Part shown: positions 1 to 61,659 of the stretch, one piece after another
Position numbering within the stretch: the first letter of the stretch is position 1
How the letters are laid out: each line of letters opens with the position of its first letter
DNA from: a bacterium
GTDB taxonomy: Bacteria; Patescibacteriota; Minisyncoccia; Phycocordibacterales; Phycocordibacteraceae
Reading direction: 5' to 3'
Assembly: GCA_021836725.1 (NCBI GenBank)
Contig: JAKBHL010000014.1
Span: forward strand, 1-61,659
DNA length: 61,659 bases
Made by a program: the position numbers and the translations under genes
The notes under the pieces: generated by a model
Database searches by the model: none
What the model saw: the letters and a program-made list of their open reading frames with translations, nothing else
What the model was told of the DNA's origin: nothing

Positions 1-225
1 AGTGACCGGTGCGTTCGGGTTACCGTAGTAAGGATCGCCCGCGGTTTTTACTTTGCTTATATCTGCGGTTTGCGCAGGAGGCGGCTGGTTTGGACTGCCG
101 ACGGCAACTTGAGTATTTGGATGCTGTCCACTCCAAATAACTGCTCCGGCAATGAAGAGCCCTGCGGCAACGACTGAAATCGGCGTACTTAACGAAGAGG
201 GTGTTTTTTCAATTTTAGATTCCAT
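1..225 (-). CDS. DsbA/thioredoxin-fold protein, N-terminal part (runs off window start)
   Basis: Manual translation from ATG at 225: MESKIEK...TM helix...KTAGDPYYGNPNAPVT; open to base 1; GNPNAPVT is typical just before the CxxC of DsbA-family proteins. Confidence 0.75.
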   Translation of the reverse strand, partial: MESKIEKTPSSLSTPISVVAAGLFIAGAVIWSGQHPNTQVAVGSPNQPPPAQTADISKVKTAGDPYYGNPNAPVT

Positions 226-287
226 ACAACGTCGCTGGATACGAATAAAAGCCGATGCAAACGCATCGAAGAAACCGGCTTCTATCG

Positions 288-692
288 TTAGAACGCCTTT
301 GAGTGAAGGATGCCTCGCGCAAACGCTTCTTGGAGAGTATGTCGGAAAAGTATTTTATCTCTGACTGATGAGGAGCGTCTCGATGGTTCGGAAAATAATT
401 CCAGACTCTTCCGCATGAACGGAATGAGAGGAATGAACGAAAAAGCTAGAAGCAATGAAACAATCAGGGCGAAGAGACCGCCAAACGGGACAGCGGTCGT
501 GAGCATGCTTTGGAGCGCGAATGCGTGATCAAGCGGGCTCATGTGGCACACGGCAGGGACCCCTATAAGAGGGCAGCCGGACATTTCCCCGTCCGTGTTG
601 TGCATCACAATGCCGGCGGAGCCGAGACCAAAACTTCCCACAGCAAGGAAGCCGATAACGCTTAAAAGGATGGCATGTTTTGCAAAACTCAT
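288..692 (-). CDS. Small membrane protein with Met/His/Cys cluster and C-terminal LQEAFARGILHSKAF
   Basis: ORF 288..770 with start moved to MSFAKH; two hydrophobic segments flanking MHN...CP...CHM...H. Confidence 0.7.
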   Translation of the reverse strand: MSFAKHAILLSVIGFLAVGSFGLGSAGIVMHNTDGEMSGCPLIGVPAVCHMSPLDHAFALQSMLTTAVPFGGLFALIVSLLLAFSFIPLIPFMRKSLELFSEPSRRSSSVRDKILFRHTLQEAFARGILHSKAF

Positions 693-781
693 TGAGTTGA
701 AGTATACCGCAGAAAAGCAAGCGGGGGCATAACCCTCCGCGGTTCTGACATAAGATGGCCAGCCAACCAAAAATTAAAAAA

Positions 782-804
782 GCGCCCCAACTAGTGTGGG
801 GCGC
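782..804 (-). terminator. Intrinsic terminator of the 826..1413 gene
   Basis: GCGCCCCA/TGGGGCGC stem followed by a T-rich tract on the minus strand. Confidence 0.6.
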
Positions 805-825
805 GATTGAGTCTTTCTGCAGATT

Positions 826-1413
826 TTAATGAGCGAGCGTAGTACTCATTGCCGGCGCATCTCGAGTAAAGGATTCCACGGACTCTTTCGCTATGGCGAG
901 AGCCGTCTGGATGAGATGCCAATCATACTGCGAGATCTCGGTGGTTATATCCCTATCGGGCAGTACGTCGCTCACAATCTCATCATCAACGAATCCTGCG
1001 GCAAGATAGAGTTTATTTCCACCTCCATACTTACCTTCGCCAGTCCGCTCTTGGATGTCTCTGACAACGTAGCAGATCGCTCTGTCTCGATATCCGTCGT
1101 TGTAGGCGATGAAGAACCATTCTTTATTTGGATACCATTCTGCTTCGATCCTTTCCGTTCGCTTCGCGTTGTACGCGTTGCGAAATGTACGGATGTCCTT
1201 ACTCCAGCTATAGCTATAGTGGAGTTCCGATTCTCTGTACATCGAGTCGGGTTTTGGCGGTTCCATCGCTATGACCTTCAGAATCTCCCGCAACAACTGG
1301 CGCCGCGGAGGAACCCTGTTCAGGCCGATGATGGCACCGGCGAAAAGACCGACAAAAATGGCAACGATAACCCAAGCAAAAAGAACGATGATAGTGACCC
1401 AGACAATATGCAT
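826..1413 (-). CDS. Hypothetical protein with N-terminal TM anchor
   Basis: 195-aa ORF, hydrophobic N-terminus, followed by a terminator. Confidence 0.65.
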   Translation of the reverse strand: MHIVWVTIIVLFAWVIVAIFVGLFAGAIIGLNRVPPRRQLLREILKVIAMEPPKPDSMYRESELHYSYSWSKDIRTFRNAYNAKRTERIEAEWYPNKEWFFIAYNDGYRDRAICYVVRDIQERTGEGKYGGGNKLYLAAGFVDDEIVSDVLPDRDITTEISQYDWHLIQTALAIAKESVESFTRDAPAMSTTLAH

Positions 1414-1687
1414 GATGCTCTCCCGGTGGGTTGATGGATTGAATCCGCCTCTAAATATATCGTACCTTCACATATATGTCAATAGCGTCAGGTAATGTGC
1501 ACGCACATGTGGTAAACAAATCACGCATAACTGTCGTATTAAATAGTGGGTGGCGAGAACCTTGAGATAGACGGAATTCGCCACAGCAGAAAGCGCCCTT
1601 CAGCCTCTTGGCTTCAGGACTCTCCCCGCTGTGGCGAACAGGAATCCTTCCAATCGTCGTACGGCAGTTCCACGGGAGAAACAGACT

Positions 1688-2383
1688 ATGTTCAAAAACG
1701 CACTCGGCCCTCTCACCAGGACACTCGTTGATATCTCGGAATCACGTTTCGGCGTCGTTGCCGACGTCGCGAATCGCCTCAACAGCGGTCGTGGTACCGG
1801 GTGGGACACACGCTTCAGGGCGGCGCGGCGCAAAGGATTTTCCTCCTCTGTGCCCGCAAGCGCCTTTGCGCGCAACGAATACGGGCATGTGATCATCACG
1901 ATCACCGGCCTCAACCTCACGGGTGCCGATGAGATCAAACGGCTCGAAGAGGCAGGGTATCGTGTGGGCGACTATGCGAAGTCCTGCTTTGCGAGCACGG
2001 AGACCGATGACTACGATAAGAACCACCGCCTCGTCGCGGGCCAGACCCATAAGATCGCACTAGTTCTCGGCAAAGAGATCGCACGCGACTGCGACCGCAC
2101 GACTACCGCCTTGCGCAAGCTCGGCGAGAAGTACGGATATGGCAAGCCGCTGGCTGGCCACGTCCCGCGCATCCGCGAGTCCGTCTCGGACAAGCAGATG
2201 GAAGAAATGGATATCGGGTACATCGCCAGTCTCCACGAACCCATCAAGGATTGCGATGATTACCCGCGCGTTCTGAACGTGTGCCGGCTCGACGACGGTC
2301 GCTGGGTCAGCGCCCATTGGGATAATCCCTATAATATGTGGTTCGACTTTGGCGCGTTCGCATTTCCCGTCTCCGTAAATTAG
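1688..2383 (+). CDS. Hypothetical protein with aromatic C-terminal motif (WFDFGAFAFPVS)
   Basis: ORF 1631..2383 with start moved to MFKNALG, which has GGGAG upstream; terminator hairpin at ~2399-2425. Confidence 0.7.
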   Translation: MFKNALGPLTRTLVDISESRFGVVADVANRLNSGRGTGWDTRFRAARRKGFSSSVPASAFARNEYGHVIITITGLNLTGADEIKRLEEAGYRVGDYAKSCFASTETDDYDKNHRLVAGQTHKIALVLGKEIARDCDRTTTALRKLGEKYGYGKPLAGHVPRIRESVSDKQMEEMDIGYIASLHEPIKDCDDYPRVLNVCRLDDGRWVSAHWDNPYNMWFDFGAFAFPVSVN

Positions 2384-2532
2384 TTCTTTGTATTTGGGCC
2401 CCGCATAGCTTCATAGCGTGCGGGGTTTGATTTTTGCATACTCAAAATCCAAGGGTTACGACTGAGACAGCCGGCTTATCCACGGCCGCAGCGCTTCGTG
2501 CGCCGTTTCGATGCTACGCTGTCATTATCCCT

Positions 2533-3120
2533 ATGAATAAAAAAATAGATAAAAAAATAATCGCGGGCGCGATCGGAGCGGCAGTTATTCTCGGCGGGGC
2601 GTGGATATTCTTTGGAAGTTCCTCCGGAGGAAACGGGAGCGGGTCACCCACCGCGACCACCACGCCACAAGCGAGCACGTCGCCGCAACAAACGGCGCAA
2701 ACGCCGTACCGCGCGCCCGCGAAATCACCCGTCTGGCGCCCGGCCCCGAAGCCGCCGGTCGCCGCAAAAATAAGCGGCATCACCCCGCTTGCGTACCTGT
2801 TTAGTCTCAAACAGCCTCTGCTCTGCGCCATTCAGACGACCGATTCCTACAAACGTTCGGGGACCATGTACGTTGCCAACGGAGAAATGCGCGTCAATTT
2901 CGCGCGCACCTCGATGATAGACGACGGTACGTACTACTACGCCTGGACGGACGGCGCTTCGCAGGGCCTCAAGCTCCTTGCGGCCTCAAGCGCGAGCGGA
3001 AGCGCGATCGCGGGTAACGGCGGATTCGATCCGGCATCCAACATCTCGTTTGCGTGCAATCCCTGGACAGCGAACATGAACGTGTTTGTGCCGCCGGCCT
3101 CCGTCTCTTTTTCAAATTAA
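2533..3120 (+). CDS. Membrane-anchored/secreted hypothetical protein with Pro/Thr-rich linker
   Basis: Start moved to MNKKIDKK; basic N-terminus, TM segment, low-complexity linker, globular domain with 2 Cys. Confidence 0.75.
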   Translation: MNKKIDKKIIAGAIGAAVILGGAWIFFGSSSGGNGSGSPTATTTPQASTSPQQTAQTPYRAPAKSPVWRPAPKPPVAAKISGITPLAYLFSLKQPLLCAIQTTDSYKRSGTMYVANGEMRVNFARTSMIDDGTYYYAWTDGASQGLKLLAASSASGSAIAGNGGFDPASNISFACNPWTANMNVFVPPASVSFSN

Positions 3121-3534
3121 ATGGATAAGGCCAGGGAAGATTCCGTGCGCGAGTTCCACGAAGTGTTCGGCCTCACGGTCGGCGCCGATCCGACAGTGGA
3201 GCTTTTGCAATTACGCCGTTCCCTCATTGACGAGGAGACAAAAGAGCTCTTTTCCGATATCGATGCCGCCATCGCTCATTTGAAAATGGGCGAAGCCGTG
3301 CCGCGCGAGCTGTATGCCAATATGCTCAAAGAGCTTGCCGATGTGCAAGTGGTCATTTCGGGCACCGCAGTCGCATTGAAACCATTGAAAGAGTTAGAAG
3401 AGGCTTTCCGGCGCGTGCACGATTCAAACATGAGCAAACTCGGCGAAGACGGGAAGCCCTTGTATCGCGAGGACGGAAAGGTTCTGAAAGGACCGAATTA
3501 TTCCGAACCGGACCTGTCGGATCTCGTTCCTTAA
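3121..3534 (+). CDS. MazG-like / PRA-PH-like nucleoside triphosphate pyrophosphohydrolase
   Basis: VREFH...LIDEETKE...KELAD...VHDSNMSK...GKVLKGPNY motifs. Confidence 0.85.
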   Translation: MDKAREDSVREFHEVFGLTVGADPTVELLQLRRSLIDEETKELFSDIDAAIAHLKMGEAVPRELYANMLKELADVQVVISGTAVALKPLKELEEAFRRVHDSNMSKLGEDGKPLYREDGKVLKGPNYSEPDLSDLVP

Positions 3535-3551
3535 AAACACGGTCTTCAGTG

Positions 3552-3768
3552 TAGAACTCATTTCAAAACCCCATCTCCCCGCGAGAGGTATGCGGCAGAA
3601 AGGAGTACGCCGTCTTTTTGTGCTCAAAAGGTGGCTTGAACTTACGCCGTCGCGCTCCGTTCGGAACTTCGATCCAGAGACTAAATTATATGTTTAACAT
3701 TTAATTTAGGTTTCTAGAGAAGCCTCTTTCTGCCGCATACCCGAGCGGGGTTTTTGAAATGAGTTCTA
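3552..3768 (+). repeat. Foldback MITE/REPIN-like element, copy 1 (with AT-rich hairpin insert)
   Basis: 17-bp terminal IR TAGAACTCATTTCAAAA/TTTTGAAATGAGTTCTA; core shared with copies 2-5. Confidence 0.85.
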
Positions 3769-3769
3769 T

Positions 3770-4504
3770 TCATTCCGCACGCTTCGCCATCCCGATGGCG
3801 GAAAGGAACACCGCGAGCTCCTCTCCCTCGATAGGGCGCCATTGCCCGGGCTTGAGGCCGCCGAGTTTGACGTTCAAGATGCGCGTGCGCTCAAGCGTGA
3901 CGACGGTGTTGTGGAGGGCCGCGACCATGCGGCGTATCTGATGCTTCTTGCCCTCGGAGAGCGTGATGAGGAAGCTCCTCGCGCCGGTCGTGCGCACCGT
4001 GCAGTGTTTCGTCAGGTAGCCTTCAATGTCGACACCCGCCTCCATCGTTTTCCGAAAGCTCTCACGGAGCGGATCCTTGGTTTGCACGCGGTATTCTTTG
4101 TCGTGATCATGCTCCGGATTGAGGAGGCGATCGGTCACCCGTCCGTCGTTGGTGAGGATGATCAGGCCGCTTGAGTCCTTGTCGAGCCGGCCCACCGGAA
4201 AGACATCTAAAGGAACGCTCTGTTTGATACTCTTTTCGCCCCTCTGGGGCGAGTGGGTGATGACGCCAACGGGTTTGTTATAGGCGAAATAAGAGTGCTT
4301 TTTTTGCGGACCGTCGCCCCGAAGCTCGACCGTGTCGCCTTTGCGCACTTTGTCGCCGAGCGCGGCAGTACGGCCGTTGATCAGCACTTTTTTCCTGATG
4401 ATGAGTTCATCCGCACCTTTGCGCGTGGCGACGCCGCTGTGTGCAAGGTATCTGTTTATGCGCATCGGGTACGCGTCTGCTGCGGCGGCAGCGGGTTTGG
4501 GCAT
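3770..4504 (-). CDS. rRNA pseudouridine synthase, RsuA/RluB/RluF family (S4 plus catalytic domain)
   Basis: MRINRYLAHSG S4 domain; VGRLDKDSSGLIILTNDG; LSEGKKHQIRRM. Confidence 0.92.
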   Translation of the reverse strand: MPKPAAAAADAYPMRINRYLAHSGVATRKGADELIIRKKVLINGRTAALGDKVRKGDTVELRGDGPQKKHSYFAYNKPVGVITHSPQRGEKSIKQSVPLDVFPVGRLDKDSSGLIILTNDGRVTDRLLNPEHDHDKEYRVQTKDPLRESFRKTMEAGVDIEGYLTKHCTVRTTGARSFLITLSEGKKHQIRRMVAALHNTVVTLERTRILNVKLGGLKPGQWRPIEGEELAVFLSAIGMAKRAE

Positions 4505-4560
4505 ATCCGCCACTATAGCCTGTTTTTCACTTTTTCCGGAAGTGCGTTATGGTGCACTCA

Positions 4561-6021
4561 ATGAGCCGGGAAGAAAGCGTTATCCGCTTCGAGAAGGTGT
4601 CGTTTGAATACGGGCACAACAAGCCGATCCTCGATGCGGTGGATTTCTCCGTGCGGCGCGGGATGAAGATGGCGATCATGGGCCAGAACGGCGCGGGGAA
4701 GTCGACATTGTTTGCGCTCATGTCCGGAGAACTGAAACCGGAATCCGGAGACATACACGTGGCGCGGGGCGTCACGATAGCCACGGCGCCGCAAGTCATC
4801 CCGCGCGGCGAGCTCACGCTCACGGTTCGCGAATTCTTCCAGAGGCGCTTTGCGAAGCCGGTGTACGACATCGATCCGCGCATCGACGCGGTGCTCGAAG
4901 TGGTGAACCTGCATCACCATGCCAAATTGCACGACCGCGTCATGAAGAGCTTTTCCGGCGGACAGCAGGCGCGCCTCCTCCTCGCTTCGGCGCTTATTCA
5001 GAATCCCGACCTCCTGTTTCTCGACGAGCCGACGAACAATCTCGACACTGCCGGCATCAAACATCTTACGGAATTTCTCGTCGAGTATCCCTCAACCTGC
5101 ATCGTCATTTCCCACGACGCGGAGTTCTTGAACGTGTTCACCACCGACGTGCTCTATCTCGATGTCTTTACCCGCAAGATCGAGCAGTACCAGGGGAATT
5201 ATCACGACGTGCAGCGCGATATCCTCATGCGCATCGAGAAAGAGAACAGGAAAAACGCTCAGTTTGAGAAAAAGATCCAGGACAATAAAGACAAAGCGAA
5301 CTTCTTTGCGCAGAAGGGCGGAAAGATGCGGCTCGTGGCGAAGAAAATGCGCACCGAAGCGGAAGAAATGGAGGAAGCGATAGTCGACGTGCGCAAGGAG
5401 GATCGCACGATACGGCCATTCACCATTCCCGCGCAGGAAGGGATCGGCGGCGTCATCCTCTCGCTCTCCTCATACACCGTCCTCAAGGGCGGGAAGCCCG
5501 TGGAGAAGAAAGCGGACATTGCTCTCAGAAAGAATAACCATCTTCTTTTGCGCGGGCCAAACGGCATCGGCAAAAGCACGCTCCTCGAGGCGATCGCCCG
5601 TAGGGTTGCGCCCGGCGCGCGCATCGCCGAGGGGGTGAAGGTCGGCTACTACCGCCAGGATTTCTCGACGCTCGATTTCGATCAAACGGTATTCGATGCG
5701 CTCATGAAGGCCATGGGGAAACCGGAGGAAGAGCGCATGCGCGCGACTGCCGCAGGATTCCTGCTCACGGCGGACGTCATGCGCACGAAGATTGGCAACC
5801 TTTCCGAAGGGCAGAAAGGGCTGGTCGCCCTTGCCTCGCTCGTCCTCAAGCGGCCGGGACTCCTCATACTCGACGAGCCGACAAACCACATAAACTTCCG
5901 GCATCTGCCCGTTATCGCCGCGGCGCTTGACGCCTATGCCGGCGCGATGATCCTCGTCTCGCACGTGAGCGAATTCGTCTCCCAGATCCGCATTGACGAC
6001 ATCCTCGACCTCGAGAAGTGA
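4561..6021 (+). CDS. ABC-F family ATP-binding protein
   Basis: Two ABC domains (GQNGAGKST, FSGGQ, LDEPTNNLD; GPNGIGKST, LSEGQ, LDEPTNH), linker, no TM segments. Confidence 0.9.
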   Translation: MSREESVIRFEKVSFEYGHNKPILDAVDFSVRRGMKMAIMGQNGAGKSTLFALMSGELKPESGDIHVARGVTIATAPQVIPRGELTLTVREFFQRRFAKPVYDIDPRIDAVLEVVNLHHHAKLHDRVMKSFSGGQQARLLLASALIQNPDLLFLDEPTNNLDTAGIKHLTEFLVEYPSTCIVISHDAEFLNVFTTDVLYLDVFTRKIEQYQGNYHDVQRDILMRIEKENRKNAQFEKKIQDNKDKANFFAQKGGKMRLVAKKMRTEAEEMEEAIVDVRKEDRTIRPFTIPAQEGIGGVILSLSSYTVLKGGKPVEKKADIALRKNNHLLLRGPNGIGKSTLLEAIARRVAPGARIAEGVKVGYYRQDFSTLDFDQTVFDALMKAMGKPEEERMRATAAGFLLTADVMRTKIGNLSEGQKGLVALASLVLKRPGLLILDEPTNHINFRHLPVIAAALDAYAGAMILVSHVSEFVSQIRIDDILDLEK

Positions 6022-6093
6022 GCTGTCCGGACAAGCGGTTTGCAGAGATCTTTCAAAAGAAGGCAGAACAGTGCGCTATAGTTAAGCGAAAGT

Positions 6094-7470
6094 ATGGAAC
6101 ACCGAGAGTTCGAGAAAGAAGTCGAAGAAGCGTTCGAGGCGCCCGCGAAGCTTTTGGAAGACGGCGTCGTGTTGCTCAAAAAAGGGGAGAAAGTACTGGT
6201 CAGTAAGACCCCGCTCAAGCGGGCGGAGGAGTATTGGGATACGCTTGGCCCCGGACTCACGACCGGGGCCGCCGACGACGATCCCTCCGGCATCGCCACC
6301 TACTCGCAGGCGGGTGCGCAGTACGGCCCGCAGCTCATCTGGCTCGCGCTCTTCACGTATCCGTTCATGGCCGTGGTGCAGGAAATGTGCGCGCGGATCG
6401 GACTCGTCTCGGGCCAGGGTCTCGCGGCAAATATCCGGCGGCATTATTCTCCACGCGCGCTCTACATAGTGACGGCGCTTCTATTCTTCGCCAATACGCT
6501 CAATATCGCCGCCGATCTCGGCGCGATGGCCGCGGGGACGCGCCTTCTGCTCCCGAGCGTCGCATTCGAGCTGCTCGTCATCTTTTTCGCGCTGGTGAGC
6601 CTGGCACTCCAGGTGTTCACCACCTACGCGCGCTACGCGAAGTACCTGAAGTATCTGACGCTCGCGCTGCTCTCTTACGTCGTCGTCGCATTCGTCGTGC
6701 ACCTCGATTGGGGCGCTATCCTCTACCATACGCTTGTCCCCTCGCTGACCTTCTCAAAAAATCAGATTTTTCTGATCGCTGCGATCCTCGGAACAACGAT
6801 TTCTCCCTATCTTTTCTTCTGGCAAACCTCCCAGGAAGTCGAGGAGGAGATACGGCGCGGCGAAACCACCGTCAAAACGCGGCGATCGCAAGCGAGCGCA
6901 TCTTTCGTGCGCAGCATGCGTATCGATGTGTGGAGCGGCATGGCTTTCTCGAACCTCATCACGTTCTTCATCTTCGCCGCTTGCGCCGGCACGCTCTACG
7001 CGCACGGCATCACGAATATCGCTACGGCGGATCAGGCGGCGCTCGCGCTGCGGCCGTTCGGGCAGTTTGCGTTTCTGCTCTTTGCGCTCGGCATCGTCGG
7101 AACGGGACTCCTCGCGGTGCCAGTGCTCGCGGGCTCGACCGCGTATGCGATCAGCGAAAGCTTCGGATGGAAGTACGGTCTCTACCGAAAATTGAAACAG
7201 GCATACGCGTTTTACGGCGTCATCATCGTCTCCATGCTGCTTGGCATCGCCGCGAACTTCGCGCATCTCGATCCGATAAAGGGGCTCATCTATGCCGCAG
7301 TCGCAAACGGCATCATCGCGCCGGTCATTCTCTTTTTCGTCGTGCGCCTCTCGGGCAACAGGCGCGTCATGGGCGCACACGCGAACCGCCCGTTCGTTTC
7401 TCTCCTCGGGTGGATGACCATCGGCGCGATGGCCCTCTCGGGCATCGCGGCTATCGTGACGCTCTGGTGA
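6094..7470 (+). CDS. NRAMP-family divalent metal cation transporter
   Basis: GPGLTTGAADDDPSGIATYSQAG; LGTTISPYLFFWQ; many TM helices. Confidence 0.9.
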   Translation: MEHREFEKEVEEAFEAPAKLLEDGVVLLKKGEKVLVSKTPLKRAEEYWDTLGPGLTTGAADDDPSGIATYSQAGAQYGPQLIWLALFTYPFMAVVQEMCARIGLVSGQGLAANIRRHYSPRALYIVTALLFFANTLNIAADLGAMAAGTRLLLPSVAFELLVIFFALVSLALQVFTTYARYAKYLKYLTLALLSYVVVAFVVHLDWGAILYHTLVPSLTFSKNQIFLIAAILGTTISPYLFFWQTSQEVEEEIRRGETTVKTRRSQASASFVRSMRIDVWSGMAFSNLITFFIFAACAGTLYAHGITNIATADQAALALRPFGQFAFLLFALGIVGTGLLAVPVLAGSTAYAISESFGWKYGLYRKLKQAYAFYGVIIVSMLLGIAANFAHLDPIKGLIYAAVANGIIAPVILFFVVRLSGNRRVMGAHANRPFVSLLGWMTIGAMALSGIAAIVTLW

Positions 7471-7487
7471 GCGCGCCACGCGCAAGC

Positions 7488-7640
7488 TAAAACAAAACCC
7501 CCCGCTCGGGTGTGCGGCGGAAAGGAGTACGCCCGTCTTTTTGTGCTCAAAAAGCGGCTCGTACTCGCGCCGTCGCGCTCCGTAAGCCTCTTTCCACCGC
7601 ACACCCCTCGCGGGGAGGCGAGGGGTTGGAATGGGTTTTA
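7488..7640 (+). repeat. Foldback MITE/REPIN-like element, copy 2
   Basis: Same core (GAAAGGAGTACGCC...TTTTTGTGCTCAAAAAGCGGCTCGTACTC...CCGTAAGCCTCTTT); TAAAAC/GTTTTA ends. Confidence 0.85.
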
Positions 7641-7709
7641 ATGAGCCTTGCACCATCCGTATTTTGTTGTATATTGAACGCATCGGCCCGCGCGGCCATT
7701 TTTATTTCC

Positions 7710-9494
7710 ATGGAAATCCGTAATATCGCCATCATCGCGCACGTCGACCACGGCAAGACGGCTCTCACCGACGCTATCCTCAAGCAGACGGGAGCGGTAG
7801 CCGAGGGGACGACGATGGACTCGAACGCGCTCGAGCTTGAGCGCGGCATCACCATTTACGCCAAGAACGCGGCAGTCGAGTACAAGGGCACGAAGATCAA
7901 CATCGTCGACACGCCCGGCCACGCGGACTTCGGAAGCGAAGTCGAACGCGTCCTGCGCTCCATTGATTCGGTGCTGCTCGTGGTGGACGCTCAGGAAGGC
8001 CCGATGCCGCAGACGCGCTTCGTGCTGAAAAAGTCGCTTGAGCTCGGCCTGAAACCGATCGTCGTACTCAACAAGATCGACAAACCGGCGGCAAACCCGG
8101 CCCGCTCCGAAGAGCAGGTGCTCGAGCTTTTCCTCGAACTCGGCGCTTCGGACGAACAATCCGATTTTCCGGTCATCTATTCGATCGGGCGTGAAGGCAT
8201 TGCCATTAAAAATCTTGACGACGAACGCAAGGATCTCACCCCGTTACTCGACCTCATTCTTGAGAAAGTTCCGGCGGCAAATGCCACTGCCGACGCCGCG
8301 GCACCCCTGTTGCTCCAGCCGTTCAATCTCGCCTATGACAATTTCCTCGGCAGGCTCGCCGTCGGCCGCATTTATGCGGGCACGGTCCGCCCCAATCAGG
8401 CTGTGTTCATAAAGAAACCGGACGGCCACACGCGCACCGGCCGCACCACCAAAGTTTTTACGTTCAAAGGACTCGAGCGCGTCGAAGCGGCCGAGGCGAG
8501 TGCCGGAGACATCGCGCTTATCGCGGGTCTTCCCGACATCTACATCGGCGAGACGGTGACGACCGACGAGCAAGCGGCGACGCTGCCGGCAATCGCGGTG
8601 GATGAACCGACGATCATGCTGAATTTCCTCGTCAATAATTCCCCGTTCGCCGGACGCGAAGGGAAGTACGTGACAAGCCGCCAGATTCGCGCCCGTCTCG
8701 AGAAAGAGCTCGAAGTGAACGTCGGCCTCAAAGTCGATTTCGCCAGCTCGGACGTGTTCCGCGTCTCCGGCCGCGGCGAGCTCCATGTCGCGGTGCTGCT
8801 CGAGAATATGCGCCGCGAAGGCTACGAGCTCCAGGTCTCGCAGCCGCAGGTCATCACTCGCGAAGAGAACGGCGTGAAGCTCGAGCCTTTCGAGGAAGTC
8901 ATCATCGATACGCCGTCGGAATTCCAGGGTGCCATCATCGAAAAGCTCGGGCCGCGCGCTTTCGTGCTTCAGAACCTGGTCCAGCACGGGAACATAGCGC
9001 GCCTCACGTTCGAGGGCCCGACGCGCGGCCTTCTCGGCTACAAGAATACGTTCATCATCGATACGCGCGGCGAAGGGATCCTTTCTTCCCGCGTCATCGG
9101 CTTCAAGCCGTATGCCGGCGAGATCAAGAAGCGCGTTGTCGGCTCGATGATCTCGATGGCATCCGGCAAAGCGCTCGGGTACTCGCTGTGGAACCTCCAG
9201 GACCGCGGACAGCTTTATATAAAACCGGCGACCGAAGTGTACGAAGGCATGGTCATCGGCAACACCGCCAAAGGCGAAGAGATGATGGCGAATCCCACGA
9301 AAGGGAAGAACCAGTCGAACGTCCGTTCTTCCGGAACCGACGAAGCCATAGTCCTGGTGCCGACATTCGATCTCACCATCGAACGCGGGCTCGAGATCAT
9401 GGCCGATGACGAGTATTTGGAAATCACGCCCCAGAGCGTCCGTCTGCGCAAGCAGTTTCTCACCGAGAACGAGCGTGCGAAAGCGCGCCGCTAG
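7710..9494 (+). CDS. typA: Translational GTPase TypA/BipA
   Basis: [17 protein letters not shown]; DTPGHADFG; GRGELH; [14 protein letters not shown]. Confidence 0.96.
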
Positions 9495-9640
9495 GAAATA
9501 AAAAAAAGACCGAGCCACTGCATGCGCTCGGCCAAGGCCTCCACCGCGGAGAATAAGGTCAAAAGAGAGTAAAGACCTGCATCCAAGGTATCACATGCCG
9601 GGCCATTGGCAATGGTCGCCATGCTACGCATACGGCGTCC

Positions 9641-9686
9641 GCCCCAAACGCAAAAATCGCCCCCGGGCGATTTTTGCGTTTGGGGC
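9641..9686. terminator. 22-bp perfect inverted repeat between typA and the tmRNA 3' end
   Basis: GCCCCAAACGCAAAAATCGCCC-cc-GGGCGATTTTTGCGTTTGGGGC. Confidence 0.7.
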
Positions 9687-9698
9687 TCATTGATTTTG

Positions 9699-10105
9699 TG
9701 GAGGTGCGGGGAATCGAACCCCGGTCCGAATCCGGCCAAGAAAGCGAGTCTACGACGCATAGTCAGCGTTAGTGTCTACGGCAGGATGCGAGGAACGCAG
9801 ACGAAACCATTCCTGCCCGATCCCTTATTTAGGCGCGCTCCTCGGGAGCGGAGGCGCCGATCCTACAGGTAATTCCACCCCGGTCTCCGGCTGTAGAAAC
9901 CCGGGAGAGGGGATGTCGCGCAGGCGAAGAGCCGTTAGGCGGTCGCGTACGCGAACGCGAAGTCACGCGCACCGAAGTACGGAGACTTCACGCTTGCAAG
10001 AGTGTTCTTGGCAAGTTTGGTTGCTCGTTGGATTTTGAGTGTCATACGAGCGTGCACTGCGTCGCACGTCTTTCAAGGTACAGACCGTCAAAGCCGGTCA
10101 CCCCC
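9699..10105 (-). ncRNA. ssrA: tmRNA; tag reading frame 10012-9935 encodes AKNTLASVKSPYFGARDFAFAYATA*
   Basis: 5' GGGGGTGACCGGCTTTGAC; 3' GGGTTCGATTCCCCGCACCTCCA with G3-U70 pair; adjacent to smpB. Confidence 0.95.
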
Positions 10106-10267
10106 GGGAAGAGCAGGATACCATCCCGCGCTTTCCGTGATCGATCGGGAAATCCGCGCTCGACCTGTCCCTGCGAAGGGTACGGAGTATTTTTCTGTTG
10201 AAAAATCTCCTCGCCCTCGCCTCGTCAGGCTGCGGGAGCCCCTTCTCGGAACAGCTCTTCGCGCGGG

Positions 10268-10711
10268 CTAACGGTTTCTCATGTCGCGCCCCGCTTCCCG
10301 CAGGGCGGTGCGCTTCTTCAAGTCCTCGCGGCGGTCGGCTTTGCCTTTGCCGCGGACGATAGCGATGCGCGCCTTGACGAGCCGGTGTGCAGTATACAAC
10401 TCGATTGGGATGATTGTCAACCCCTTCTTTGATTCAGCGGCGGCGAGCGCGGCTATTTCTTTTTTAGCCAGCAGCAGCCGCCGCGCGCGTTCGGGGTCAT
10501 AGTTCTTCGGCGCATTCGCCGCCTGGTAGGGCGGAACGGTCATGCCGACGATAAACGCCTCGCCGCCGCGCACCACTACTCGCGCGCCCTCGAGGGAGCC
10601 GAGCTTGGCGCGCAGGGCCTTCGCTTCCTGTCCGGACAGCTCGATGCCGGCCGCGAACTCCTCGAGCGGCGCATACTTCAGGAAGAATTTCTTGTTTTCA
10701 ACGAGGATCAT
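10268..10711 (-). CDS. smpB: SsrA-binding protein SmpB
   Basis: ENKK...AGIELSGQEAKALR...ERARRLLLAKKEI...GLTIIPIELY...GKGKADRREDLK. Confidence 0.93.
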   Translation of the reverse strand: MILVENKKFFLKYAPLEEFAAGIELSGQEAKALRAKLGSLEGARVVVRGGEAFIVGMTVPPYQAANAPKNYDPERARRLLLAKKEIAALAAAESKKGLTIIPIELYTAHRLVKARIAIVRGKGKADRREDLKKRTALREAGRDMRNR

Positions 10712-11535
10712 GCGAATAGCTTTTCGATTTCGGCGCGTTTTGCGACGATATCGTCCTGGCCCATCTGGTATGCCTCGGCCACCTTGCGGCGCACCCGGGT
10801 GAACGTCCCGAGCGGAAGCGGATAAGAAGGGCCGATGACCAGTATCTCGACATCGGATGGAAGATGATCCCATTCGGCCCGGGTCATGTCATTCAGGACG
10901 AGCTGCCGGAGCATCGGACGGGAGAGCAGGGCGGAAATCCGGATAAACCACCTCATTGCGCCCTTGAGCTTTATGGTGTTGGTGATGACGAGGATCTTCG
11001 TCGCGCCTTCTTTTCTGGCCTTGCGGATGAGTTCGGCCATATTTATATTCACATCGCCGTCGATGAACGTATGTCCGCCGAGCCGCACGGAGCCGCCGTA
11101 GAGAAACGGGATCGCTTTGGCGGCGCGCATCACTTCATAGGGATCAAACCATGTATCGTTACTGATGTATTCGGTGCGGCCGGTATCGAGATCGGTAACG
11201 GGAACGAACCAGCGCGTCGGCGTCTGCGCGAGCGCGCGTTCGTCGAGCGGCAGCTCTCTCTTCAGAATGGTATCGACGACATAGTCGAGCCGGAGTTTGG
11301 GCGGGAAGACGCGCACGATTTCCGGCGAAGGGATATAGCGCAGCCACACCTTCTCGATCTCGGCGTACTGCCCGGCAAGGTAATAGAACATCGTGCCGAC
11401 CGAGCCCGAAGCGCTCATGAAGATGTCGGGCCGTTTGATGCCGAGTTTTTTTGCGAGCGCGACGAGCGCGCCGGCGGCATACGCGCACTTCATCCCGCCG
11501 CCGCTCGTGACGATCGCCACTTTCTCTTCCTTCAT
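10708..11535 (-). CDS. Patatin-like phospholipase family protein
   Basis: SGGGMKCAYAAG glycine loop, SGSVG elbow, IDGD; stop overlaps the smpB start (ATGA). Confidence 0.8.
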   Translation of the reverse strand: MKEEKVAIVTSGGGMKCAYAAGALVALAKKLGIKRPDIFMSASGSVGTMFYYLAGQYAEIEKVWLRYIPSPEIVRVFPPKLRLDYVVDTILKRELPLDERALAQTPTRWFVPVTDLDTGRTEYISNDTWFDPYEVMRAAKAIPFLYGGSVRLGGHTFIDGDVNINMAELIRKARKEGATKILVITNTIKLKGAMRWFIRISALLSRPMLRQLVLNDMTRAEWDHLPSDVEILVIGPSYPLPLGTFTRVRRKVAEAYQMGQDDIVAKRAEIEKLFA

Positions 11536-11556
11536 GTGCAGAGTATAGTACCTTTC
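11536..11556. promoter_or_regulatory. 21-nt bidirectional -10 promoter (patatin / ftsH)
   Basis: TATAGT 7 nt before the ftsH ATG on +; TATACT 6 nt before the patatin ATG on -. Confidence 0.6.
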
Positions 11557-13512
11557 ATGGCGAGCGCACCACCGAGGAACCCGAAAAAGAAGAACGAGAA
11601 AAAGCCCCTGCTTCCTCTCAAGGGGCGCCGGAGCTTGCGTCTGCACTTGGGCGGCCCTTCCTTTTTCGGCAATCTCGTAACGACGGTTTTGATATTCCTC
11701 CTCCTCATGAGCGCCTATTCGCTTGTCGCCGGCCTCGCACAGCCGTCAAACAGCATCCCGCTCTCGACGGTTGCCGCGGACGTCGCGGCGGGGAAGATAA
11801 GCGCCATTACCGTGAGCGGCAACGCGCTTAGCCTCACCTACACAGATGGCGCGCACAAGACATCGCACAAAGACCCCGCCGCCGGGCTCCCTGAAACGCT
11901 CGCGACCTACGGCGTCACGCCCGCCGAGCTTGCAAAAGTCGCGATAACGATACAAGGACAATCGGGATTCCAGTTCTGGTTCCTCACGCTCGCACCGATC
12001 ATCCTGCCGATTCTTTTCATCGCTTTCCTCTTCTGGTTCCTTTCGCGGCAGGTGCGGGGAGCGGGCATGCAGGCTTTCAGTTTCGGACAGTCGAAGGCGC
12101 GCATCACCGATCCAGCCGATTCCTCGCAGCGCGTTACGTTTGCGGACGTCGCCGGCGCACGGGAAGCGAAGGAAGAGCTTTTCGAAATAGTCGACTTCCT
12201 CAAGAGCCCGAAGAAGTTCCTCGATATCGGCGCGCGCATCCCCAAAGGCATTATCCTCATGGGCGCGCCCGGCACGGGCAAGACGCTCCTTGCGCGCGCG
12301 GTGGCCGGAGAGGCAGGCGTGCCGTTCTTCTCGATCTCCGGTTCGGAATTCGTCGAGATGTTCGTCGGCGTGGGCGCCTCGAGAGTGCGCGATCTCTTTC
12401 AGCTTGCGAAGAAAGCGGCGCCGGCGATCATATTTGTCGATGAAATAGACGCGGTCGGCCGCGTGCGCGGCAGCGGGGTGGGCGGCGGGAACGACGAGCG
12501 CGAACAGACTCTCAATCAGATCCTCGTCGAGATGGACGGTTTCGAGCCGACCGAAAAAGTCGTCGTCATGGCGGCGACCAATCGCCCCGATGTCCTCGAC
12601 CCGGCGCTCTTGCGCCCCGGCCGTTTCGACCGGCGCGTCACCATCGATCTCCCCGACCGTCGCGATCGCGAAGAGATTCTGCGGATCCACGCGCGCAAGA
12701 AGCCTTTCGGACCGGATGTCGACCTCGCGGTCATCGCCGAGCGCACGCCCGGCTTCTCGGGCGCGGAACTTTACTCGCTCATGAATGAGGGGGCGATCCT
12801 CGCTGCCCGCGAAAACCGGAAGGAGATCACGCAATACGACCTCATACGTTCGATAGAGAAGGTCATGCTCGGTCCCGAGCGGAAATCGCACCTGCTCTCA
12901 AAAAAGGAAAAAGAGCTCACCGCCTACCACGAGGCGGGCCACGCCCTCGTTTCCTCGATCCTCCCCAATGCCGATCCGGTGCACAAGATTTCCATCATCA
13001 GCCGCGGCCGCGCGGCCGGGTACACGCTGAAACTTCCTTTCGAAGACAAGAAGATGCAATCGAGAAAACAATTCCTCGACGACATCGCCGCGACCTTGGG
13101 CGGCTACGTCGCGGAAGAAATGCTGTTCGACGACGTAACGACCGGCCCCTCAAACGATCTCATGGTCATCACGGCGCTTGCCCGCGACATGGTCGTGCGC
13201 TACGGCATGAGCGAGAAAATGGGACCCATAGCGTTCGGCGAGCGGCAGCTCGGGAATGAACCGTATTCCGAATACGTTGCGGCGCAAATCGACGCGGAAG
13301 TCACCCGCATCATCGAGGGAGCAAAAGCGCGCGCGATGCACGTCATCAGCACCCATCGCGGCGCGCTTGACGCCATCGCCCGCGAGCTTGTCGAGAAAGA
13401 GACCATCGAGCGCGACGATTTCGAAAAAATACTGATTGCAAACGGCATTACGCCAAAGAAGCGCGAGGAAGAGGGCATCCTCATCGCGCCCTCTTCAGAC
13501 GGCGTCGTATAA
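11557..13512 (+). CDS. ftsH: ATP-dependent zinc metalloprotease FtsH
   Basis: Two TM segments; [28 protein letters not shown]. Confidence 0.96.
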
Positions 13513-13523
13513 ACCATGCTTAG

Positions 13524-13596
13524 TGGGCGTGCCTGGACTCGAACCAGGAACCGCGGAGGTATAAGCTCCGTGCTCTAACCATTGAGCTACACGCCC
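13524..13596 (-). tRNA. tRNA-Ile with UAU anticodon
   Basis: Cloverleaf GGGCGTG...CACGCCC-A; anticodon arm CGGAG-CTTATAC-CTCCG; T-loop TTCGAGT. Confidence 0.9.
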
Positions 13597-13638
13597 TTAT
13601 CGGAGAACAGTACCGACTCATACCACTCTAGCGCACGA

Positions 13639-15801
13639 CTACTCCAGATGCATCTCTTCGCCCGCAGCGCGAGCGCGGAGCGCGAGCGCCGGGTGATTCT
13701 TCAGCGCCGGGTCTTTCGCGATGAGCTGCGTCGCTTCGGCGCGCGCTGCCTCCACGAGCTTGATGTTTTTGAGCGCTTCCATCGCGATGTCCGAAACGCC
13801 CCACTGTTTCCCGCCCGCAAGCTCGCCCGCTCCGCGAAGCGCGAGGTCATATTCGGCGAGCTCAAAGCCGTTTTTCGCGCTTGTGAAGGCCTTGAGGCGG
13901 TCTTTCGTGTTTTGGCCGAACGATTCCGGCAGCGCGAAACAGTACGATTGGTGTGTGGAGCGAATAACGCGCCCGCGCAGCTGGTGGAGCTGGGCCAACC
14001 CGAAGCGCTCGGCGCCCTCGATGAGGATGACGGTCGCGTTCGGAACGTTCACGCCCACTTCGACAACCGACGTCGCGACGAGTATCTGCGTCTCTCCGCT
14101 CTCGAATTTCTTCATCGTCTCCTCTTTTTCCGCCGGCCGCATCCGGCTGTGGAGTATGCCGATGGTCGCGTCAGGAAACACTTCTTTTTTCAGGCGTGCG
14201 GCCTCCGCTTTGACTGATTTTGCGGCAAGCGCGAGTTCTTTTGCCGGATCGGGTTCGTCAATGCGCGGACAGATGACATACGCTTGGCGGCCCCTCGCGA
14301 GCTCTTCGCGCACTCGCGCATAGGCGTTCTCGCGTTTCTCGGGCCCGAGCACTTCAGTCACGATCGGCTTTCTTCCTACCGGCATCTCGTCGAGCAGCGT
14401 GAGATCAAGGTCGCCGTAGATGGTGAGCGCAAGCGTGCGCGGGATCGGCGTCGCGGTCATCGAGAGCAGATGCGGCGCAAGCGCGTCTTTGGTTACGAGT
14501 TTTTTCCGATGCACGGTGCCGAAGCGATGCTGTTCGTCGATGATGGCGTAGGAAAGATGCTTAAACACGAGCGATTTTTCGATGAGCGCGTGCGTGCCGA
14601 TGACAATCGGTATCTGGCCATTGCCAACCATCTTTTTGAACGCCGCTTTTGAGAGCTTCGCCGATTCCTCATACCGCACCCGCGAAGGGAACTTCCGGCA
14701 TTCGCTTCCGGTGATGAGTCCGATGGGGATGGGATGATCCTTGAAATACGAGACGAAGGTGGAGAAGTGCTGCTTGGCGAGGATTTCGGTCGGGCAAAGA
14801 TACGCGACCTGGAGCGTGCCGGCGATGCGCCCTTCCGGAAGAGACGTCGCGACAAGGTAGGCGGTAGCCGCCGCAACCGCGGTCTTCCCGCTCCCCACGT
14901 CGCCTTCGAGAAGACGCAGCATCGGATGCGATTTCTCGAAATCGCGGGTGATAGCGTCAATCGCGCGCGTCTGCGCATCCGTTATCGGGAAAGGAAATGA
15001 TGCGACGAAGCTCGCGAGCGCGCCGCGGTCGACCTGCACCCGAAGCGCGCGCTCGCGAGAGAGCGTATGGCGCCGTTTTTGGAGCAGCGTCTGAAGCGCG
15101 AAAACCTCCTCAAAGGCGAAACGCTTGCGCGCCGCCATCGCGTCCTCAATCCGCCGCGGCGCGTGAATGAAGACAAGCGCGGAAGCGAGCGAGGGCAGGT
15201 TGTAGCGCTCGAGGATTTCTCGGGGGATCGGGTCCTCCATGCGCTCATGCACATGCGCCTCAAACACGCGTCGCAGCGCATGGTGCAGCCAGAGCGAAGA
15301 GATGCCCTGGCTTTCCGGGTATACCGGGGAAAGTTCGGCGGGAACCGCAGTGCCCGTGGCGAATAAAGAGTCATGGATTGCTTCCGGAGCGACGGGCGAG
15401 GCATCGATTCCCGGATTGGCGAGATACGTCTTTGCGCCGGTACCCGCCACGCGTCCCGTCACTTTTACCTGCATGCCGTCATGCAGGGTTTTCGCGATAT
15501 AGGGCTGGCTGAACCACATCATCTTTATTTTCCCCGACGCATCCTCAAGCCACGCTTCGGCGATTGGCCGCCTGCTTTTCCACGTCTTGCGTATGTCGGG
15601 TTTCCGCACGGTCCCGTAGAGCGTCACTTCCTCGCCCGCCGCCGCCGCGGCGATAGTGCCGGTCGCTCCCGCATTTTCGTAGCGCGCGGGAAAGTGGTAA
15701 AGCAGATCGCGAATGGTACGCACGCCGAGCTTCGTGAGCGCGCGTTTCTGTTCGCTCTTCAATCGCGTAAATTGCAGGACGACAGCATCCCCCGGATTCA
15801 T
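13639..15801 (-). CDS. recG: ATP-dependent DNA helicase RecG
   Basis: OB wedge domain; LLEGDVGSGKT, IIDEQHRFG, MTATPIPRT, LHQLRGRV. Confidence 0.95.
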   Translation of the reverse strand: MNPGDAVVLQFTRLKSEQKRALTKLGVRTIRDLLYHFPARYENAGATGTIAAAAAGEEVTLYGTVRKPDIRKTWKSRRPIAEAWLEDASGKIKMMWFSQPYIAKTLHDGMQVKVTGRVAGTGAKTYLANPGIDASPVAPEAIHDSLFATGTAVPAELSPVYPESQGISSLWLHHALRRVFEAHVHERMEDPIPREILERYNLPSLASALVFIHAPRRIEDAMAARKRFAFEEVFALQTLLQKRRHTLSRERALRVQVDRGALASFVASFPFPITDAQTRAIDAITRDFEKSHPMLRLLEGDVGSGKTAVAAATAYLVATSLPEGRIAGTLQVAYLCPTEILAKQHFSTFVSYFKDHPIPIGLITGSECRKFPSRVRYEESAKLSKAAFKKMVGNGQIPIVIGTHALIEKSLVFKHLSYAIIDEQHRFGTVHRKKLVTKDALAPHLLSMTATPIPRTLALTIYGDLDLTLLDEMPVGRKPIVTEVLGPEKRENAYARVREELARGRQAYVICPRIDEPDPAKELALAAKSVKAEAARLKKEVFPDATIGILHSRMRPAEKEETMKKFESGETQILVATSVVEVGVNVPNATVILIEGAERFGLAQLHQLRGRVIRSTHQSYCFALPESFGQNTKDRLKAFTSAKNGFELAEYDLALRGAGELAGGKQWGVSDIAMEALKNIKLVEAARAEATQLIAKDPALKNHPALALRARAAGEEMHLE

Positions 15802-15822
15802 TCCCGTAGTATACTAGGACGC
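15802..15822. promoter_or_regulatory. 21-nt bidirectional -10 promoter (recG / membrane protein)
   Basis: Palindromic AGTATACT gives TATACT 7 nt (+) and 6 nt (-) upstream of the two ATGs. Confidence 0.65.
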
Positions 15823-16245
15823 ATGAAGAAGGGGCGCATAGGCAGTCTTTACCACGCATTCGTAGTGTTTCCCGATACCGTGTATCCTTTCAAGACGAAC
15901 GTAGCGGGGGAGTGGGTGCGCGGTGTCCGTTCCTACGACGCAGCTGTCAGGCGTTATCAGCGAAAGTACGGTATCGGGCGTTACGGGTACAAACTTGCCG
16001 CCTATCGGCAGGTCTTCCATCTCGCCGGTTCGCTCCTTGTCATATACATGGCAACCCTGCTCGCGCTCGATTTTCTCGGGAGCCGCGCCGCGCTCGCTCT
16101 TGTACTCCTCTTTGCGACTGTTTTGATTTCCTATCAGGAATTCTTTTTTCAACGGAGGCGGTATCGCCAGCACTGGACGAAGGCCGTTACCGACTGGTTC
16201 GTCTGGTGCGCGCCCATGGGCGCGTATCTCTTTTTCCTGCGCTAA
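15823..16245 (+). CDS. Hypothetical membrane protein
   Basis: Start moved to MKKGRIG; 2-3 TM segments in the C-terminal half. Confidence 0.7.
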   Translation: MKKGRIGSLYHAFVVFPDTVYPFKTNVAGEWVRGVRSYDAAVRRYQRKYGIGRYGYKLAAYRQVFHLAGSLLVIYMATLLALDFLGSRAALALVLLFATVLISYQEFFFQRRRYRQHWTKAVTDWFVWCAPMGAYLFFLR

Positions 16246-16271
16246 GGCGCATTCCGTGGTATAATCGCCGC

Positions 16272-16832
16272 ATGTCTATCACCGTCATCATCCTTATCAT
16301 CCTTGCGGTTATCGTGCTCTGGGCCGTTTTTTCTTACAACAGTCTCATCGCGCTTACTAACCATGCGAAAGAGGCGTGGGCCGACATCAATGTGCAGCTC
16401 AAGCGCCGCTACGACCTTATCCCCAATCTTGTCGAGTCCGTGAAAGGCTATGCCGCGCACGAAAAGACCACGTTCGAGGACGTAACCGAAGCGCGCACGA
16501 GGGCGATGAGCGCTTCCGGCGCCGCAGACAAAGCCGCAGCCGAAAATGCGCTCGCCGGCACGCTAAAGTCGCTTTTCGCCGTCGCGGAAAACTATCCGGA
16601 ACTCAAAGCGAACGAAAACTTCCTTCAGCTCCAGAGAGAACTCTCCGACACCGAGGACAAAATCCAGGCGGCACGGCGTTTCTACAACACGACCGTCATG
16701 TCGCTCAACACCGCCGAGCAGTCATTTCCCGCCAACATCATCGCTTCCTCTTTCGGATTCAAACCGATGGATCTTTTCGAGCTTTCCACAAATGATGCGG
16801 CGGCGTCCGAACCGGTGAAAGTGCAGTTTTAA
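16272..16832 (+). CDS. lemA: LemA family protein
   Basis: N-terminal TM; INVQLKRRYDLIPNLVE; ENYPELKANENF; ARRFYN. Confidence 0.93.
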   Translation: MSITVIILIILAVIVLWAVFSYNSLIALTNHAKEAWADINVQLKRRYDLIPNLVESVKGYAAHEKTTFEDVTEARTRAMSASGAADKAAAENALAGTLKSLFAVAENYPELKANENFLQLQRELSDTEDKIQAARRFYNTTVMSLNTAEQSFPANIIASSFGFKPMDLFELSTNDAAASEPVKVQF

Positions 16833-16842
16833 TCCCAACTCC

Positions 16843-17508
16843 ATGGAATCCGCACATCGACGGCGAGGTGCCCAAGGCAGCATCGAGACTCCCGAAAGCG
16901 AACAGGAGGCCTTGAAGCAAAGAGTGGAACAGCTTGAAGGCGAGAATACGCTTCTCAAAGAACGCATCAAGCACCTGGAAAGCCAGCTCGGCATAGATCA
17001 GCTTACCGGCACGAGCAACCGCGGCGTTTTTGAAAATGAGCTCGAGCGCTCTCTCAAAATCATTCGCGGGGAAACGGAGGAGCATCGCTCGACTGCGGAG
17101 CACCACAAAGAGATTTCTCTGATTTTTGTCGACCTCGATCACTTCAAGCAGATCAACGATACCTATGGCCACCCGGCCGGCGACGAAGTGCTGCGGAAAG
17201 TATCCGCGCTTCTCATGGACTCCGTCCGCGAGACGGACATCGTGGCGCGCGTCGGCGGGGAGGAGTTCGTCGTGCTCATGCGCGGCGCCGATGAGTCAGT
17301 CGCTGCGCGCGACGCGGAGGATTTCCGCATGAAAATCTCGCAGATGGAATTCGAAAATTACCCGGATCTGCAAGTGACCGCAAGCTTCGGCGTCTCTTCG
17401 TCAGAAAGCTCGCAATTGGCAAAAGACTTATATGAAAAAGCTGATAAGGCCCTGTATGAAGCAAAACGATCCGGTCGGAATCGGGTCATAGTAGCCGGAA
17501 AAATATGA
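16843..17508 (+). CDS. GGDEF-domain diguanylate cyclase with N-terminal coiled coil
   Basis: DQLTG, DLDHFKQINDTYGHPAGDEVL, RETD I-site, GGEEF, ADKALYEAKRSGRNR. Confidence 0.92.
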   Translation: MESAHRRRGAQGSIETPESEQEALKQRVEQLEGENTLLKERIKHLESQLGIDQLTGTSNRGVFENELERSLKIIRGETEEHRSTAEHHKEISLIFVDLDHFKQINDTYGHPAGDEVLRKVSALLMDSVRETDIVARVGGEEFVVLMRGADESVAARDAEDFRMKISQMEFENYPDLQVTASFGVSSSESSQLAKDLYEKADKALYEAKRSGRNRVIVAGKI

Positions 17509-18395
17509 ACCTCTACGCCGAACGCACCGCAAATATCCGCCGGACGTGGGCACTGGTGCTCGGGTTTTTAATCGTAGTCATTGCGATCGGGTACATTGTT
17601 TCCTGGTATTACGGCAATCCGTTCATCCTCTTCATTGCAGTCATCATTGCCGTAGCGACGAACTTTTACGCGTATTGGGCTTCGGACAAGCTGGTGCTCT
17701 CTCTGAACCATGCTCGACCCGCGACCCGCGAGGAATTTTTTGATTTCTATACCGTCACCGAGAATCTTTCGATTACAGCAGGGCTTCCGAAGCCAAAGCT
17801 CTACGTAATCGACGACCCGGCGCCAAACGCGTTTGCGACCGGCCGCGACGAGAAACATGCGGTTGTCTGCGCGACGACCGGGCTCCTTGCGATGATGACG
17901 CGTCCCGAGCTCGAAGGTGTTATCGGCCACGAGCTTTCGCACATTAAAAACCGCGATATGCTTCTCATGACACTCGCAGTCGTGCTCGCAGGCTTCGTTG
18001 CCATCATCGCGAACATCTTTCTGAATATTTCTTTCTGGGGAGGCGATCGCCGCGACTCGAATGGAAACGCCGTTCTCATGATCCTTGCCGTCGTCGGCAT
18101 CGTGCTCGCGCCGCTCGCCGCGAAACTTATCGAACTCGCCGTCTCGCGGCGGCGCGAGTATCTCGCGGATGCTTCGGGCGTCCTACTCACGCGGTATCCC
18201 GAAGGGCTCGCCTCCGCGCTGCGGAAAATAGGCGGTTACGCGGCGCCGATGCAAAATGCGAATCTCGCAACCGCACATCTTTTTATCGGCGATCCCTTCG
18301 GGGCAAAGTCGGGCGGAAGTTCCGGATGGATCGAGCGCATGTTCTCCACGCATCCGCCGATTCAAGAAAGAATCCAGGCTCTGCTTGGAAAATAA
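17505..18395 (+). CDS. htpX: M48 zinc metalloprotease HtpX
   Basis: PNAFATGR, HELSH, SRRREYLAD, FSTHPP. Confidence 0.93.
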   Translation: MNLYAERTANIRRTWALVLGFLIVVIAIGYIVSWYYGNPFILFIAVIIAVATNFYAYWASDKLVLSLNHARPATREEFFDFYTVTENLSITAGLPKPKLYVIDDPAPNAFATGRDEKHAVVCATTGLLAMMTRPELEGVIGHELSHIKNRDMLLMTLAVVLAGFVAIIANIFLNISFWGGDRRDSNGNAVLMILAVVGIVLAPLAAKLIELAVSRRREYLADASGVLLTRYPEGLASALRKIGGYAAPMQNANLATAHLFIGDPFGAKSGGSSGWIERMFSTHPPIQERIQALLGK

Positions 18396-18407
18396 AAGCA
18401 TCCGGTG

Positions 18408-20054
18408 CTATAACAAGACGCATACGGACTCTCGACAGGGTCCCGAAGCAGGAGGCGTCGGATAGGGGTTTATTCCACCACCTTGGAAAGGTGGCAGGCT
18501 CGAAAGGGTCTCGAGAGTTCGAATCTCTCCGCCTCCGCAGATTGAAACTTCCCCTGGTGTGAGGGGCGCCGCGCGAAGCGCGGCGGAGGGGCGCTCGGGC
18601 AGACAACCGCGCCGCGTAGCGGCGAATGTGAATGGGGCGGCAACCGAAAAGCGCGGGGATGCGGCGTCCAAAACGGGGTTCGTTCCAACTTTCAGCACAA
18701 AACGCTTCAGCGCGCCCAAGTCGCCTGCTGAACTCAAGAAAGCGGCTTGTTTCATATCCAAAATCCATTCCCGCAGGGGTTCGACCCGATTCTTTCTCCC
18801 GCGTTCAACATCTTTCAATTCTGCACGTAAAGCGGCGAGAGAGCGCATCAAGGCGTCCTTCTTGGCGAGATAAATATCTTTTGGCACATCGCCATCGAGA
18901 TACGCCGAGACCAGTCTCTCCATGCGCTCCTCGTCCGCTTTGATCGATTCTGAAAGATGCTGAACCTCGCTTTGCGACGCCCCGACTTCTTCGCGCTCCC
19001 ATCTCTGCACTTCCGCGAGCATCCAGTCGGTGTACCGATCGCAAAGCGAGATTGATTGAAGCCGTGCTCGTATATGGTCGGCGAGGGCACTTTCCTGCAC
19101 ATACGGCTGTCCACATGCACCGCGCTTCTTGGAACAGCGATAGTACCGATAGCGGCCGCCGCACTTGCCGGTCGTCCACTGTGCGCTAATCATCCCGCCG
19201 CACTCACCACAGCGGAAGAGTCCCGTGAGCGGGAAATCGTGCTTCACCCGGCGAGAGCGCGGACGCTCCTTGCCCTCGACGACTTTCCGCACGGCTTCAA
19301 ACAATGCGGGAGTTAGAATCGGCTCAAAGCTTCCCTCAAACCATTCGCCATCGTGTTTGATGAAGCCGAGATACGCTCGATTGGTCAGCAGCCGTTTGAG
19401 GGAAGCTTTGGCAAGTGGCGTGCCATATTTCGTCACCACGCCCAAGTCCGCCAAAAATGCGCCGAGCGAGATGAGTGAGTGCGTCCCTTTGGCGTATTCC
19501 TCGTATGCGAGCTTCACGATACGCGCATTGGTCGGATGTGGCTCGATATTCCTCACGCGCGGATTGTTCTCATAGCCAAAGGGCGCACGATTGAGCCACT
19601 CGCCTCGGCGCAATTTCTGGCGGACGCCGCGCTTGATGTTCTCGCTCAAATTGTCTGAATAATATTTCGATTGCCCGAACGCCACTTGCAACATAAAGAG
19701 CCCCTGCGGGGTTGGAGAGAACCAAAAAGTCGGAAAGCGTAAAGACACGATCTTCGCGGTGTCCACGGCGTAGATGACGCGCCCACCGTCAATCGAGTTG
19801 CGTGCCAAACGGTCGGGGTGCCACGCGAGGATGCCCTGTGCCTCTCCCGCCTCAATGCGCGCCATCATCTCGCTGAACACCGTGCGTCCGGGCGTCTTTG
19901 CGCTTCTCGACTCTTGAAACTCCGCTAGGATTTCAAAATTTTCTTTACGCGCCAACTCGCGTAACTCTACGAGCTGCGCTTCAATACTCATCACCTGGCG
20001 GTCGTCATCCTCCGTCGATTTGCGCGCGTATAGAAAATATTTTGGTTCTCTCAT
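18408..20054 (-). CDS. Large serine recombinase (resolvase, recombinase and Zn-ribbon domains, coiled coil)
   Basis: LYARKSTEDDDRQVMSIEAQ; WHPDRLARN; CGECG...YYRC; the 3' end reads through attL and antisense across tRNA-Ser. Confidence 0.95.
   Translation of the reverse strand: MREPKYFLYARKSTEDDDRQVMSIEAQLVELRELARKENFEILAEFQESRSAKTPGRTVFSEMMARIEAGEAQGILAWHPDRLARNSIDGGRVIYAVDTAKIVSLRFPTFWFSPTPQGLFMLQVAFGQSKYYSDNLSENIKRGVRQKLRRGEWLNRAPFGYENNPRVRNIEPHPTNARIVKLAYEEYAKGTHSLISLGAFLADLGVVTKYGTPLAKASLKRLLTNRAYLGFIKHDGEWFEGSFEPILTPALFEAVRKVVEGKERPRSRRVKHDFPLTGLFRCGECGGMISAQWTTGKCGGRYRYYRCSKKRGACGQPYVQESALADHIRARLQSISLCDRYTDWMLAEVQRWEREEVGASQSEVQHLSESIKADEERMERLVSAYLDGDVPKDIYLAKKDALMRSLAALRAELKDVERGRKNRVEPLREWILDMKQAAFLSSAGDLGALKRFVLKVGTNPVLDAASPRFSVAAPFTFAATRRGCLPERPSAALRAAPLTPGEVSICGGGEIRTLETLSSLPPFQGGGINPYPTPPASGPCRESVCVLL
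18451..18537 (+). tRNA. tRNA-Ser(GGA); integration target
   Basis: GGAGGCG...CGCCTCC-G; anticodon arm CCACC-TTGGAAA-GGTGG; long variable arm. Confidence 0.93.
18535..18641 (+). repeat. att arm Y (107 bp), inverted copy of 20115-20221
   Basis: Base-by-base reverse-complement identity read by eye. Confidence 0.9.
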
Positions 20055-20114
20055 AAATAGATTTGGATTTGAAACAAGCGCTGTATCCCCGCGTCTTTTC
20101 GGTCTTGCCTTGCC

Positions 20115-20392
20115 GCCGCCCCATTCACATTCGCCGCTACGCGGCGCGGTTGTCTGCCCGAGCGCCCCTCCGCCGCGCTTCGCGCGGCGCCCCTCACACC
20201 AGGGGAAGTTTCAATCTGCGGTGAGATACTCACCTTTGCGCGAACCCACTTCGACAACCCAACGACCTAACGCGCCTCGGGCGCTCGCTCCGCTCGCGCA
20301 CATCCCGCGCCGTTTCCTTTGCATTTTTGTGCGGCTCCTCCCCCGACCCCTCCGCCGAAAGGCAAAAAATGATGGAAAAGGAAACGGCGCGG
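20115..20392 (-). repeat. Internal inverted attP-like junction: arm Y' (20115-20221) plus arm X' (20218-20392), overlapping at GCGG
   Basis: Left part is the reverse complement of 18535-18641; right part is the reverse complement of 25326-25500. Confidence 0.9.
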
Positions 20393-20411
20393 ATGTGCAC
20401 CTATTGAAATA

Positions 20412-20438
20412 TATCACAATATTGTGATACTTCACAAT
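20412..20438 (+). promoter_or_regulatory. Probable HTH (C-box-like) operator
   Basis: 18-bp perfect palindrome TATCACAATATTGTGATA (20412-20429), overlapping ATTGTGA-tact-TCACAAT (20421-20438), upstream of the XRE gene. Confidence 0.65.
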
Positions 20439-20462
20439 AATCTGTATGATTGTGGTGTGGAT

Positions 20463-20669
20463 ATGAGCACACCATCAACCAAACTTGGGAAAAACATCAA
20501 GCGCATTCGCGAACAGAAGAACATGTCGCAAGGAGACATATGCCGCGAAGTCGGTTTTGATCGTGCGCAGATGAGCAATATCGAGTCGGGCAAAGGAAAC
20601 CCCACCCTTGCGACGATAGAGAAGATTGCCCGTGCGCTCGGTGTCACGAGCGACGAACTGCTAAAATAA
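20463..20669 (+). CDS. XRE-family HTH regulator (RM controller-like)
   Basis: LGKNIKRIREQKNMSQGDICREVGFDRAQMSNIESGKGNPTLATIEKIARAL. Confidence 0.9.
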   Translation: MSTPSTKLGKNIKRIREQKNMSQGDICREVGFDRAQMSNIESGKGNPTLATIEKIARALGVTSDELLK

Positions 20670-20673
20670 ATTT

Positions 20674-21798
20674 ATGGCTAGAGAAGCATCAGTCAAAAAT
20701 CTTACGAATGCTAAACGGGCAAAGAACGATGAGTTTTATACTCAGTACATCGACATTCAGAAAGAAATTGAAAAGTATTTAGATTACAACCCTAATACAT
20801 TCCGAACTAAGGTAGTGTATTGCAATTGTGACGATCCCTTCGAGAGCAATTTCTTTCGTTATTTTGTTCTCAATTTCAACAAACTTGGATTGAAACAGCT
20901 TATCACCACGAGCTACAAGCCATCGCCTGTCGCAAACACACAATTAGGATTATTTGGCGACGACAAGACGTTAGGCACGCCAAAAGGTCGCCCAAAAATA
21001 ACCGCCAACAAATTTATTATCAATGAAGTAAAGGACATAGATGGCGACGGCGAGTTTAACTTGAAAGACGTTGCCAAACAGTTAAAGGCAAACAAAAACA
21101 ATGAATGGGCACCTCTGGCTGGCGACGGCGATTTCCGTAGCGATGAGTGCGTTGAGCTGCTCAAGCAGTCCGATATAGTGGTAACCAATCCGCCTTTCAG
21201 TCTGTTTCGTGAATATGTAAGGCAACTCTATGATTACAATAAAAAGTTTTTGATCATCGGTAATATCAATTGCATAACTTACAGAGAAATATTCCAAAAG
21301 ATCAAAGAAAACAGGGCGTGGCTTGGTAATGGAATGGGCAGATGGATTTCTGGGTTTATTGTACCCGAGTCCTATGACTTGTACGGGACAGAAGCTCGGA
21401 TAGATGAGAACGGAAACAGAATCGTTGCCACTAACAATTGTTTATGGCTCACCAATCTTGATCACGGACGTCGTCATCAACCATTGCCGCTTATGACCAT
21501 AGCGGAGAATTTGAAGTATAGTAAACATAAGGAAATCAGAGGTAAAGAATCATATGATACATATGATAATTACGATGCGATAGAAGTACCTTTCACCGAC
21601 GCAATACCAAGTGATTATAAAGGCGTAATGGGTGTGCCGGTTAGTTTTTTGGACAAATATAATCCTGATCAGTTTGAAATTGTCGGATGTTCTTATGATT
21701 ATGGAAGACCCGAAGGATGGGATAAGGATATCGATATGGCAGTCTCGATAAATGGCGTGAATGTGTATAAAAGGATATTAATCGAACATAAAAAATAG
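20674..21798 (+). CDS. Adenine-specific DNA methyltransferase, EcoRI family
   Basis: [37 protein letters not shown]. Confidence 0.9.
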
Positions 21799-21799
21799 T

Positions 21800-22969
21800 A
21801 TGAAAACAACTTTGAAAATAAATACTACCGTTAGGGAGATTTGCGACGGTTTCGTATATAACGAACTCGAAGGCAAAGGTTTGTTCGGTCTGTCTGGCAA
21901 GCTCACTATCCAGCCGGAATATCAGCGTAATTATATTTACGCCTCTGACGGCGGCAAAAGAGAAATGGCCGTCATTGAGTCAGTGCTCAAAGGGTATCCA
22001 ATAGGGTTGATCTACTTCAATGAAGTCTCTGCCGACAATCTAGAAGTTTTAGACGGGCAACAGCGCATCACCAGTCTGGGGCGGTTTGTGACTGATAAAT
22101 TTGCCATCAAAGACGAGAACGGGATGGAGCAATATTTTGGCGGCATGGCAAAAGACAAGCAAAAAAAGATTTTGGAAACGAAATTACTCATTTACGAGTG
22201 TGAGGGCACCGAAAGCGAAATAAAAGAGTGGTTCAAGACCATTAACATTGCGGGTGTGCCATTGAACGATCAAGAGCTTCTGAACGCCGTGTACTCGGGG
22301 CCGTTCGTCACGCTCGGCAAGGAAGAGTTTAGTAACAGCCAAAACGCCAATATACAGAAGTGGAGCGCGTACATTCGTGGTAGTGCCGCACGGCAGGAGT
22401 TTTTGGAGCGCGCGCTTGATTGGGTAAGCAAAGGCAACATTGGCGACTATATGAGCCGTCATCGCACCGACAAAAATATCACCGAACTCAAGACCTATTT
22501 CAAGAGCGTGATTGACTGGGCGTCCAGTGTCTTTACCGATGTAGAAAGTGAGATGAAGGGACTTGAGTGGGGCCGGCTCTATGAGGAGCATCACAAGAAG
22601 GCGTATAGTCCCGCGAAGGTGTCTGCTGAAGTACATAAACTCTACGCCGATCCATACATCAAAAATCGCAAAGGAATTTTTGAGTACGTTCTCGGCGGAT
22701 CTAGCGACACAAAGTTGCTAGAGGTGCGCGTGTTTGATGAGGCGACTAAAAAAGCGACCTATGCAACACAGACTGCGGCGGCGGAAAAGAAGCACGCTTC
22801 AAACTGCCCGCTCTGCGCGATTGGACACGATGCGAGCAAAGACAAGATTTGGAAACTAGACGAAATGGATGCCGACCACGTTGCGGCGTGGAGCAAGGGC
22901 GGCAAGACTTCCTCGAAAAACTGTCAGATGCTCTGCAAGACGCATAATCGAGCGAAAGGTAATCGTTAA
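21800..22969 (+). CDS. DUF262 (GmrSD-like) plus C-terminal HNH endonuclease
   Basis: [19 protein letters not shown]; CPLC...DADH...[14 protein letters not shown]. Confidence 0.88.
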
Positions 22970-23051
22970 AATCGCAAGAGGGCTTAAGGCTTGTAAAATA
23001 AGCCCAAAATGTTGGTTAAATAGAAAAAAGACAATTTTCTGTCTAAAATGC

Positions 23052-23080
23052 TTGACTTTTAAAACAAGTAGGAATACAAT
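23052..23080 (+). promoter_or_regulatory. sigma70-type promoter for the ATPase pair
   Basis: TTGACT-17 nt-TACAAT. Confidence 0.6.
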
Positions 23081-23119
23081 GTCTGTATTAATACAAAATA
23101 ATGTCATTATACCAAGATT

Positions 23120-24394
23120 ATGTTAATAACAAGAATTAAGGCTAGCAACTTCTACGGGATAAAAGATCCTGTTGAAGTGTCGTTCACCGAAGGCGGCGAA
23201 AAAGAAAAAATAGGATATGTAAATTTCGGGAAAGAGAGAATCTCTCTTATCTCTGGTTTTTATGGTGCCAATGCGTCAGGTAAAAGTACCATATTAAACA
23301 TTATCGATACTGTAGCCAGAATAATGGTCGCGAAACAACAAGATTTTGTACTTGCTCCTAACGGGATAAAACAAGAGGTCGTTATATCTCTTCCAAACTT
23401 TACAACTGCGATGCAGACGAAACCCATTGTAATGGAGATGGATTTTATTATTGGAGACGATAAATATAATTATTCAGTTTCTATCATAAATGAGGGTAAG
23501 GAAATTTCAGAAGAAGTTTTATACAAAAATACTAAAAAAATCTTCAGTAGAAAAGATCATGGTATTTCGTTTGAAAGCAAAATTGGAAAAAATATAGATG
23601 CTTTAGCTAAAAATATCGTAGCACCAAAGAAATCTTCTTTTCTCTCTGTTATTTTAGATGACAGCTCTGATGTTTCTGTATTCGCAAACATCAAAGAAGA
23701 AATTGGAATTTCTAATCTTAACCAAATAAAGACCAATTTCTGTTTTATTACTGATAAGCGTTCGGTTCAGATGGGGCAAAATAATCTTAACGGGTTACTT
23801 GCTTTTGCAATTAACTATCTCAATAGCAATACTCAAAAACAGAGCGAAATGCTTGGTGCAGTTAATTCTGTAGTAAAGTATTTTGAGCCATCTTTTGAGA
23901 GTCTTGTTATCAAAAAAGAAAGTGATGTTAACCCAATAAACAAATCTTTCGCCTTTACCTACGAAGCAAAATATAAGGACTTCTATAAAAATCTTGGTAC
24001 CACAGAACTCTCTGCTGGAACGCGAGAACTCATCGCGTATATAGGAGATATTCTTAGAATATTAAAAGTGGGAGGCGTTGTTATCTACGACGAGACAAGC
24101 AAGTTTTATCACCCAGATATGGAGATTGCTATTCTCAACCTCTTTAAAGACAAAGACATAAACAAGAAAAATGCCCAATTATTCTTTTCATCACACAATC
24201 ACGAGACATTTGACCTCTTACAGAATGATCAGGCACACATTGTAGAAAAGAAAGATGGCAATATTGTTGTGTCAAAAGTGTCAGATTACGATGTTAAAGA
24301 AAGAGATAACATAAAGAGAATCTATCGTCTCGGTTCGCTTGGAGGCATACCAAATACTATTGATTTCAGTAGGATTATAAATAATCTCTTATAA
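23120..24394 (+). CDS. AAA/ABC ATPase, RloA/AbiEii-like
   Basis: GFYGANASGKST; ELSAGT; IYDE...FYHP; QLFFSSHN; YRLGSLGGIP; very AT-rich. Confidence 0.82.
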   Translation: MLITRIKASNFYGIKDPVEVSFTEGGEKEKIGYVNFGKERISLISGFYGANASGKSTILNIIDTVARIMVAKQQDFVLAPNGIKQEVVISLPNFTTAMQTKPIVMEMDFIIGDDKYNYSVSIINEGKEISEEVLYKNTKKIFSRKDHGISFESKIGKNIDALAKNIVAPKKSSFLSVILDDSSDVSVFANIKEEIGISNLNQIKTNFCFITDKRSVQMGQNNLNGLLAFAINYLNSNTQKQSEMLGAVNSVVKYFEPSFESLVIKKESDVNPINKSFAFTYEAKYKDFYKNLGTTELSAGTRELIAYIGDILRILKVGGVVIYDETSKFYHPDMEIAILNLFKDKDINKKNAQLFFSSHNHETFDLLQNDQAHIVEKKDGNIVVSKVSDYDVKERDNIKRIYRLGSLGGIPNTIDFSRIINNLL

Positions 24395-24398
24395 GCTT

Positions 24399-24971
24399 AT
24401 GCCTAAAAAGAAAAGCTTTAAGATATATTATTTACTACTCACCGAAGGAACAACGGAATTTAATCTTTTTGGTTATTTAACAACCAATAAGTTTAAAGGA
24501 GACTTTGAGGGTTCTAATGTTCAATTTAGTATCAAGGTTGAAATTGTAGACGCTGGAATCTCACAAGGTAAATTAAACGGAGTTGGAAATGGCACTTCTT
24601 TTAAGACCAAATATGACTCGATTAAAGACGATACTAGATATGTTGGTCAAAAATTATTCTTTGTGATAGATAAGGATTTTGACGATTCTTTGCAAGTAAA
24701 AGAGCTTATAGAAAAAGATGGCAATATCGTCCAGTTTGTTGAATATAATTCTGAACATCTATTGTTAAGATTTGGAGGCAAGAACCCCAGGAATCCTAAA
24801 GATTTTAAAAATATGGGAGAGTTTAGAGATTATTGCAAGAACGAATTTGAAAAACAGTTCAATAAGAAAGCCTCAGAGTTTAAAGATGCTGATTTCGATT
24901 CAATATTTGCAAATACTACAGACGATGCAGTAAAGAAAACTTTTGTTGAATTGTTTTCTACCCTGTCTTAA
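24399..24971 (+). CDS. RloB-like (Toprim-like) partner protein
   Basis: N-terminal LTEG and a VIDKD acidic motif; directly follows the ATPase. Confidence 0.6.
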   Translation: MPKKKSFKIYYLLLTEGTTEFNLFGYLTTNKFKGDFEGSNVQFSIKVEIVDAGISQGKLNGVGNGTSFKTKYDSIKDDTRYVGQKLFFVIDKDFDDSLQVKELIEKDGNIVQFVEYNSEHLLLRFGGKNPRNPKDFKNMGEFRDYCKNEFEKQFNKKASEFKDADFDSIFANTTDDAVKKTFVELFSTLS

Positions 24972-25325
24972 TTTATAAAGGGAGCCGCCCGCTGATGCGG
25001 GCGGGCTTGCGCGCGCACTGGGTGGGCGGGGCAAGCGCACACAGATTGCTTGTGCCCTTCGGTAGTTGGGCACAATCCGCTTTTTGAGTTGGCACCGGCT
25101 CGACCGAAGTCGCCGAGCGAACACGGAGCCGCACCGAACAGGCATCGCGAGCGAATGCGAGCGGCCTGTGCGAGGTGCGGGCGTAGTGTGAGCGGACGCT
25201 AGAGCTACACCAAATGTGGCTATGGGAGCGCCTCGTCCGCCACGAGGACGGAGAAAGCGGAGATTGGGAGCAATGGATACTTTGCGACCTTTCGGAGCTT
25301 TAGGAGGACGAAGTGGCGGGGCAGA

Positions 25326-25500
25326 CCGCGCCGTTTCCTTTTCCATCATTTTTTGCCTTTCGGCGGAGGGGTCGGGGGAGGAGCCGCACAAAAATGCAAA
25401 GGAAACGGCGCGGGATGTGCGCGAGCGGAGCGAGCGCCCGAGGCGCGTTAGGTCGTTGGGTTGTCGAAGTGGGTTCGCGCAAAGGTGAGTATCTCACCGC
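25326..25500 (+). repeat. att arm X (175 bp), inverted copy of 20218-20392; ends at the attR core CCGC
   Basis: Reverse-complement identity read by eye. Confidence 0.9.
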
Positions 25501-25539
25501 CGACATGAAAATAAGCGCCATTAGGCGCTATTTTTGTCG

Positions 25540-25582
25540 GCGGAGGCGAGCCCTGCCGGGGGCAGGGCGTGAGAGATTCGAA
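25540..25582 (+). repeat. Anti-tRNA-Ser module a
   Basis: GCGGAGGCG + hairpin + GAGAGATTCGAA is the reverse complement of tRNA 18518-18538, split by a hairpin. Confidence 0.75.
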
Positions 25583-25744
25583 GACCTTGCGAGCATTTTA
25601 TGAAGCGAAGCGAACAGAAAATCCGCAAGGTGTACTGAAACTGTATGAGGACATACATCTTCTTCGTTCGGCGTTAAATAATAATTGGTTCATCATTATT
25701 TAAGCCTCACTCATCACTGTAAGTTTCGAAAAGCGTAACCGCGG

Positions 25745-25826
25745 TCTCTCCGCCTCCGCAAAACAAGTCTGCACAGTTTTGCGGAGGCGAGCAAGGCGTC
25801 TGCACGCCTTGCGTGAGAGATTCGAA
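25745..25826 (+). repeat. 16-bp copy of the tRNA-Ser 3' end followed by anti-tRNA module b
   Basis: TCTCTCCGCCTCCGCA is identical to 18524-18539; followed by GCGGAGGCG + hairpin + GAGAGATTCGAA. Confidence 0.8.
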
Positions 25827-25903
25827 TGGCGCAGCCATATGCGAGTCCGCGAGCATGGCGAGCCGAGGCGATACGTTGGTTCGGGGCATGTATAATAAGA
25901 TTC

Positions 25904-26590
25904 ATGAGACTTACTTTGAAAAACAGAAAACCTGAGGTTCCCGGCGTCGAGTCGTTCATCTTCGAGCCGAAAGAGCAGCTTTCCTGGAAAGCCGGACAGT
26001 TTCTCCACTACGTTCTCCACCACGAACCAACAGATGACCGTGGTTCTGACCGTTGGTTCACCGTTGCGTCGGCTCCATCCGAGGGACACATTATGCTCAC
26101 GACGCGCTTTGCTGAAGAGAACGAAAGTTCCTTCAAAAAGGCGCTCAAGAAACTCAAGATTGGCGACGCGATCGAGATAGCGGACGTCGATGGCGACTTC
26201 CTCGTCGAAAACATGGATGCAGAATATGTTTTCATCGCCGGTGGCATCGGTATCACCCCGTTTCGCTCCATTTTGAAAGAGCTCGAACATGACGGCAAAA
26301 AGATCCACGCAACTCTTCTGTACTCCAATCGCGACGAGTATATTCCTTACAAAGAAGAATTAGACGCTCTAAGTGCAAACAATCCCCACCTGAAAATTGT
26401 CTACATAGTTGGTGGCCGCATAGACGAAACGGCGATCCGCAAAGCAGCACCCGAGCTGCAGAAGCCCATCTTCTATGTTTCCGGTCCGGAACCCATGGTG
26501 AATGCACTCAACGATATGCTTAAAGGAATGGGCGTGCCAGAAATCAACTTCAAGGGGGATTGGTTTCCTGGCTACAGTGTAGAAAGTTAA
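25904..26590 (+). CDS. FAD/NAD(P)-binding oxidoreductase (ferredoxin reductase-like)
   Basis: RWFTVASAP, FIAGGIGITPFRS, FYVSGPEPMV. Confidence 0.9.
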   Translation: MRLTLKNRKPEVPGVESFIFEPKEQLSWKAGQFLHYVLHHEPTDDRGSDRWFTVASAPSEGHIMLTTRFAEENESSFKKALKKLKIGDAIEIADVDGDFLVENMDAEYVFIAGGIGITPFRSILKELEHDGKKIHATLLYSNRDEYIPYKEELDALSANNPHLKIVYIVGGRIDETAIRKAAPELQKPIFYVSGPEPMVNALNDMLKGMGVPEINFKGDWFPGYSVES

Positions 26591-26633
26591 ATAATCCTCA
26601 ATGAGGACCCTGCTCGGATTTTAAGAATGTAAT

Positions 26634-29600
26634 TTACGCAGACGTTGGTTGCGTCTTGCGGGGAGCACGGTAGAACAAGACGGGTACGAGTATGAGGGTG
26701 AGGACGATAGCAAAGGAAAGTCCGAACATGATGCTGAAAGCAAGCGGTCCCCATGTCGGATTGCTCAGCGACAGCGGGATCATACCGATGACGGTGGTAA
26801 TGGTCGTGAGCACGATAGGGCGCAAGCGGGTTGCCGCCGACTCGATGACGACATCGATGAGCGGGAGGTCGGGCGCCGCGCGCAAACGATGGATCATTGA
26901 ATCCATCAAAATGATGGCATGATTGATGATGACGCCGCCGAGCGCGATCACTCCGAGAAGCGAAGAGAAAGAAATGGGCTGTCCCACCAGTGCCAATCCA
27001 TCGAGCACGCCGATGAGTGAAAGCGGTACGATCATGATGAGATAGAACGTATAGCGGAACGAATTGAACGCGACGATAAGAATCATGAACATGAGCACAA
27101 GACCGGCGATGAGCGCCACGAACATTTGCGAAAATGATTGATTGATATTCTGCGTATCGCCTCCGTAGGAGACCGAGACGCCGGGCGGCAGGGAGAGAGA
27201 ACTCAGACGCCTCTGAAAGGCGCTTACCACCGCCGATGCGGTCGTATGGCTATCAGGATATGCGGAGACAGTCTCCAGGCGCACTTTATCTTTATGCATG
27301 ATACTCGCGTTGCTTTGCCCGAGCGAGTCGGTGAGAATGGATCCAAGCAATACCGGTCCGGCAGAACCCTCAATGGTGAGATTTTTGATGCTCTCAATGG
27401 TTGTTTGATTGGTATTGGACGGACTAGTATAAGCCGAATTGAGATTCATCATGACGACAACATCGATATTTTTATTCGGCTGAGTGATGCTGATCGCTTT
27501 AGTACCCTGCAGAGCGCTACGGAGCGTCTGCGCAACCTGAAGCGTATTCACGCCAAGTGCCGCCGCTTTTGCGCGGTCGATGGTGAGGTCAAATTCGGTC
27601 CCGTTATTTTGCGTACTGCTGGTGAGATTCGTCACGTGGGGAATGGTCGCGAGCAATTGTTCGCCCCTATCGGCGGCAGTGATGAGATCATTGAGGTTAT
27701 TTCCTTCAAATTGGATTTGTATGGGAGCGCTGCTCGGCGGTCCGCCGCTTGCTTGCAACACCTGAATTGTGGCATCGGTGATAGGCGCGAGCCTTTTTTG
27801 CAAGTCATTCACCACCTGGGTGCTCGTTTTTGCATGGCCAAGCGGCAAGTTGACGGTGATGTTCGCGACGTTACTTCCGTTTGCGCCGCCGCTGAGCATA
27901 TCGGTAAATGCCGAACTCTGGCCCACGGTTGTTTGAAAAGAGTAAATATCAGGATCATGCTGTAGCACGGCCTCGACCTGGCGTACGGCATCGTTGGTAA
28001 CCGCAAGCGTGGTTCCCTGGGGTTCGGTCACGTTGATAAAAACATAATCCTGATTACTCTGCGGCAAGAAGACCGTCTGTATCAGGCCGAATAGCGGAAG
28101 GGAGATGGAGAGCAGGAAGAGCCCTCCCAAAGACAGCAAGAATATTTTTTGCGTATGACGATGCTCCAGTATGGTGCGCAGCAGTCGTTTGTACCAGGCG
28201 GTAAATCGATCGGTGTATGCTTCCTGCAGCATCGTCAATCTATTTTTTCGTTTCGTGCTGAAAAGAATGGCGATGAGCGGCACCAACCCAAGCGAAACGA
28301 AAATCGACGCCATGAGCACGAAAATAAGCGTATACGGAATGCCGGCGATGAATTTGCCGATAATGCCGGTGATGAAAAAGAGCGGCAAAAACACCGCGAC
28401 GGTCGCCATCGTACCCGCGATGAGCGGCCACGCATAATCGGCAAGCGCTTTCTGTGCGGCCGCAAGCGCATCGCCGTTCCCGCGCATGCGCGCATGAATG
28501 GCCTCGGTCACGACAATGCCCGAGTCCACCAAAATGCCCACTGCCAGAATAAGAGCGAACAACGTAATGAAATTCAATGAATTGCCCGTGAAGTACAGCC
28601 CTATAAAGGCAATGAGGAACGAAAGCGGGATAGAGATCGCGGCGACGATCGCTTCGCGCCAGCCGATGGTGATTAAGAGGACGAGAATGACCAGCGCAAC
28701 CGTCTCAACACCGGTCTTCGCAAGCTCCCCCAACTGTTTGCCAACCTGCACCCCCATGTCCGTGGAAGGCGAGATGTAGACGTTAAAACCTGTCAACGTT
28801 GTTTTTTCCATCGAGGTGAGTGCCTGCCGCACCGCGTCCGACACTCCCTGGGTAGATGCGCCCGCTTGCTTGTATACGGAAAAAGTGATTGCGTTTTGGC
28901 TTGGCGCCCCGCCGACAGATAGCCGGGAATAGGTCGTTGCCGGTGCGAGACCGTTGAAAACGGTTGCAACGTCACGGAGATAAATGAGAGTGCCGTTTTT
29001 ATTTGCGACCACTATGTTTTGAATGGCGTCAGGATTGGTGATGCTCCCTTTAAAATTTACGTTGTAGGAAATGCCATCCATGGAAATAGACCCGATGGGC
29101 AACGTCGCATTGCTTGTTTGTATAGCGGAGATGACATCCGAGATCTGCAATCCGTATAAAAGAAGCGCCTTCTTATCAACGACGACATCGACTTGTCTGT
29201 CAGGAACGCCGGTGACATGTACGTCGGAGACGCCGGAAATGCGTTTCAAGGCATCCGACACCGTTTGTCCGACTGTAGAAAGCGTAAGTGGCGGCACATC
29301 AGAAGACACCGAGGCGATAAGAATTGGTGTGTTAGAGAAACTGACCTTGGTTACCGAAGGAGTAGAAGCGTCGGCGGGCAGGTTCGGGACGACTTTCGCC
29401 ACCGCATCGCGAAGATCCTGAATGGACTGAGTAATGTCTGCGTTCGCCAGAAACTGCACCGTGATTTGCGAAACGCCGTTACTCGAGACCGATGTCATCG
29501 TATCTATATTGCTGATGCCGGATATCTGGTCTTCCAGCTTGTTGGTGATCAGCGTTTCAATGTCTGCGGCGGCCGCGCCCGGAAGCGTCGTTACGACAAC

Positions 29601-29738
29601 CCCTTCCGGGATATTGATAGGCGGCTCAACCTCTTTTGGGATTTGTAAGAGCGAAAAAGAACCCGCAATAACTAGGGTCGCAATAAGTACGTAACTAAAT
29701 TGCCGCTTCTCAAGAAAAAAATTCCAAAGCCACAGCAT
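26634..29738 (-). CDS. RND efflux permease (AcrB/AcrD/AcrF family)
   Basis: 1034 aa; GILVDSGIVV; RLRPIVLTTITT. Confidence 0.93.
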   Translation of the reverse strand: MLWLWNFFLEKRQFSYVLIATLVIAGSFSLLQIPKEVEPPINIPEGVVVTTLPGAAAADIETLITNKLEDQISGISNIDTMTSVSSNGVSQITVQFLANADITQSIQDLRDAVAKVVPNLPADASTPSVTKVSFSNTPILIASVSSDVPPLTLSTVGQTVSDALKRISGVSDVHVTGVPDRQVDVVVDKKALLLYGLQISDVISAIQTSNATLPIGSISMDGISYNVNFKGSITNPDAIQNIVVANKNGTLIYLRDVATVFNGLAPATTYSRLSVGGAPSQNAITFSVYKQAGASTQGVSDAVRQALTSMEKTTLTGFNVYISPSTDMGVQVGKQLGELAKTGVETVALVILVLLITIGWREAIVAAISIPLSFLIAFIGLYFTGNSLNFITLFALILAVGILVDSGIVVTEAIHARMRGNGDALAAAQKALADYAWPLIAGTMATVAVFLPLFFITGIIGKFIAGIPYTLIFVLMASIFVSLGLVPLIAILFSTKRKNRLTMLQEAYTDRFTAWYKRLLRTILEHRHTQKIFLLSLGGLFLLSISLPLFGLIQTVFLPQSNQDYVFINVTEPQGTTLAVTNDAVRQVEAVLQHDPDIYSFQTTVGQSSAFTDMLSGGANGSNVANITVNLPLGHAKTSTQVVNDLQKRLAPITDATIQVLQASGGPPSSAPIQIQFEGNNLNDLITAADRGEQLLATIPHVTNLTSSTQNNGTEFDLTIDRAKAAALGVNTLQVAQTLRSALQGTKAISITQPNKNIDVVVMMNLNSAYTSPSNTNQTTIESIKNLTIEGSAGPVLLGSILTDSLGQSNASIMHKDKVRLETVSAYPDSHTTASAVVSAFQRRLSSLSLPPGVSVSYGGDTQNINQSFSQMFVALIAGLVLMFMILIVAFNSFRYTFYLIMIVPLSLIGVLDGLALVGQPISFSSLLGVIALGGVIINHAIILMDSMIHRLRAAPDLPLIDVVIESAATRLRPIVLTTITTVIGMIPLSLSNPTWGPLAFSIMFGLSFAIVLTLILVPVLFYRAPRKTQPTSA

Positions 29739-29741
29739 AGG

Positions 29742-31358
29742 TTATGGAGCGTTTACTATGACCGTTTGTCCATTTGCAAGCCCGCGCGCGTCAGTCACGA
29801 TGTACTGATCGGGCGTGACGCCGGAAAGAATGGCAACCGTATCGCCAGTAATGGCTCCAAGGGTGACCGCGTGAGCGACGACCGCACTCGATGTGCTCAC
29901 GGTAAAAACGACCGCTCCGCCCGGGGTCATTTTCACGGCCGCAATCGGAATAGACAGTGTAAGCGGCATATGTGCCTCGGGAGTATTCGGAGCAGACAGC
30001 GTTCGATCGAGCACAACCGAAACGGTTTCGCCGTCAACAAGAGACGCCGTCGGCCCGGGTATGCCTATCTTAACTTCTATTTTACCCGTGAGCGGATTCA
30101 GTGCGGGTGCGATGAATGTTATAGCACCGTGCGTGCTCCCGTTTATAAGCGCCTGATTGCCTACGGCGAGCGTTCGGGCGTCCGGAGAAGTCACCGAGGT
30201 GTCGACGTAGAGTGCCTGGGGGTTTGAGATGATGGCAACGGGAGAAAAAGCAGATACGTAATCGCCTTGCGTGATAGGAAGGCTTACGATCACGCCGTCT
30301 ATAGGGCTGCGAATAATCGTATTTTCCAGGTTGGAGCGCACGGCATTGTACGCACCGAGCGCTTGTTTCACTTGCGCCTCGGCAAGCGCGATAGCGTTCG
30401 GTGTTGCGTTCGTGGCAGCATTCACCGCGGTTTGCGAAGAGGAAAGAGCGGTATCATATGCGCTTTTTGCCGCGATGAGGCTCGACAGCGCGACGGTTAC
30501 TTCAGTGTGAGCCGCACTAAGCGATGCGGCATAGCCCGCGAGCGTCGCGGAGCTCGCGTTCTGGCTCGGCGGTGTTTCATTGACCGCAGTTGCGAGGTTG
30601 TTCAAAAATTGAGTAATGGTTCCAACTGCCGTTACCATAACCGTACTATGCGCATCCAAAGAGGCGGAAGCGGAGTCCTTTGTGTAGGGAAGGAGCGTGT
30701 CGAATATCGCTTGCAACTGGACACGTTCTTGTAGCAACTTAGATACCAATTGGCTGTCCGGAACAGTAAGGATGATTTGTGGTGACGAGGTATTCGGATT
30801 TGTGAAAAGCTGATCCGCTTTCGCATGCACGGCATCATCGAGAGCGGCATAGGTGCTCTGCAGCGCATTTTGTAGCGCATTCTTTGCATTTTGAACACCC
30901 TGCTGTGCTTGTGTGACTGAAATGGATGAGCCGGTTACCCCGGCATTGAGCGTGTTTGCAAGTTCCGCCTGAGCCGCTTCATAGGCTCCCTGTGCTTGCA
31001 GTACGTTCGCCTGCTGCGCGCTGTTCGAAAACTCTGCAATGACCGTACCCGCTGTTACTTGGTCGCCAAGGGAATGGCGGAGACTGACAATCTCGCCGGA
31101 TGTTTGTGCAAGGACAGTCGCTTGGCTTACGGAAGTTACCACGCCGGTAACCGGCAATGAGCTTGTCGCGGAAGACAGGCTCGCAACAGTCGCGATGCTG
31201 ACGTGCGCTGTGCCCGTGTCTGCCGCACTTGAGGAAGCGGCGGGCCGCGTAAGCCAGTGTATGCCGACAATGCCTATGACAAGCACCGCCGCTCCCGCGA
31301 TAAGAGCGCGCTTCGGCAGGCGTGAAAGAAACGCGCGAATCGTAGAAAATGCCGGCAT
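29742..31358 (-). CDS. RND periplasmic adaptor (HlyD/MFP family) with long coiled coil
   Basis: N-terminal anchor; IRSPIDGVIVSL lipoyl-like motif. Confidence 0.85.
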   Translation of the reverse strand: MPAFSTIRAFLSRLPKRALIAGAAVLVIGIVGIHWLTRPAASSSAADTGTAHVSIATVASLSSATSSLPVTGVVTSVSQATVLAQTSGEIVSLRHSLGDQVTAGTVIAEFSNSAQQANVLQAQGAYEAAQAELANTLNAGVTGSSISVTQAQQGVQNAKNALQNALQSTYAALDDAVHAKADQLFTNPNTSSPQIILTVPDSQLVSKLLQERVQLQAIFDTLLPYTKDSASASLDAHSTVMVTAVGTITQFLNNLATAVNETPPSQNASSATLAGYAASLSAAHTEVTVALSSLIAAKSAYDTALSSSQTAVNAATNATPNAIALAEAQVKQALGAYNAVRSNLENTIIRSPIDGVIVSLPITQGDYVSAFSPVAIISNPQALYVDTSVTSPDARTLAVGNQALINGSTHGAITFIAPALNPLTGKIEVKIGIPGPTASLVDGETVSVVLDRTLSAPNTPEAHMPLTLSIPIAAVKMTPGGAVVFTVSTSSAVVAHAVTLGAITGDTVAILSGVTPDQYIVTDARGLANGQTVIVNAP

Positions 31359-31371
31359 ACAGACTTAATGA

Positions 31372-31803
31372 TTATTGGAAACTGCTAATAATTTTTTTGT
31401 TAAGCCTGGCGTACTCGACAAACTCTTTGTCGGTTAACGCCGAGAACAAGCGAACCATATGCGCGTGCGCCGTGCGTCGCGCGCGTGCCATCGCTTGTTT
31501 TGTTTTTGGCGTGAGGCGTATGACGGTCGTGCGTTTATCGACATCGCTCGTCGCTTTTACGGCGTAGCGCTTTTTTACAAGTTCTCCCACTACTTGGGTT
31601 GCCGCACTGCTCGTGATACCGAATGCCAGGCGAATATCTTTGATTGATACGGCCCCGATACGCGAAATGAGGCTTAAGGTCATCCATTGCGAATTGGTGA
31701 TGGCAAGACCACCGGGCGTACAGGAGCCCTTGATATCCGCATGGCGCTTCATTTTATGGAACCCCTCCAGTATTTCTTGTAGCCGTTTTGAGCGATCAAG
31801 CAT
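31372..31803 (-). CDS. MarR-family transcriptional regulator
   Basis: LTNSQW...ITSSAATQVVGELVKKRY...DKRTTVIRLT; GTAAG-ata-CTTAC inverted repeat just upstream. Confidence 0.85.
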   Translation of the reverse strand: MLDRSKRLQEILEGFHKMKRHADIKGSCTPGGLAITNSQWMTLSLISRIGAVSIKDIRLAFGITSSAATQVVGELVKKRYAVKATSDVDKRTTVIRLTPKTKQAMARARRTAHAHMVRLFSALTDKEFVEYARLNKKIISSFQ

Positions 31804-31887
31804 ATACGTAAGATACTTACCTATCGATATATGTTTGTCAATGACGCGTCTGCTACTGCGTGGTATCATATCCACCCTAGATGGAAC

Positions 31888-32778
31888 ATGCGCATGCGAA
31901 GATTTTTAAACACATATGTGGCGGTAGGCATTGCGCTAGTTCTCATTGCCGGCGGGTACGCGTTCCTTTCTAAAAAATCGCCGGCTCCGGTTGAAACTCC
32001 TCCGGTCCTTACGACCCAAGCGACCAGTTCAGTCGTATACCAAAATGCGCGCTACGGCTTCGATTTTTCACTGCCGGAGAATTGGAAAGGTTACTCCATC
32101 GTAAGGGGCACCTGGAAGGGATTTGCAAACACCGGCCCGGCAGGCGACGCGACGGTCGCGCAAGGCCCCTTGATTTCAATCAGAAATCCGGCGTGGACTG
32201 CGGCGAAACCGTACCAGGATATTCCCATCATAATCTTTACGCTTTCGCAGTGGGATGCGCTATTGCGAAACAAGTTCGAGGTCAGTGCCGCGCCTATCAA
32301 TCCGAGCCTGCTCGGCGCGAATGCCGCCTATGTCTTCGCCCTGCCCGCACGCTATAACTACGCTTTCCCGGCCGGATACAAGGAGGTTGCTACTATTATG
32401 ACAAGCAAACCGCTTACGCCGCTCCCTTCTTCGGGGACCCCGTCCACAAACGGGAAAATCCTCTTGTGCGGCGGCATCCCGAATGATTCCACGCAAAACA
32501 TAACGGAAACCACGCGGTTGTTTATCAACCTGCCAAAAGACGTGTATCCGGATAGGGAACATAATCTCCGATTTAAAACAGTGAGCGGCACCGCAACGGC
32601 CGGTTGGGTATCAAATGCCGGACCGTATGGCGAGGGATTCGGAGCCGAAGGCAACCCCGGCTGCTGGTCGTACTACTACGAATTTAACGGGACCGGAGAA
32701 GTGGATCTAACGGCAAAAGCCGCGACAGTAAGCGCGTCCGAGTATTTTGTGCGTTTCATCGTGCACCCAGCTCGGTAA
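31888..32778 (+). CDS. Membrane-anchored extracellular protein (PsbP-like YQNARYGFDFSLPENW segment)
   Basis: Signal/TM N-terminus; two apparent domains. Confidence 0.7.
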   Translation: MRMRRFLNTYVAVGIALVLIAGGYAFLSKKSPAPVETPPVLTTQATSSVVYQNARYGFDFSLPENWKGYSIVRGTWKGFANTGPAGDATVAQGPLISIRNPAWTAAKPYQDIPIIIFTLSQWDALLRNKFEVSAAPINPSLLGANAAYVFALPARYNYAFPAGYKEVATIMTSKPLTPLPSSGTPSTNGKILLCGGIPNDSTQNITETTRLFINLPKDVYPDREHNLRFKTVSGTATAGWVSNAGPYGEGFGAEGNPGCWSYYYEFNGTGEVDLTAKAATVSASEYFVRFIVHPAR

Positions 32779-32780
32779 TC

Positions 32781-33794
32781 ATGAAGAAAATACTGTTCGT
32801 GACTGATACGTGGATACCGCAGGTCAACGGCGTCGTGCAAACGCTTTCGGTACTTGCGGCGGCCCTTGAGGCGCGCGGCTACGCAGTCAGTATCATGGAG
32901 CCGGGACAATTCATGACCATGCCGTTGCCCGGGTATCCGGAAATCCGTCTCGCGCTTTTCCCGCGTGCGCGCATAAAGAGAATCCTTGAGGAAACACAGC
33001 CCGATGCGGTGCACATCATGACGGAAGGACCGCTCGGATTTGCCGCGCGGGCAGTCTGCATCTCGCGCCGCATTCCTTTCACCTCTTCCTATCACACGCA
33101 TTTCGCGCTTTATACGCGAGCGCGCGCCATCGGCGTATTCATGCGGCCGGTGTACTGGTATCTGAAGCGATTCCACCGGAGGGCGGCGGCTACGTTCGTT
33201 TCGACCGAGAGCCTCAAGGGCGAACTCGAGGCCGCCGGTTTTGAGAAAAACATAATCGTGGTGCCGCTCGGCGTCGATACCGAACGTTTCGTCCGCAATC
33301 CCGCACCGTCTTTGCCGGCGCTTCCCACTCCGGTGTTCCTGTTTTTCAGCCGTCTTGCGCCGGAGAAAAGCCCCGAGGAATTTCTGAAACTCGCGCTGCC
33401 GGGCACCAAACTCGTCATAGGCGACGGCCCCGACCGGCGAAAGCTCGAGAAAAAGTACGGCAAAGGGAACATGTTCGTCGGCTACAAACAGGGGAAAGAG
33501 CTTATCGACTGGCTGTCGCTGTCCCATGTGCTGGTATTCCCATCCCGCACCGAAACATTCGGCCTGGTCATCCTCGAGGCGCTTTCCTGCGGCATACCCG
33601 TTGCCGCGCATGACGTCATGGGACCGCGCGACATCATCACCGACGGGAAGGACGGCTGTTTGGGCGAAGATTTGCGTGCGGCTGCGCTTGCCTGCCTTGG
33701 CCTCTCGCCCGCCGATTGCCGCGCCAAAGCGCTTGAATATTCGTGGGAACACTCCACAGACGCTTTCCTGGGTAATCTCCGTTTCATCCGCTGA
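32781..33794 (+). CDS. Glycosyltransferase family 4
   Basis: TDTWIPQVNGVV; FPSRTETFGLVILEALSCG. Confidence 0.92.
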   Translation: MKKILFVTDTWIPQVNGVVQTLSVLAAALEARGYAVSIMEPGQFMTMPLPGYPEIRLALFPRARIKRILEETQPDAVHIMTEGPLGFAARAVCISRRIPFTSSYHTHFALYTRARAIGVFMRPVYWYLKRFHRRAAATFVSTESLKGELEAAGFEKNIIVVPLGVDTERFVRNPAPSLPALPTPVFLFFSRLAPEKSPEEFLKLALPGTKLVIGDGPDRRKLEKKYGKGNMFVGYKQGKELIDWLSLSHVLVFPSRTETFGLVILEALSCGIPVAAHDVMGPRDIITDGKDGCLGEDLRAAALACLGLSPADCRAKALEYSWEHSTDAFLGNLRFIR

Positions 33795-33836
33795 TCTGTT
33801 TTTGGAATAATCGGTATACTGTCACTGCTTCGACGT

Positions 33837-34703
33837 ATGCAGACTCACAGCCGCGCCATCGTTCTCCTCGTCCTCGGCCTGTCCGCTTTCGGCGGAGTGA
33901 TTTTCTTTGCGAAAAACCACAGCACAACCTTCGGGCCGCTTCCGGCACAAGGAACCCCACTCGAAAACCAGGCACGCTACGCGGAATTGTCGACAACCTC
34001 ACAGCAGACTTCGGAGATCGCTACTTTCCCCGCGGAAAAACTCAATCTGCCCATTCTGGTGTACCACATCGTTCGGCCGGGCTATCCGAGCGACAGCAGG
34101 GCGGTGCGCGCCATTGCGCTTACGCCTGAAACGTTTAATGCCGAGATGAAATACTTACAGACGGCAGGGTATCACGTCGTGCATTTTGGCAACCTTGAAG
34201 CATATTTCAAAACCGGCACGCCACTTCCGCCCAAACCGATCATTCTCTCTTTCGATGACGGTTGGGGCGATCAATTTACATACGCGTTTCCGATTCTTAA
34301 GAAATACGGTTATACGGCAACCTTTTTCGTTTTCACGAATGCGATCGGCCGCCCCGGCTTCCTTTCTTGGAGTGACCTGCGCCAACTGCTTGCGGCCGGC
34401 ATGACCATCGGCGATCATACGCGTTCGCATCCCTATCTTACCGATATATCGAGCTCCACCGTCCTTTGGAATGAGATAGACGGCAGCAAAAAAATACTCG
34501 AGAAGCAGCTGGGCGTTCCCATTACTGAATTCGCCTATCCTTTCGGGGCGTACAACAGCGCCATACAGACGCTCGTAAAGAAAGCCGGTTACGCAAGCGC
34601 TCGAGGGGACTACTTCAGCGGAGAACAGACGGCGAGTCGGCTCTATGACCTGAGCGCCATGAACGCTCCCACGACCACAGCTCTTTTTGAAAAGAAGTTC
34701 TAA
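33837..34703 (+). CDS. Polysaccharide deacetylase (NodB-like) with N-terminal anchor
   Basis: ILVYH, LSFDDGW, IGDHTRSHP, FAYPFG. Confidence 0.92.
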   Translation: MQTHSRAIVLLVLGLSAFGGVIFFAKNHSTTFGPLPAQGTPLENQARYAELSTTSQQTSEIATFPAEKLNLPILVYHIVRPGYPSDSRAVRAIALTPETFNAEMKYLQTAGYHVVHFGNLEAYFKTGTPLPPKPIILSFDDGWGDQFTYAFPILKKYGYTATFFVFTNAIGRPGFLSWSDLRQLLAAGMTIGDHTRSHPYLTDISSSTVLWNEIDGSKKILEKQLGVPITEFAYPFGAYNSAIQTLVKKAGYASARGDYFSGEQTASRLYDLSAMNAPTTTALFEKKF

Positions 34704-34776
34704 GCGAGTGTTATACTATGCGCAGTTCGCGGTGGTTCGCATTACATTATTAGATTATTAGGCTGGTATAAGAATT

Positions 34777-35481
34777 ATGACAAAAAAGATGTTGGCAGTG
34801 CTTGGAATGGTCGGATTTCTTTCAACTGCAGGGGTCGCACTGGCGCAAACGACCGCAACGGGGAGCACGGTAGCGCCGTCGACCGTGACGACTCTGCAAC
34901 CGAGAACGGAACCGATGGTACTCGAGGTCGGCGCCGCCGGGAGAGTGCTTTTGCGCGGCACCGTGGAATCCGCATCGGCGGGCTCGCTCACCGTGAAGAG
35001 CTGGGGCGGAAACTGGACCATAACGGTTCCCGCGAATGCGGAAGTGTTGCCGCGCGGTACGGCGGTCTCCGGCTTCGGGCAGGGGGATTTCGTAGGGGTT
35101 TTGGGTACGGTCAATCAAAATGCAAGCTTCACTATTGACGCGAAGATAGTGCGCGACTGGACGGCGCGGATGACAGCGCGGCAGGGGATTACGAGGAACG
35201 TTCGTACAGTCCACGAAATGATGCGTTCGGAAACTCCGAGAGTCGTCGAGGGCACGCTGAGCAATCTCGACGCATCGGCCGAAACCTTCACTCTGACCGC
35301 GAGGAGCGGCGCGAATTATTCGGTTTCGCTCGTCTCTGGCGCGAAGACGCTGCAAAGGAATTGGGCGACGCTTGACTTCAGCACGGTGCAAAATGGCGAT
35401 ACGGTCCGGGTCTGGGGGCCGGTAGCGAGTTCAACGATCTCGGCTTCGGTATTCCGAGACGTATCGGTCCCGCGACAGTAA
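34777..35481 (+). CDS. Secreted protein with two OB-fold-like (DUF5666-like) repeats
   Basis: Signal peptide; two units of GT..S....LTV...G....V.V.G. Confidence 0.65.
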   Translation: MTKKMLAVLGMVGFLSTAGVALAQTTATGSTVAPSTVTTLQPRTEPMVLEVGAAGRVLLRGTVESASAGSLTVKSWGGNWTITVPANAEVLPRGTAVSGFGQGDFVGVLGTVNQNASFTIDAKIVRDWTARMTARQGITRNVRTVHEMMRSETPRVVEGTLSNLDASAETFTLTARSGANYSVSLVSGAKTLQRNWATLDFSTVQNGDTVRVWGPVASSTISASVFRDVSVPRQ

Positions 35482-35498
35482 GCTCTATAGAACGCGGA

Positions 35499-35544
35499 AG
35501 TGTACAACAAAAGCGTCTCCTCGGAGACGCTTTTGTTGTACACT
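35499..35544. terminator. 22-bp perfect inverted repeat
   Basis: AGTGTACAACAAAAGCGTCTCC-tc-GGAGACGCTTTTGTTGTACACT. Confidence 0.65.
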
Positions 35545-35552
35545 CGGCATGC

Positions 35553-36029
35553 ATGCCACGATATTTTTACTTCGGTCTCTTACTCCTCGGGATCGCTTTG
35601 ACGGCTTTGCTCCTCTCGTCTTCCTATAGGACAGAACCGCAGGGAATCGGACACTACGCGAGAGGCGAGTTCGGAGGGGTGTCCTTGAGAATAGAATTCG
35701 CGACGACGACCGCAGCACAAGAGAAAGGACTCGGCGGTCGCAGGAGCATTCCGAGTGATTATGGGATGCTCTTCGTATTCCCACGCGATGGCTATTATGG
35801 TTTCTGGATGAAGGATACGCTCATACCGCTCGATATGTTCTGGCTTGACGATAAAGGACAAGTCGTATCTATGGCTCAGAATGTCGCCACATCGACCTAC
35901 CCGGAAGTCTTTTATCCGTCGGCGCCTGCGCGCTATGTCCTTGAGACTGCCGCGGGCTTTGCGCAGGCGCATGGAATCGCAACCGACACTCCGTTCGTAT
36001 TGCAAAATTGGCCAAGCGTTTCGAAGTAA
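35553..36029 (+). CDS. DUF192 family protein
   Basis: QEKGLGGR...GMLFVF...FWMKDTLIPLDMFWL...YVLE. Confidence 0.9.
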   Translation: MPRYFYFGLLLLGIALTALLLSSSYRTEPQGIGHYARGEFGGVSLRIEFATTTAAQEKGLGGRRSIPSDYGMLFVFPRDGYYGFWMKDTLIPLDMFWLDDKGQVVSMAQNVATSTYPEVFYPSAPARYVLETAAGFAQAHGIATDTPFVLQNWPSVSK

Positions 36030-36146
36030 CGCTGTCCACAGGGTATTCCGCACGCATGGAGGAGTAAAATAACTCCTACGAAGCGTCCGAGACCCCCGGT
36101 ATCGGAGAAAGCGAACGCTCGCCATTATCCCTAGCCATCTTCGCTC

Positions 36147-38540
36147 ATGTCAAAAGTCGCCAAAGCTCAGGTTCGTACAAAAACGCGTGTATCGAGTAAT
36201 GCCGATGCGACAGAGCAAGAAAACCTATCGAAAGAAACGATCCGTTATCGCGAAATGATTCCAAAAATCGAGAAGCGCGACGGACGACTCGTGCCGTTTG
36301 ACTTCGATAAGATCGCGGCGGCGATTTGGAAAGCGATGATGGCGGCGGAAGAGGGCAGCCAGGACGATGCGAACCTCGTTGCGCATCAAGTCGCCGGAGA
36401 ACTCGGACGATTTTCAAAGAAATACAGGAGTTTCCTCCCGACGGTCGAGGGCATACAGGACTCGGTCGAGAAGTATCTCATACTCAATGATTACGTGAAG
36501 ACGGCAAAGACGTATATCCTGTACCGCGATAAGCGTTCCCAGTTGCGCGCGGCAAAAATCGACATCCCGGAGCATGTGCAGAAACTGGTTGCGGAGAGCA
36601 AGAAATATTTTGATGGCAATGCGCTTGGCGAGTTCGTCTATCTGCGTACCTATGCGAAATGGATTCCCGAGGAAGGCCGGCGGGAGACCTGGATAGAGAC
36701 TGTCGACCGCTACATACATTTCATGCGCGAGAACCTCGGGACGAAACTCACCGAAAAAGAATATTCAGAAGTGCGCATGGGCATCCTCAAACAAGAAGTG
36801 ATGCCGTCGATGCGTCTCATGCAGTTTGCGGGGGAAGCGGCGCGCCGCTGCAACACCTGTGCGTATAACTGCACGTTTACGGCACCGACGAAACTCGAAG
36901 ATTTTGCCGAGATTATGTACCTCTCGATGCAGGGATGCGGCGTCGGGTTCGCGGTCGAAAGCCAGAACATAGAACAGCTTCCGCAAATCATGAAGCAGAA
37001 GGGGCAGAAGAAACCGCCGACGCATGTCATCAGCGATTCGAAAGAGGGGTGGTGCGATGCGCTTACGCTCGGCCTCACGACCTGGTATTCCGGCAAGGAT
37101 ATCGCCTTTGATTTTTCTCAAATCCGTCCGGCGGGCGCGCGTCTGAAAACCATGGGAGGGAAAGCGAGCGGTCCGGAGCCGCTCCGTTCTTTGCTCGCGT
37201 TCGCGCGCGAGCGCGTGCTCGCGCGCCAGGGCCGGCGGCTGCGCGCCATCGACGCGCACGACATCATCTGCAAGATCGGCGAATGCGTCGTCGCGGGCGG
37301 CGTACGGCGCACCGCGATGATCTCGCTCTCCGACCTCGACGACGTAGAGATGCGCGACGCCAAGAAAGGCCAGTTCTACATGACCGATCCTCACCGTTCC
37401 GTGGCGAACAATTCCGCGGTGTACGAAACGCAGCCGACCAATACCGAGCTTATGGACGAATGGGTCGCGCTCATGAAAAGCGGTTCCGGCGAACGCGGCA
37501 TCTTCAACCGCGGTTCGCTTGCCGAGACGCTGCCGAAGCGGCGCGCCGATTACTTCAGAAAGGTCGGTTTCCTCGGAGAGGACGGGGTGGTACGCGGGCC
37601 GGTCGGTACGAACCCGTGCGCGGAGATCATCCTGCAATCAAAGCAATTCTGCAATCTCTCGGAAATAATCGCGCGCGCGCATGACACTGAAGCTTCGCTC
37701 GTGCGCAAGGCGCGCCTCGCTTCGATCATCGGCACCTATCAGTCGACGCTTACGAAATTCGGGTATATTTCGCAGGAATGGACCGATCACAATCGCGCCG
37801 AACGGCTCCTCGGAGTATCGATAACCGGACAATGGGATAGTCCGGTGGTGCGCAATGGGGCGACGATGCAAAAAATCCGCGACGTTGCGGTGAAAACGAA
37901 CGTCACCTACGCGAAACGCTTCGGCGTCGAACGGTCGATGGCAGTTACCGCCGTCAAACCGTCCGGCACGGTCTCGCAGACTTTCAACTGCGCATCAGGC
38001 ATTCATCCGCGCCATGCTCCGTACTACATCCGCCGTGTGCGCATCAGCGCGACCGATTCGCTTTTCAAGATGATGCGCGATCAAGGGGTGCCGTACTATC
38101 CGGAAGTCGGGCAGTCGATGGAGGAGGCGAACACCTATGTGCTCGAATTTCCGGTCAAGTCGCCCGACCACTCCAAGGAAGCGCGGTTCAAAGACGATCT
38201 TTCGGCGATTGATCAGCTTGAGTACTGGCGGCTCGTGAAATTGAACTACACCGAGCACAATCCCTCGGCGACGATCTCGGTCGGCGAGGACGAGTGGATC
38301 GGCGTTGTCGATTGGATCCAAAAGAATTGGAATATCATCGGCGGGCTTTCATTCCTCCCGCGTTCCAATCACGTCTACCGCCTCGCGCCGTACGAGACCA
38401 TCACGAAAGAAGAGTACGAAGAACGCATGTCTCGCTTCCCGAAGATCGATTACTCGAAACTTATCGCCTATGAGCGCCAGGATGAGACGGAAATGAAAAA
38501 AGAGCTCGCGTGCGCCGGCGGCACGTGCGAGATACTGTAG
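36147..38540 (+). CDS. nrdJ: Class II (adenosylcobalamin-dependent) ribonucleotide reductase with N-terminal ATP cone
   Basis: IEKRDGRLVPFD ATP cone; VMPSMR; YNC; GTNPCAEI; TAVKPSGT; C-terminal CAGGTCEI. Confidence 0.9.
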   Translation: MSKVAKAQVRTKTRVSSNADATEQENLSKETIRYREMIPKIEKRDGRLVPFDFDKIAAAIWKAMMAAEEGSQDDANLVAHQVAGELGRFSKKYRSFLPTVEGIQDSVEKYLILNDYVKTAKTYILYRDKRSQLRAAKIDIPEHVQKLVAESKKYFDGNALGEFVYLRTYAKWIPEEGRRETWIETVDRYIHFMRENLGTKLTEKEYSEVRMGILKQEVMPSMRLMQFAGEAARRCNTCAYNCTFTAPTKLEDFAEIMYLSMQGCGVGFAVESQNIEQLPQIMKQKGQKKPPTHVISDSKEGWCDALTLGLTTWYSGKDIAFDFSQIRPAGARLKTMGGKASGPEPLRSLLAFARERVLARQGRRLRAIDAHDIICKIGECVVAGGVRRTAMISLSDLDDVEMRDAKKGQFYMTDPHRSVANNSAVYETQPTNTELMDEWVALMKSGSGERGIFNRGSLAETLPKRRADYFRKVGFLGEDGVVRGPVGTNPCAEIILQSKQFCNLSEIIARAHDTEASLVRKARLASIIGTYQSTLTKFGYISQEWTDHNRAERLLGVSITGQWDSPVVRNGATMQKIRDVAVKTNVTYAKRFGVERSMAVTAVKPSGTVSQTFNCASGIHPRHAPYYIRRVRISATDSLFKMMRDQGVPYYPEVGQSMEEANTYVLEFPVKSPDHSKEARFKDDLSAIDQLEYWRLVKLNYTEHNPSATISVGEDEWIGVVDWIQKNWNIIGGLSFLPRSNHVYRLAPYETITKEEYEERMSRFPKIDYSKLIAYERQDETEMKKELACAGGTCEIL

Positions 38541-38564
38541 GCCGTTCCGGAGCTTCCGTGCGCT

Positions 38565-38610
38565 ATCGAATGCGAAAACCCACGCAGGAGCGTGGGTTTT
38601 CGCATTCGAT
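38565..38610. terminator. 21-bp perfect inverted repeat between nrdJ and the rnpB 3' end
   Basis: ATCGAATGCGAAAACCCACGC-agga-GCGTGGGTTTTCGCATTCGAT. Confidence 0.7.
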
Positions 38611-38968
38611 GGGTCGGGCCGATAAGCCGAATTCTGTCTGGATTCTCACAAAGAGAACCGAGGCGATCATTTATCTGGGATCCCGATCGCTCGGGACCTC
38701 AAGCGGCACTTCCGTCAAAAGACGGACACGGCCTTGCACGGAGGTAAGGATTTAGCCGTTTCACCTCCCGAGTCGCCTCGGGAGCTCGTCTTCCGGAGCT
38801 CTCGCTTCGGAAGACGCTTCCTGCCTTTCGTCGGAAGCGTCTCTGCTCGCACCTCGCGCCTTACGGCGTGCGGGCGTTACCCGCTACCGTCCTCCCCGCC
38901 AAGGGCGGGGCCGTGTTCGGACTTTCCTCCCCGCAATTTCTTGAAGGGCAATCGCCTGGCCCGGCCGA
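38611..38968 (-). ncRNA. rnpB: RNase P RNA
   Basis: GAGGAAAGTCCGAACAC near the 5' end; CAGAATTCGGCTTATC at the 3' end; TATAAT upstream; ends approximate. Confidence 0.92.
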
Positions 38969-39072
38969 CATGCATTATACCACACTATTTTCTGTGGACG
39001 AGTGTCTGGACAAGTGCGGCTACGCGGTATACTGGACGGTATTATCATCGGATAAGTTCAATACAAACCCCT

Positions 39073-41445
39073 ATGTCTTTACAACAGTCAGCCGTCGCCC
39101 CGCGTTCCCGCTCGCTCGAGACGCTTAGTACATGGTCTTTGAGTGCTACGCTTATCGCGGCGCTGTTCATCTTCATCCCGTCCGCATCGGTGCCGTTTAC
39201 GGCGACAAAGACTTTCATCCTTGCCGCGGGTGCGCTGGTGACGCTCGCGCTCTATATCCTCGCTCGTCTTTCGAAGGGCAACATCATCGTGCCGCCTTTT
39301 GCGCTCATTGGCGCGTTGTGGCTTCCTGTTGCCGCCTATGCGCTTTCAGCGGCATTTTCCGGCGTTCCCTTCATGAGCGCCCTTTGGGGGAGCATGCTCG
39401 AGCCGGATACGCTCGGCTTCATGCTCGTGGCGACCGTTCTCGCTACCTTGACGGCTTTTCTGCTGCGGCGTCCTGAACACTATCGTTCTTTTCTCTCCAC
39501 GAGCTTTTTCGTGTTCAGCATCATTGTCGTTCTTCAGATGCTTATTCTTATCGTTGGACAGTTCGCGCCGAATCTCATCGCTCCGTCATTTTCGATAGTC
39601 GGTTCTTTCGGCGATCTCGCATTCCTGCTCGGGCTTGGTGTCATCGCCATACTCATCACGCTCCGCTTCCTTGAGCTTTCCGCGCGGGCGCATCGGGCGC
39701 TTCTTGCGAGCGGCATCCTCGCGCTCGTCCTGCTCGCGGTTGCGAACTCCTCATTTGTCTGGACCCTGATCGCCCTCGTTTCGCTCGGCCTCTTCGTCGA
39801 GGCGGTGATGCATCGCGGTCCGGAAACCGCAGATACCGATCTTGACGAGACCGTCGTCATAAGCGAAATGCCGTCAGGCACCGATGCAGGGCATCGCCCG
39901 CTCGTTCTTCCTCTTACGGTACTCGCTATCTCGCTCTTTTTCCTCGTGGGAGGGACGCTCGGGAACGCTTTAGCGAACGCGCTCCATGTAAATCTGCTCT
40001 CCGTCCGTCCGTCTTTGCAGTCAACGCTCTCGGTCGGGCATAACGTGTACGCCTCGGCTCCAATCTTTGGCTCCGGTCCGGGTACCTTTGGCGTTGAGTG
40101 GCTCAAGTATCGTGACGCGGCACTCAACTCGACCGTCTTCTGGAACATTGATTTCTCTTCCGGCATCGGATTCATCCCAACCTCGTTCGTGACGACCGGT
40201 CTTATAGGAGCCTTTGCGTGGATCGCCTTTTTCGGGCTTCTTCTCGTATTGGGCCTGCGCATGCTTATTCTGCGGGCGCCGCAAGACGCCTTTACCCGTT
40301 ACGTCGCGATACTATCGTTTGTCGCGATGCTCTATCTCTTTGCCACCGCGGTATTCGGTCTGCCGAACACCATCATTCTCGTTCTCGCTTTCGTTTTCGC
40401 GGGCCTCTTCGTGTCGACGACGCGCTTCGCACTCCTCGGCGGACAGCGAGGAGTGTTGTTCGCGCGTAGTCCTCGCCTCGGTTTCATCATCGTCTTCTTC
40501 CTCACGCTTCTCTTGCTTTCATCGGTCGTTGCCGCGTATGCGCTCGTCGGACACTACATCGCCGCAACCGAGCTCACGAAAGCAGAGAATGCGTTTGCTG
40601 CAGGCAATCTGAATACGGCCGACCAAGCAGCGCAGAACTCCATTTCGTTCGCGCCGAGCGCGGCCGCTTATCAAATCGAAGCCGGCGTCGCCGCCGCGCG
40701 CCTCGGACAGATAGTGGCTTCTTCAACAATATCGAAAGCTGCCGCGCAACAAGAGTTCCAGGCATCGCTCTCCTCCGGCATCAATGCAGCCCTCACTGCG
40801 GCGAATCTCGCGCCTGCCGACTACCGAAATTGGCTCATGCTCGGAAATCTCTACGCACAAGCGGTACCCCTGAAGATTTCCGGCGCCTACGAGAGTGCGA
40901 AAACCGCCTACGGGAAAGCACAAGCCCTCAATCCGACGGATCCGCAGATACCGTACATCATCGCGCAGCTCAACATCGCAAACGGCGACACCGCCCTCGC
41001 CGAGACCGACTTGAAATCCGCCATTGCGCTGAAGCAGGATTATACAGCCGCGATTTTCCTCCTCTCGCAACTTGAGGTTCAGGACGGCAACGTGAAAGGC
41101 GCTCTCGCATCCGCGGAAGCCGCCGCCTACTTCACGCCGAACAATCCGAATATCCTCTTCCAAGTCGGTATCTTGAGCGCCGCCGAGGGCGATCTCGCCG
41201 GTGCCACCGCCGCGCTCTCGGGAGCGGTTGCCGCGAATCCTCAGTTTGCGAATGCGCGCTACTTCCTTGCGGCCGTGTATGCAAAACAGAACGATTACAA
41301 AAATGCGCTCGCACAGCTGCAGGCCATTGCGGATTTCTCGGCAAGCAATGCAAAAGCGGTTGCGCCGCAAATCACAGCACTGCAGAAGAACCAGAATCCG
41401 TTCCCTGCGAACCTTCTCTCGGCATCCTCGACACCGGTGAAGTAG
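39073..41445 (+). CDS. Multi-TM (O-antigen ligase-like) protein with C-terminal TPR repeats
   Basis: ~12 TM segments; GSGPGTF periplasmic-loop motif; TPR-like helices (AQALNPTDP, YFTPNNP). Confidence 0.8.
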   Translation: MSLQQSAVAPRSRSLETLSTWSLSATLIAALFIFIPSASVPFTATKTFILAAGALVTLALYILARLSKGNIIVPPFALIGALWLPVAAYALSAAFSGVPFMSALWGSMLEPDTLGFMLVATVLATLTAFLLRRPEHYRSFLSTSFFVFSIIVVLQMLILIVGQFAPNLIAPSFSIVGSFGDLAFLLGLGVIAILITLRFLELSARAHRALLASGILALVLLAVANSSFVWTLIALVSLGLFVEAVMHRGPETADTDLDETVVISEMPSGTDAGHRPLVLPLTVLAISLFFLVGGTLGNALANALHVNLLSVRPSLQSTLSVGHNVYASAPIFGSGPGTFGVEWLKYRDAALNSTVFWNIDFSSGIGFIPTSFVTTGLIGAFAWIAFFGLLLVLGLRMLILRAPQDAFTRYVAILSFVAMLYLFATAVFGLPNTIILVLAFVFAGLFVSTTRFALLGGQRGVLFARSPRLGFIIVFFLTLLLLSSVVAAYALVGHYIAATELTKAENAFAAGNLNTADQAAQNSISFAPSAAAYQIEAGVAAARLGQIVASSTISKAAAQQEFQASLSSGINAALTAANLAPADYRNWLMLGNLYAQAVPLKISGAYESAKTAYGKAQALNPTDPQIPYIIAQLNIANGDTALAETDLKSAIALKQDYTAAIFLLSQLEVQDGNVKGALASAEAAAYFTPNNPNILFQVGILSAAEGDLAGATAALSGAVAANPQFANARYFLAAVYAKQNDYKNALAQLQAIADFSASNAKAVAPQITALQKNQNPFPANLLSASSTPVK

Positions 41446-41467
41446 GCAGGGTGATACCATATAAGGG

Positions 41468-43150
41468 ATGGTTCGGAAGCTTCTCAATCGCATTGCGGCA
41501 CCAGTACGCGGCCTGCACCAGGCCGCGTATTTGCTCGCAGCGCTCACGTTCGCCTCGCAAGCCCTCGCGCTCCTGCGTGATCGCACCTTCGCGCACACAT
41601 TCGGAGCGGGGCCGGTGCTCGATCTCTACTACGCGGCATTCCGCGTTCCGGACCTCGTGTTCGCTCTCGTTTCCTCGCTCGTGAGCGCGTACGTCATCAT
41701 CCCGCGCATCACGGGGATGGACAGGGAGACGACGCGGAAGCTTCTCTCCGAGTCGGCATCATTTCTGCTCGGCGTCGGCGGCGCCATTTGCCTGGCGCTT
41801 GCGCTCTTTATGCCGCAATTGCTCGCGCTGTTGTATCCGGATCTCGCCATATCGGCACGCCAGGCGGAATTCGTACTGCTCGCGCGCATCCTGCTTCTGC
41901 AGCCCATACTGCTCGGACTTTCCGGCGTGCTCGCAAGCGTGACGCAGGTGCATCGGCGATTCTTCATCTTCGCGCTCTCGCCCGTGCTCTACAACCTCGG
42001 CATCATCTTCGGGATACTCTTCCTGTATCCGCGCTTCGGCCTCCCGGGAATCGGCGCAGGCGTCGTTATGGGGGCGCTCGCGTATCTCGTGGTGCATATT
42101 CCGGTCGTGATGCACGCGGGCGTGATGCCGCGCTTGCGGCCGCCGACTCTTGCGCGCATAGTGCCCGTCGTGCGTGATTCCGTGCCGCGTTCGCTCGCGC
42201 TTGGCATGGGCTCGATCACCGCGCTCGTGCTTACCGCGCTCGCTTCGCGGCTCGGCACGGGTGCCGTATCCGTCTTCACGCTCGCCGGCAATCTCGAAGC
42301 GGTCCCGCTCGCGCTCATCGGCGGTTCATACGCCGTAGCGGCATTCCCGGCGCTCTCGGAGGCGTCGGCGCTTGAGCGCCGCACCGAGTTTACCGGTATC
42401 CTCTCGGCAAGCGCACGGCACATCATCCTCTGGTCGATCGTATTCCTTGGGCTCATCATCGTCCTGCGCGCGCATATCGTGCGGGTAATCCTCGGCACCG
42501 GTGCGTTCAATTGGGGCGCGACGCGTCTCACTGCGGCGCTCCTGGCGATCCTTGCCGTGGGGTTGGTCGCGCAGGGGCTCGTCCTCCTTTTCTCGCGTGC
42601 GCTCTACGCGGTGCGGCAATCGTGGCGGCCGCTCTTCTATCAGCTTGCCGGCGGCGCGTTCACCGCATTTCTCGCGGTCGGATTTCTTCTCTTGCCCAAA
42701 ACGGGATTGCCTTCCATGCTCGCTACCTTCTTGCGCGTCGGTAATGTGCCCGGGACCGATATCCTTCTCCTCGCCCTTGCAGCGACGCTCGGCCAGATAT
42801 TTCTTGCCATCCTCTCGCTCTATGCGCTCCATAGCGTCGCTCCGGGGCTCTCGCGGACGCTGCTGCGCCCGCTTCGAGACGGCCTTGCCGCGGCTCTCCT
42901 TGGCGGTATCGCCGCCCACGCCGTCCTTATGATTGAAGGCGGTATCGCGCCTTTGACCACGCTCGCGTCCGTCTTAACACAGGGATTTGTTGCTGGTATG
43001 GTAGGTCTTGCCATCGCGGCGCTCACGCTCCTGGTCGTGAAAAACGAGGAATTCAGCGTTATGGTAAGCGCGTTCAACAGACTCATGCGCTCAAGGAGTG
43101 GGCGCGTCGCCGTCTTGGCGCCCTCCGCCGACGAACCGGCACAACCGTGA
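41468..43150 (+). CDS. murJ: Lipid II flippase MurJ/MviN
   Basis: LLRDRTFAHTFGAG...YYAAFRVPD; FFIFALSPVLYNLGII. Confidence 0.88.
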   Translation: MVRKLLNRIAAPVRGLHQAAYLLAALTFASQALALLRDRTFAHTFGAGPVLDLYYAAFRVPDLVFALVSSLVSAYVIIPRITGMDRETTRKLLSESASFLLGVGGAICLALALFMPQLLALLYPDLAISARQAEFVLLARILLLQPILLGLSGVLASVTQVHRRFFIFALSPVLYNLGIIFGILFLYPRFGLPGIGAGVVMGALAYLVVHIPVVMHAGVMPRLRPPTLARIVPVVRDSVPRSLALGMGSITALVLTALASRLGTGAVSVFTLAGNLEAVPLALIGGSYAVAAFPALSEASALERRTEFTGILSASARHIILWSIVFLGLIIVLRAHIVRVILGTGAFNWGATRLTAALLAILAVGLVAQGLVLLFSRALYAVRQSWRPLFYQLAGGAFTAFLAVGFLLLPKTGLPSMLATFLRVGNVPGTDILLLALAATLGQIFLAILSLYALHSVAPGLSRTLLRPLRDGLAAALLGGIAAHAVLMIEGGIAPLTTLASVLTQGFVAGMVGLAIAALTLLVVKNEEFSVMVSAFNRLMRSRSGRVAVLAPSADEPAQP

Positions 43151-44964
43151 ATCCGGAACATATCCGTAATTTTTCCATCATTGCGCACGTCGACCACGGG
43201 AAGTCGACGCTTGCCGATCGGCTCCTCGAGCGCACCGGAACCATTCCGGAGCGTTTGATGCGCGATCAAGTGCTCGATCGCATGGATCTCGAGCGGGAAC
43301 GCGGCATTACCATAAAGATGCAGCCGGTGCGCATGCTCTATCGCGCCCGAGAGGGATCAGCGGAATATGTTCTGAACCTCATTGACACTCCGGGCCACAT
43401 CGATTTTTCCTATGAAGTTTCCCGGGCGTTGAAAGCGGTCGAAGGGGTGCTCCTCCTTGTTGATTCGACGCAAGGCGTGCAGGCGCAGACGCTGACGACG
43501 CTTGCGGCGGCGCAGGCGCAGAAATGCGCCATCATTCCGGTTGTCTCAAAAATCGATTCCCCATCCGCACGCGTCGAGGAAGTCATGCGCGAGCTGGCGC
43601 ATCTTCTCCATGTATCGAAAGACGAAGTCTGCGCCGTGTCGGGGAAGACGGGCGCGGGCGTTGACGAGCTCCTTGAAGCAATCGTGAGCCGCATACCGGC
43701 ACCCCACAGTTTCGCGCCCGGTTCCGGCACGGAACCGCGGGGCCTTATCTTCGATTTTTCCTATTCGACGCATCGCGGCGTCACGGTATTCCTACGTGTC
43801 TTTGACGGCGTCTTCAGGAAAGGCCAGCCGCTTGCATTTCGCGCTGCGGGGAAAAATTTCACTGCGCTTGAAACAGGCATCTTTGCGCCTGAAGAAACCC
43901 CCACCGATTCGCTTTCGGAGGGAGAAATCGGTTATGTCGTGACGGGCATCAAAGAACCGGGCATCGTCGCGGTGGGCGATACGATCGGAGCCGTGAGAGG
44001 GAACTTGCCCGCCTTGCCCGGCTACGAACGTCCGCGCCCGGTCGTCTGGGCTTCAATCTATCCGGAGAGCCAGGATGACCTGCCGCTCCTGCGGCAGTCG
44101 CTCCTGCGCCTGCGCCTTTCCGATTCCTCGCTTTCTTTCGAGGAGGAATCTTCCGGCGTGCTGGGAAGGGGATTCCGGTGCGGCTTCCTCGGACTCTTGC
44201 ACCTCGAGATAATCACCGAACGCCTGAAGCGCGAATTCGCTCTTTCACTCATCGTTACCATCCCGACTATTTCGTATACGGTCACCACGACGAGCGGCGT
44301 GCGCGAGACTATCTATACGCCCGCGAAATTTCCCGAGCATGGCACTATCGCGAAAATCGAGGAGCCGTGGGCGAAAGTCATCATCATCACGCCGCCCTAT
44401 GCGCTCAGCGCGCTCATCCAGGTGCTGTACGAGCACGAGGCGCGGACATTGGCAACCGAGACCCATGAGGATGGACGCATCGAAATGATGGTAGAGATGC
44501 CGCTTCGAGAACTCATGCGCGGTTTTTTCGATACGTTAAAAAATATTTCCTCGGGCTACGCATCGCTCTCGTACGAACTCATGAGCGAACGGCCGGCGGA
44601 CGTCGTGCGGCTCGATGTGCTCGTCGCCGAGGAACCAGTGCCGGCATTTGCGCGCGTGGTCGCGCGCCGCAGAGTCCAGGAAGAGGCCGAGAAGATGGTG
44701 GAACGGCTCTACGCTATCCTGCCGAAACAGCTTTTTGTGACCAAAATCCAGGCAAGAGCGCAGGGGCGCATCATAGCGTCCAGGACGCTCTCGGCGATGC
44801 GAAAAGATGTCACTGGCTACCTCTACGGCGGGGACGTATCGCGTAAAAACAAGCTTCTCGACAAGCAGAAACGCGGGAAAAAGAAAATGCTCGAACGCGG
44901 CAAGGGCAAGGTAAACATTCCCGAGGCAGTCTTCATGAAGATGGTGCAAGAGAGCGATCGCTAG
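43147..44964 (+). CDS. lepA: Elongation factor 4
   Basis: [22 protein letters not shown]; GFRCGFLGLLHLEI; RKDVTGYLYGGD. Confidence 0.96.
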   Translation: MNPEHIRNFSIIAHVDHGKSTLADRLLERTGTIPERLMRDQVLDRMDLERERGITIKMQPVRMLYRAREGSAEYVLNLIDTPGHIDFSYEVSRALKAVEGVLLLVDSTQGVQAQTLTTLAAAQAQKCAIIPVVSKIDSPSARVEEVMRELAHLLHVSKDEVCAVSGKTGAGVDELLEAIVSRIPAPHSFAPGSGTEPRGLIFDFSYSTHRGVTVFLRVFDGVFRKGQPLAFRAAGKNFTALETGIFAPEETPTDSLSEGEIGYVVTGIKEPGIVAVGDTIGAVRGNLPALPGYERPRPVVWASIYPESQDDLPLLRQSLLRLRLSDSSLSFEEESSGVLGRGFRCGFLGLLHLEIITERLKREFALSLIVTIPTISYTVTTTSGVRETIYTPAKFPEHGTIAKIEEPWAKVIIITPPYALSALIQVLYEHEARTLATETHEDGRIEMMVEMPLRELMRGFFDTLKNISSGYASLSYELMSERPADVVRLDVLVAEEPVPAFARVVARRRVQEEAEKMVERLYAILPKQLFVTKIQARAQGRIIASRTLSAMRKDVTGYLYGGDVSRKNKLLDKQKRGKKKMLERGKGKVNIPEAVFMKMVQESDR

Positions 44965-45004
44965 CAGTTATCGCCCTTCTGCCCGCTGCGTTATACTGGG
45001 GCCT

Positions 45005-45340
45005 ATGCGCGCAAGACAGATGCGGCAAGGAATTATCATAGGCGTGCTTTTGCTTGTTATTTTCTGGCTCCTGTCGAGTATTTGGGGGCTCGTCGGGAAA
45101 GCGCAAATCGCGGTGTCTCAGGCGCACGACGTGCAGTGGCAGTATCAGGCGCTCGAAAAGCGCAAAGCGACGCTCGAAGCGAATCTCGCTACGCTTAAAA
45201 CGGCTCATGGACAGGACGCGGCCATCCGAACCGCTTTCGGGGTTGCGCGGCCCGGGGAAGAGGTTATCGTGGTGGTGACGCCCACCACGACGCCCACAGC
45301 GACGCCGACATGGTGGCAGCGTTTCTGGAGCTGGTTCTGA
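45005..45340 (+). CDS. Septum formation initiator (FtsB/DivIC-like)
   Basis: TM segment, coiled coil, FGVARPGEEVIVV. Confidence 0.7.
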   Translation: MRARQMRQGIIIGVLLLVIFWLLSSIWGLVGKAQIAVSQAHDVQWQYQALEKRKATLEANLATLKTAHGQDAAIRTAFGVARPGEEVIVVVTPTTTPTATPTWWQRFWSWF

Positions 45341-45350
45341 AGAAAAGGAA

Positions 45351-45421
45351 GCGGGTATGGTTTAGTGGCAGAATGCGACCTTCCCAAGGTTGAGACCCGG
45401 GTTCGATTCCCGGTACCCGCA
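45351..45421 (+). tRNA. tRNA-Gly(CCC)
   Basis: GCGGGTA...TACCCGC-A; CGACC-TTCCCAA-GGTTG. Confidence 0.93.
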
Positions 45422-45457
45422 CAGGATAACGCTTATGCAAAGGGCATCATGCTGCTC

Positions 45458-45599
45458 TAGAACCCATCTCAACCCCCCCTCGGGTATGCGACAGAAAGGA
45501 GTACGCCGTCTTTTGTGCTCAAAAAGCGGCTCGTACTCGCGTCGTCACGCTCCGTAAGCCTCTTTCTGCCGCATACCTCTTGCGGGGAGATGGATTCTA
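45458..45599 (+). repeat. Foldback MITE/REPIN-like element, copy 3
   Basis: TAGAACCCATCTC...GAGATGGATTCTA ends; conserved core. Confidence 0.87.
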
Positions 45600-45654
45600 T
45601 TCATCCACTCCTCCATGTGGCACGGAAAGACTTCATGACTTCTTCATACAATTG

Positions 45655-46338
45655 ATGTACCGTATCCGGGTGAAAATCCTTGTCGTCGAAGATAATCAGA
45701 AGCTTGCCAAGAGCCTCAAACGGGGGCTTGAGCAGGAGGGCTATGCGGTTGACTGCGTATACGACGGCAGGGAAGCCGAGCGGAGGATCAGCGTCAATCG
45801 ACAGGAGTACGACCTCGTGCTGCTTGACGTCATGCTTCCCGGGAAAGATGGCATTGCCGTATGCCGTGCGTGGCGCGCGGAGGGGATTCACCTGCCCGTG
45901 CTCATGCTCACCGCGCGCGGCATGACCGAAGAAACCGTGGAAGGATTGAACGCCGGCGCCGATGACTATCTTGCCAAACCGTTCGCATTCGATGAACTCA
46001 TCGCGCGCATCCGCGCGCTTTTGCGCCGCGAACCGGCCCGGCAGCTCTCCACTCTATGCGTCGGGGACCTGACTCTGGATATCCAAGGGCACAAGGTCCT
46101 GCTTGGCGGCCAGCCGCTTGTCCTCACGTTGAAAGAGTTCATGGTGCTCGAGTACCTCATGCGGCATGAGGGCGAAGCGGTAACCCGTGATACGCTCTAT
46201 GCGCATGCGTGGGATTTTGCCGATTCATCCTTTAGCAATACGGTCGACGTGCATATAAAAAACCTACGCGGGAAATTACATGACGCACATACCGGTATCA
46301 AAACGATTCGCGGCATTGGCTACACGCTCGAAGCGTGA
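45655..46338 (+). CDS. OmpR-family response regulator
   Basis: KILVVEDN, LLDVMLPGKDG, GADDYLAKPF, winged helix; CTTCAT direct repeats with 11-bp period at 45631-45647. Confidence 0.93.
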   Translation: MYRIRVKILVVEDNQKLAKSLKRGLEQEGYAVDCVYDGREAERRISVNRQEYDLVLLDVMLPGKDGIAVCRAWRAEGIHLPVLMLTARGMTEETVEGLNAGADDYLAKPFAFDELIARIRALLRREPARQLSTLCVGDLTLDIQGHKVLLGGQPLVLTLKEFMVLEYLMRHEGEAVTRDTLYAHAWDFADSSFSNTVDVHIKNLRGKLHDAHTGIKTIRGIGYTLEA

Positions 46339-47305
46339 CGAGTTCTTCTTTGCGCGCCTTGCGCTCACGGGCATCTATGCGGCGGTGGTCAGCGCCATTC
46401 TCGGCCTGTTCAGCTATCTGCTCTACGGAGTGCTCATGAACAGCATTGCGAATTCCCTTGAAGGGAACTTCGCTACGGATGCCGCTCAGCAAGCCGCACT
46501 GAAACCAGTCGCAGACGTGCTCAAAACACAACTATTGACCCTCGACGGTATCGTGCTGCTTGTCGTCGTGATCGCGGTATTTTTCCTCACGAGTCTCACG
46601 CTTCGCCCCCTCAGAGAGTCGCGCGCCCGCGAGCGCCGTTTCCTTGCGGATGCCGCGCATGAATTGCGCACGCCGCTCACCATCATGAAGACCGATAGCG
46701 AAGTGTTATTGCGGGGCCGTTCCGTAACGATTGACGATACGAAAGAACTTCTGAAAAAGAATATCGACGAAATAGACGCGCTTACCCGCATCGCAAACGG
46801 ATTGCTTGATATCGTGCATATCAAGAATAGCAAAAATCCCGATTCGCCCGTTGCGCTCGCCACAGTGCTTACCGCAGTCGTGCACAAGCTTACGCCGCTC
46901 GCGCGCGCTCGCGACGTTTCACTCACGTCTTCTTTTGAAGCGGGCAGCGAAAAGGAACAGGTCCGCGGCGCGAGAGAAGCGCTGGAGCGGGCATTCGCCA
47001 ACAGCATCGAGAACGCCATCAAATATACGGAATCAGGGGGGACAGTCTCAATAACGCTCGGAAAAAAAGGAGCCCTGCTCGAGATCGGCATTACGGACAC
47101 CGGTTGCGGCATCGCTCCTGAAGATCTCCCGTTTGTCACCGAACCTTTTTATCGCGCTGACAGCGCGAGAGCTCTCGTAAGCGGTTCCGGTCTCGGCCTC
47201 GCCATCGTGAAAGAGACGATAGAAATGCACGGCGGGAAGCTGCATATCGAGAGCGCACTTGGGAAGGGGACAACCGTTCGCGTCCTGCTCCCGCGCGCTT
47301 CTTAA
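46280..47305 (+). CDS. Sensor histidine kinase
   Basis: Two TM segments with a short loop; AAHELRTPL; NAIKYT; DTGCGI; GSGLGLAI. Confidence 0.93.
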   Translation: MTHIPVSKRFAALATRSKRDEFFFARLALTGIYAAVVSAILGLFSYLLYGVLMNSIANSLEGNFATDAAQQAALKPVADVLKTQLLTLDGIVLLVVVIAVFFLTSLTLRPLRESRARERRFLADAAHELRTPLTIMKTDSEVLLRGRSVTIDDTKELLKKNIDEIDALTRIANGLLDIVHIKNSKNPDSPVALATVLTAVVHKLTPLARARDVSLTSSFEAGSEKEQVRGAREALERAFANSIENAIKYTESGGTVSITLGKKGALLEIGITDTGCGIAPEDLPFVTEPFYRADSARALVSGSGLGLAIVKETIEMHGGKLHIESALGKGTTVRVLLPRAS

Positions 47306-47430
47306 CCGTCATTTCATGCGCGGCAGGTATGCTCCGCCCATCTCGCGCACAGACAAGTCACAGAACCTATTTGCTCACGCAAAGCAGTGACACTCGCGAG
47401 GCACATTATTCATTCATAACAAATAAATAT

Positions 47431-47763
47431 ATGAATATCTCCAAGAAGGCCCTTGCCCTGTTCACCGGGGGTGCGGTCGCTCTCGGCGGCGTCGCCTCCA
47501 TCGGGGCGCAGGCATTTGCGCAGACGCCGGCAGCCCCGATTGTAAGCGCTCCGGCTGAAATAACCGGTGCTGAGACGAGCGCGCTCGAGGCCCCGGGCGG
47601 CCCCGACGTCCAAACCGGACATCAGGACGCGGCGGGAACGGGATCCGATGCGACTGAAGTGAAAGGTGTCGAGACGAAGGGTGCTCCGGAGGCTCCGGGC
47701 GCACCGGATATCCAGAGCGGACATCAGGACGCGGCAGGGACGGATTCGACTTCGGGGCACTAA
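47431..47763 (+). CDS. Small secreted protein with two 34-aa-period repeats
   Basis: Signal peptide ending AQAFA; EAPGGPDVQTGHQDAAGT / EAPGAPDIQSGHQDAAGT. Confidence 0.75.
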   Translation: MNISKKALALFTGGAVALGGVASIGAQAFAQTPAAPIVSAPAEITGAETSALEAPGGPDVQTGHQDAAGTGSDATEVKGVETKGAPEAPGAPDIQSGHQDAAGTDSTSGH

Positions 47764-47854
47764 ATCTCTCTTCGTTCGCGTTGAGGGAAAGGGAAACGGG
47801 TCTGCAAAGCGAGAACCGCCACTTGCGTGGCGGTTCTCGCTATAGTTCACGATT

Positions 47855-48061
47855 TGAACCCACCTCAAACCCCCGCGAGGGATATGCGACAGAAAGGAGT
47901 ACGCTGTCTTTTTCTGCTCTAAAAGTGGCTCGTACTCGCGTCGTTACCACAGAGAGTACTTCCAAGTTTCTAATTCGCTCCGCTCATAAGAAACTTTTGG
48001 TCGCGCAGCTCCGTAAGCCTCTTTCTGCCGCATATCCCTCGCGGGGGAGCAGAAGGTTTTG
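47855..48061 (+). repeat. Foldback MITE/REPIN-like element, copy 4 (with hairpin insert)
   Basis: Conserved core plus a ~55-60 nt insert containing an AAGTTTCT/AGAAACTT stem. Confidence 0.85.
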
Positions 48062-48092
48062 CATTGGTCCTAAGACGAGGAGCTGATATTTC

Positions 48093-48101
48093 TGTGGATA
48101 A
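48093..48101 (-). promoter_or_regulatory. Perfect DnaA box upstream of the glutaredoxin gene
   Basis: TGTGGATAA, the reverse complement of TTATCCACA. Confidence 0.45.
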
Positions 48102-48144
48102 CTTTGCATGGTATACTTTCCCCCATAACGAAATAAAAATAAAT

Positions 48145-48387
48145 ATGGATAAAACCGTCACCATTTACAGCACGCCAACTTGTCATTTTTGCCAGATGAC
48201 CAAGGACTTTCTAAAGGAAAAGAGCATCAGCTACACCGATTTCGACGTCGCGCACGATCTCGGCAAGCGCCAGGAAATGATCCAGAAGTCCGGCCAAATG
48301 GGCGTACCGGTCATTTTCATCGGTGACGAGATGATCATCGGTTTCGATAAGGAGCGGATCGCTTCGACGCTCGGCGTTTCAGCGTAG
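48145..48387 (+). CDS. Glutaredoxin / NrdH-like redoxin
   Basis: YSTPTCHFC; SGQMGVPVI; GFD. Confidence 0.9.
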   Translation: MDKTVTIYSTPTCHFCQMTKDFLKEKSISYTDFDVAHDLGKRQEMIQKSGQMGVPVIFIGDEMIIGFDKERIASTLGVSA

Positions 48388-48536
48388 CGCGCAAACCGGA
48401 AAACGCGCGCGGCTCCGCCGCGCGCGTTTTGTGTTACGCTCATTCCATCGCCGCTGTAAACGTTTCTTGCACGCTTTCAGCCGGCTCGTTCGGCGCAAAA
48501 GAATGTTAGATTACTAACGTTCTTTTGACCTCACTC

Positions 48537-48611
48537 GCCGCTGTAGTTCAACGGATAGAACGAGGGATTCCTAATCCCTAGATGCAGGTCCGACTCCTGC
48601 CGGTGGCACCA
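48537..48611 (+). tRNA. tRNA-Arg(CCU), CCA encoded
   Basis: AGGGA-TTCCTAA-TCCCT; T-arm GCAGG-TCCGACT-CCTGC. Confidence 0.88.
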
Positions 48612-48690
48612 TAAGAGCACTTCAGAAAACATAGTCGTGAAGGCACTCCTTGTTTTCTTGGTCGCACCAGACTTGCTATACTGAAGCGGT

Positions 48691-48987
48691 ATGGATCCGG
48701 AGCTGAAACGGCTGCTTGAAGAGACGCGCGCGCTCGCCAGAGAGAACCACCGCATGCTTCGCGCCATCCGGCGCGATCAGTGGTTCGGTTTTGCAGGGAA
48801 GGTCATCGTCTGGATCATCGTACTCCTCCTGCCGCTCTACCTGTATCAGCAGTATCTGCAGCCGATTGTAAACAAATTTTCTGCCACACCCGGCGCAACC
48901 GCCACCTCCGGGCTTTTTGGCCTCCCGACTACCGCGGAGCTCCAAAAGCTGATAAACTCATTCAAAGCAGGGCCGCCGGCCCTCTAA
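48691..48987 (+). CDS. Small single-TM hypothetical protein
   Basis: Coiled-coil N-terminus plus TM segment; TATACT just upstream. Confidence 0.7.
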   Translation: MDPELKRLLEETRALARENHRMLRAIRRDQWFGFAGKVIVWIIVLLLPLYLYQQYLQPIVNKFSATPGATATSGLFGLPTTAELQKLINSFKAGPPAL

Positions 48988-48988
48988 C

Positions 48989-49061
48989 GCTTGGATAGCT
49001 CAGTTGGTAGAGCATCGCCCTGAAGAGGCGGGGGTCGTCGGTTCGAGCCCGACTCCAAGCA
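48989..49061 (+). tRNA. tRNA-Phe(GAA)
   Basis: GCTTGGA...TCCAAGC-A; TCGCC-CTGAAGA-GGCGG. Confidence 0.92.
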
Positions 49062-49065
49062 CCGC

Positions 49066-50151
49066 ATGTTCCGGAAGTCTCTCGCATGGATACAGAAATA
49101 CGAACGCCATCTTTCGGCCGGCGCGATGATTACCGGCTTCATTGTCGACAATCTGTTCTTCGGCCGCGTCGATTTATGGCGAACGCAGGCGGTTTTTGCC
49201 GTCTACACCGCCGTCTGTTTCTTTACCATACCGCTCCTGCACTGGATTGAAGCGCGCGCGGCGCGCGGCGTCCCGCGCCCGCGCGCCCGCGCGCTGCTCC
49301 CCATCGCGACGCAATTCGCGCTCGGCGGTTTCTGGAGCGGTTTTTTCATCTTTTACGGCCGCTCGGCAGTTCTTTCCACCTCATGGCCTTTCCTCCTTCT
49401 CATCGTCGCGCTCCTTATCGGCAGCGAATATTTCCACCACTACCATGACCGACTTGTCTTCACGACCATCCTTTTCTTTTTTGCGCTCTATTCCTACGCG
49501 ATATTTGCCGTGCCCATTTACACCGGCAGTATCGGCACGCTGACTTTCCTCGAAAGCGGAGCCGTTGCGGTCGTACTTTTTTCATTTTTCACCGTTCTGC
49601 TCCGCGTTCTCGGACGCGAGCGCTACCTCGCCGACGTGCGGCATATCCGCATCGGCGCGCTTCTCGTGCTTATCGTTATCAACGTATCGTATTTCACCAA
49701 TATCCTGCCGCCGCTTCCGCTCTCTGCGGAGGCGGGAGGCATCTATCACGCCGTATGGCGCGTTCCGGGCGCCTACCTTGCCGCAGATGAGCAGGAACCC
49801 TGGCAAGTGCGCTTCCTCGGCTTCCCGCCGACCTTGCACATCGCTCTCGGCGAATCGCTCTACGCGTATAGCGCCGTTTTCGCGCCGACGGCGCTCACCA
49901 CCACCATCGTGCACCGTTGGCAGTGGTATGACCCGACTACGGGGCAATGGATAACGAAAGCGGTCATCCCGTATCCGATTGTCGGCGGCCGTGACGGAGG
50001 GTATCGCGGGTATTCTACGGTACCCGTCGATGCGGCGGGGGAGTGGCGCGTCAACGTAGAAACCGCCGACGGGCGCCTCATCGCCTACCTACCTTTCATA
50101 GTCAAATGGGAGACATCCGCTCCGGCACTCGAAACCATCACATTGAAGTAA
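49066..50151 (+). CDS. Multi-TM protein with C-terminal DUF2914-like domain
   Basis: ~8 TM segments; C-terminal HRWQWYD...GGRDGGYRGYS...GEWRVNVET. Confidence 0.82.
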   Translation: MFRKSLAWIQKYERHLSAGAMITGFIVDNLFFGRVDLWRTQAVFAVYTAVCFFTIPLLHWIEARAARGVPRPRARALLPIATQFALGGFWSGFFIFYGRSAVLSTSWPFLLLIVALLIGSEYFHHYHDRLVFTTILFFFALYSYAIFAVPIYTGSIGTLTFLESGAVAVVLFSFFTVLLRVLGRERYLADVRHIRIGALLVLIVINVSYFTNILPPLPLSAEAGGIYHAVWRVPGAYLAADEQEPWQVRFLGFPPTLHIALGESLYAYSAVFAPTALTTTIVHRWQWYDPTTGQWITKAVIPYPIVGGRDGGYRGYSTVPVDAAGEWRVNVETADGRLIAYLPFIVKWETSAPALETITLK

Positions 50152-50317
50152 AACAGGTCGTGTCGCCATCCCCGCAGCGAAGCTGGCGGGGCATTGGCGC
50201 ACGACCGCCCGGGTGTTTTGCTGGATAAGGATGCGGCCTCCGCCGCTCATGTTTAACTTCGGCCAGTCATCCCCGCCGCAAAGCGGACGGGGCATTCTGG
50301 CCGATTCCAGTAAGCCC

Positions 50318-50824
50318 CTACCCGGCTTTTACGCGCAATTTCGTTTGGCGCGCCTTATCAAGTTTCGGAAGAATGATAGTCAAAAGACCATCCTTGGCGC
50401 TCGCAGAGGACGCTTCGACGTCTATTTCCTGCGGAAGGAGGATCGTACGCGAAAATGCGCCCCAAAAAAGCTCGCGGGTGAAATAATCGGGACCGGCGAC
50501 TTGCTCGCGCTCCATGCGCGATCCCTCGAGTTCGACCATGTCGCGGCTTATGGAAATGTTGAGCTCATCGGGGCGCACGCCTGCGACAAAGGCGCGGATG
50601 ATGATATCGCTTGCAGTCTGATGCACATCGACCGGAAGCTGTCCTTTCCCTTCCGGACGTTCGTCATCAAGCGGTGCGGGCGCGGCCGATGCTCCGCTCA
50701 CGTGCATCCGTACCTCCTTGCGCGCCGGTATCGTCGCTCCGGGCAGCTCGTCATCAAAAGAATCAAAAGCGTCATTCCCGATCGGGGAGCCGCCCGAGAG
50801 ACGCTCAAAAAACGTACGCTTCAT
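50318..50824 (-). CDS. Hsp20/alpha-crystallin family protein
   Basis: LPVDVHQT...RELFWGAFSRTILLP...KDGLLTIILPK. Confidence 0.9.
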   Translation of the reverse strand: MKRTFFERLSGGSPIGNDAFDSFDDELPGATIPARKEVRMHVSGASAAPAPLDDERPEGKGQLPVDVHQTASDIIIRAFVAGVRPDELNISISRDMVELEGSRMEREQVAGPDYFTRELFWGAFSRTILLPQEIDVEASSASAKDGLLTIILPKLDKARQTKLRVKAG

Positions 50825-50833
50825 GTTCATATC

Positions 50834-51538
50834 TTAGCAAGTATTAGTAGGGGTGTTACGGTACTGAAAGTATTTTAGCACCTCGAATGCCGCGAAGAAG
50901 ACGACTGCAACCATCCAGACGAGGAAGAAAGCGGCAAGGGCGGTCGAAGCGCCTCCGTTTATGATAAGCATGTTAAAGGCCGTGTGCAATGCGATGGCGA
51001 GGATAAGTCCGGATGCCGCCGCCATCACCCGTACCCCCGGACTTCTTGCGGCCGAGAAGGCAAGCGCAAAACCGATTGCTGCGGAGGCTATGACATGGAG
51101 TAACGTTGATCCGAGAAAACGCAGATCGTCAGTGCGCAGACCGGCGGTGAAATGTCCGCCCGAAAGCGGAGCAAGGAGAAAAAGCATGTTTTCCGCGGCC
51201 GCAAAGCCAAGCGCTACGGTAATCATATATATGACATAATCGGGCGCCTCATCGACCGCGCGGCGCCAAAGGATGAACGAAGCCGCCATGATGTATTTGA
51301 GCAGTTCCTCAATAGTCGCCCATGCGACATAGATCGAGAGGGTGCCGGTCAGGTGCGCCAGCGCATATTGTTCCAAAGGGAGCGCGAGCGGCACCGCCGC
51401 CATACCCGCGACAAACGCAAGCGCTATCAGCGTGCGCGGTTCCGGACAGCGCGCATCCTCCTTGAGAAGGAAATAGAGCCAGATGAGAGACGGCAAAAGC
51501 CCGCCGAGAAACGCATAGCCGAGCGTAGTGAAAGTCAC
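50834..51538 (-). CDS. PrsW-family intramembrane metalloprotease
   Basis: EELLKY, GFAAAEN, LH...H motifs. Confidence 0.88.
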   Translation of the reverse strand: MTFTTLGYAFLGGLLPSLIWLYFLLKEDARCPEPRTLIALAFVAGMAAVPLALPLEQYALAHLTGTLSIYVAWATIEELLKYIMAASFILWRRAVDEAPDYVIYMITVALGFAAAENMLFLLAPLSGGHFTAGLRTDDLRFLGSTLLHVIASAAIGFALAFSAARSPGVRVMAAASGLILAIALHTAFNMLIINGGASTALAAFFLVWMVAVVFFAAFEVLKYFQYRNTPTNTC

Positions 51539-51555
51539 CGTTCCATTCTACCGCA

Positions 51556-53679
51556 TCACCCCGCCGTTTCGGGCCAGCATGCCACCATAAGAAACTCGGC
51601 ATCTTTGGTCGGCATGGATTGCCAGATTTCTTCGGTAAGGAAAGGCATAAAAGGGTGGAGCGCACGCAGGAATGCGTCAAGCGTATGGGCGAGGAACGCT
51701 CGCCGCGATGCTTTCGCTTCGTCATCGGAGCCTTGGAGGATCTTTTTGGAGTCCTCGAGTATCTTGTCGGCGAACTCATGCCAAACGTAGTGGTAGAGTT
51801 TTTCGGCCGCCAGGTAGATGCGATACTCCTCGATGTCTTTTGTTACTTCTGCGAGGAGGTCTTCCGCCTCTTTGCGCAGCGTCGCGTCGGGTGCCGCAAG
51901 CGGCGTCTTCATATCCGCTTCGCCAGTATGCTCGAGCACGAAGCGCGCGATGTTCCAAAGCTTGTTCGCGAAATGCTTGTAGCCCCGTACCTTGTCTTCG
52001 GAGAGCGCGAGGTCGGTGCCGGGCGTGTTGCCGACGACAAGCGCCATGCGGAGCGCATCGGTCCCGTACTTATCCGTGAGATCGAGAGGGTTCACGACGT
52101 TCCCTTTCGATTTGCTCATCTTTTTCCCCTGCGCATCGTTTACGAGCCCGTGAAGGTAGACGGTATGAAAGGGGACTTTCTTCCCGAGGTACAGGCCGAA
52201 AATGACCATGCGCGGCACCCATTTAAAGATGAGATCGTGCCCGGTTTCCATGACGTCCGTGGGGTAGTGGGCCGCGTAATCCTTTCCATCCGGAAATCCC
52301 GTCATAATGAGCGGCCATTGCCCGGAGGAGAACCAGGTGTCAAACGTATCAGTGTCCGGCTCCCATCCTTCGCCCTCCGGTTTTTCAAGCGAGACGACCG
52401 ATTCCTCGGCGGCGGAACCGCGATGGCGGAACCACGCCGGAATGGGAATCCCCCATACGATCTGCCGCGAAATGTTCCAGTCAAGCGTATTCTCCATCCA
52501 ATAGCGGAATATCTTTTCATAGTTCTCAGGGACAAACCGGACGCTACCGGCATTCACCGCCTCGATCGCCATCTGCGCAAGCGGAGCCATCTTCACGAAC
52601 CACTGATCCCGCACCTGCGGCTCAATGAACGCATTGCACTTGTAACAGTGCTTTGCGGCATGCCGATACTCTGCGTCTATTTTTTCGACCAGGCCTTTTG
52701 CCGCGAGTTTTTCGACGATCTTTGGACGCGCGTCGAGTATCTTCATGCCGGCGAATTCTCCGGCGACCGGAAGAAGCTTGCCGCGCCAGTCGATGATCTG
52801 CTCGTAGGGAAGCGCATGCCGTTTTGCGATTTCGAAGTCGGTCGCATCATGCCAGGGCGTGATGGTCATGACGCCCGTACCGAATTCCATATCGATTGCC
52901 GTGTCTTTGATGACTGTCGCAGTAATAGGCCCGTTAATCCACTCCACCTCGAGCGTGTCGCCCTCTTTCCATTTTGCATACCGCGCATCGTCCGGGTGCA
53001 TGACGACGTACTTATCGCCGAATTTCGTTTCCGGCCGCGCGGTCGCGATGGTGAACGGCCCGTATCTGAAATAGTAGAGCGGTGCGGTCTCTTCGACGCT
53101 CGTCGTCTCGACGTCCGAGAGCGAGGTCTGATGTTTCGGGCACCAATTCACGATCCGATTCCCGCGATAGACGAGATCGTCCGCAAACATCTTTAGGAAT
53201 GTTTTTTGCACTTCGCGCACGACCGCTTCGTCGAGCGTGAATTTCTCGCGCGACCAATCGCATGAAGCGCCCATCCGCCGTATCTGTCCCTCCATGTGCG
53301 CTTTGTTCGACAGAGTAAACGCATAAATCTCGTTGTAGAGGTCCTTCGGATCCATCTGGAAGCGCGAGCGTCCTTCCTTTTCGAGCTTCTTCTCGTATAC
53401 CACCTGCGTCTCGAACCCTGCATGGTCGGCGCCCGGAAGCCAGAGCGCTTTGTATCCCTGCATGCGCTTGAAACGGATCAGTATGTCTTCGAGTGTAATA
53501 AAAAGCGCGTGCCCGGCGTGAAGCGATCCGTTCGCGTTCGGAGGCGGCATGACGATAGTGAAAGGATCCCCGTCGCCCGGCAGATTGTCCGGATTAAAAA
53601 AGCCGCTCGCTTCCCACGCTTCATAGAGGCGTTTTTCGGTTGCGGCCGGATCGTAGGGGGTTAAGAACTTATCGGGCAT
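51556..53679 (-). CDS. valS: Valine--tRNA ligase (short form)
   Basis: PPPNANGSLHAGH; DWNISRQIVWG; DTFDTWFSSG; KMSKSKGN. Confidence 0.95.
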   Translation of the reverse strand: MPDKFLTPYDPAATEKRLYEAWEASGFFNPDNLPGDGDPFTIVMPPPNANGSLHAGHALFITLEDILIRFKRMQGYKALWLPGADHAGFETQVVYEKKLEKEGRSRFQMDPKDLYNEIYAFTLSNKAHMEGQIRRMGASCDWSREKFTLDEAVVREVQKTFLKMFADDLVYRGNRIVNWCPKHQTSLSDVETTSVEETAPLYYFRYGPFTIATARPETKFGDKYVVMHPDDARYAKWKEGDTLEVEWINGPITATVIKDTAIDMEFGTGVMTITPWHDATDFEIAKRHALPYEQIIDWRGKLLPVAGEFAGMKILDARPKIVEKLAAKGLVEKIDAEYRHAAKHCYKCNAFIEPQVRDQWFVKMAPLAQMAIEAVNAGSVRFVPENYEKIFRYWMENTLDWNISRQIVWGIPIPAWFRHRGSAAEESVVSLEKPEGEGWEPDTDTFDTWFSSGQWPLIMTGFPDGKDYAAHYPTDVMETGHDLIFKWVPRMVIFGLYLGKKVPFHTVYLHGLVNDAQGKKMSKSKGNVVNPLDLTDKYGTDALRMALVVGNTPGTDLALSEDKVRGYKHFANKLWNIARFVLEHTGEADMKTPLAAPDATLRKEAEDLLAEVTKDIEEYRIYLAAEKLYHYVWHEFADKILEDSKKILQGSDDEAKASRRAFLAHTLDAFLRALHPFMPFLTEEIWQSMPTKDAEFLMVACWPETAG

Positions 53680-53746
53680 TGCCTGTAAAATATAGCAAAA
53701 ATAAGGCGAGGATGCCTATTCCGCGGGAAAGACGTCCGCAAGTGTC

Positions 53747-54967
53747 TCACGGGGCGAGCGTGCGATTGCCGTTTGCCGCTAGGGCATCCGGTTCGGAGAA
53801 GTCGCCGCGGAGCGCGCGATAGAAGCCGGCAAGCGCGATCATGACGGCATTGTCGGTCGTGAGCGCGGCGGAAGGGATGCGGAGCGTCACGTCGAGGTGC
53901 TCATTTTTTATTTTTTCGGTAAAAGTGCGGCGGATATGCTTGTTTGCCGAGACGCCGCCGCCCAGGGCGAGCGTTTTTGCCCGCGTTTTCTCAAGCGCGC
54001 GTGCAGTCTTCTTCGAGAGCACGTCAGCCACGGCATTTTCAAATTCGAGCGCGACATGTTTCTTTTCCGTCTCGCTCATCTCGGGATTGTTTTTCAAGAG
54101 ATACAGCGCTGCCGTCTTTAGTCCTGCAAACGAGAAATCGCACGTCGCGTCTCCGCTCATCGGTCGCGGCAACGAATACTTGGCGGTTTCACCGCCAAGT
54201 GAAAAGCGGAGAGATTCGGCGAGACGCGATATCTCCGGTCCGCCCGGGTAGGGGAGGGAGAGCATGCGGGCGACCTTATCGAAAGCTTCGCCGACAGCAT
54301 CGTCGCGCGTCTGCCCGAGGAGTTCGTACTCGAGCCATTTTTTTATGACGACAAGTTCCGTGTGTCCGCCTGAGATGAGGAGCGCGAGCACTGGCATCTC
54401 CACATCTTCAATAACAAGGTTAAACCTTGTCGGAATTAAGGGCGTATTTGCTGTATCGTAGGAGACCTCCTTTGCAAGCGCGGCGAAAATATGCCCCTCC
54501 ATGTGGTTGACCGCGACGATCGGTTTTTCCCAAAGAAGCGCAAGCGCTTTTGCGAAATTGATACCGACCCAGAGCGCCGGCTCAAGTCCCGGGCCCGCCG
54601 TGACCGCGATGGCGTCAATGGGCGCCGGTTCGCACTCGCTGACAAATTCGAAGAACGCTTCGGCGAGACCGGGCTCGCGCGCCAAAATTTCTGAGATTTT
54701 TTCGTGCATCGCCTCCGGTAGAGCTTGCGTATCTTCATGCAGGAGCTCCGCCTCCTCGAGCGCCGCCTCAAGGATCGGTACGAGATTCTTCGCGTGCTCG
54801 CGCTTGGCGAGAGCGGGGAAGACGCCGCCGTATTCCCGATGGACGTCTATCTGCGAAAGGAGCGCGTTCCCGAGCACGGTGAACTGCGCTGCTCTTTCAT
54901 CGCCCGCCGCTTCGACGATCGCAATCGCCGTCTCGTCGCAGCTGGTTTCAATCGCGAGAATCCTCAT
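53747..54967 (-). CDS. tsaD: t6A37 threonylcarbamoyltransferase subunit TsaD
   Basis: ILAIETSCDET; HMEGH; SGGHT; DDAVGEAFDKVAR; TDNAVMIA. Confidence 0.94.
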   Translation of the reverse strand: MRILAIETSCDETAIAIVEAAGDERAAQFTVLGNALLSQIDVHREYGGVFPALAKREHAKNLVPILEAALEEAELLHEDTQALPEAMHEKISEILAREPGLAEAFFEFVSECEPAPIDAIAVTAGPGLEPALWVGINFAKALALLWEKPIVAVNHMEGHIFAALAKEVSYDTANTPLIPTRFNLVIEDVEMPVLALLISGGHTELVVIKKWLEYELLGQTRDDAVGEAFDKVARMLSLPYPGGPEISRLAESLRFSLGGETAKYSLPRPMSGDATCDFSFAGLKTAALYLLKNNPEMSETEKKHVALEFENAVADVLSKKTARALEKTRAKTLALGGGVSANKHIRRTFTEKIKNEHLDVTLRIPSAALTTDNAVMIALAGFYRALRGDFSEPDALAANGNRTLAP

Positions 54968-55820
54968 GTTCTTCGATCTCGACCCAGGGCATCGCGCTGC
55001 CGTTTTCGATAAAGAATCCAGCTGAGCCGGAGTGGCCTCCGCCCCCGTATTTTTCAGCGATTTTCGACACATCGACAAGCGTGTTGTCTCCGCGAATAGA
55101 GACACCGAAACCATTTGGGTGCGCGGTCACGACGAGCGCAAAAGGAGGGAGCTCCGTATACAACTCATGGCCGACGAACGATTTCATCGTAATGTCAGGA
55201 TGCGTTGCGGCAAAATATACCTCGTACCCTTCGAAACGGACTTTTTTTGCCCGTTTGATTGAAGCGTTTCCGAGCGCCTCAAAGAATTCCGTATATGCAC
55301 GGGCTTTTTTCATTATGTCAGCGCGGCGTGTTTGATCCTCAAGCTGGAGCATGAGATCATCCCATGCAGGGAACTCATACGGAAGGACAAACAGATAGGA
55401 AAAGATATCGCGCGTTTCGGGGAGGGCATAGCGATAGAGATCTCCGTCTTCAAGGCAGCGCATAAGGAGCGGTACCGGAGTGTCGGGGTAAAAATAACTC
55501 CATGCGATGGTCGCGCCGGAGCGCTTTTCATCGTAGACCCCTTCAGGCGCATTCTCGACGAGCGTTTTCGCGCTCCTGTGGTGATCAAGGACAACAAGGC
55601 GTTTCGTCGCTTGAGCAAGCGCATCCATCTGCTCAGCGCTCTCGTAGCAGAAATCGATGAGATACACTTCGCGGCCCTCAAGGCCTTCTGGCGGCGCGTC
55701 GCCATGATCAACTGGGATGTAGTCAGCCGTATCACCGAATTTCTTCCATGCGGCGTACGCGCCGCCGAAACCGTCGGGACATTTGCCGTGATAGAGGACG
55801 ACGAGGTGCTGGTAGGGCAT
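54948..55820 (-). CDS. DHH/DHHA1-family phosphoesterase
   Basis: YHGKCPDG, LIDF, LDHH, GGGGH. Confidence 0.85.
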   Translation of the reverse strand: MPYQHLVVLYHGKCPDGFGGAYAAWKKFGDTADYIPVDHGDAPPEGLEGREVYLIDFCYESAEQMDALAQATKRLVVLDHHRSAKTLVENAPEGVYDEKRSGATIAWSYFYPDTPVPLLMRCLEDGDLYRYALPETRDIFSYLFVLPYEFPAWDDLMLQLEDQTRRADIMKKARAYTEFFEALGNASIKRAKKVRFEGYEVYFAATHPDITMKSFVGHELYTELPPFALVVTAHPNGFGVSIRGDNTLVDVSKIAEKYGGGGHSGSAGFFIENGSAMPWVEIEEHEDSRD

Positions 55821-55829
55821 GAGGACAGT

Positions 55830-56705
55830 CTACCGCACGAAACGCACATAGATGCCGGCGGGGATAACGCGCTTCGACTGCGCCTCCTGGATATGCAATT
55901 CACCGCACTCCCCCTGCACGTCGCCGAAAACGCTCTCGAGGGCCTGCGCAAAGGAGCGCGGCGCATAACCGGCGGCATAGCCGTTTACGAGGAAGAAAGA
56001 ACCGGGTTTGTCTGAAAGCAGGGCTTTCAGCGTTTCAAGCAGGACAGGAAGATCTTCTTCTATCTTCCAGACTTCGCCTTTGGCGCCGCGGCCGAACGCG
56101 GGCGGATCGAGAATAATGCCATCGTACAGTGCGCCGCGCCGCGCTTCGCGCTTTGCGAACGCGAGGGCGTCGTCGAGTATCCAGCGAATCTTATCCTCGG
56201 GAATATTCGAGAGCAGCGCATTTGCACGCGCCCAATCAAGCGACTGCTTCGAGGCATCGACATGCGTGATGAATGCACCCGCGCGCGCCGCGACCAAAGA
56301 AGCGATGCCGGTGTAGCCGAATAAATTCAGAACGTTCGGCTTCTCGATCTTCTCGATCTGTGTTTTTGACCACTCCCAATTTGGCGCTTGCTCGGGGAAG
56401 ACACCGGTGTGTTTGAAGCCGGTGAGCGCGGCGGTAAAGCGTACGTTATGTGAGGAGAGTTCCCACGACTCGGGCACGGGCTTCTTGCTGTCCCACGCGC
56501 CCTTTTTATCGTGAAAAGCGAAGGTAGCGTGAGCACTCTCCCAGAGCTCGGGTCGCTCTTTCCTCCAGAGCGCTTGCGTTTCGGGGCGGGCGACGACGAT
56601 AGCGCCGAAACGCTCAAGCTTCATAGAATCGCCTGAATCGAGAAGCTCGTAGTCGCTCCAGGGGAGGGAAACGAGATGCTGATCATAATTTAATTTTTTC
56701 GTCAT
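55830..56705 (-). CDS. Class I SAM-dependent methyltransferase (RlmI/RlmK-like)
   Basis: HTGVFPEQ; VLNLFGYTG; HVDASK; ILDPPAFGRG. Confidence 0.88.
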   Translation of the reverse strand: MTKKLNYDQHLVSLPWSDYELLDSGDSMKLERFGAIVVARPETQALWRKERPELWESAHATFAFHDKKGAWDSKKPVPESWELSSHNVRFTAALTGFKHTGVFPEQAPNWEWSKTQIEKIEKPNVLNLFGYTGIASLVAARAGAFITHVDASKQSLDWARANALLSNIPEDKIRWILDDALAFAKREARRGALYDGIILDPPAFGRGAKGEVWKIEEDLPVLLETLKALLSDKPGSFFLVNGYAAGYAPRSFAQALESVFGDVQGECGELHIQEAQSKRVIPAGIYVRFVR

Positions 56706-57481
56706 AGCGCTTCCGGATGTTTCTTCGACCACTCGTAAAAGACGATCGCGGCGGAAACGGCAGCATTCAGCGATTCCGTCCTCGTATGCATAGGGATGGA
56801 GAGTGTGACATCACAAGCAGCGAGCGTCTTTTCCCGAACGCCCGTGCCTTCGTTTCCGATGACAAATACGCTTGGCGCATCAAATGTCTCCGTGCCGAGC
56901 GTCGTCGTTCCGTCCATCGCGAGCCCGTAGACCCAGAATCCCTTTTCTTTAAGCATCTTGAGCGTGCTGTTTACATTGCCTATGGAAACGAGCGGGACAC
57001 GGAACACCATGCCGCTTGACGCTTTCACGACCGCGCCGGTGACGGGCGCCTGATTGTGCTCGGGGATAAGAACGCCGGCGAGGCCGAAAGCGGCGGCGGA
57101 GCGGATGATGGCCCCGACATTGTGCGGGTCCTGCACCTCGCCAAGGACGGCTATCGCCGGGTTCTTCTTCAGATCAAGCGACGATATAAAATCACCGAAA
57201 GAGACCAAAAGGGCGGACGGGTCCATGAGCGCGATAATTCCTTGATGCGCCGCCTCTCTTCCAACGAGCTCTTTGTCCTTGCCGGCGGCGAGCGGCGCTG
57301 TCGGGATAGTGTGCTTTTTTAAAAGTGCCTGCAGTTCCCCGTCCCGCAGGTCCTTCGCAAGAAAAACTTTACGGATGACTTTCGCCTGCGTACCCTCCGG
57401 CAACGCGCCCTCTGCGAGCGCCTCCATGAGAGCGTGCCTGCCGTAGACGTATACTTTCCCGCCGTGTTGCTTTTGCCGCAT
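56702..57481 (-). CDS. rlmB: SpoU/TrmH-family rRNA 2'-O-methyltransferase (RlmB-like)
   Basis: VYGRHA; HQGIIA; DPHNVGAIIRS; IGNEGTG; ESLNAAVS. Confidence 0.88.
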   Translation of the reverse strand: MRQKQHGGKVYVYGRHALMEALAEGALPEGTQAKVIRKVFLAKDLRDGELQALLKKHTIPTAPLAAGKDKELVGREAAHQGIIALMDPSALLVSFGDFISSLDLKKNPAIAVLGEVQDPHNVGAIIRSAAAFGLAGVLIPEHNQAPVTGAVVKASSGMVFRVPLVSIGNVNSTLKMLKEKGFWVYGLAMDGTTTLGTETFDAPSVFVIGNEGTGVREKTLAACDVTLSIPMHTRTESLNAAVSAAIVFYEWSKKHPEAL

Positions 57482-57557
57482 TGGTGCGCGGTAAGGGACT
57501 CGAACCCCTGACCCTCTCAACGTCAATGAGATGCTCTACCAACTGAGCTAACCGCGC
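57482..57557 (-). tRNA. tRNA-Val(GAC), CCA encoded
   Basis: GCGCGGT...ACCGCGC-A-CCA; TCTCA-TTGACGT-TGAGA. Confidence 0.94.
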
Positions 57558-57613
57558 GTGCGGGTACTCTACCACAGAGCCTCTCCAACCTGAAGACGCG
57601 CACGGACAACGGT

Positions 57614-59026
57614 TTAGGGATACGGGACAGGGTCGTTCGCCAGCTCAAGGTGGTACGGATTGCCGTTTGAGGCCGCAAGGCCGCCTCTCACCAATGTCCC
57701 TCTGAAAAGATAGGAGGTCCCCAGGGACAGCTTTTCGAGTGCGGTATTGGCGACAGGCAAATCACCCGCAGTGACGGCTCCGTTCTTTTCGTCCGATACG
57801 ATGCTGTAAGCCCCGTTATCCTTCAAGACATACCCGTGCATCTCAACCATTGTGTTGGAGAAATAAGCGGCATGGCGCATGACATAACCGATGGTATATA
57901 CCGGCATGTGCAGAGACTGCGGCGTTGATGTTGCCACCGGCGCGCGCATGATTATGGAAAGCCCGTCGGGGATGTTCAATTGCCCCGGACCGTCTCCGGG
58001 TTTGCCGGTTACCCCGTACTGCCAGACGATCTGATTCGTGTTTTTATCGATGGCGATGACGCGGTGATTCAGGTCATCATTGCAAAGGATGATGCCGTTT
58101 GGCATTTCGATGGCGAGCGACGGTCTGTTGAGGCGCCGGTCGCCGCTCGTGTATGCGAATTTCCACACGACTTTCCCCGTCGACGGATTTAGTTCTATGA
58201 GCGCGCCCGGGTTGCGATAATTGGCAACGAGAATATCGCCGTTTCGCATCGGTTGCGGATCGGAGGGGTAGGTGATCGGAAGGGGATACCTCGCGATTTC
58301 CTTCCAGTTTTTATTGAGTTCGACAATATCATGCGGCTTGATCTCGCTTATGAGCATGCCGCCGTTTGGAAGCGGCGTGTCGCCGTTCGGGGAATCGAGA
58401 AGTCCGGGAGCGGTCCCGCACCGTCGGGTAACCCCGTATTGCCGGACGATTTTTCCTTCCGGAGAAATCTCAATGACGCGGCAATTCTGTATGTCCGCCA
58501 CAACAACATTCCCATTCGCCAGCTTGTACGCGTCATCGGGAGTGTGAAGCCGTCCGGCGCGGAACCCCGCGACGCCCGGAGTGCCATACTGCCACTCTAT
58601 CTTTTTTGTCGCATAGTCGACCTGTTCAATGAGATTGTAATTTTCAAGACTCATCATGACGGTATTCCCATTGTCGGCAAAGAATGCGTCGTCGGCGCCA
58701 AAACCTTTTTTCAGATGCGCAAAGTCGTATTCCCATACTATCTTCTTATCGGGCGTCACTTCGATGACTCGATTGTTACCTCGATCGGCAATGAGTACGT
58801 TGTACCTTCCGAGCGCCGTCATGTTCTGCGGCTGCTGCTGCGTCTCGGCGGGCGTTGTTGAAGTCGCCGCCGGCACTGGCGCGTTTTCATCGTTTCCGCC
58901 TACTCCATCCCCAAATGTTGATGACACGCGTTCGCCCACAAAAGTGATAATCGGTTGGAGTGAATGGCCGAAAAAAGAAAATGTGGCGAGCGAGCCACTC
59001 AGAATTATCGCGAACAATGCTTGCAT
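57614..59026 (-). CDS. Secreted beta-propeller protein (PQQ/arylsulfotransferase-like repeats)
   Basis: Signal/anchor; repeats such as LIADRGNNRVIE, VADIQNCRVIE, NDDLNHRVIA, IVWQY. Confidence 0.75.
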   Translation of the reverse strand: MQALFAIILSGSLATFSFFGHSLQPIITFVGERVSSTFGDGVGGNDENAPVPAATSTTPAETQQQPQNMTALGRYNVLIADRGNNRVIEVTPDKKIVWEYDFAHLKKGFGADDAFFADNGNTVMMSLENYNLIEQVDYATKKIEWQYGTPGVAGFRAGRLHTPDDAYKLANGNVVVADIQNCRVIEISPEGKIVRQYGVTRRCGTAPGLLDSPNGDTPLPNGGMLISEIKPHDIVELNKNWKEIARYPLPITYPSDPQPMRNGDILVANYRNPGALIELNPSTGKVVWKFAYTSGDRRLNRPSLAIEMPNGIILCNDDLNHRVIAIDKNTNQIVWQYGVTGKPGDGPGQLNIPDGLSIIMRAPVATSTPQSLHMPVYTIGYVMRHAAYFSNTMVEMHGYVLKDNGAYSIVSDEKNGAVTAGDLPVANTALEKLSLGTSYLFRGTLVRGGLAASNGNPYHLELANDPVPYP

Positions 59027-59142
59027 CGGGCGCATTCTAACATACTCGTCTCTCCGCAAAGTTCGAGACGCGATTTTGCAATTTTTGCGCCAAAAAAAGT
59101 TTCGTTTTGTGAGTCAGTTGAAGCTCAATAAATCACAGTTTG

Positions 59143-59214
59143 TGACCCCACGGGGAATCGAACCCCGATTTACGCCGTGAAAGGGCGCTGTCCTAGCCGT
59201 TAGACGATAGGGCC
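59143..59214 (-). tRNA. tRNA-Glu(UUC)
   Basis: GCGCC-CTTTCAC-GGCGT; T-loop TTCGATT. Confidence 0.92.
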
Positions 59215-59264
59215 GTTATCGAACCTTATCATTTTCAGTATGAAATGCTAGGATGGCGAGCACA

Positions 59265-59350
59265 GGAGGCGTCGCATAGTTGGTCTAGTGCGCCGGTTTC
59301 GAAAACCGGTATACCGCAAGGTATCGTGAGTTCGAATCTCACCGCCTCCG
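59265..59350 (+). tRNA. tRNA-Ser(CGA)
   Basis: GGAGGCG...CGCCTCC-G; CCGGT-TTCGAAA-ACCGG; long variable arm. Confidence 0.93.
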
Positions 59351-59526
59351 CAAACAAAAACATCCCGTTCGGATAGAGCCGCGCGCGGGGTTGATGCGGT
59401 AGAATTAGTAGAATTGACGGGAGTTTGGGTTCAAATTCTTTTCAGCTCCAGGGCCGGTTGAATAAAAAAAGAGCCCGCGAGGTTAGCCAAGCGGGCTCTG
59501 TCATTTGATTGAAGATTCTACACGGT

Positions 59527-60540
59527 TCAGATTCCGACGACACGCCGCATCACGTCCTCAACATCCGCGCGCGCGATGCTGCGCTTCGCGAGCTCTTCCC
59601 GGTAGAGCCACCAGAATGCCGCGACTCCCTGGTTTACCACCATGGGAATCCCGTCGAGGACCGGCTTTCCTTGTCGCCGCGCCTCTGCGAGCATCGGTGT
59701 TTCCGTTTTACGGATGCGGATGTCCGAGACGATCAGATTCGGTTTCGTCCGGCGCAAGAGCATCACTGTCCGTTCAAGATTTTCCCTGATGGAGTCCGGT
59801 GTCACCGGAAACTCCATGTCGCCGAGAGCCGAGTACTCGTCGAGCGGGGACTGCGCATCGTCAACAACCGAAATCACGGCGTCTTGCGAAGGGAGTACTT
59901 CGGGGATGAATGTTCGTCCTCCTCCTGTCGCTATGGCCGATCCCTCGTATGCGTTCAGGGCTTCTGCAAGTTCCTCGGCTTTCTTTTCGGTCCGATTCAA
60001 GATGATAAGCCGCACGCCTTTTTGCGCGAGAGCGAAAGAAATCGCCCGTCCCGAACCGCCAGCGCCGAGCAGAAGTACCTGCGCTCCCTTAAGTGCTCGG
60101 CCTTGCAGTGTGAACTCTTTCTCAAGGCTTTGCACATAGCCGGTGCCGTCGGTGTTATCGCCGGAGAGGCTGCCATCAGGCATCTTCCGGATGATATTGA
60201 CGGCGCCCATCGCTTTGGCAAGAGGCGTGATGTCGTCAAGGCACGGTATGACCGCTTCCTTGAATCCGATGCCCGCGCCGCCACCACGATACCGCTCATC
60301 GCTCCGAAACACCTCCATGATGCGGACGGTGTGCTTCGGGTCAGCTACCATCATGCTGTTGTGATCCGGCATCGCGAATTTCGCATATGCCGCATTCCAC
60401 ATGAGTGCCGTTTTTGCCGGGTAATCTTCGGCAATCAACGGCACGGTGAGAGACGTCGCATCCTCGATGTCCCGCCAGTTTTCGGGGGGAAGCGAAGCGA
60501 TCTTAAGAATCCCCTCGCGTAGCAAGCCGTTGATTGTCAT
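59527..60540 (-). CDS. Shikimate dehydrogenase-like (AroE family) oxidoreductase
   Basis: GFKEAV, GAVNII, GDNTDGTG, LLGAGGSGRA, DGIPMVVNQG. Confidence 0.8.
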   Translation of the reverse strand: MTINGLLREGILKIASLPPENWRDIEDATSLTVPLIAEDYPAKTALMWNAAYAKFAMPDHNSMMVADPKHTVRIMEVFRSDERYRGGGAGIGFKEAVIPCLDDITPLAKAMGAVNIIRKMPDGSLSGDNTDGTGYVQSLEKEFTLQGRALKGAQVLLLGAGGSGRAISFALAQKGVRLIILNRTEKKAEELAEALNAYEGSAIATGGGRTFIPEVLPSQDAVISVVDDAQSPLDEYSALGDMEFPVTPDSIRENLERTVMLLRRTKPNLIVSDIRIRKTETPMLAEARRQGKPVLDGIPMVVNQGVAAFWWLYREELAKRSIARADVEDVMRRVVGI

Positions 60541-60561
60541 GTCGTACTCCTCATCGGTTAG

Positions 60562-60954
60562 TTAAAGGTATGAGAATTCGATAACACTCGCGTCCTCGTC
60601 GCCTCCTACAGGGCGTTTCTCGAAAAAGGAAAGCTCACGTTGCACCTCCTTCCAATTTTGATACGAGAGGGTGTTGCGCAAATCGATCGGTGTCAATTGC
60701 CGGAGTGGCGAAACGACGACCGTCTCAATGCGTACAGTGCGATTGAGGTGTTCGGTATTCTCATCGTCGAACACACGAAGTACCACAGTCTCTCCTCGCG
60801 TATATCCCTTCGGATGACCGTTGTTACGAGCGCCGAGACGAGGGGTCGCAGTGATGCGTCTATTCTCAATGAGCTCCGAAAGAACTGTCAGGGGTACTTT
60901 CGGACTCGGCCGAAACCAAATCTCAGGCCGGTCTGTATGGCTACGGTGTAGCAT
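60562..60954 (-). CDS. Hypothetical protein, ASCH/PUA-like
   Basis: GGAGG 6 nt before the ATG at 60954; ITATPRLG...GETV...VRIETVVV..LRQLT pattern. Confidence 0.6.
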   Translation of the reverse strand: MLHRSHTDRPEIWFRPSPKVPLTVLSELIENRRITATPRLGARNNGHPKGYTRGETVVLRVFDDENTEHLNRTVRIETVVVSPLRQLTPIDLRNTLSYQNWKEVQRELSFFEKRPVGGDEDASVIEFSYL

Positions 60955-61020
60955 ATTCGTCCTCCGCGTATCGCCGTCTTCCATTATATGATATACACGC
61001 GCCACGCGGAAATATTTCAT

Positions 61021-61164
61021 CAGAACCCCCCCGCGAGGGATATGCGGCAGAAAGAGGCTTACGGAGCGTGACGACGCGAGTACGAGCCGCTTTTTGAGCA
61101 CAAAAAGACGGCGTACTCCTTTCTGTCGCATACCCGAGCGGGGGAGGTGGCGGGACGGATTCTA
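61021..61164 (-). repeat. Foldback MITE/REPIN-like element, copy 5
   Basis: Core nearly identical to copy 3, on the minus strand; TAGAATCC...GGTTCTG ends. Confidence 0.87.
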
Positions 61165-61659
61165 ATAGCCGGCAGGGAAAGTGTACGATGCGGGTACGGT
61201 TGTAAGCATTTCTTTTTTCGTACCGTACTCGATGACGATTTCCTGATGCTCAGTAAGCACGAGATTGCGGGGGTCGCCCATCACCAGGGAGCCATTTGCA
61301 TAGACTGCGAGCGTGCTCGCCGCGGAGGCCGTATAGCCGCCGATAGAATCTTTCGTGAAGCGCACACCCCAGATGTCGAAGAATTCTCCGAGGGTGAAGT
61401 CACGAACGACATCGGACTCGACGTGAATGATACCACTTGTGTCGTGGGTGTGAACGGGCGAGATGAACCCGGCCGCCTCGTCTATTCCAATTCCCGCAGG
61501 GATGGGTACCGTCGAACCGTTTATGAGGAGGTCGAGATGCTGATGGATGTGAAGAGCCGTGCCTTCGGCCCCAAGAGCCGGCAGGCCTATGTCGGCGAGC
61601 CGCGCCCGCAGATGCGCGATTTCCGGATACCACGGTACCGAACCCGTCTCGATGCCGGG
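61162..61659 (-). CDS. Conserved His-rich hypothetical protein, C-terminal part (begins beyond the window)
   Basis: Frame open to the window end: ...ALHIHQHLDL...PVHTHDTSGIIHVES...FTLGEFFDIWG... Confidence 0.75.
   Translation of the reverse strand, partial: PGIETGSVPWYPEIAHLRARLADIGLPALGAEGTALHIHQHLDLLINGSTVPIPAGIGIDEAAGFISPVHTHDTSGIIHVESDVVRDFTLGEFFDIWGVRFTKDSIGGYTASAASTLAVYANGSLVMGDPRNLVLTEHQEIVIEYGTKKEMLTTVPASYTFPAGY

Follow-up and report, generated by a model that had tools for sequence, protein, structure and literature searches.

The foldback repeats dispersed through the window (the whole stretch of DNA analysed, 61,659 nucleotides) form a repeat family hosted by a mine-drainage lineage of the Paceibacteria/Parcubacteria (CPR). 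With a probability of roughly 0.7, we regard this family as a non-autonomous, non-coding foldback transposable element (MITE) of that lineage, and its type is probably IS630/Tc1-mariner-like. The family is new, of a well-known kind, and does not represent a new kind of system. It bears the characteristics of a MITE, being short and non-coding, with terminal inverted repeats (TIRs), many dispersed copies and precise presence or absence at orthologous sites. Its behavior is probably best read as that of a Correia, ERIC or REPIN element.

Members of the family and their anatomy

An earlier note had placed five copies in the window, all between genes, and all five were found there. The boundaries it gave were correct for c1, c2, c3 and c5, whereas c4 extends slightly further (47854-48072). 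The core GGCAGAAAGGAGTACGCC matched five times in the window with up to three mismatches, compared to 0.05 matches expected. The earlier note had overlooked a sixth, divergent member (A′), which brings the total to five close copies and one divergent member in 62 kb, as well as the discrete inserts of about 59 nt behind the extra length of c1 and c4. The close copies are 142-219 nt long, and the range including A′ is 111-219 nt. The members are as follows:

c1, 3552-3768, plus strand: 217 nt, full TIRs, TA at either end
c1 insert, 3661-3719: 59 nt, AT-rich, after GCTCCGT
c2, 7488-7640, plus strand: 153 nt, flanked by the Nramp stop codon and the TypA promoter
A′, 10155-10265, plus strand: sixth, divergent member; nhmmer E 6.5e-7, covariance model 40 bits over the full length
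c3, 45458-45599, plus strand: 142 nt, short reference copy directly after tRNA-Gly, 108 bits
c4, 47854-48072, plus strand: 219 nt, long form, extra paired A-T in the arms
c4 insert, 47945-48003: about 59 nt, lengthens the P3 loop into a longer hairpin
c5, 61021-61164, minus strand: 144 nt, short form, right TIR truncated, 115 bits

From the outside in, the element consists of a terminal TA, a TIR of about 21 bp (GAACCCATYTCAAACCCCC), a second arm pair (GGGTATGCGRCAGAAAG / CTTTCYGCCGCATACC) and an asymmetric core composed of the long hairpin P2, the 4-bp mini-hairpin P3 and an unpaired stretch of 11 nt. In the reference copy c3 these parts lie as follows, all on the plus strand:

45458-45479: left TIR, TA + GAACCCATCTCAACCCCCCC
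45482-45498: 5′ inner arm (helix S1), GGGTATGCGACAGAAAG, pairs with 45562-45578
45499-45538: P2 hairpin, GAGTACGCCGTC-TTTTG-tgct-CAAAA-GCGGCTCGTACTC
45539-45550: P3 mini-hairpin, GCGT-cgtc-ACGC
45562-45578: 3′ inner arm, CTCTTTCTGCCGCATAC
45584-45599: right TIR, GGGGAGATGGATTC + TA

The TIRs (about 21 nt, TAGAACCCATYTCAAACCCCC) are present at both element ends, and their consensus was confined to element ends in all sequence compared. Most copies show TA-GAACCC...GGGTTC-TA against unrelated flanks. The proposed tendency of the ends toward TAGAAC...GTTCTA was exact in c1 and held with one right-end mismatch (ATTCTA) in c3, whereas the ends are degenerate in c2 (TAAAAC...GTTTTA), c4 (TTGAAC...GTCCTA) and c5 (TAGAAT...GTTCTG). 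A symmetric 2x2 arm mismatch, TC/TC on one strand and GA/GA on the other, is retained in most copies, and the arm motif CTCG/CGAG occurs in all four combinations. The inserts of c1 and c4 occupy two different internal points. A′ has foldback arms of its own (ACCTGTCCCTGCGAAGGG / CCCTTCTCGGAACAGCT) around a homologous three-helix core with the hairpins GGAG..TTTTTC-tgtt-GAAAAA..CTCC and GCCT-cgtc-AGGC.

None of the copies has coding capacity, and overlaps with genes are spurious ORF extensions only. Copy c1 adjoins a stop codon, and c5 abuts the ATG (61020-61018) of a downstream minus-strand ORF; both orientations relative to neighboring genes occur, with no orientation bias. At least nine further copies were found in related MAGs, in one of them spread over five contigs. 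In four DNA runs, the depth of the element contig was 35-50x that of the flanks, and at 85% likeness the contig of the element core reached 50-75x. This ratio of 35-75x agrees with the density of five copies per 62 kb, and the family has reached dozens of copies in the mine-drainage Parcubacteria genome. No element match was obtained in a plasmid collection, a phage collection or viral contigs.

Empty sites, inversion and deletion at orthologous loci

The empty alleles that had been suggested as a check were found in related MAGs as two precise empty/occupied pairs (slashes mark the junctions). In the first pair, the empty site in L029 reads ...GAATTA / GCGGTCTG and the occupied site in L002 ...GAACTA / AAACCC...GGTTTC / TG / TCGAGTCTG. 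In the second pair, with flanks about 93% identical, the empty site in L002 reads ...GTAC / TA / GTGAATG and the occupied site in L023 ...GTAC / CA / GAACCC...GGGTAC / CG / GTGAGTG. A lone TA marks the junction in either empty site, within CTAG in one case and TTAG in the other, and the occupied sites each contain two bases in addition to the element itself. Judged from this geometry and the family consensus, the extra bases would fit a duplication of TA, although neither of the two occupied alleles still has the duplicated TA intact (TA/TG and CA/CG). Insertion at TA with duplication of the TA is the signature of the IS630/Tc1-mariner superfamily.

Orthologous loci also revealed rearranged copies. 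Between the same flanks, L003/L021 carry the c4 ortholog in inverted orientation, and c1 differs from the other copies in that the orientation of its outer arms with respect to the core is reversed, its ortholog in L004 being 99% identical. Orthologous sites carry long and short internal forms; the ortholog of c5 in L005 is a long form with swapped outer-arm asymmetry, and the c2 site of a sister lineage contains a different mosaic in which the 3′ arm alone was retained. Deletions were found as well. At the c1 site of a sister lineage (L013/L014) only the footprint TAGAACTCATTTC remains, in L003/L021 a deletion has reduced c3 to a footprint of 28 nt from its left end, an allele also present on a contig of run X4, and a third footprint lies at the Pif1 site. 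All three deletion alleles retain a piece of the left end, which recalls the asymmetric excision of REPINs and is unlike cut-and-paste footprints. The mobile-element reading of the earlier note is backed by the TIRs, the raised contig depth, the two empty/occupied sites and the inverted and deleted orthologs.

These observations might be explained by a transposase whose gene lies in another part of the genome or has since been lost. This enzyme would bind the terminal repeats and direct insertion to TA, within CTAG or TTAG at the two empty sites, duplicating the dinucleotide. After insertion, the inverted arms of about 45 bp could allow the element to recombine with itself, causing inversion of the whole element or of its core and exchange of arm segments, and slippage deletions of the element would leave footprints. 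The complementarity of the arms might be kept by the same recombination or by selection that favors hairpin formation in single-stranded DNA or read-through RNA, and its maintenance would result in compensatory changes.

The earlier note had found no transposase in the window, and Pfam scans of about 50 ORFs gave the same result; searches of the window and about 400 kb of related loci yielded neither a transposase nor a larger element sharing these ends. This result counts against the favored reading, as do the mutated TA of the two occupied alleles, the left-end bias of the deletion alleles and the compensatory changes in P2 and P3 described below. The Pfam scans did detect a large serine recombinase gene (18408-20054), which is part of a tRNA-Ser island. 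We consider it unlikely that the family is REPIN-like or IS200/IS605-like, i.e., a folded single strand moved by an HUH (Y1) transposase such as RAYT, which would recognize the hairpin and the internal mismatch rather than double-stranded terminal repeats. Such a single-strand element is suggested by the left-end piece shared by the three deletion alleles, similar to REPIN excisions, by the arm mismatch, which could mark one strand, and by the preservation of hairpins in all three helices through compensatory changes, as described for REPINs (PMC3116915). However, the element has long TIRs ending in TA, its empty sites are laid out as expected from a 2-bp duplication, and both a conserved target tetranucleotide at one end and a GTAG head are absent. 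To our knowledge, IS200/IS605 elements and REPs do not create target duplications. Furthermore, neither a RAYT nor a TnpA gene turned up in the window or the related loci examined, and the footprint boundaries are inconsistent (13, 28, and 7 nt), one of them fitting slippage between TCATTTC and TCATTCC. The element also lacks the two short, inverted REP palindromes with a conserved GTAG-type head that mark REPIN/REP-RAYT systems: its arms of about 45 nt do not form REP-like hairpins of their own, and a conserved GTAG is missing from them.

A further explanation, which we regard as highly improbable, is that the copies are sites of a site-specific recombinase, either attC-like folded sites or multi-locus invertible switches under one invertase. 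In favor of such sites, the ends carry AAC...GTT as in attC, and the element folds over its full length into an imperfect hairpin with a mismatch inside. Further points are the inverted ortholog, the reversed orientation of core to arms in c1 and the serine recombinase gene of the window. This enzyme, however, is of the large type and belongs to the tRNA-Ser island, and neither an integron integrase nor a small invertase was found. The ends TAGAAC/GTTCTA do not fit RYYYAAC/GTTRRRY, the copies are dispersed among housekeeping genes in both orientations instead of forming a one-way cassette array, no promoter was detected in the invertible part, and no strand-switch joints were present in the contigs of eight DNA runs. 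Identity with integron attC sites was rejected on the basis of the broken R/Y pattern, the missing cassette array and the absence of a tyrosine recombinase among the scanned ORFs.

Conservation of the fold

The nested fold described earlier is indeed shared by the copies and is much more stable than shuffled sequences (z -6 to -9). The two A-T to G-C compensated pairs reported for c2, which scores 111 bits with the covariance model, were located at columns 6/98 and 13/91, and the extra paired base of c4 is an A-T at columns 4/100. Covariation of the stems persisted on larger alignments. Compensatory changes were present in all three helices, with 15 pairs changed on both sides compared to 4.5 in shuffles, and covariation was well above both shuffles and slid controls, the divergent A′ included. 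In helix S1, 6-10 pairs were changed on both sides. P2 is invariant in the close copies or shows one-side changes only, and its compensated changes stem from the L023 copy and A′, whereas P3 occurs as GCGT/ACGC, GCGC/GCGC, GCCC/GGGC and GCCT/AGGC. Since arm recombination cannot explain the compensation in P2 and P3, some selection or a template-switch process presumably acts on the fold.

This conservation could also indicate a structured RNA family, either a small RNA or a cis-acting mRNA element, that selection maintains for its use to the host, for example in processing, stabilizing or terminating transcripts, the repeats then being genes or regulatory modules and not selfish DNA. We consider this very unlikely. 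In addition to the covariation, the RNA reading is supported by the 100% identity of A′, which precedes the 5′ end of the tmRNA gene by about 55 nt, between lineages with 4.5% divergence in the flanks, and by a metatranscriptome from the same site, which has element-containing contigs continuing into the flanks. One copy occupies a 20-nt operon spacer and therefore must be co-transcribed. On the other hand, RNA depth in this metatranscriptome was low and no discrete abundant element RNA was seen, whereas tmRNA reached a depth of 10^4-10^5 in the same run, and no consistent promoter or terminator was detected within the element. The mismatches on the plus strand, about 8-9 G.U events versus 5 A.C events, show no strand preference. 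Copies lie in both orientations relative to genes, one ortholog is inverted in place, and at some sites sister lineages retain the genes while the copy is deleted or missing; A′ itself is missing from L014, and its presence differs between near-identical strains. The earlier note had made its reading dependent on the outcome of an Rfam comparison, and no element matched at gathering thresholds; a search with c3 at E values up to 10 likewise gave no family match, the best score being 12 bits (E 2.8-3.7).

We also regard it as rather unlikely that the three-helix core functions as a folded nucleic acid and is no mere passenger, serving either as a single-strand recognition fold for a new CPR recombinase or transposase or a co-opted cis-acting RNA module. 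The features behind this idea are P2, P3, the unpaired GCTCCGTAAGCC stretch and the 2x2 TC/TC (GA/GA) arm mismatch. A co-opted RNA module of this kind in reduced genomes might possibly be switched in orientation by in-place inversion. The functional fold would be compatible with the covariation across the A and A′ subfamilies, which are diverged, and with the fact that A′, ahead of the tmRNA gene, is perfectly conserved.

Comparison with known repeat families

As a MITE of probable IS630/Tc1-mariner type, the family resembles IS630/Tc1-mariner-derived MITEs such as RUP of pneumococcus in its probable insertion at TA and the TA on both sides of most copies, and the CTAG-like target in one empty site matches the IS630 preference. 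Unlike for these MITEs, neither an IS630-type transposase nor a full-length parent was found in the window and the loci of about 400 kb, and the TA duplication, which we infer, is not intact at the two sites with empty alleles.

REPINs, the REP doublets of RAYT transposases, are likewise hairpin-forming inverted doublets with a spacer and are present in tens to hundreds of copies. Compensatory hairpin changes are common in REPINs, and asymmetric excision leaves part of one end (PMC3116915). The present family differs from them by its long TIRs ending in TA, the 2-bp duplication geometry, its larger size (142-219 nt) and three-helix core, and no GTAG head or RAYT gene was seen.

The ERIC (IRU) elements of enterobacteria are intergenic, co-transcribed, imperfect palindromes over their whole length of about 127 bp; insertion of discrete segments of about 60-70 bp at defined internal positions accounts for the longer forms, and deletion for the shorter ones. 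We know of no transposase for ERIC elements and of little sign of recent movement, whereas the present family has clean empty sites between close lineages. Copy numbers of ERIC elements are given in PMC10969869, and the two families share no sequence similarity.

Like the family described here, the Correia elements of Neisseria (CREE/NEMIS) are non-coding, about 100-200 bp long and present in dozens to hundreds of intergenic copies, and they too have an internal insertion/deletion variant. Their terminal inverted repeats are flanked by TA, and their subtypes are combinations of left and right arm variants. In-place inversion of Correia elements has been documented, and their hairpins are transcribed with neighboring genes (PMC10969869). 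The present family has no sequence similarity to Correia elements and no detected promoter, belongs to a different host phylum (CPR), and is distinguished by a foldback of the whole element with a conserved, covarying three-helix core.

Copies, fold and covariation of the element

The earlier note had described five copies of a foldback repeat with covarying stems. All five copies were present at the places given there, and the 18-nt core GGCAGAAAGGAGTACGCC has five matches at ≤ 3 mismatches in the window compared to 0.05 expected. The copies and the parts of the reference copy c3, including the long core hairpin P2 and the mini-hairpin P3, are as follows.

Copies of the element in the window and anatomy of c3
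c1: 3552-3768; insert at 3661-3719, directly after GCTCCGT
c2: 7488-7640
c3: 45458-45599, reference copy
c4: 47854-48072; insert within the P3 loop, about 47945-48003
c5: 61021-61164, minus strand
A': 10155-10265, sixth, divergent member
c3, outer terminal repeat: TA + TAGAACCCATCTCAACCCCCCC, outermost, then a short mismatched motif
c3, inner arm: GGGTATGCGACAGAAAG, after the mismatched motif
c3, P2 hairpin: GAGTACGCCGTC-TTTTG-tgct-CAAAA-GCGGCTCGTACTC, after the 5' inner arm
c3, P3 mini-hairpin: GCGT-cgtc-ACGC, after P2
c3, unpaired stretch: 11 bases, TCCGTAAGCCT, after P3
c3, 3' side: matching inner arm, then the outer repeat with TA at its end

Every copy tested for folding was much more stable than shuffled sequence. 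The fold of c3 reaches -65 kcal/mol for the plus and -75 kcal/mol for the minus strand (z -7 to -8), and z-values of -6.2 and -9.4 were obtained for c4 and c1, respectively. The latter two are longer because they carry discrete inserts of about 59 nt at two different points. The c4 insert type is also found in copies of related genomes, and the long form accounts for about 10-25% of all copies as judged by depth. By eye, the insert at 47945-48003 contains diverged echoes of core motifs, with GAGAGTAC resembling GGAGTACG and CGCTCCGCTCGTAAG resembling CGCTCCGTAAG; judging from these sequences, it may be a partial internal duplication rather than foreign DNA. An independent mobile module was rejected for the insert, its sole match (locus L001) being a truncated long-form copy. 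Within the inner 100 nt, copies are 83-96% identical to each other, about as alike as orthologous copies between lineages. The arms of most copies (c3: 45482-45490 and 45570-45583) contain a symmetric 2x2 mismatch, TC/TC on one strand and tandem GA/GA on the other, which in four copies is resolved to Watson-Crick pairs in one of two possible ways. This mismatch may mark one hairpin strand or be a by-product of arm exchange.

Covariation of the helices
Ten close copies, inserts removed: paired cells 95.0% (shuffled 92.2%); pairs changed on both sides 9 (shuffled 2.7; reached by 0/500 shuffles; slid controls ≤ 2), in arms 6, P3 3, P2 0
Eight sequences including the diverged L023 copy and A': paired cells 92.7% (shuffled 84.5%); pairs changed on both sides 15 (shuffled 4.5; reached by 0/500 shuffles; slid controls ≤ 4), in arms 10, P2 3, P3 2

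Changes on both sides of a pair thus exceeded shuffles and slid controls, which bears out the covarying stems and extends them to all three helices, with the shuffle control flattering this result because the sequences are related. Moreover, arm-to-arm exchange can copy a change across without any selection. The fold of the L023 copy is partly rearranged, the lower P2 stem being lost and a new GCTCTC/GAGAGC stem extending P3, which looks more like palindrome-driven mutation than keeping of one exact shape. The same kind of compensatory change is known from REPIN hairpins (PMC3116915).

The sixth member A', absent from the first list of copies, was detected by nhmmer (E 6.5e-7), and a covariance model of the close copies matched it over its full length with 40 bits. 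Its foldback arms are its own, the three helices recur in a different sequence, and it lies about 55 nt upstream of the 5' end of tmRNA. A' is missing from L014; the ABC-F protein of this MAG is identical to that of an A'-carrying MAG. It is 100% identical in the window and in the related loci L009, L013 and L015, and the surrounding ~90 nt differ at ~9 positions between lineages (10091-10290). This identity may stem from recent recombinational spread or from constraint.

A selected structured RNA, second in weight among the rival explanations, would have to be reconciled with the lack of an Rfam match, a strand bias and a discrete stable RNA. No Rfam match was obtained on the elements, either for the whole window at gathering thresholds or for copy 3 at E up to 10. 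Single-sided changes, read on the plus strand, comprise about 8-9 G.U versus 5 A.C events, showing no strand preference. The better fold of c3 on the minus strand was rejected as evidence for an RNA strand, there being no consistent G.U/A.C bias across copies. With respect to genes, five elements are co-directional, two opposed and three located between convergent genes, without bias. Promoter and terminator scans of the element gave nothing consistent, and GC skew gave no signal for an orientation linked to replication. In a metatranscriptome of the same study, element contigs had low depth and ran on into unique flanks, one of them following a tRNA gene; in the same run, tmRNA was 10^4-10^5 deep and the A' region had zero depth, assembled contigs being a weak measure. 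Therefore, as far as this weak measure goes, the elements are transcribed passively with their neighbours, and nothing points to a discrete stable RNA.

Empty sites, inversion and deletion

A search for empty alleles, which the earlier note had proposed, yielded two empty/occupied pairs in related lineages. In a lineage with an 86% identical Pif1 helicase, the stop of a 98-aa gene and Pif1 are 20 nt apart (...GAATTA-GCGGTCTG), and in the related MAG BP9.bin55 the element is located exactly there (...GAACTA-AAACCC...GGTTTC-TG-TCGAGTCTG). The second empty site, in BP9.bin55, reads ...GTAC-TA-GTGAATG, and its occupied counterpart in a lineage with ~93% identical flanks ...GTAC-CA-GAACCC...GGGTAC-CG-GTGAGTG. 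Both empty junctions contain one TA (TTAG, CTAG) and both occupied alleles two extra bases. In most copies, as seen in the copies themselves and in loose-end consensus sequences, TA-GAACCC...GGGTTC-TA stands beside unrelated flanks. This junction geometry is that of a TA duplication but is not proof of one, the duplicated TA being mutated in both occupied alleles that have an empty partner.

The c4 ortholog in BP9.bin55 (L003, and again L021) is turned round relative to the same flanks. Third in weight among the rivals, recombinase sites or invertible switches have to be considered for such an inversion; no strand-switch joints were found in eight DNA runs, searched as assembled contigs, which drop rare variants. 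An attC reading was rejected on end motifs and genomic layout. A 4-nt arm motif is either CTCG or CGAG, with all four left/right combinations occurring, and an extra segment of 8-10 nt is located in the 3' arm of most copies and, in c1 and c5, in the 5' arm. The motif combinations and the shifted segment indicate that core and arms were flipped relative to each other, with different crossover points.

At the c1 site of a sister lineage, only TAGAACTCATTTC is left, a deletion that slippage between TCATTTC (left repeat) and TCATTCC (right flank) can explain. BP9.bin55 retains the left 28 nt at the c3 site, an allele also present on a contig in the sequencing run X4, and at the Pif1 site of a third lineage 7 nt of the left end are kept beside 1.5 kb of other DNA. 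Asymmetric excision has been reported for REPINs, which also share the compensatory hairpin changes (PMC3116915); both features would fit a single-strand (HUH/RAYT-type) hairpin element, the weightiest of the rivals. The c2 site (7488-7640) is in the sister lineage (L013 12950-13060; also L014 and L015) a mosaic of the 3' arm and an unrelated module, the small palindromes AAGATAGCATCTT and AAGATGTCATCTT in tandem. This module also occurs beside elements in RNA-run contigs (loose ends) and is absent from the window. The element is mobile, unstable DNA.

Distribution, genomic neighbourhood and transposase search

In an exact-pattern scan with one genome per species, the core was present in two related MAGs only, which are ~88% and ~93% identical to the window at the nucleotide level, and a scan of metagenome contigs gave one match, at a contig end. 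Plasmid and phage collections (blastn) and viral contigs (exact-pattern scans) gave no match. The element is a multi-copy family confined to one narrow clade; the most similar proteins and genome records carry the names Paceibacteria, Minisyncoccota or Parcubacteria, and every sequencing run with the region or the element was taken from mine drainage or from related sediment or soil. Contigs of four DNA runs made at the source site were 35-50x as deep over the element as in the flanks, and core depth was 50-75x flank depth at 85% likeness. These ratios agree with the density in the window of one copy per 10-12 kb, for which about one per 12 kb had been estimated before.

The genes around the copies have housekeeping functions: Nramp, TypA, SmpB, FtsH, RecG, LepA, MurJ, glutaredoxin, a two-component pair and a class I (I/L/M/V-type) aminoacyl-tRNA synthetase. 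RNA genes in the window are tmRNA, RNase P RNA and eight tRNAs. tmRNA (9696-10105, 92 bits), which is extremely abundant in the metatranscriptomes of the site, and the bacterial class A RNase P RNA (38607-38967, 126 bits) are both on the minus strand. A TsaD/Kae1 homolog (53747-55114, 455 aa) is matched by Pfam in three stretches starting only at residue 238, which suggests an N-terminal extension or fusion. Copies are located at gene boundaries (next to a stop or a start codon, after tRNA genes, ahead of the tmRNA promoter) and may therefore alter neighbouring expression.

As the earlier note had observed, the window holds no transposase (Pfam, ~50 ORFs); none was detected on L008 or in the precomputed Pfam lists of related loci either, and no solo terminal repeats were found next to ORFs. 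The sole recombinase is of the large serine type and belongs to a low-GC island at tRNA-Ser.

Features of the tRNA-Ser island
18408-20054, minus strand: serine recombinase, 3' end overlapping tRNA-Ser (18451-18538)
20674-21798: EcoRI-type adenine methyltransferase
21800-22969: GmrSD/HNH nuclease
23120-24394: AAA_21 ATPase

The integrated island covers 18408-25000, with a GC content of 41-47% at 21-27 kb versus 55% for the window. On the metagenome contig L008 (JAEHJW020009977.1, 1-5553), phage-like genes for a large terminase, a small-terminase-like HTH protein and two DNA methylases with ParB domain are joined directly to the 38 nt after tRNA-Gly and the start of c3. The joint may mark the edge of a prophage next to tRNA-Gly, host sequence picked up by a phage or an assembly chimera; the flank of the junction had no match in viral-contig scans.

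Interpretation and comparison with known elements

The best-supported reading is a non-autonomous MITE, which upholds both the observation and the interpretation of the earlier note; mobility is supported by the empty and occupied sites, inversion, deletions and copy number. Size, non-coding nature, terminal repeats, copy number and mobility are those of a MITE. A transposase acting in trans would recognise the terminal repeats and move the element, probably with TA as target and TA duplication as in the IS630/Tc1-mariner superfamily, and after insertion the long inverted arms would self-recombine.

CPR/Parcubacteria genomes are very small and compact, and no description of interspersed repeats in CPR bacteria was found in the literature searched. 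A family at tens of copies, corresponding to ~1% of a ~1 Mb genome, means that reduced genomes still carry active selfish DNA, and if the core fold is recognised by an enzyme, this would point to a kind of transposition system new to CPR. Between c3 and c4, the kinase region was recovered as contigs of 1.9-2.6 kb, and close homologs of the histidine kinase encoded there (L022, P0121-P0123) occur only on contigs ending at repeat positions, indicating that the element fragments short-read assemblies of this lineage, which bears on MAG quality and strain typing. Of note in this family are the host group, the conserved covarying core and the clarity with which insertions, inversion and deletions can be read between close lineages. 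Within lineages only 7-12% apart it provides a compact natural example of how foldback elements behave, with insertion, inversion, exchange of arms and deletion by slippage.

Several features recur in known elements. ERIC elements are likewise imperfect palindromes over their whole length with inserts at fixed points, and Correia elements share TA flanks, arm-variant subtypes and an internal insertion/deletion variant. In-place inversion is a further likeness to Correia elements (PMC10969869), and compensatory hairpin changes and asymmetric excision to REPINs (PMC3116915). The element shares no sequence with Correia, ERIC or REPIN; it belongs to a known kind of element, of which it forms a new family.

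Follow-up and report, generated by a model that had tools for sequence, protein, structure and literature searches.

Positions 18535-25500 of the window, the whole 61,659-nucleotide stretch of DNA analysed here, make up a defence island of ~7 kb that has integrated into a Patescibacteria genome at the 3′ end of tRNA-Ser(GGA). The inserting enzyme is the element's own large serine recombinase (LSR), with attP inside the 3′ end of its gene (int). The best explanation of the whole, to which we give a probability of roughly 45%, is a self-limiting integrase altered by its own integration, with an inverted attP acting as leader, operator, and silent 3′ end of int. The segments run attL–int–attP(inverted)–cargo–attR, with perfect inverted repeats of 107 nt on either side of int and repeats of ~175 nt around the cargo, and comprise the following features:

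18408-20054, minus strand: LSR gene, integrated form, 548 aa (Pfam domains; Foldseek)
18408-18533, minus strand: non-native tail of 41 codons plus TAG, antisense through the tRNA and its leader (minus-strand translation; predicted disordered)
18451-18538, plus strand: tRNA-Ser(GGA), the integration target (ARAGORN; Rfam tRNA clan match)
18535-18538, plus strand: attL (S1) core CCGC (sole block common to attL, internal attP, and attR)
18539-18641: P′ arm (A), left arm of inverted repeat 1 (107-nt repeat, 100%; hairpins)
20055-20114, minus strand: spacer with ribosome-binding region, from the upstream repeat arm to the int ATG
20115-20392: S2, complete attP, inverted (overlapping inverted repeats; site alignment)
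20222-20270, plus strand: silent native 15-codon tail EILTFARTHFDNPTT plus stop (translation; family conservation)
20393-20463: AT-rich divergent promoter-like region with palindrome TATCACAATATTGTGATA (promoter scan; like regions in relatives)
20464-20669, plus strand: XRE/C-protein-like HTH regulator, divergent from int (domain search; conserved S2 neighbour)
20674-24971, plus strand: low-GC cargo (domain and annotation searches)
25326-25496, plus strand: P arm, right arm of inverted repeat 2 (repeat 2; site alignment)
25497-25500, plus strand: attR (S3) core CCGC, in direct orientation to attL (site alignment)
25501-25545, plus strand: B′ flank with a displaced bidirectional terminator hairpin (stem 25514-25529)

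The open reading frame from 20054 to 18408 contains Resolvase, Recombinase, and Zn_ribbon_recom domains. PF00239 covers residues 7 to 153 (E = 4e-22), a resolvase catalytic domain with its nucleophilic serine, and the YARKS13T motif is nearly invariant in the family alignment. PF07508 and PF13408 also matched, corresponding to a Recombinase domain and a zinc beta-ribbon with an inserted coiled coil; Cys282, Cys285, Cys307, and Cys314 are invariant in the family alignment, and the predicted structure has long helices at 340-442. Foldseek matched the SPbeta, LI, Bxb1, and phiC31 integrases, with an E value of 1e-14 for SPbeta; its matches include the entries 9y66, 4kis, 9iu2, and 9tep. In IMG/VR, a single-protein scan returned no match and a profile scan one distant match; the element is therefore not evidently a phage, and a viral origin was dropped.

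The insertion leaves tRNA-Ser(GGA) intact, and the crossover core is the final four bases of the tRNA: the last two acceptor bases, the discriminator G, and the next C. The crossover follows tRNA base 74 and CCGC alone is repeated; the direct repeat of tens of bases seen in classical tRNA islands is absent. The sites share this 4-nt core without target-site duplication, and the attP motif is shifted outward relative to attB. In the tRNA half, 13 nt separate the CGAACC motif from the core, against 19 nt in the P half (tens of loci), and in this the att sites obey the LSR rule of the literature. The P arm carries a mimic of the tRNA T loop, GGTTCGCGC, together with antisense native-tail codons, and the P′ arm encodes Int residues ~472-506 and contains two GC-rich hairpins. 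An Rfam search of the arms matched only the tRNA clan and, by chance, microRNAs. Across the family, the att core co-varies with the target tRNA, and hybrid P-core-P′ junctions between subfamilies, a hint of relaxed partner choice, occur in the site comparison. In a dyad-symmetry search for the central dinucleotide, the left half-site was dominated by coding constraint. The empty-site joint (18538→25501) was not seen in k=31 Logan contigs of runs holding the sequence, which cannot span the 107-nt arms.

Inverted repeat 1 (18535-18641/20115-20221, 107 nt, 100%) is far beyond chance, and inverted repeat 2 (20215-20392/25326-25503, 99%) overlaps it at the core. Because of this overlap, 20115-20392 is a full inverted attP, sequence-identical to attP and built from the P′ arm (20115-20217) and the P arm (20222-20392), both as reverse complements, on either side of the core GCGG (20218-20221). 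A preliminary description had taken it for an internal junction; the repeated C-terminus and tail noted there stand, but the site is a whole inverted attP with a second, cargo-flanking repeat.

The family is large: scoring covered more than 4,700 homologues, and about 130 loci were examined. The int-flanking repeat is present in 131 of 164 related loci and both repeat pairs in 42, among them loci from Nanopore-derived assemblies and from the complete chromosome OY970382.1. The modal arm is 131 nt, and identity is 100% in 47 of the 97 loci with intact int; loci with a broken int gene did not differ clearly in repeat identity. About five loci with adequate flanks lack the int-flanking repeat (L013, L068, L070, and L143), and large palindromes adjoining S2 were not found in loci without the second repeat. 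The arms are near typical k-mer lengths and many contigs break there, as expected if the inverted duplicates were chimeric assembler joins. This explanation is effectively refuted by the same architecture in more than 100 independent assemblies from various assemblers, long-read assemblies and a closed chromosome among them (L038, L042, and L074), with repeat boundaries at conserved positions. Single-stranded fold-back or hairpin integration was also rejected as the source of the repeats, as its products would be inverted chromosome duplications.

On the minus strand, int reads ...EVSICG and then GGEIRTLETLSSLPPFQGGGINPYPTPPASGPCRESVCVLL* (41 aa). The CCGC core (18535-18538) falls at codons 506-507, and the TAG stop is the reverse complement of 18408-18410, overlapping TATAAC (18409-18414). 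On the plus strand, 20115-20270 translates as AAPFTFAATRRGCLPERPSAALRAAPLTPGEVSICG followed by EILTFARTHFDNPTT*, with the stop at 20268-20270; this tail copy (20222-20270) is in frame with the preceding repeated 36 codons, the last 36 of int. Translation thus upholds the preliminary description, which had placed the att core in the recombinase's last codons, extended ...VSICG by 41 aa antisense to tRNA-Ser up to a stop in TATAAC, and reported a plus-strand copy of the C-terminal ~35 aa with a 15-aa tail. Its assignment of TATAAC as the tRNA −10 is plausible (candidate TTGGAA-18-TATAAC), but this site did not come up in the promoter scan. The alignment of homologue C-termini that it had proposed as a check shows conservation up to EVSICG, followed by either tRNA-antisense tails or a conserved E-I-L-x-F-A-R-T-x-F tail. 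The integrated forms of homologues stop after 5 to ~80 tRNA-derived codons and, judging from these sequences, read-through of the entire tRNA is incidental. Family-wide, the attP core lies inside the int open reading frame and attP-linked and integrated genes encode different C-termini; integration swaps the recombinase C-terminus, as had been claimed.

Family-wide conservation with codon-periodic variation identifies the alternative, plus-strand tail as the native, selected one. The reading frame is open through it in all 32 distinct sequences. Its E/D codon has position entropies of 0.20, 0.34, and 1.93; two I/L/V codons have a fixed second-position T, synonymous Leu codons are present, and a CGA codon is invariant. 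The codon-periodic pattern with the invariant CGA therefore points to protein-level selection added to the DNA-site constraint. The recombinase-binding motif in the DNA accounts for some of the conservation of the tail.

In AlphaFold2 models, a native-tail homologue has a helix (501-521) that crosses the crossover with pLDDT 91-93, while residues 502-548 of the window's 548-aa protein are predicted to be disordered (pLDDT 30-35). The overall values were 78 and 67, and this gap arises partly from alignment depth (72 versus 32 sequences). The native tail is thus predicted to complete a confidently modelled C-terminal helix that the tRNA-derived tail abolishes.

The tail swap could be neutral. 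In that case attP would overlap the int 3′ end through genome compaction, the isoforms would be alike, the tail would reflect DNA constraint on the P half-site, and the inverted attP would have an unrelated role, such as flip-flop isomerisation or circle copy control (compare 2-micron FRT). The invariant CGA-ACC codons do coincide with the T-loop-like binding motif, and tail length past the motif ranges from 13 to 31 aa. Of 105 integrated copies, 97 have an intact int, which means that the integrated form is not simply thrown away. Two loci fit circular two-isomer forms: L081, in which int is flanked on each side by a 399-nt full attP, and L082, the opposite int/cargo isomer, with cargo of the same kind. 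The period-3 pattern, with synonymous E/D and I/L/V codon changes outside the invariant motif, the frame kept open throughout, and the high-confidence predicted helix across the crossover all count against neutrality, which we regard as possible but doubtful.

The preliminary description had also suggested an inversion-state switch. In a programmed form, Int or RecA would often flip int between the 107-131-nt repeats, toggling between tRNA-tailed and native Int and between the XRE-controlled promoter and tRNA read-through. In the 131 loci noted above, perfect inverted repeats enclose int exactly, the cargo segment is flipped in 2 or 3 of 35 elements (L117 and L145), and L082 is the opposite isomer. 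However, int reads into a tRNA at 83 of the 164 loci, and at none of these does the tRNA lie on the int 5′ side; relatives do not show both orientations of int, and reactivation by inversion is for this reason unsupported by the static data. The k=31 contigs likewise run consistently from tRNA through the arm to the int 3′ end, minority orientations being outside their reach. A programmed switch is accordingly unlikely.

Another scheme treats the segments as independent mobile modules, each circularising with a palindromic att, so that insertion at the core yields terminal inverted repeats and serial insertion yields arrays. It would accommodate CCGC as the sole identity block (two of three possible central dinucleotides are self-complementary), the arrays of 3-4 repeat-bounded segments at L003, L034, L057, and L074, the hybrid subfamily junctions, and populations that retain int with the cargo at half depth or absent (k=31 Logan contigs). 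Yet palindromic A′-core-A or P-core-rcP junctions were not seen, the cargo-less variant links P arm inner ends with the cores not joined, and palindromic circles leave 100-400 nt of identity unexplained, which makes this scheme very improbable. As terminal direct overlaps, circular contigs were found in 0 of 163 loci.

In relatives, the spacer from repeat arm to int ATG is typically just ~24-27 nt, and the int promoter must therefore be inside or beyond S2. A candidate leftward promoter (TTGTGA-18-TATATT) in 20393-20463 would drive int through S2. The adjoining XRE regulator is found in 35 of 41 cargo segments, in 32 of which it adjoins S2. The cargo also encodes an EcoRI-like N6-adenine methyltransferase, a GmrSD_N+HNH nuclease that matches a type II REase model, an AbiLi-like ATPase, and an AbiLii-like protein. 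By Pfam domains and cargo annotation no RDF-like gene was recognised in it, in agreement with the earlier remark that none was evident.

For the self-limiting integrase, these features suggest the following course. In any attP-linked state, Int would end in the conserved helix ...EVSICG|EILTFARTHF.... Integration would cut this helix at the crossover and replace its second half with a glycine-rich peptide from antisense tRNA. We infer that this swap weakens or alters Int after integration, in activity or stability, and convergent tRNA transcription may add to the weakening. The integrase would in this way limit itself, by analogy with Mx8 IntP→IntX and with SSV-type gene-splitting integrases; an integration-coupled change of integrase as in Mx8, here in an LSR family, is the most likely interpretation. 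The inverted attP, between the int ribosome-binding site and the XRE-regulator promoter region, is most likely the transcribed leader and operator of int, and would also preserve the silent native int 3′ end. A leader/operator role alone does not require 285-400 nt of perfect identity. The site also makes int and cargo two inverted-repeat-bounded segments, a two-isomer architecture like that of the 2-micron plasmid, in which any flip of the int segment would restore the native gene downstream of the tRNA promoter.

A bolder proposal is RDF-free directionality, in which the DNA state sets the Int isoform, the inverted attP makes int and cargo cassettes that can be flipped or exchanged, and the three sites control integration, locking, reactivation, and cargo turnover. 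We consider it rather unlikely; if true, it would add a new principle of organisation to serine-integrase elements and define a natural family of LSRs directed to tRNAs, with an attP that mimics the T loop. If the isoforms differ, the element has a built-in integration-state sensor without a directionality factor, and any flipping or cassette exchange driven by the three-site layout would account for defence-cargo turnover in tiny Patescibacteria genomes. Large serine integrases are leading genome-engineering tools, and their direction control is an active structural question. The family is set apart by targeting tRNA 3′ ends, reportedly not done by serine integrases, by a T-loop-mimicking attP whose core co-varies with the target, by rewriting its own C-terminal helix on integration, and by retaining a second inverted attP.

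In the literature on integrases and integrative elements, we did not find this layout, insertion at a tRNA end through a cut inside int with an inverted spare attP, described. A close likeness is to phage Mx8, whose attP lies inside the integrase coding sequence near its 3′ end and whose integration at a tRNA locus gives a new C-terminus and changed protein properties, according to passages in PMC6070905 and PMC4383910 that cite Tojo 1996 and Magrini 1999. The Mx8 enzyme belongs to the tyrosine recombinases, whereas the element here encodes an LSR of a large Patescibacteria family; an inverted second attP and a repeat-bracketed int, both present here, are not described in those passages. In SSV-type "suicidal" integrases of archaeal viruses and plasmids, the site also lies within the int open reading frame and integration alters the gene (PMC7253208). 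Those are tyrosine-family enzymes whose gene is split into two inactive halves, while here the last ~15 residues are exchanged and the frame stays open. In cluster G/N/P mycobacteriophages, an att core inside a gene reportedly swaps C-terminal residues and alters protein stability, in work attributed to Broussard et al. in 2013. There it is the repressor that changes, with loss of an ssrA-like tag, and the integrase belongs to the tyrosine family; here the integrase itself is rewritten, and no degradation tag is recognisable in the recombinase tails.

The 2-micron Flp/FRT system has two identical sites in long perfect inverted repeats that split a small circle into two invertible unique segments, and in Tn3 res a recombination site between divergent genes doubles as an operator. 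These belong to another enzyme family or to the small serine resolvases, and are not known to integrate at tRNA genes or to rewrite a coding end. According to Islander (2014, PMC4383910), no serine integrase was known to target tRNA genes. With phiC31, Bxb1, A118/LI, and SPbeta, the element shares the domain set, the fold, short attP and attB sites with few central bases in common, a zinc-ribbon-domain motif farther from the centre in attP than in attB, and the lack of target duplication. These canonical LSRs use protein-coding or intergenic targets, carry attP outside int, and depend on an RDF for excision, whereas the element here targets a tRNA 3′ end, carries its T-loop-mimicking attP inside int, and keeps a second, inverted attP.

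Minus-strand translation of the large serine recombinase gene (int) yields ...EVSICG and then 41 residues read antisense through tRNA-Ser. The integrated stop is TAG (the reverse complement of 18408-18410) and overlaps TATAAC, a letter-for-letter match to the preliminary description of the present-state tail. Translation likewise agrees with the internal junction reported there: plus-strand positions 20115-20270 encode the same 36 C-terminal residues of the recombinase (Int) and then a different tail, EILTFARTHFDNPTT*. Repeat searches extend that junction to a complete inverted attP. A perfect inverted repeat of 107 nt (100% identity) pairs 18535-18641 with 20115-20221, and a second pair, 20215-20392 and 25326-25503 (99% identity), overlaps the first by the core, CCGC. 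The sites and genes are as follows.

18451-18538, plus strand: tRNA-Ser(GGA)
20054 to 18408, minus strand: Int ORF, 548 aa, with Resolvase, Recombinase and zinc-ribbon recombinase domains
Core 18535-18538: attL, tRNA end–CCGC–P' arm (the int-side half)
20115-20392: inverted attP, the exact reverse complement of P arm–CCGC–P' arm
Core 25497-25500, direct orientation to attL: attR, P arm–CCGC–flank
Cargo: XRE/C-protein-like regulator
Cargo: EcoRI-like methyltransferase
Cargo: GmrSD_N+HNH nuclease, matching a type II restriction enzyme model
Cargo: AbiLi/AbiLii-like pair

Read together, the three sites give an island of ~7 kb in the order attL–int(−)–attP(inverted)–cargo–attR, with the 107-nt perfect repeats bracketing int and ~175-nt repeats bracketing the cargo. 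The cargo has a GC content of 32-49%, versus 55-60% for the host, and the displaced bidirectional terminator hairpin of tRNA-Ser(GGA) is found past attR. When a 75%-identical Int homologue was modelled with AlphaFold2, the model matched solved large serine integrases (SPbeta, E 1e-14, then LI, Bxb1, and phiC31).

Recombinase homologues number in the thousands, and the closest 120 (65-83% identity) are from Patescibacteria. Loci from species-representative genomes (80) and metagenomes (80), plus three other loci, were compared and classed by self-comparison. The island anatomy is conserved across the family: 131 of 164 loci have an int-flanking inverted repeat, with arms of at least 100 nt in 105 and a modal arm length of 131 nt. 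In most of the other 33, int is cut by a contig end; ~5 have no such repeat despite adequate flanks. Among loci with intact int, the repeats are 100% identical in 47/97 and at least 99% identical in 69/97. The second pair is also present in 42 loci (median length, ~245 nt; identity 100% in half), its proximal arm sharing 4-17 nt with the first pair; the cargo is 0.13 to 8.2 kb long. Int identity can fall to 42% with the architecture still in place (locus L077). It also occurs in long-read assemblies and a closed chromosome, OY970382.1 (loci L038, L042, and L074), so an assembly artefact is scarcely credible.

The int 3' end adjoins an antisense tRNA in 83 loci (Ser, 55; Glu, 10; Arg, 8; Ala, 6; Gly, 2; Leu, 1; Tyr, 1). 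In L042 (OY970382.1) and L069 it adjoins no ARAGORN tRNA and no recognisable P arm. None of the loci classified has a tRNA adjoining the int 5' side (0/83 tRNA-linked loci flipped), which makes a frequent inversion switch improbable. The island is a tRNA-targeting serine-integrase element with attP inside int and a conserved three-site inverted-repeat layout; no description of this architecture was found in the literature searched.

The att sites were aligned in int-sense orientation and follow serine-integrase site logic with tRNA mimicry. The P' half reads ...GAAGTTTCnnTCTGCGG, the P half TGAnnTAnTnnCCTTTGCGCGAACC..., and the tRNA half AGnGGGnGGGATTCGAACC...; the flank half lacks conservation. 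The distance from CGAACC to the core is 13 nt in the tRNA half versus 19 nt in the P half. This spacing agrees with the rule known from work on LI integrase, by which attP has its zinc-ribbon-domain motif ~5 bp farther from the centre than attB has. The P arm thus mimics the tRNA T-loop. The core falls on tRNA positions 71-74, and its sequence tracks the tRNA targeted: CCGC with Ser, GCAC with Leu and similar tRNAs. With only these four bases in common, integration duplicates no target sequence and leaves the tRNA intact. In a 2014 survey, tRNA genes were stated not to be known targets of serine integrases (PMC4383910).

The chromosome also carries an unoccupied second tRNA-Ser (CGA; 59265-59351) that likewise ends in CCGC and whose 3' half differs little from that of tRNA-Ser(GGA). 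It could serve as a second attB, alongside the intact internal attP. Downstream of attR lie two inverted copies of the tRNA-Ser 3' half (GCGGAGGCGAG…CGTGAGAGATTCGAA; 25540-25582 and 25781-25826), each split by a GC-rich hairpin, and a single 16-nt copy of the tRNA 3' end in direct orientation (25744-25762). Folding of these copies with the flank gives long hairpins (z = -4.8 and -6.3). Fragments resembling tRNA ends occur past attR in 5/26 related loci and could be decayed or inactivated att sites.

Alignment of homologue C-termini, proposed in the preliminary description, revealed conservation up to EVSICG and then separate tail classes. Approximately 70% continue into antisense-tRNA peptides (e.g., GGIRTLE...), and ~11% carry a conserved tail, [E/D]-[I/V/L]-[L/I/V]-x-F-A-R-T-[H/F/Y]-F, with a stop 13-31 residues past the core. 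Others run into the P arm of another subfamily, a sign of tandem arrays. Codon-position entropies were calculated from 32 distinct attP sequences. The acidic codon gives 0.20/0.34/1.93; the two aliphatic codons have T fixed at position 2 and vary at positions 1 and 3, with five synonymous Leu codons; and the Arg codon CGA is invariant, a DNA-site constraint. This coding signature indicates a tail shaped by both the binding site and protein-level selection, and the alternative tail is the native one. Of the integration- or inversion-state switch proposed earlier, the tail swap on integration is supported, with a native tail under such selection; inversion finds no support in the orientation of the 83 tRNA-linked loci.

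In AlphaFold2 models, a native-tail homologue has a 21-residue helix (501-521; pLDDT, 91-93) spanning the crossover, versus pLDDT 30-35 for residues 502-548 and a helix ending at 505 in the window's integrated form, the two alignments differing in depth. The terminal helix is thus predicted to be lost on integration, which would halve this conserved element, its distal half becoming Gly-Gly-Glu-Ile-Arg-Thr...

In most loci, only ~24-27 nt separate the inner end of the inverted attP from the int ATG (60 nt in the window), a distance so short that the int promoter must be within or past the inverted attP. Just past it, the window has overlapping divergent promoter-like hexamers with a perfect 18-bp palindrome, TATCACAATATTGTGATA (20404-20450, before the XRE-like gene), which looks like an operator; relatives have comparable AT-rich regions with promoter-like sites. 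The XRE-like gene is present in 35/41 cargo segments, in 32 of which it adjoins the inverted attP and points away from int. A transcript starting past the inverted attP would carry the whole attP as a leader, including 107-131 nt complementary to the 3' coding end of int mRNA itself. The P' arm contains two hairpins at fixed positions inside coding sequence (18560-18625 and 88 related arms), with at least 6 bp paired in 65/88 distinct arms versus 2% of shuffles. Their stems comprise 34 and 21 distinct sequences with mostly TTC and GAA loops; one of the two coincides in part with the conserved F-V/A-A-x-R-R codons, and here a synonymous Arg codon makes up for an Ala/Val change. These patterns show selection for nucleic-acid structure within the coding sequence.

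Rearranged loci are also present. The cargo is flipped, with the regulator adjoining attR, in L117 and L145 and perhaps L069; in L082, int points into cargo of the window's kind. In loci L003, L034, L057, and L074, several repeat-bounded segments follow one another with hybrid P–core–P' junctions, forming arrays in which members of two integrase subfamilies (~42% identical; P arms TGGACGAAGTTCGAATG in one, CCTTTGCGCGAACC in the other) lie in tandem. A two-subfamily hybrid junction was also found in a public sequencing run, X4, at 25501. Such arrays imply that elements inserted at a site already taken (attR or attL) or recombined with one another.

Public runs holding the window sequence were examined as k=31 contigs, which are too short to show orientation; the empty-site joint was not found in them. 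In one sample the cargo has roughly half the depth of the chromosome. In X4 the same chromosome keeps int and the repeat arms and has no cargo, P arms being joined at exact mirror positions, 20369|25349 (…GGCAAAAAA|TTTTTTGCC…), and a P arm also joined to a second-subfamily P' arm. Relative to this variant, the window cargo is bounded by 23-nt perfect inverted repeats (TGATGGAAAAGGAAACGGCGCGG…). That the repeat-bounded segments are independently mobile palindromic modules is very improbable. Further arm variants exist (20327 / 25391 and 20253→20332). Separately, a dispersed repeat of ~80-190 nt (core CCCCGCGAGGGATATGCGGCAGAAAGGAGTACGCCGTCTTTT) with internal inverted repeats has at least five window copies in both orientations (3568-3760, 7491-7640, 45471-45593, 47862-48047, and 61026-61150) and may be a small mobile element or structured RNA family of the host genome.

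Gene conversion between neighbouring inverted repeats could by itself keep 100-400 nt nearly identical, but retention of the repeats across the family implies a function. Locus L081, which has no tRNA and carries a 399-nt full attP on each side of int, has the arrangement that a circular or array form would show. That the overlap is neutral and the inverted attP serves the circular form is possible, if rather unlikely. The reading we prefer, at slightly below even odds (about 0.45), is that Int is modified by its own integration reaction, which probably makes it weaker or less stable; convergent tRNA transcription and the stop codon past the tRNA would add to this effect. The inverted attP would act as int leader and operator while holding a silent native 3' end, and the inverted repeats it creates would permit rare flipping or isomerisation. 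The earlier interpretation is partly supported, and its underlying observation is confirmed and extended.

The closest precedent for a tail swap on integration is Mx8, whose attP lies within int and whose integrase changes C-terminus and properties upon integration (PMC6070905, PMC4383910). The Mx8 integrase, however, is a tyrosine enzyme, whereas the window Int is a large serine recombinase. SSV-type integrases go further, the gene being split on integration (PMC7253208) rather than its tail exchanged.

Follow-up and report, generated by a model that had tools for sequence, protein, structure and literature searches.

A tRNA-targeted integrative element of Patescibacteria with a second, inverted attP upstream of its large serine recombinase gene

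The locus described here raises the question of why an integrated element bounded by attL and attR should hold a further attP, intact and inverted, in its interior. The window, which is the whole stretch of 61,659 nucleotides analysed (contig JAKBHL010000014.1), carries an integrative element of 6,962 bp at the 3' end of tRNA-Ser(GGA), and the comparison of occupied and empty sites shows that it was put in by conservative site-specific recombination, presumably through its own large serine recombinase (LSR).

The empty site was found in the same host in four other metagenome runs (joint 18534->25497, with 6,962 nt missing and 4 nt ambiguous), and this form was present at full host depth in 4 runs. 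Since the empty site is clean and belongs to the same host, the whole block represents a single insertion. The junctions were read directly as ..cgcctCCGC/agattgaaac at attL and ..tatctcaCCGC/cgacatgaaaat at attR, and the reverse complement of the internal junction reads ..tatctcaCCGC/agattgaaac, i.e., X joined to Y; the core CCGC is common to attL, attR and the internal Y'/X' junction. Y (18535-18641) is the reverse complement of 20115-20221 over 107 nt (100%), and 20218-20392 is that of X (25326-25500) over 175 perfect nt, or 178 nt at 99%. Each occurs in exactly two copies in the window, with 0 expected by chance. A previous sequence-only reading had described the locus as an integrative element of the LSR type that has, besides attL and attR, an intact attP inverted in its interior, with Y and X as perfect inverted repeats and with the core CCGC at three junctions; these features were all re-found, and the direct reading of the junctions and the empty site bear out this part of the interpretation. 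The features are collected in Table 1. The displaced tRNA terminator consists of a hairpin (25514-25529) followed by a T run.

Table 1. Positions of the features of the element and its surroundings in the window.
Feature	Position	Strand	Evidence or remark
tRNA-Ser(GGA)	18451..18538	+	ARAGORN; empty-site joint 18534->25497
B arm of attB: 3' end of tRNA-Ser(GGA), T-loop GTTCGAA through acceptor stem	within 18451..18538
attL core CCGC	18535..18538	.	4-nt ambiguity of the empty-site joint
Y, terminal copy: P' arm AGATTGAAACTTCC + 90 nt	18535..18641	+	
LSR ORF, 548 aa	18408..20054	-	Pfam; PDB SprA and A118 Int
LSR leader with conserved block CTTGTTTCAAATCC	20055..20114	-	holds degenerate inner end of Y' (20079-20114)
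Y', internal inverted copy of Y	20115..20221	+	unitig over 20114/20115
Core GCGG of the internal, inverted, intact attP	20218..20221	.	junction unitig 20192-20247, depth 12.5
X', internal inverted copy of X; P arm GGTTCGCGCAAAGGTGAGTATCTCACCGC on the other strand	20218..20392	+	
Intergenic control region with palindrome TCACAATATTGTGA (20414-20427)	20393..20462	.	
Cro/C1-type HTH protein, divergent from LSR	20463..20669	+	Pfam, PADLOC
Type II R-M cargo	20674..22969	+	Pfam, PADLOC
EcoRI-like adenine methyltransferase	20674-21798	+	R-M cargo
GmrSD_N/DUF262-HNH endonuclease	21800-22969	+	R-M cargo
AbiL-like cargo	23120..24971	+	defence-system annotation
AAA_21 ATPase AbiLi	23120-24394	+	E 1.4e-54
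AbiLii/RloB-like protein, weak	24399-24971	+	AbiLii E 3e-4
Z, conserved GC-rich non-coding module adjoining distal X	24975..25325	+	
X, terminal copy, P arm at right end	25326..25500	+	
attR core CCGC	25497..25500	.	empty-site joint, attR contig
B' arm of attB and displaced native tRNA terminator	25501..25540	+	
Second tRNA-Ser(CGA)	59265..59351	+	ARAGORN; B arm near-identical (AGTTCGAATCTCACCGCCTCCGC)

An assembler that had merged integrated and excised forms would also produce this layout, in keeping with the identity of the internal junction to a circle junction and with the many MAG contigs that break inside these repeats. However, this artefact reading is refuted for practical purposes. 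Source-sample Logan unitigs (run X1), which are independent of the assembly, span both inner repeat borders (20114/20115 and 20392/20393) and thus support the internal junctions, and the depths of the attP-type unitig (12.5), the attL-type unitig (10.8) and the attR contig (15.5) are about equal. The attP-type unitig shows no excess depth (12.5 vs 10.8 for attL), a comparison that cannot tell a circle apart because the circle junction and the internal site share k-mers. The degenerate extension of Y, which the sequence-only reading had taken as an argument against an assembly duplication, was confirmed: 18647-18666 matches 20079-20098 at 80% with a 9-nt indel, the homology beyond the terminal Y reaches about 18666, and the extension differs copy by copy. 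Moreover, the same layout was seen in approximately 150 independent assemblies, complete chromosomes included.

These assemblies belong to a set of 160 related loci, nearly all from Patescibacteria MAGs and with the complete chromosomes CP060229.1 and OY970382.1 among them. The layout tRNA/Y-LSR-Y'/X'-cargo-X is present in about 150 of the 160; the earlier reading had proposed to look for this X/Y arrangement in other CPR genomes. The target is always a tRNA 3' end (>90 elements so placed), the internal site was found in 35 of the 36 loci with upstream sequence, and LSR identity across the set falls as low as 66%. Elements measure about 3-11 kb, and their repeats are 300-450 bp long vs ~285 bp in the window element. 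Repeats are alike within one element and diverged between elements, and the boundaries of Y lie at the same place throughout the family; in two loci (L003 and L082), the internal core has been lost or rearranged. The conserved backbone consists only of the LSR, the 68-aa HTH protein and the non-coding module Z, which opens with AGGGAGC and a terminator-like hairpin and shows covarying secondary structure in its core (about 25100-25325). The HTH gene occupies the same position in about 39 loci and, judged by this conservation, is a backbone gene of the family; the protein noted earlier is thus present, while its role as a simple R-M controller does not agree with this distribution. Similarly, the description as a defence element holds for the window copy, with its R-M and AbiL genes, but not for the family, in which R-M systems occur alongside metal-resistance, metabolic and surface-protein genes. 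Tandem arrays indicate that the same tRNA locus is used repeatedly. The elements contain neither transfer genes nor a replication gene, and no phage relatives were found for them. The LSR has matches in at least 6,045 protein clusters (E<=1e-10) and 501 hits in GTDB species genomes. These small cargo carriers of Patescibacteria form a very large family, as yet without a name. No earlier description of the internal inverted attP layout was found in the literature.

The LSR ORF contains Resolvase (PF00239), Recombinase (PF07508) and Zn_ribbon_recom (PF13408) domains, all above cut-offs, and is similar to SPbeta SprA (E 9e-14) and A118 Int (E 4e-4) in the PDB. Its conserved body covers 18642-20054, and the terminal Y encodes its C-terminal tail on the minus strand. 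The frame passes through Y, over the core and into the antisense strand of the tRNA; in about 70 loci, no stop codon precedes the core, and the sequence of the tail peptide is conserved across relatives. Regarding the half-sites, the distance from GTTCG to the P' motif is 33 nt in 86 of 87 internal sites, and that from GTTCGAA to the P' motif is 27 nt in 57 of 61 tRNA junctions. This comparison covers the left half-sites, in which the GTTCG of X is thus 6 nt more distant from the core than the tRNA T-loop GTTCGAA. The literature gives 5 bp for the offset between attP and attB half-site motifs (PMC11722253), and the 6-bp shift is, as far as can be judged from the sequences, this classical LSR attP/attB offset. 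The core is 4-9 nt long in 17 relatives. In every locus, the internal site precedes the LSR start codon by ~165 bp. The 20393..20462 region has promoter-like hexamers on both strands, which are consensus matches only, and no promoter for the LSR was placed with confidence in the control region and leader. A metatranscriptome contig, a weak observation, spans Y' and the core, reaching from the LSR 5' end on one side into X' on the other. A comparison of the gene content of the family revealed no conserved directionality-factor candidate apart from the small HTH protein.

Based on these features, we propose, with a probability of roughly 0.45, that the element integrates through an attP of the form X-core-Y and, with less certainty, that it retains its spare attP as an autoregulatory site. 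At the sites observed, attB comprises the tRNA 3' end, in which the conserved T-loop GTTCGAA serves as the distal recognition motif, and an unconstrained downstream arm. attP corresponds to X-core-Y, with GTTCG 6 bp further out in X, as expected for P-type vs B-type half-sites of LSRs. The predicted free circle would contain one pair of ~285-bp inverted repeats, each copy being X-core-Y, and these would divide it into an LSR segment (S1) and a segment with HTH, cargo and Z (S2). Of the two copies, integration would use the one lying across the 3' end of the LSR frame and split it into attL and attR, by which the last residues of the LSR would change. The other copy would stay intact and inverted, ~165 bp upstream of the LSR start and adjoining the divergent HTH gene. 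It is possible, albeit doubtful, that it is kept there as an LSR-binding site in the LSR leader or promoter through which the enzyme limits its own expression. Recombination between the copies would keep them alike, and an occasional crossover in the longer X arms would flip the cargo segment.

The location of the internal site between the divergent LSR and HTH genes speaks for autoregulation. However, a binding site needs only ~50 bp, no promoter could be placed with confidence, and a legacy of the original duplication together with gene conversion is all that accounts for perfect repeats as long as 107 nt and 175 nt and for their inverted orientation. The two loci without an intact internal core (L003 and L082) also count against this reading, and the element was not seen in a circular form. 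If the circle had two equivalent attP copies, half of the integrations would be expected to yield the opposite isomer, in which LSR and tRNA point the same way; this isomer was never seen among >90 loci and, therefore, is either counter-selected or the two attP copies are not equivalent.

A self-rearranging switch, in which the LSR or host recombination flips the recombinase and cargo segments independently, would yield four isomers that differ in expression state. Long perfect inverted repeats bound both segments, and the serine recombinases Hin, Gin and Cin do flip segments, including, for Hin, its own gene. About 7 of 50 contigs have the entire cargo segment inverted, and L159 and L160 represent one element in two forms that differ in cargo orientation; however, all of these contigs end inside a repeat, where the assembler may have chosen the orientation, and 15 contigs that read through both X arms into the host show one orientation only, with HTH as the marker. 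The earlier idea of cargo flipping is thus left with inverted contigs whose orientation the assembler may have set. Flipping of the recombinase segment was not borne out, as its 3' end points toward the tRNA in >90 loci and in the other direction in 0, and secondary integration through the internal attP, the expected form of which has both segments inverted, was never seen. Canonical LSRs also do not recombine attP with attL, attR or attP (PMC11722253), and a switch of this kind is unlikely. The intact attP may instead keep the integrated element competent for recombination with another attB without excision. The internal site has conserved P and P' arms, in old elements too; no directionality-factor candidate beyond the small HTH protein is conserved, tandem arrays point to renewed use of the same tRNA locus, and the near-identical tRNA-Ser(CGA), 34 kb away, is a potential second attB. 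Nevertheless, this tRNA is unoccupied and not rearranged, split elements with the LSR between two convergent tRNAs were found in 0 of 36 loci with upstream sequence, and captured DNA would destroy an internal site that is intact almost everywhere, which makes such a standby function decidedly unlikely. It is very unlikely that the repeats act at the RNA level, as duplexes that serve as RNase III processing or silencing signals similar to those of rRNA operons. Both arms would then lie in read-through from the tRNA promoter or in the LSR mRNA, which is in line with the co-orientation of cargo and tRNA, the native tRNA terminator being moved to just past X, and the complementarity of the LSR 5' leader to its own 3' coding end. 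However, arm mismatches show no excess of G:U-compatible types on either strand (47 vs 60; 13 vs 9), half are of the transversion type, and RNA pairing does not need arms that meet exactly at the recombination core.

The spread of the element as single-stranded DNA, e.g., by natural transformation of CPR cells, would give the repeats another purpose. In one strand, Y would pair with Y' and X' with X, such that the continuous Y'/X' strand brings the element ends together in a double-stranded attP with a nick; once the flaps were trimmed and the ends ligated, a precise circle would result without a recombinase or an excision step in the donor, and pairing within the strand would also correct the repeats without inversion. 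Several features would be expected on this route: the two repeat pairs abut, the joined ends have their exact complement in the internal junction, the repeat copies agree fully within each element but have diverged from one element to the next, the LSR segment is never inverted, and neither transfer genes nor phage relatives were found. Folded single strands are used by CTX phage and integron attC sites, but, to our knowledge, not by serine recombinases, and the resulting circle would still have two attP copies despite the single integration isomer seen. Furthermore, mismatch rates in the arms differ 4.5-fold between the longer X (0.3%) and Y (1.4%), which is unexpected under a common reset, and we regard this route, which would make a folded single strand the mobile substrate of a serine-recombinase element, as quite improbable. 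These mismatch rates and the confinement of inversions to the X-flanked segment fit length-dependent homologous recombination. The better homogenised longer arm would also be expected if an inverted duplication of the attP region had been fixed by chance and kept by gene conversion, without any function. The repeat is far longer than any LSR site, the constant Y boundaries are consistent with a single ancestral event, and L003 and L082 persist without an intact internal core. This neutral legacy is nonetheless rather unlikely, because the layout has been kept in ~150 of 160 loci of tiny elements in streamlined genomes, with LSRs down to 66% identity, and because old elements keep the binding arms while the repeat middle diverges. 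In three of these (L047, L056 and L126), the Y repeats have decayed to 77-85% identity with the LSR ORF intact. The P' arm of the internal copy is kept nearly intact in all three, as is the inner part of Y', which is perfect in two of them (L047 and L056), and the P arm is also kept in L047, in which it was seen; the middle of the repeat has diverged. The conservation of the binding arms alongside this divergence indicates selection on the internal site, and the spare attP looks selected as a predicted LSR-binding site upstream of the LSR gene, which favours autoregulation or a standby site.

Inversion systems offer partial parallels. The recombinase gene of Hin lies within the invertible segment, and the C segment of P1 has 0.6-kb inverted repeats. 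Similar to Hin/Gin/Cin, a serine recombinase gene and a neighbouring segment are each enclosed here by inverted repeats that hold recombinase sites. In contrast to these small invertases with their Fis enhancer, the present enzyme is an LSR, the 548-aa architecture of which differs from that of a small recombinase with a C-terminal HTH; in place of the equivalent hix/gix/cix sites, there are a full attP and hybrid att sites, and the recombinase segment was never seen inverted. The yeast 2-micron plasmid has FLP/FRT in 599-bp inverted repeats; its tyrosine recombinase produces equimolar isomers for copy-number amplification, and the plasmid replicates autonomously. The predicted circle likewise has one inverted repeat pair with a recombinase target in each and two unique segments, but no gene for replication; a single isomer predominates, and attP x attP does not belong to the canonical LSR reactions. 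In phages with integration-dependent immunity, a tyrosine recombinase acts on an attP within a gene, and integration alters the C-terminus of the product. An attP in a reading frame and the replacement of C-terminal residues on integration are shared features, whereas the gene affected here is that of the recombinase itself, a serine enzyme. The term integration-dependent immunity is used in PMC9262239.

Regarding control regions, IntS of KplE1 is autoregulated through an att site that overlaps the int promoter, an arrangement proposed to be common for tRNA-associated integrases (PMC2951348). As with IntS and with Tn3 resolvase at res, a site predicted to bind the recombinase would sit in the control region of its gene. 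The working att or res site overlaps the promoter in those systems; in the present element, a duplicate would take this role, and the working copy is at the 3' end of the gene. The Resolvase, Recombinase and zinc-ribbon architecture is that of SPbeta SprA, A118/LI Int, phiC31 and Bxb1, and the very short core (4 nt) and P and B half-sites that differ by approximately half a helical turn also recall phage LSRs (PMC11722253). Unlike phage LSRs, the present enzyme targets a tRNA 3' end via the T-loop motif, and its ORF extends across attP; the element also contains a second attP, intact and inverted, no directionality-factor gene is evident, and the elements are tiny (about 3-11 kb) and not phage-borne. 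SCCmec/Ccr and tycheposon-like tRNA islands are small recombinase-driven cargo carriers, often with defence genes (PMC11470126; 10.1101/2020.12.28.424599). They share insertion at the 3' end of a conserved gene and tandem stacking with the present family, but SCC depends on CcrAB/CcrC at rlmH with direct repeats, and tycheposons mainly on tyrosine recombinases. We know of no internal inverted attP in SCC cassettes or tycheposons.

Since the internal site is identical to the circle junction and the repeats break short-read assemblies, calls of excision from attP reads would be misleading, and pipelines that orient the segments would be misled as well. The family offers hundreds of natural LSR/attP/attB triplets in which attB is a conserved tRNA T-loop and acceptor end, and these are of interest for recombinase engineering. 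A spare inverted attP and a frame that crosses attP are not predicted by current LSR models, and the family raises the question of how directionality or expression is controlled without a known directionality factor. The mobile DNA of Patescibacteria is poorly described, and this family, which carries R-M, Abi, metal-resistance and metabolic genes into the tRNA loci of very small genomes, may represent the most widespread integrative elements of these bacteria.

A discrete element of 6,962 nt with a large serine recombinase (LSR) gene occupies the 3' end of a tRNA-Ser(GGA) gene in this genome; its attachment-site geometry is bona fide, an intact inverted attP lies within it, and this layout is conserved across the family. 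The inverted repeats, the three junctions and the degenerate extension of Y that had been described by the sequence-only reading were each correct when 17000-27500 was compared with itself and the junctions were read directly. The two Y arms are 100% complementary, and the X pair matches over 178 nt at 99% (20215-20392 against 25326-25503) around a shorter perfect stretch. Weaker homology continues past Y (18647-18666 against 20079-20098, 80%), with the internal copy shifted by a 9-nt insertion. Probes of 30 nt from each repeat occurred exactly twice in the window against an expectation of 0, and a chance origin of the repeats was therefore rejected.

Features of the LSR element and of its surroundings, in window positions (a slash marks the junction)
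Feature	Position	Strand	Description
tRNA-Ser(GGA)	18451-18538		ARAGORN
attL junction			tRNA..cgcctCCGC/agattgaaac; direct sequence reading
Y	18535-18641		107 nt, inverted repeat of Y'
LSR ORF	18408-20054	-	three Pfam domains of large serine recombinases
Y'	20115-20221		107 nt, inverted repeat of Y
Internal site, other strand			..tatctcaCCGC/agattgaaac, X joined to Y; direct sequence reading
X'	20218-20392		perfect stretch of the X pair
Palindrome	20414-20427		TCACAATATTGTGA, perfect, between HTH and X'
HTH	20463-20669	+	Cro/C1-type; divergent from LSR, just past X'; this position in ~39 loci
Cargo gene			EcoRI-like methyltransferase
Cargo gene			GmrSD_N/DUF262-HNH protein; type II endonuclease model match, E 2e-83
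Cargo gene			AbiLi, E 1e-54
Cargo gene			AbiLii/RloB-like protein, weak match
Z	24975-25325		GC-rich, non-coding, adjoins distal X; ~33 loci
X	25326-25500		perfect stretch of the X pair
attR junction			..tatctcaCCGC/cgacatgaaaataagcgcc; direct sequence reading
Native tRNA terminator hairpin	25514-25529		directly after the reconstructed attB
Second tRNA-Ser (CGA)	59265-59351		empty, same orientation, 34 kb away

The whole region was found in run X1, the mine-drainage sample from which the genome derives, and the same host, with 0 mismatches in the flanks, was present in three other runs of that study and in one run of another. In each of those four, 18534 and 25497 are linked on one contig that skips 6,962 nt, with 4 bases ambiguous, at a depth equal to that of the host (40.9, 11.2, 10.7, and 13.1), and 18704-25325 has zero depth. 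The attB reconstructed from this empty site reads ..GAATCTCTCCGCCTCCGC/CGACATGAAAATAAGCG. Independently built X1 unitigs span the inner borders 20114/20115 (depth 19.4) and 20392/20393 (depth 9.8), and their loose ends correspond precisely to the alternative paths that the window predicts. Since junction-specific unitigs had depths of 12.5 (attP type, 20192-20247), 10.8 (attL), and 15.5 (attR), and the shared Y unitig had a depth of 25.1, approximately the sum of two copies, the internal attP is present about once per genome; the X1 unitig depths gave no sign of abundant free circles. Misassembly was rejected based on the unitigs across the inner borders, the empty sites in other runs, the junction depths and the family survey, and the earlier argument against a pure assembly duplication is borne out by these border crossings and by recurrence in the family. 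Depths in X1 were 7-10 for cargo unitigs (20393-25325), 11-21 for junction and LSR unitigs, and 15.5-16.5 for host flanks. GC content does not explain the lower cargo depth, because 22-23 kb, at 48.7% GC, also has a depth of 7; the X1 population may contain another cargo variant, though the depth spread is too wide for inference.

GTDB species genomes contained 501 confirmed relatives of the LSR, JGI metagenome contigs gave more than 578, and at least 6,045 protein clusters matched it at E<=1e-10, annotated solely as "recombinase family protein" or "Pin-like invertase". Among 160 fetched loci (L001-L160; 66-95% LSR identity, nearly all from Patescibacteria MAGs), a Y-type repeat, typically of 131 nt, flanks the LSR gene in approximately 120 copies, and, wherever upstream sequence exists, Y' borders directly on an X-type repeat of 44-340 nt, which encloses 0.9-8.9 kb of cargo; the complete chromosomes CP060229.1 and OY970382.1 have the same layout. 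The triple X/Y arrangement thus recurs family-wide in other CPR genomes, with the internal junction and its conserved X end in 35 of the 36 loci having upstream sequence. The outer end of Y always has one of two neighbours: usually, in more than 90 loci, it adjoins an opposite-strand tRNA gene, the targets being Ser (five anticodons), Glu, Arg, Leu, Gly, and Ala; otherwise, in tandem arrays (L004, L116, L126, L141, L031), it meets the X end of the adjacent element. In direct tandem joints, X of one element meets Y of the next (e.g. L004 11505-11516; L141), and identical 180-nt spacers, starting with a 17-nt tRNA-Ser 3' fragment, separate the elements of L031 (4695-4880, 8275-8455). Two close relatives have no intact internal attP: L003, from which the X end, core and P' motif are deleted (~7750-7830), and L082, in which a rearranged X end is fused to the middle of Y' (~6380-6480). 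The LSR block (18403-20509) and the Z-X block (24724-25700) were also detected at 90-99% identity in runs X2, X3, and X5, from groundwater, wastewater, and sludge, at depths that greatly exceed those of the host flanks (400-680x in X2), and X5 carries a different cargo after the HTH gene.

In relatives, attL, attR, and the internal junction have 4-9 nt in common. Y starts with the conserved motif A(A/G)AT(T/A)GAAACTTC and X ends with GGTTCG(C/A)GCAAAGG..TCACCGC. The distance from GTTCG in X to the Y motif is 33 nt in 86 of 87 internal sites, and that from the tRNA T-loop GTTCGAA is 27 nt in 57 of 61 attL sites; this 6-bp outward shift in X matches the published rule for LSR sites, in which the DBD2 motif of attP lies 5 bp farther from the centre than that of attB (PMC11722253). 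The arm downstream of the tRNA shows no conservation. As for the central dinucleotide, no core position proved non-palindromic across all sub-families.

Regarding the recombinase, alignments were obtained to SPbeta SprA (E 9e-14, residues 9-402) and to the C-terminal domains of the A118 integrase. A phage origin was considered and rejected, with zero relatives in IMG/VR for the peptide patterns used. Approximately 45 Y-encoded residues are conserved (..PSQFVAxRRxxLPxxAPSARxxSxLSxxEVSICG). Since the LSR frame crosses the recombination core in approximately 70 loci, the first in-frame stop lying 4-550 nt past it with one exception, integration is expected to swap the last residues of the enzyme, and an X-encoded tail would be replaced by one read from the antisense tRNA. 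The integrated LSR in the window ends ..ICG/GGEIRTLE.., with 42 more residues from the antisense tRNA; a frame running on into X would end ..ICG/EILTFARTHFDNPTT.

The HTH gene belongs to the conserved backbone of the family and is more than a controller of restriction-modification (R-M), and the palindrome beside it carries promoter-like hexamers on both strands. Cargo has a GC content of 30-49% against 52-60% in the surroundings. The label of a defence element, which had been attached to this locus, suits the R-M/Abi cargo of the window but not the family, because relatives carry a copper P-type ATPase with DsbD/cupredoxin, several R-M systems, a helicase, GTP cyclohydrolase II, an aromatic amino acid lyase, a xanthine/uracil permease, and surface proteins. 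Cargo genes are nearly all co-directional with HTH and the tRNA (L010, L015, L025, L050, L053, L059, L064, L076, L096, and L130). At its start, module Z (among others in L004, L021, L024, L053, L059, L068, L076, and L130) has AGGGAGC and a terminator-like hairpin, and GCGAGCG repeats occur within it. A hand-drawn four-helix structure for Z gave 83% paired cells in a 17-sequence alignment versus 26-49% with slid partners, with double changes at 10 pairs and a covariation score reached by 0 of 500 shuffles; the strand signal (G:T 27, A:C 17) is equivocal, and Rfam identified no known RNA family in the element except the tRNA, and none at Z.

The free circle would contain a single inverted pair of X-core-Y repeats, of which the one at the 3' end of the LSR gene would be used for integration. 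For the spare copy, a flip switch is one explanation, and the sequence-only reading had proposed that both segments could flip independently. The LSR segment has one orientation at every locus, which does not agree with this proposal; the cargo segment, judged by the HTH and Z markers, appears wholly inverted in L086, L102, L120, L146, L152, L159, and perhaps L153. L159 and L160, which match at 100% identity along 2,865 nt, are one element whose cargo faces opposite ways. All contigs with this apparent inversion terminate in distal X, and the 15 contigs that reach host DNA with the HTH marker have a uniform cargo orientation. The available runs are k=31 contigs, in which inversion between perfect repeats yields no new k-mers, and no usable long-read run came up for the L038 locus. 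The isomer predicted for integration via the internal site, with both segments inverted, was never found among the loci. A standby attP is another explanation. A live internal attP would carry a potential cost, since the second tRNA-Ser, with a B arm one base off the occupied one, lies untouched, and recombination between the two would invert 39 kb.

The repeats may also act as a single-strand splint or as RNA stems, or may be a neutral legacy. Arms are 97-100% identical within elements and widely different between them, and X and Y are thus under concerted evolution. Mismatch rates (218 in 116 elements, 1.4%, for Y; 34 in 45 elements, 0.3%, for X) fit homologous recombination acting better on the longer arm, X, the sole arm with candidate crossovers; the mismatch profile along Y is flat and uninformative. 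Selection for RNA pairing was set aside because G:U-compatible mismatches are not in excess on either strand and half of the mismatches are of the transversion type. Four loci with an intact LSR ORF have decayed repeats (77-85%; L047, L056, L126, L131), and in the three with aligned arms (L047, L056, L126), the middle has diverged, with nearly intact sequence left in the core-proximal arms and along the inner 25-45 nt of Y', perfectly so in L047 and L056. In this small sample, the pattern points to selection on a putative internal binding site, and patchy conversion is its other reading. We tentatively favour, at a probability of roughly 0.3, a selected putative LSR-binding site in the LSR leader that may serve autoregulation, because of where it sits, how well it is conserved and the precedent of tRNA-associated integrase genes that autoregulate through an att site (PMC2951348). 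Low-depth metatranscriptome contigs of relatives (RNA runs X53, X55, and X57, over 18300-25800) cover the LSR 5' end, Y', core, and X' (19891-20253), as well as the Z-X border (25226-25384); these contigs may reflect DNA carry-over. A scan of the element for promoters and terminators yielded nothing beyond the displaced tRNA terminator and the promoter-like hexamers beside the HTH palindrome, and no candidate for an LSR promoter was convincing.

In the full-text literature, for which coverage was incomplete, neither the family nor any LSR element with an internal inverted attP was found described; a study on gene exchange in Patescibacteria that includes nzgw456 (L021 here) names genomic islands and mentions no recombinase or repeats. 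Since many MAG and metagenome contigs stop 100-300 nt upstream of the LSR, in Y' or in distal X, the X/Y repeats break assemblies, recurrently so in Patescibacteria, and excision-detecting pipelines will take the internal site for a circle junction.
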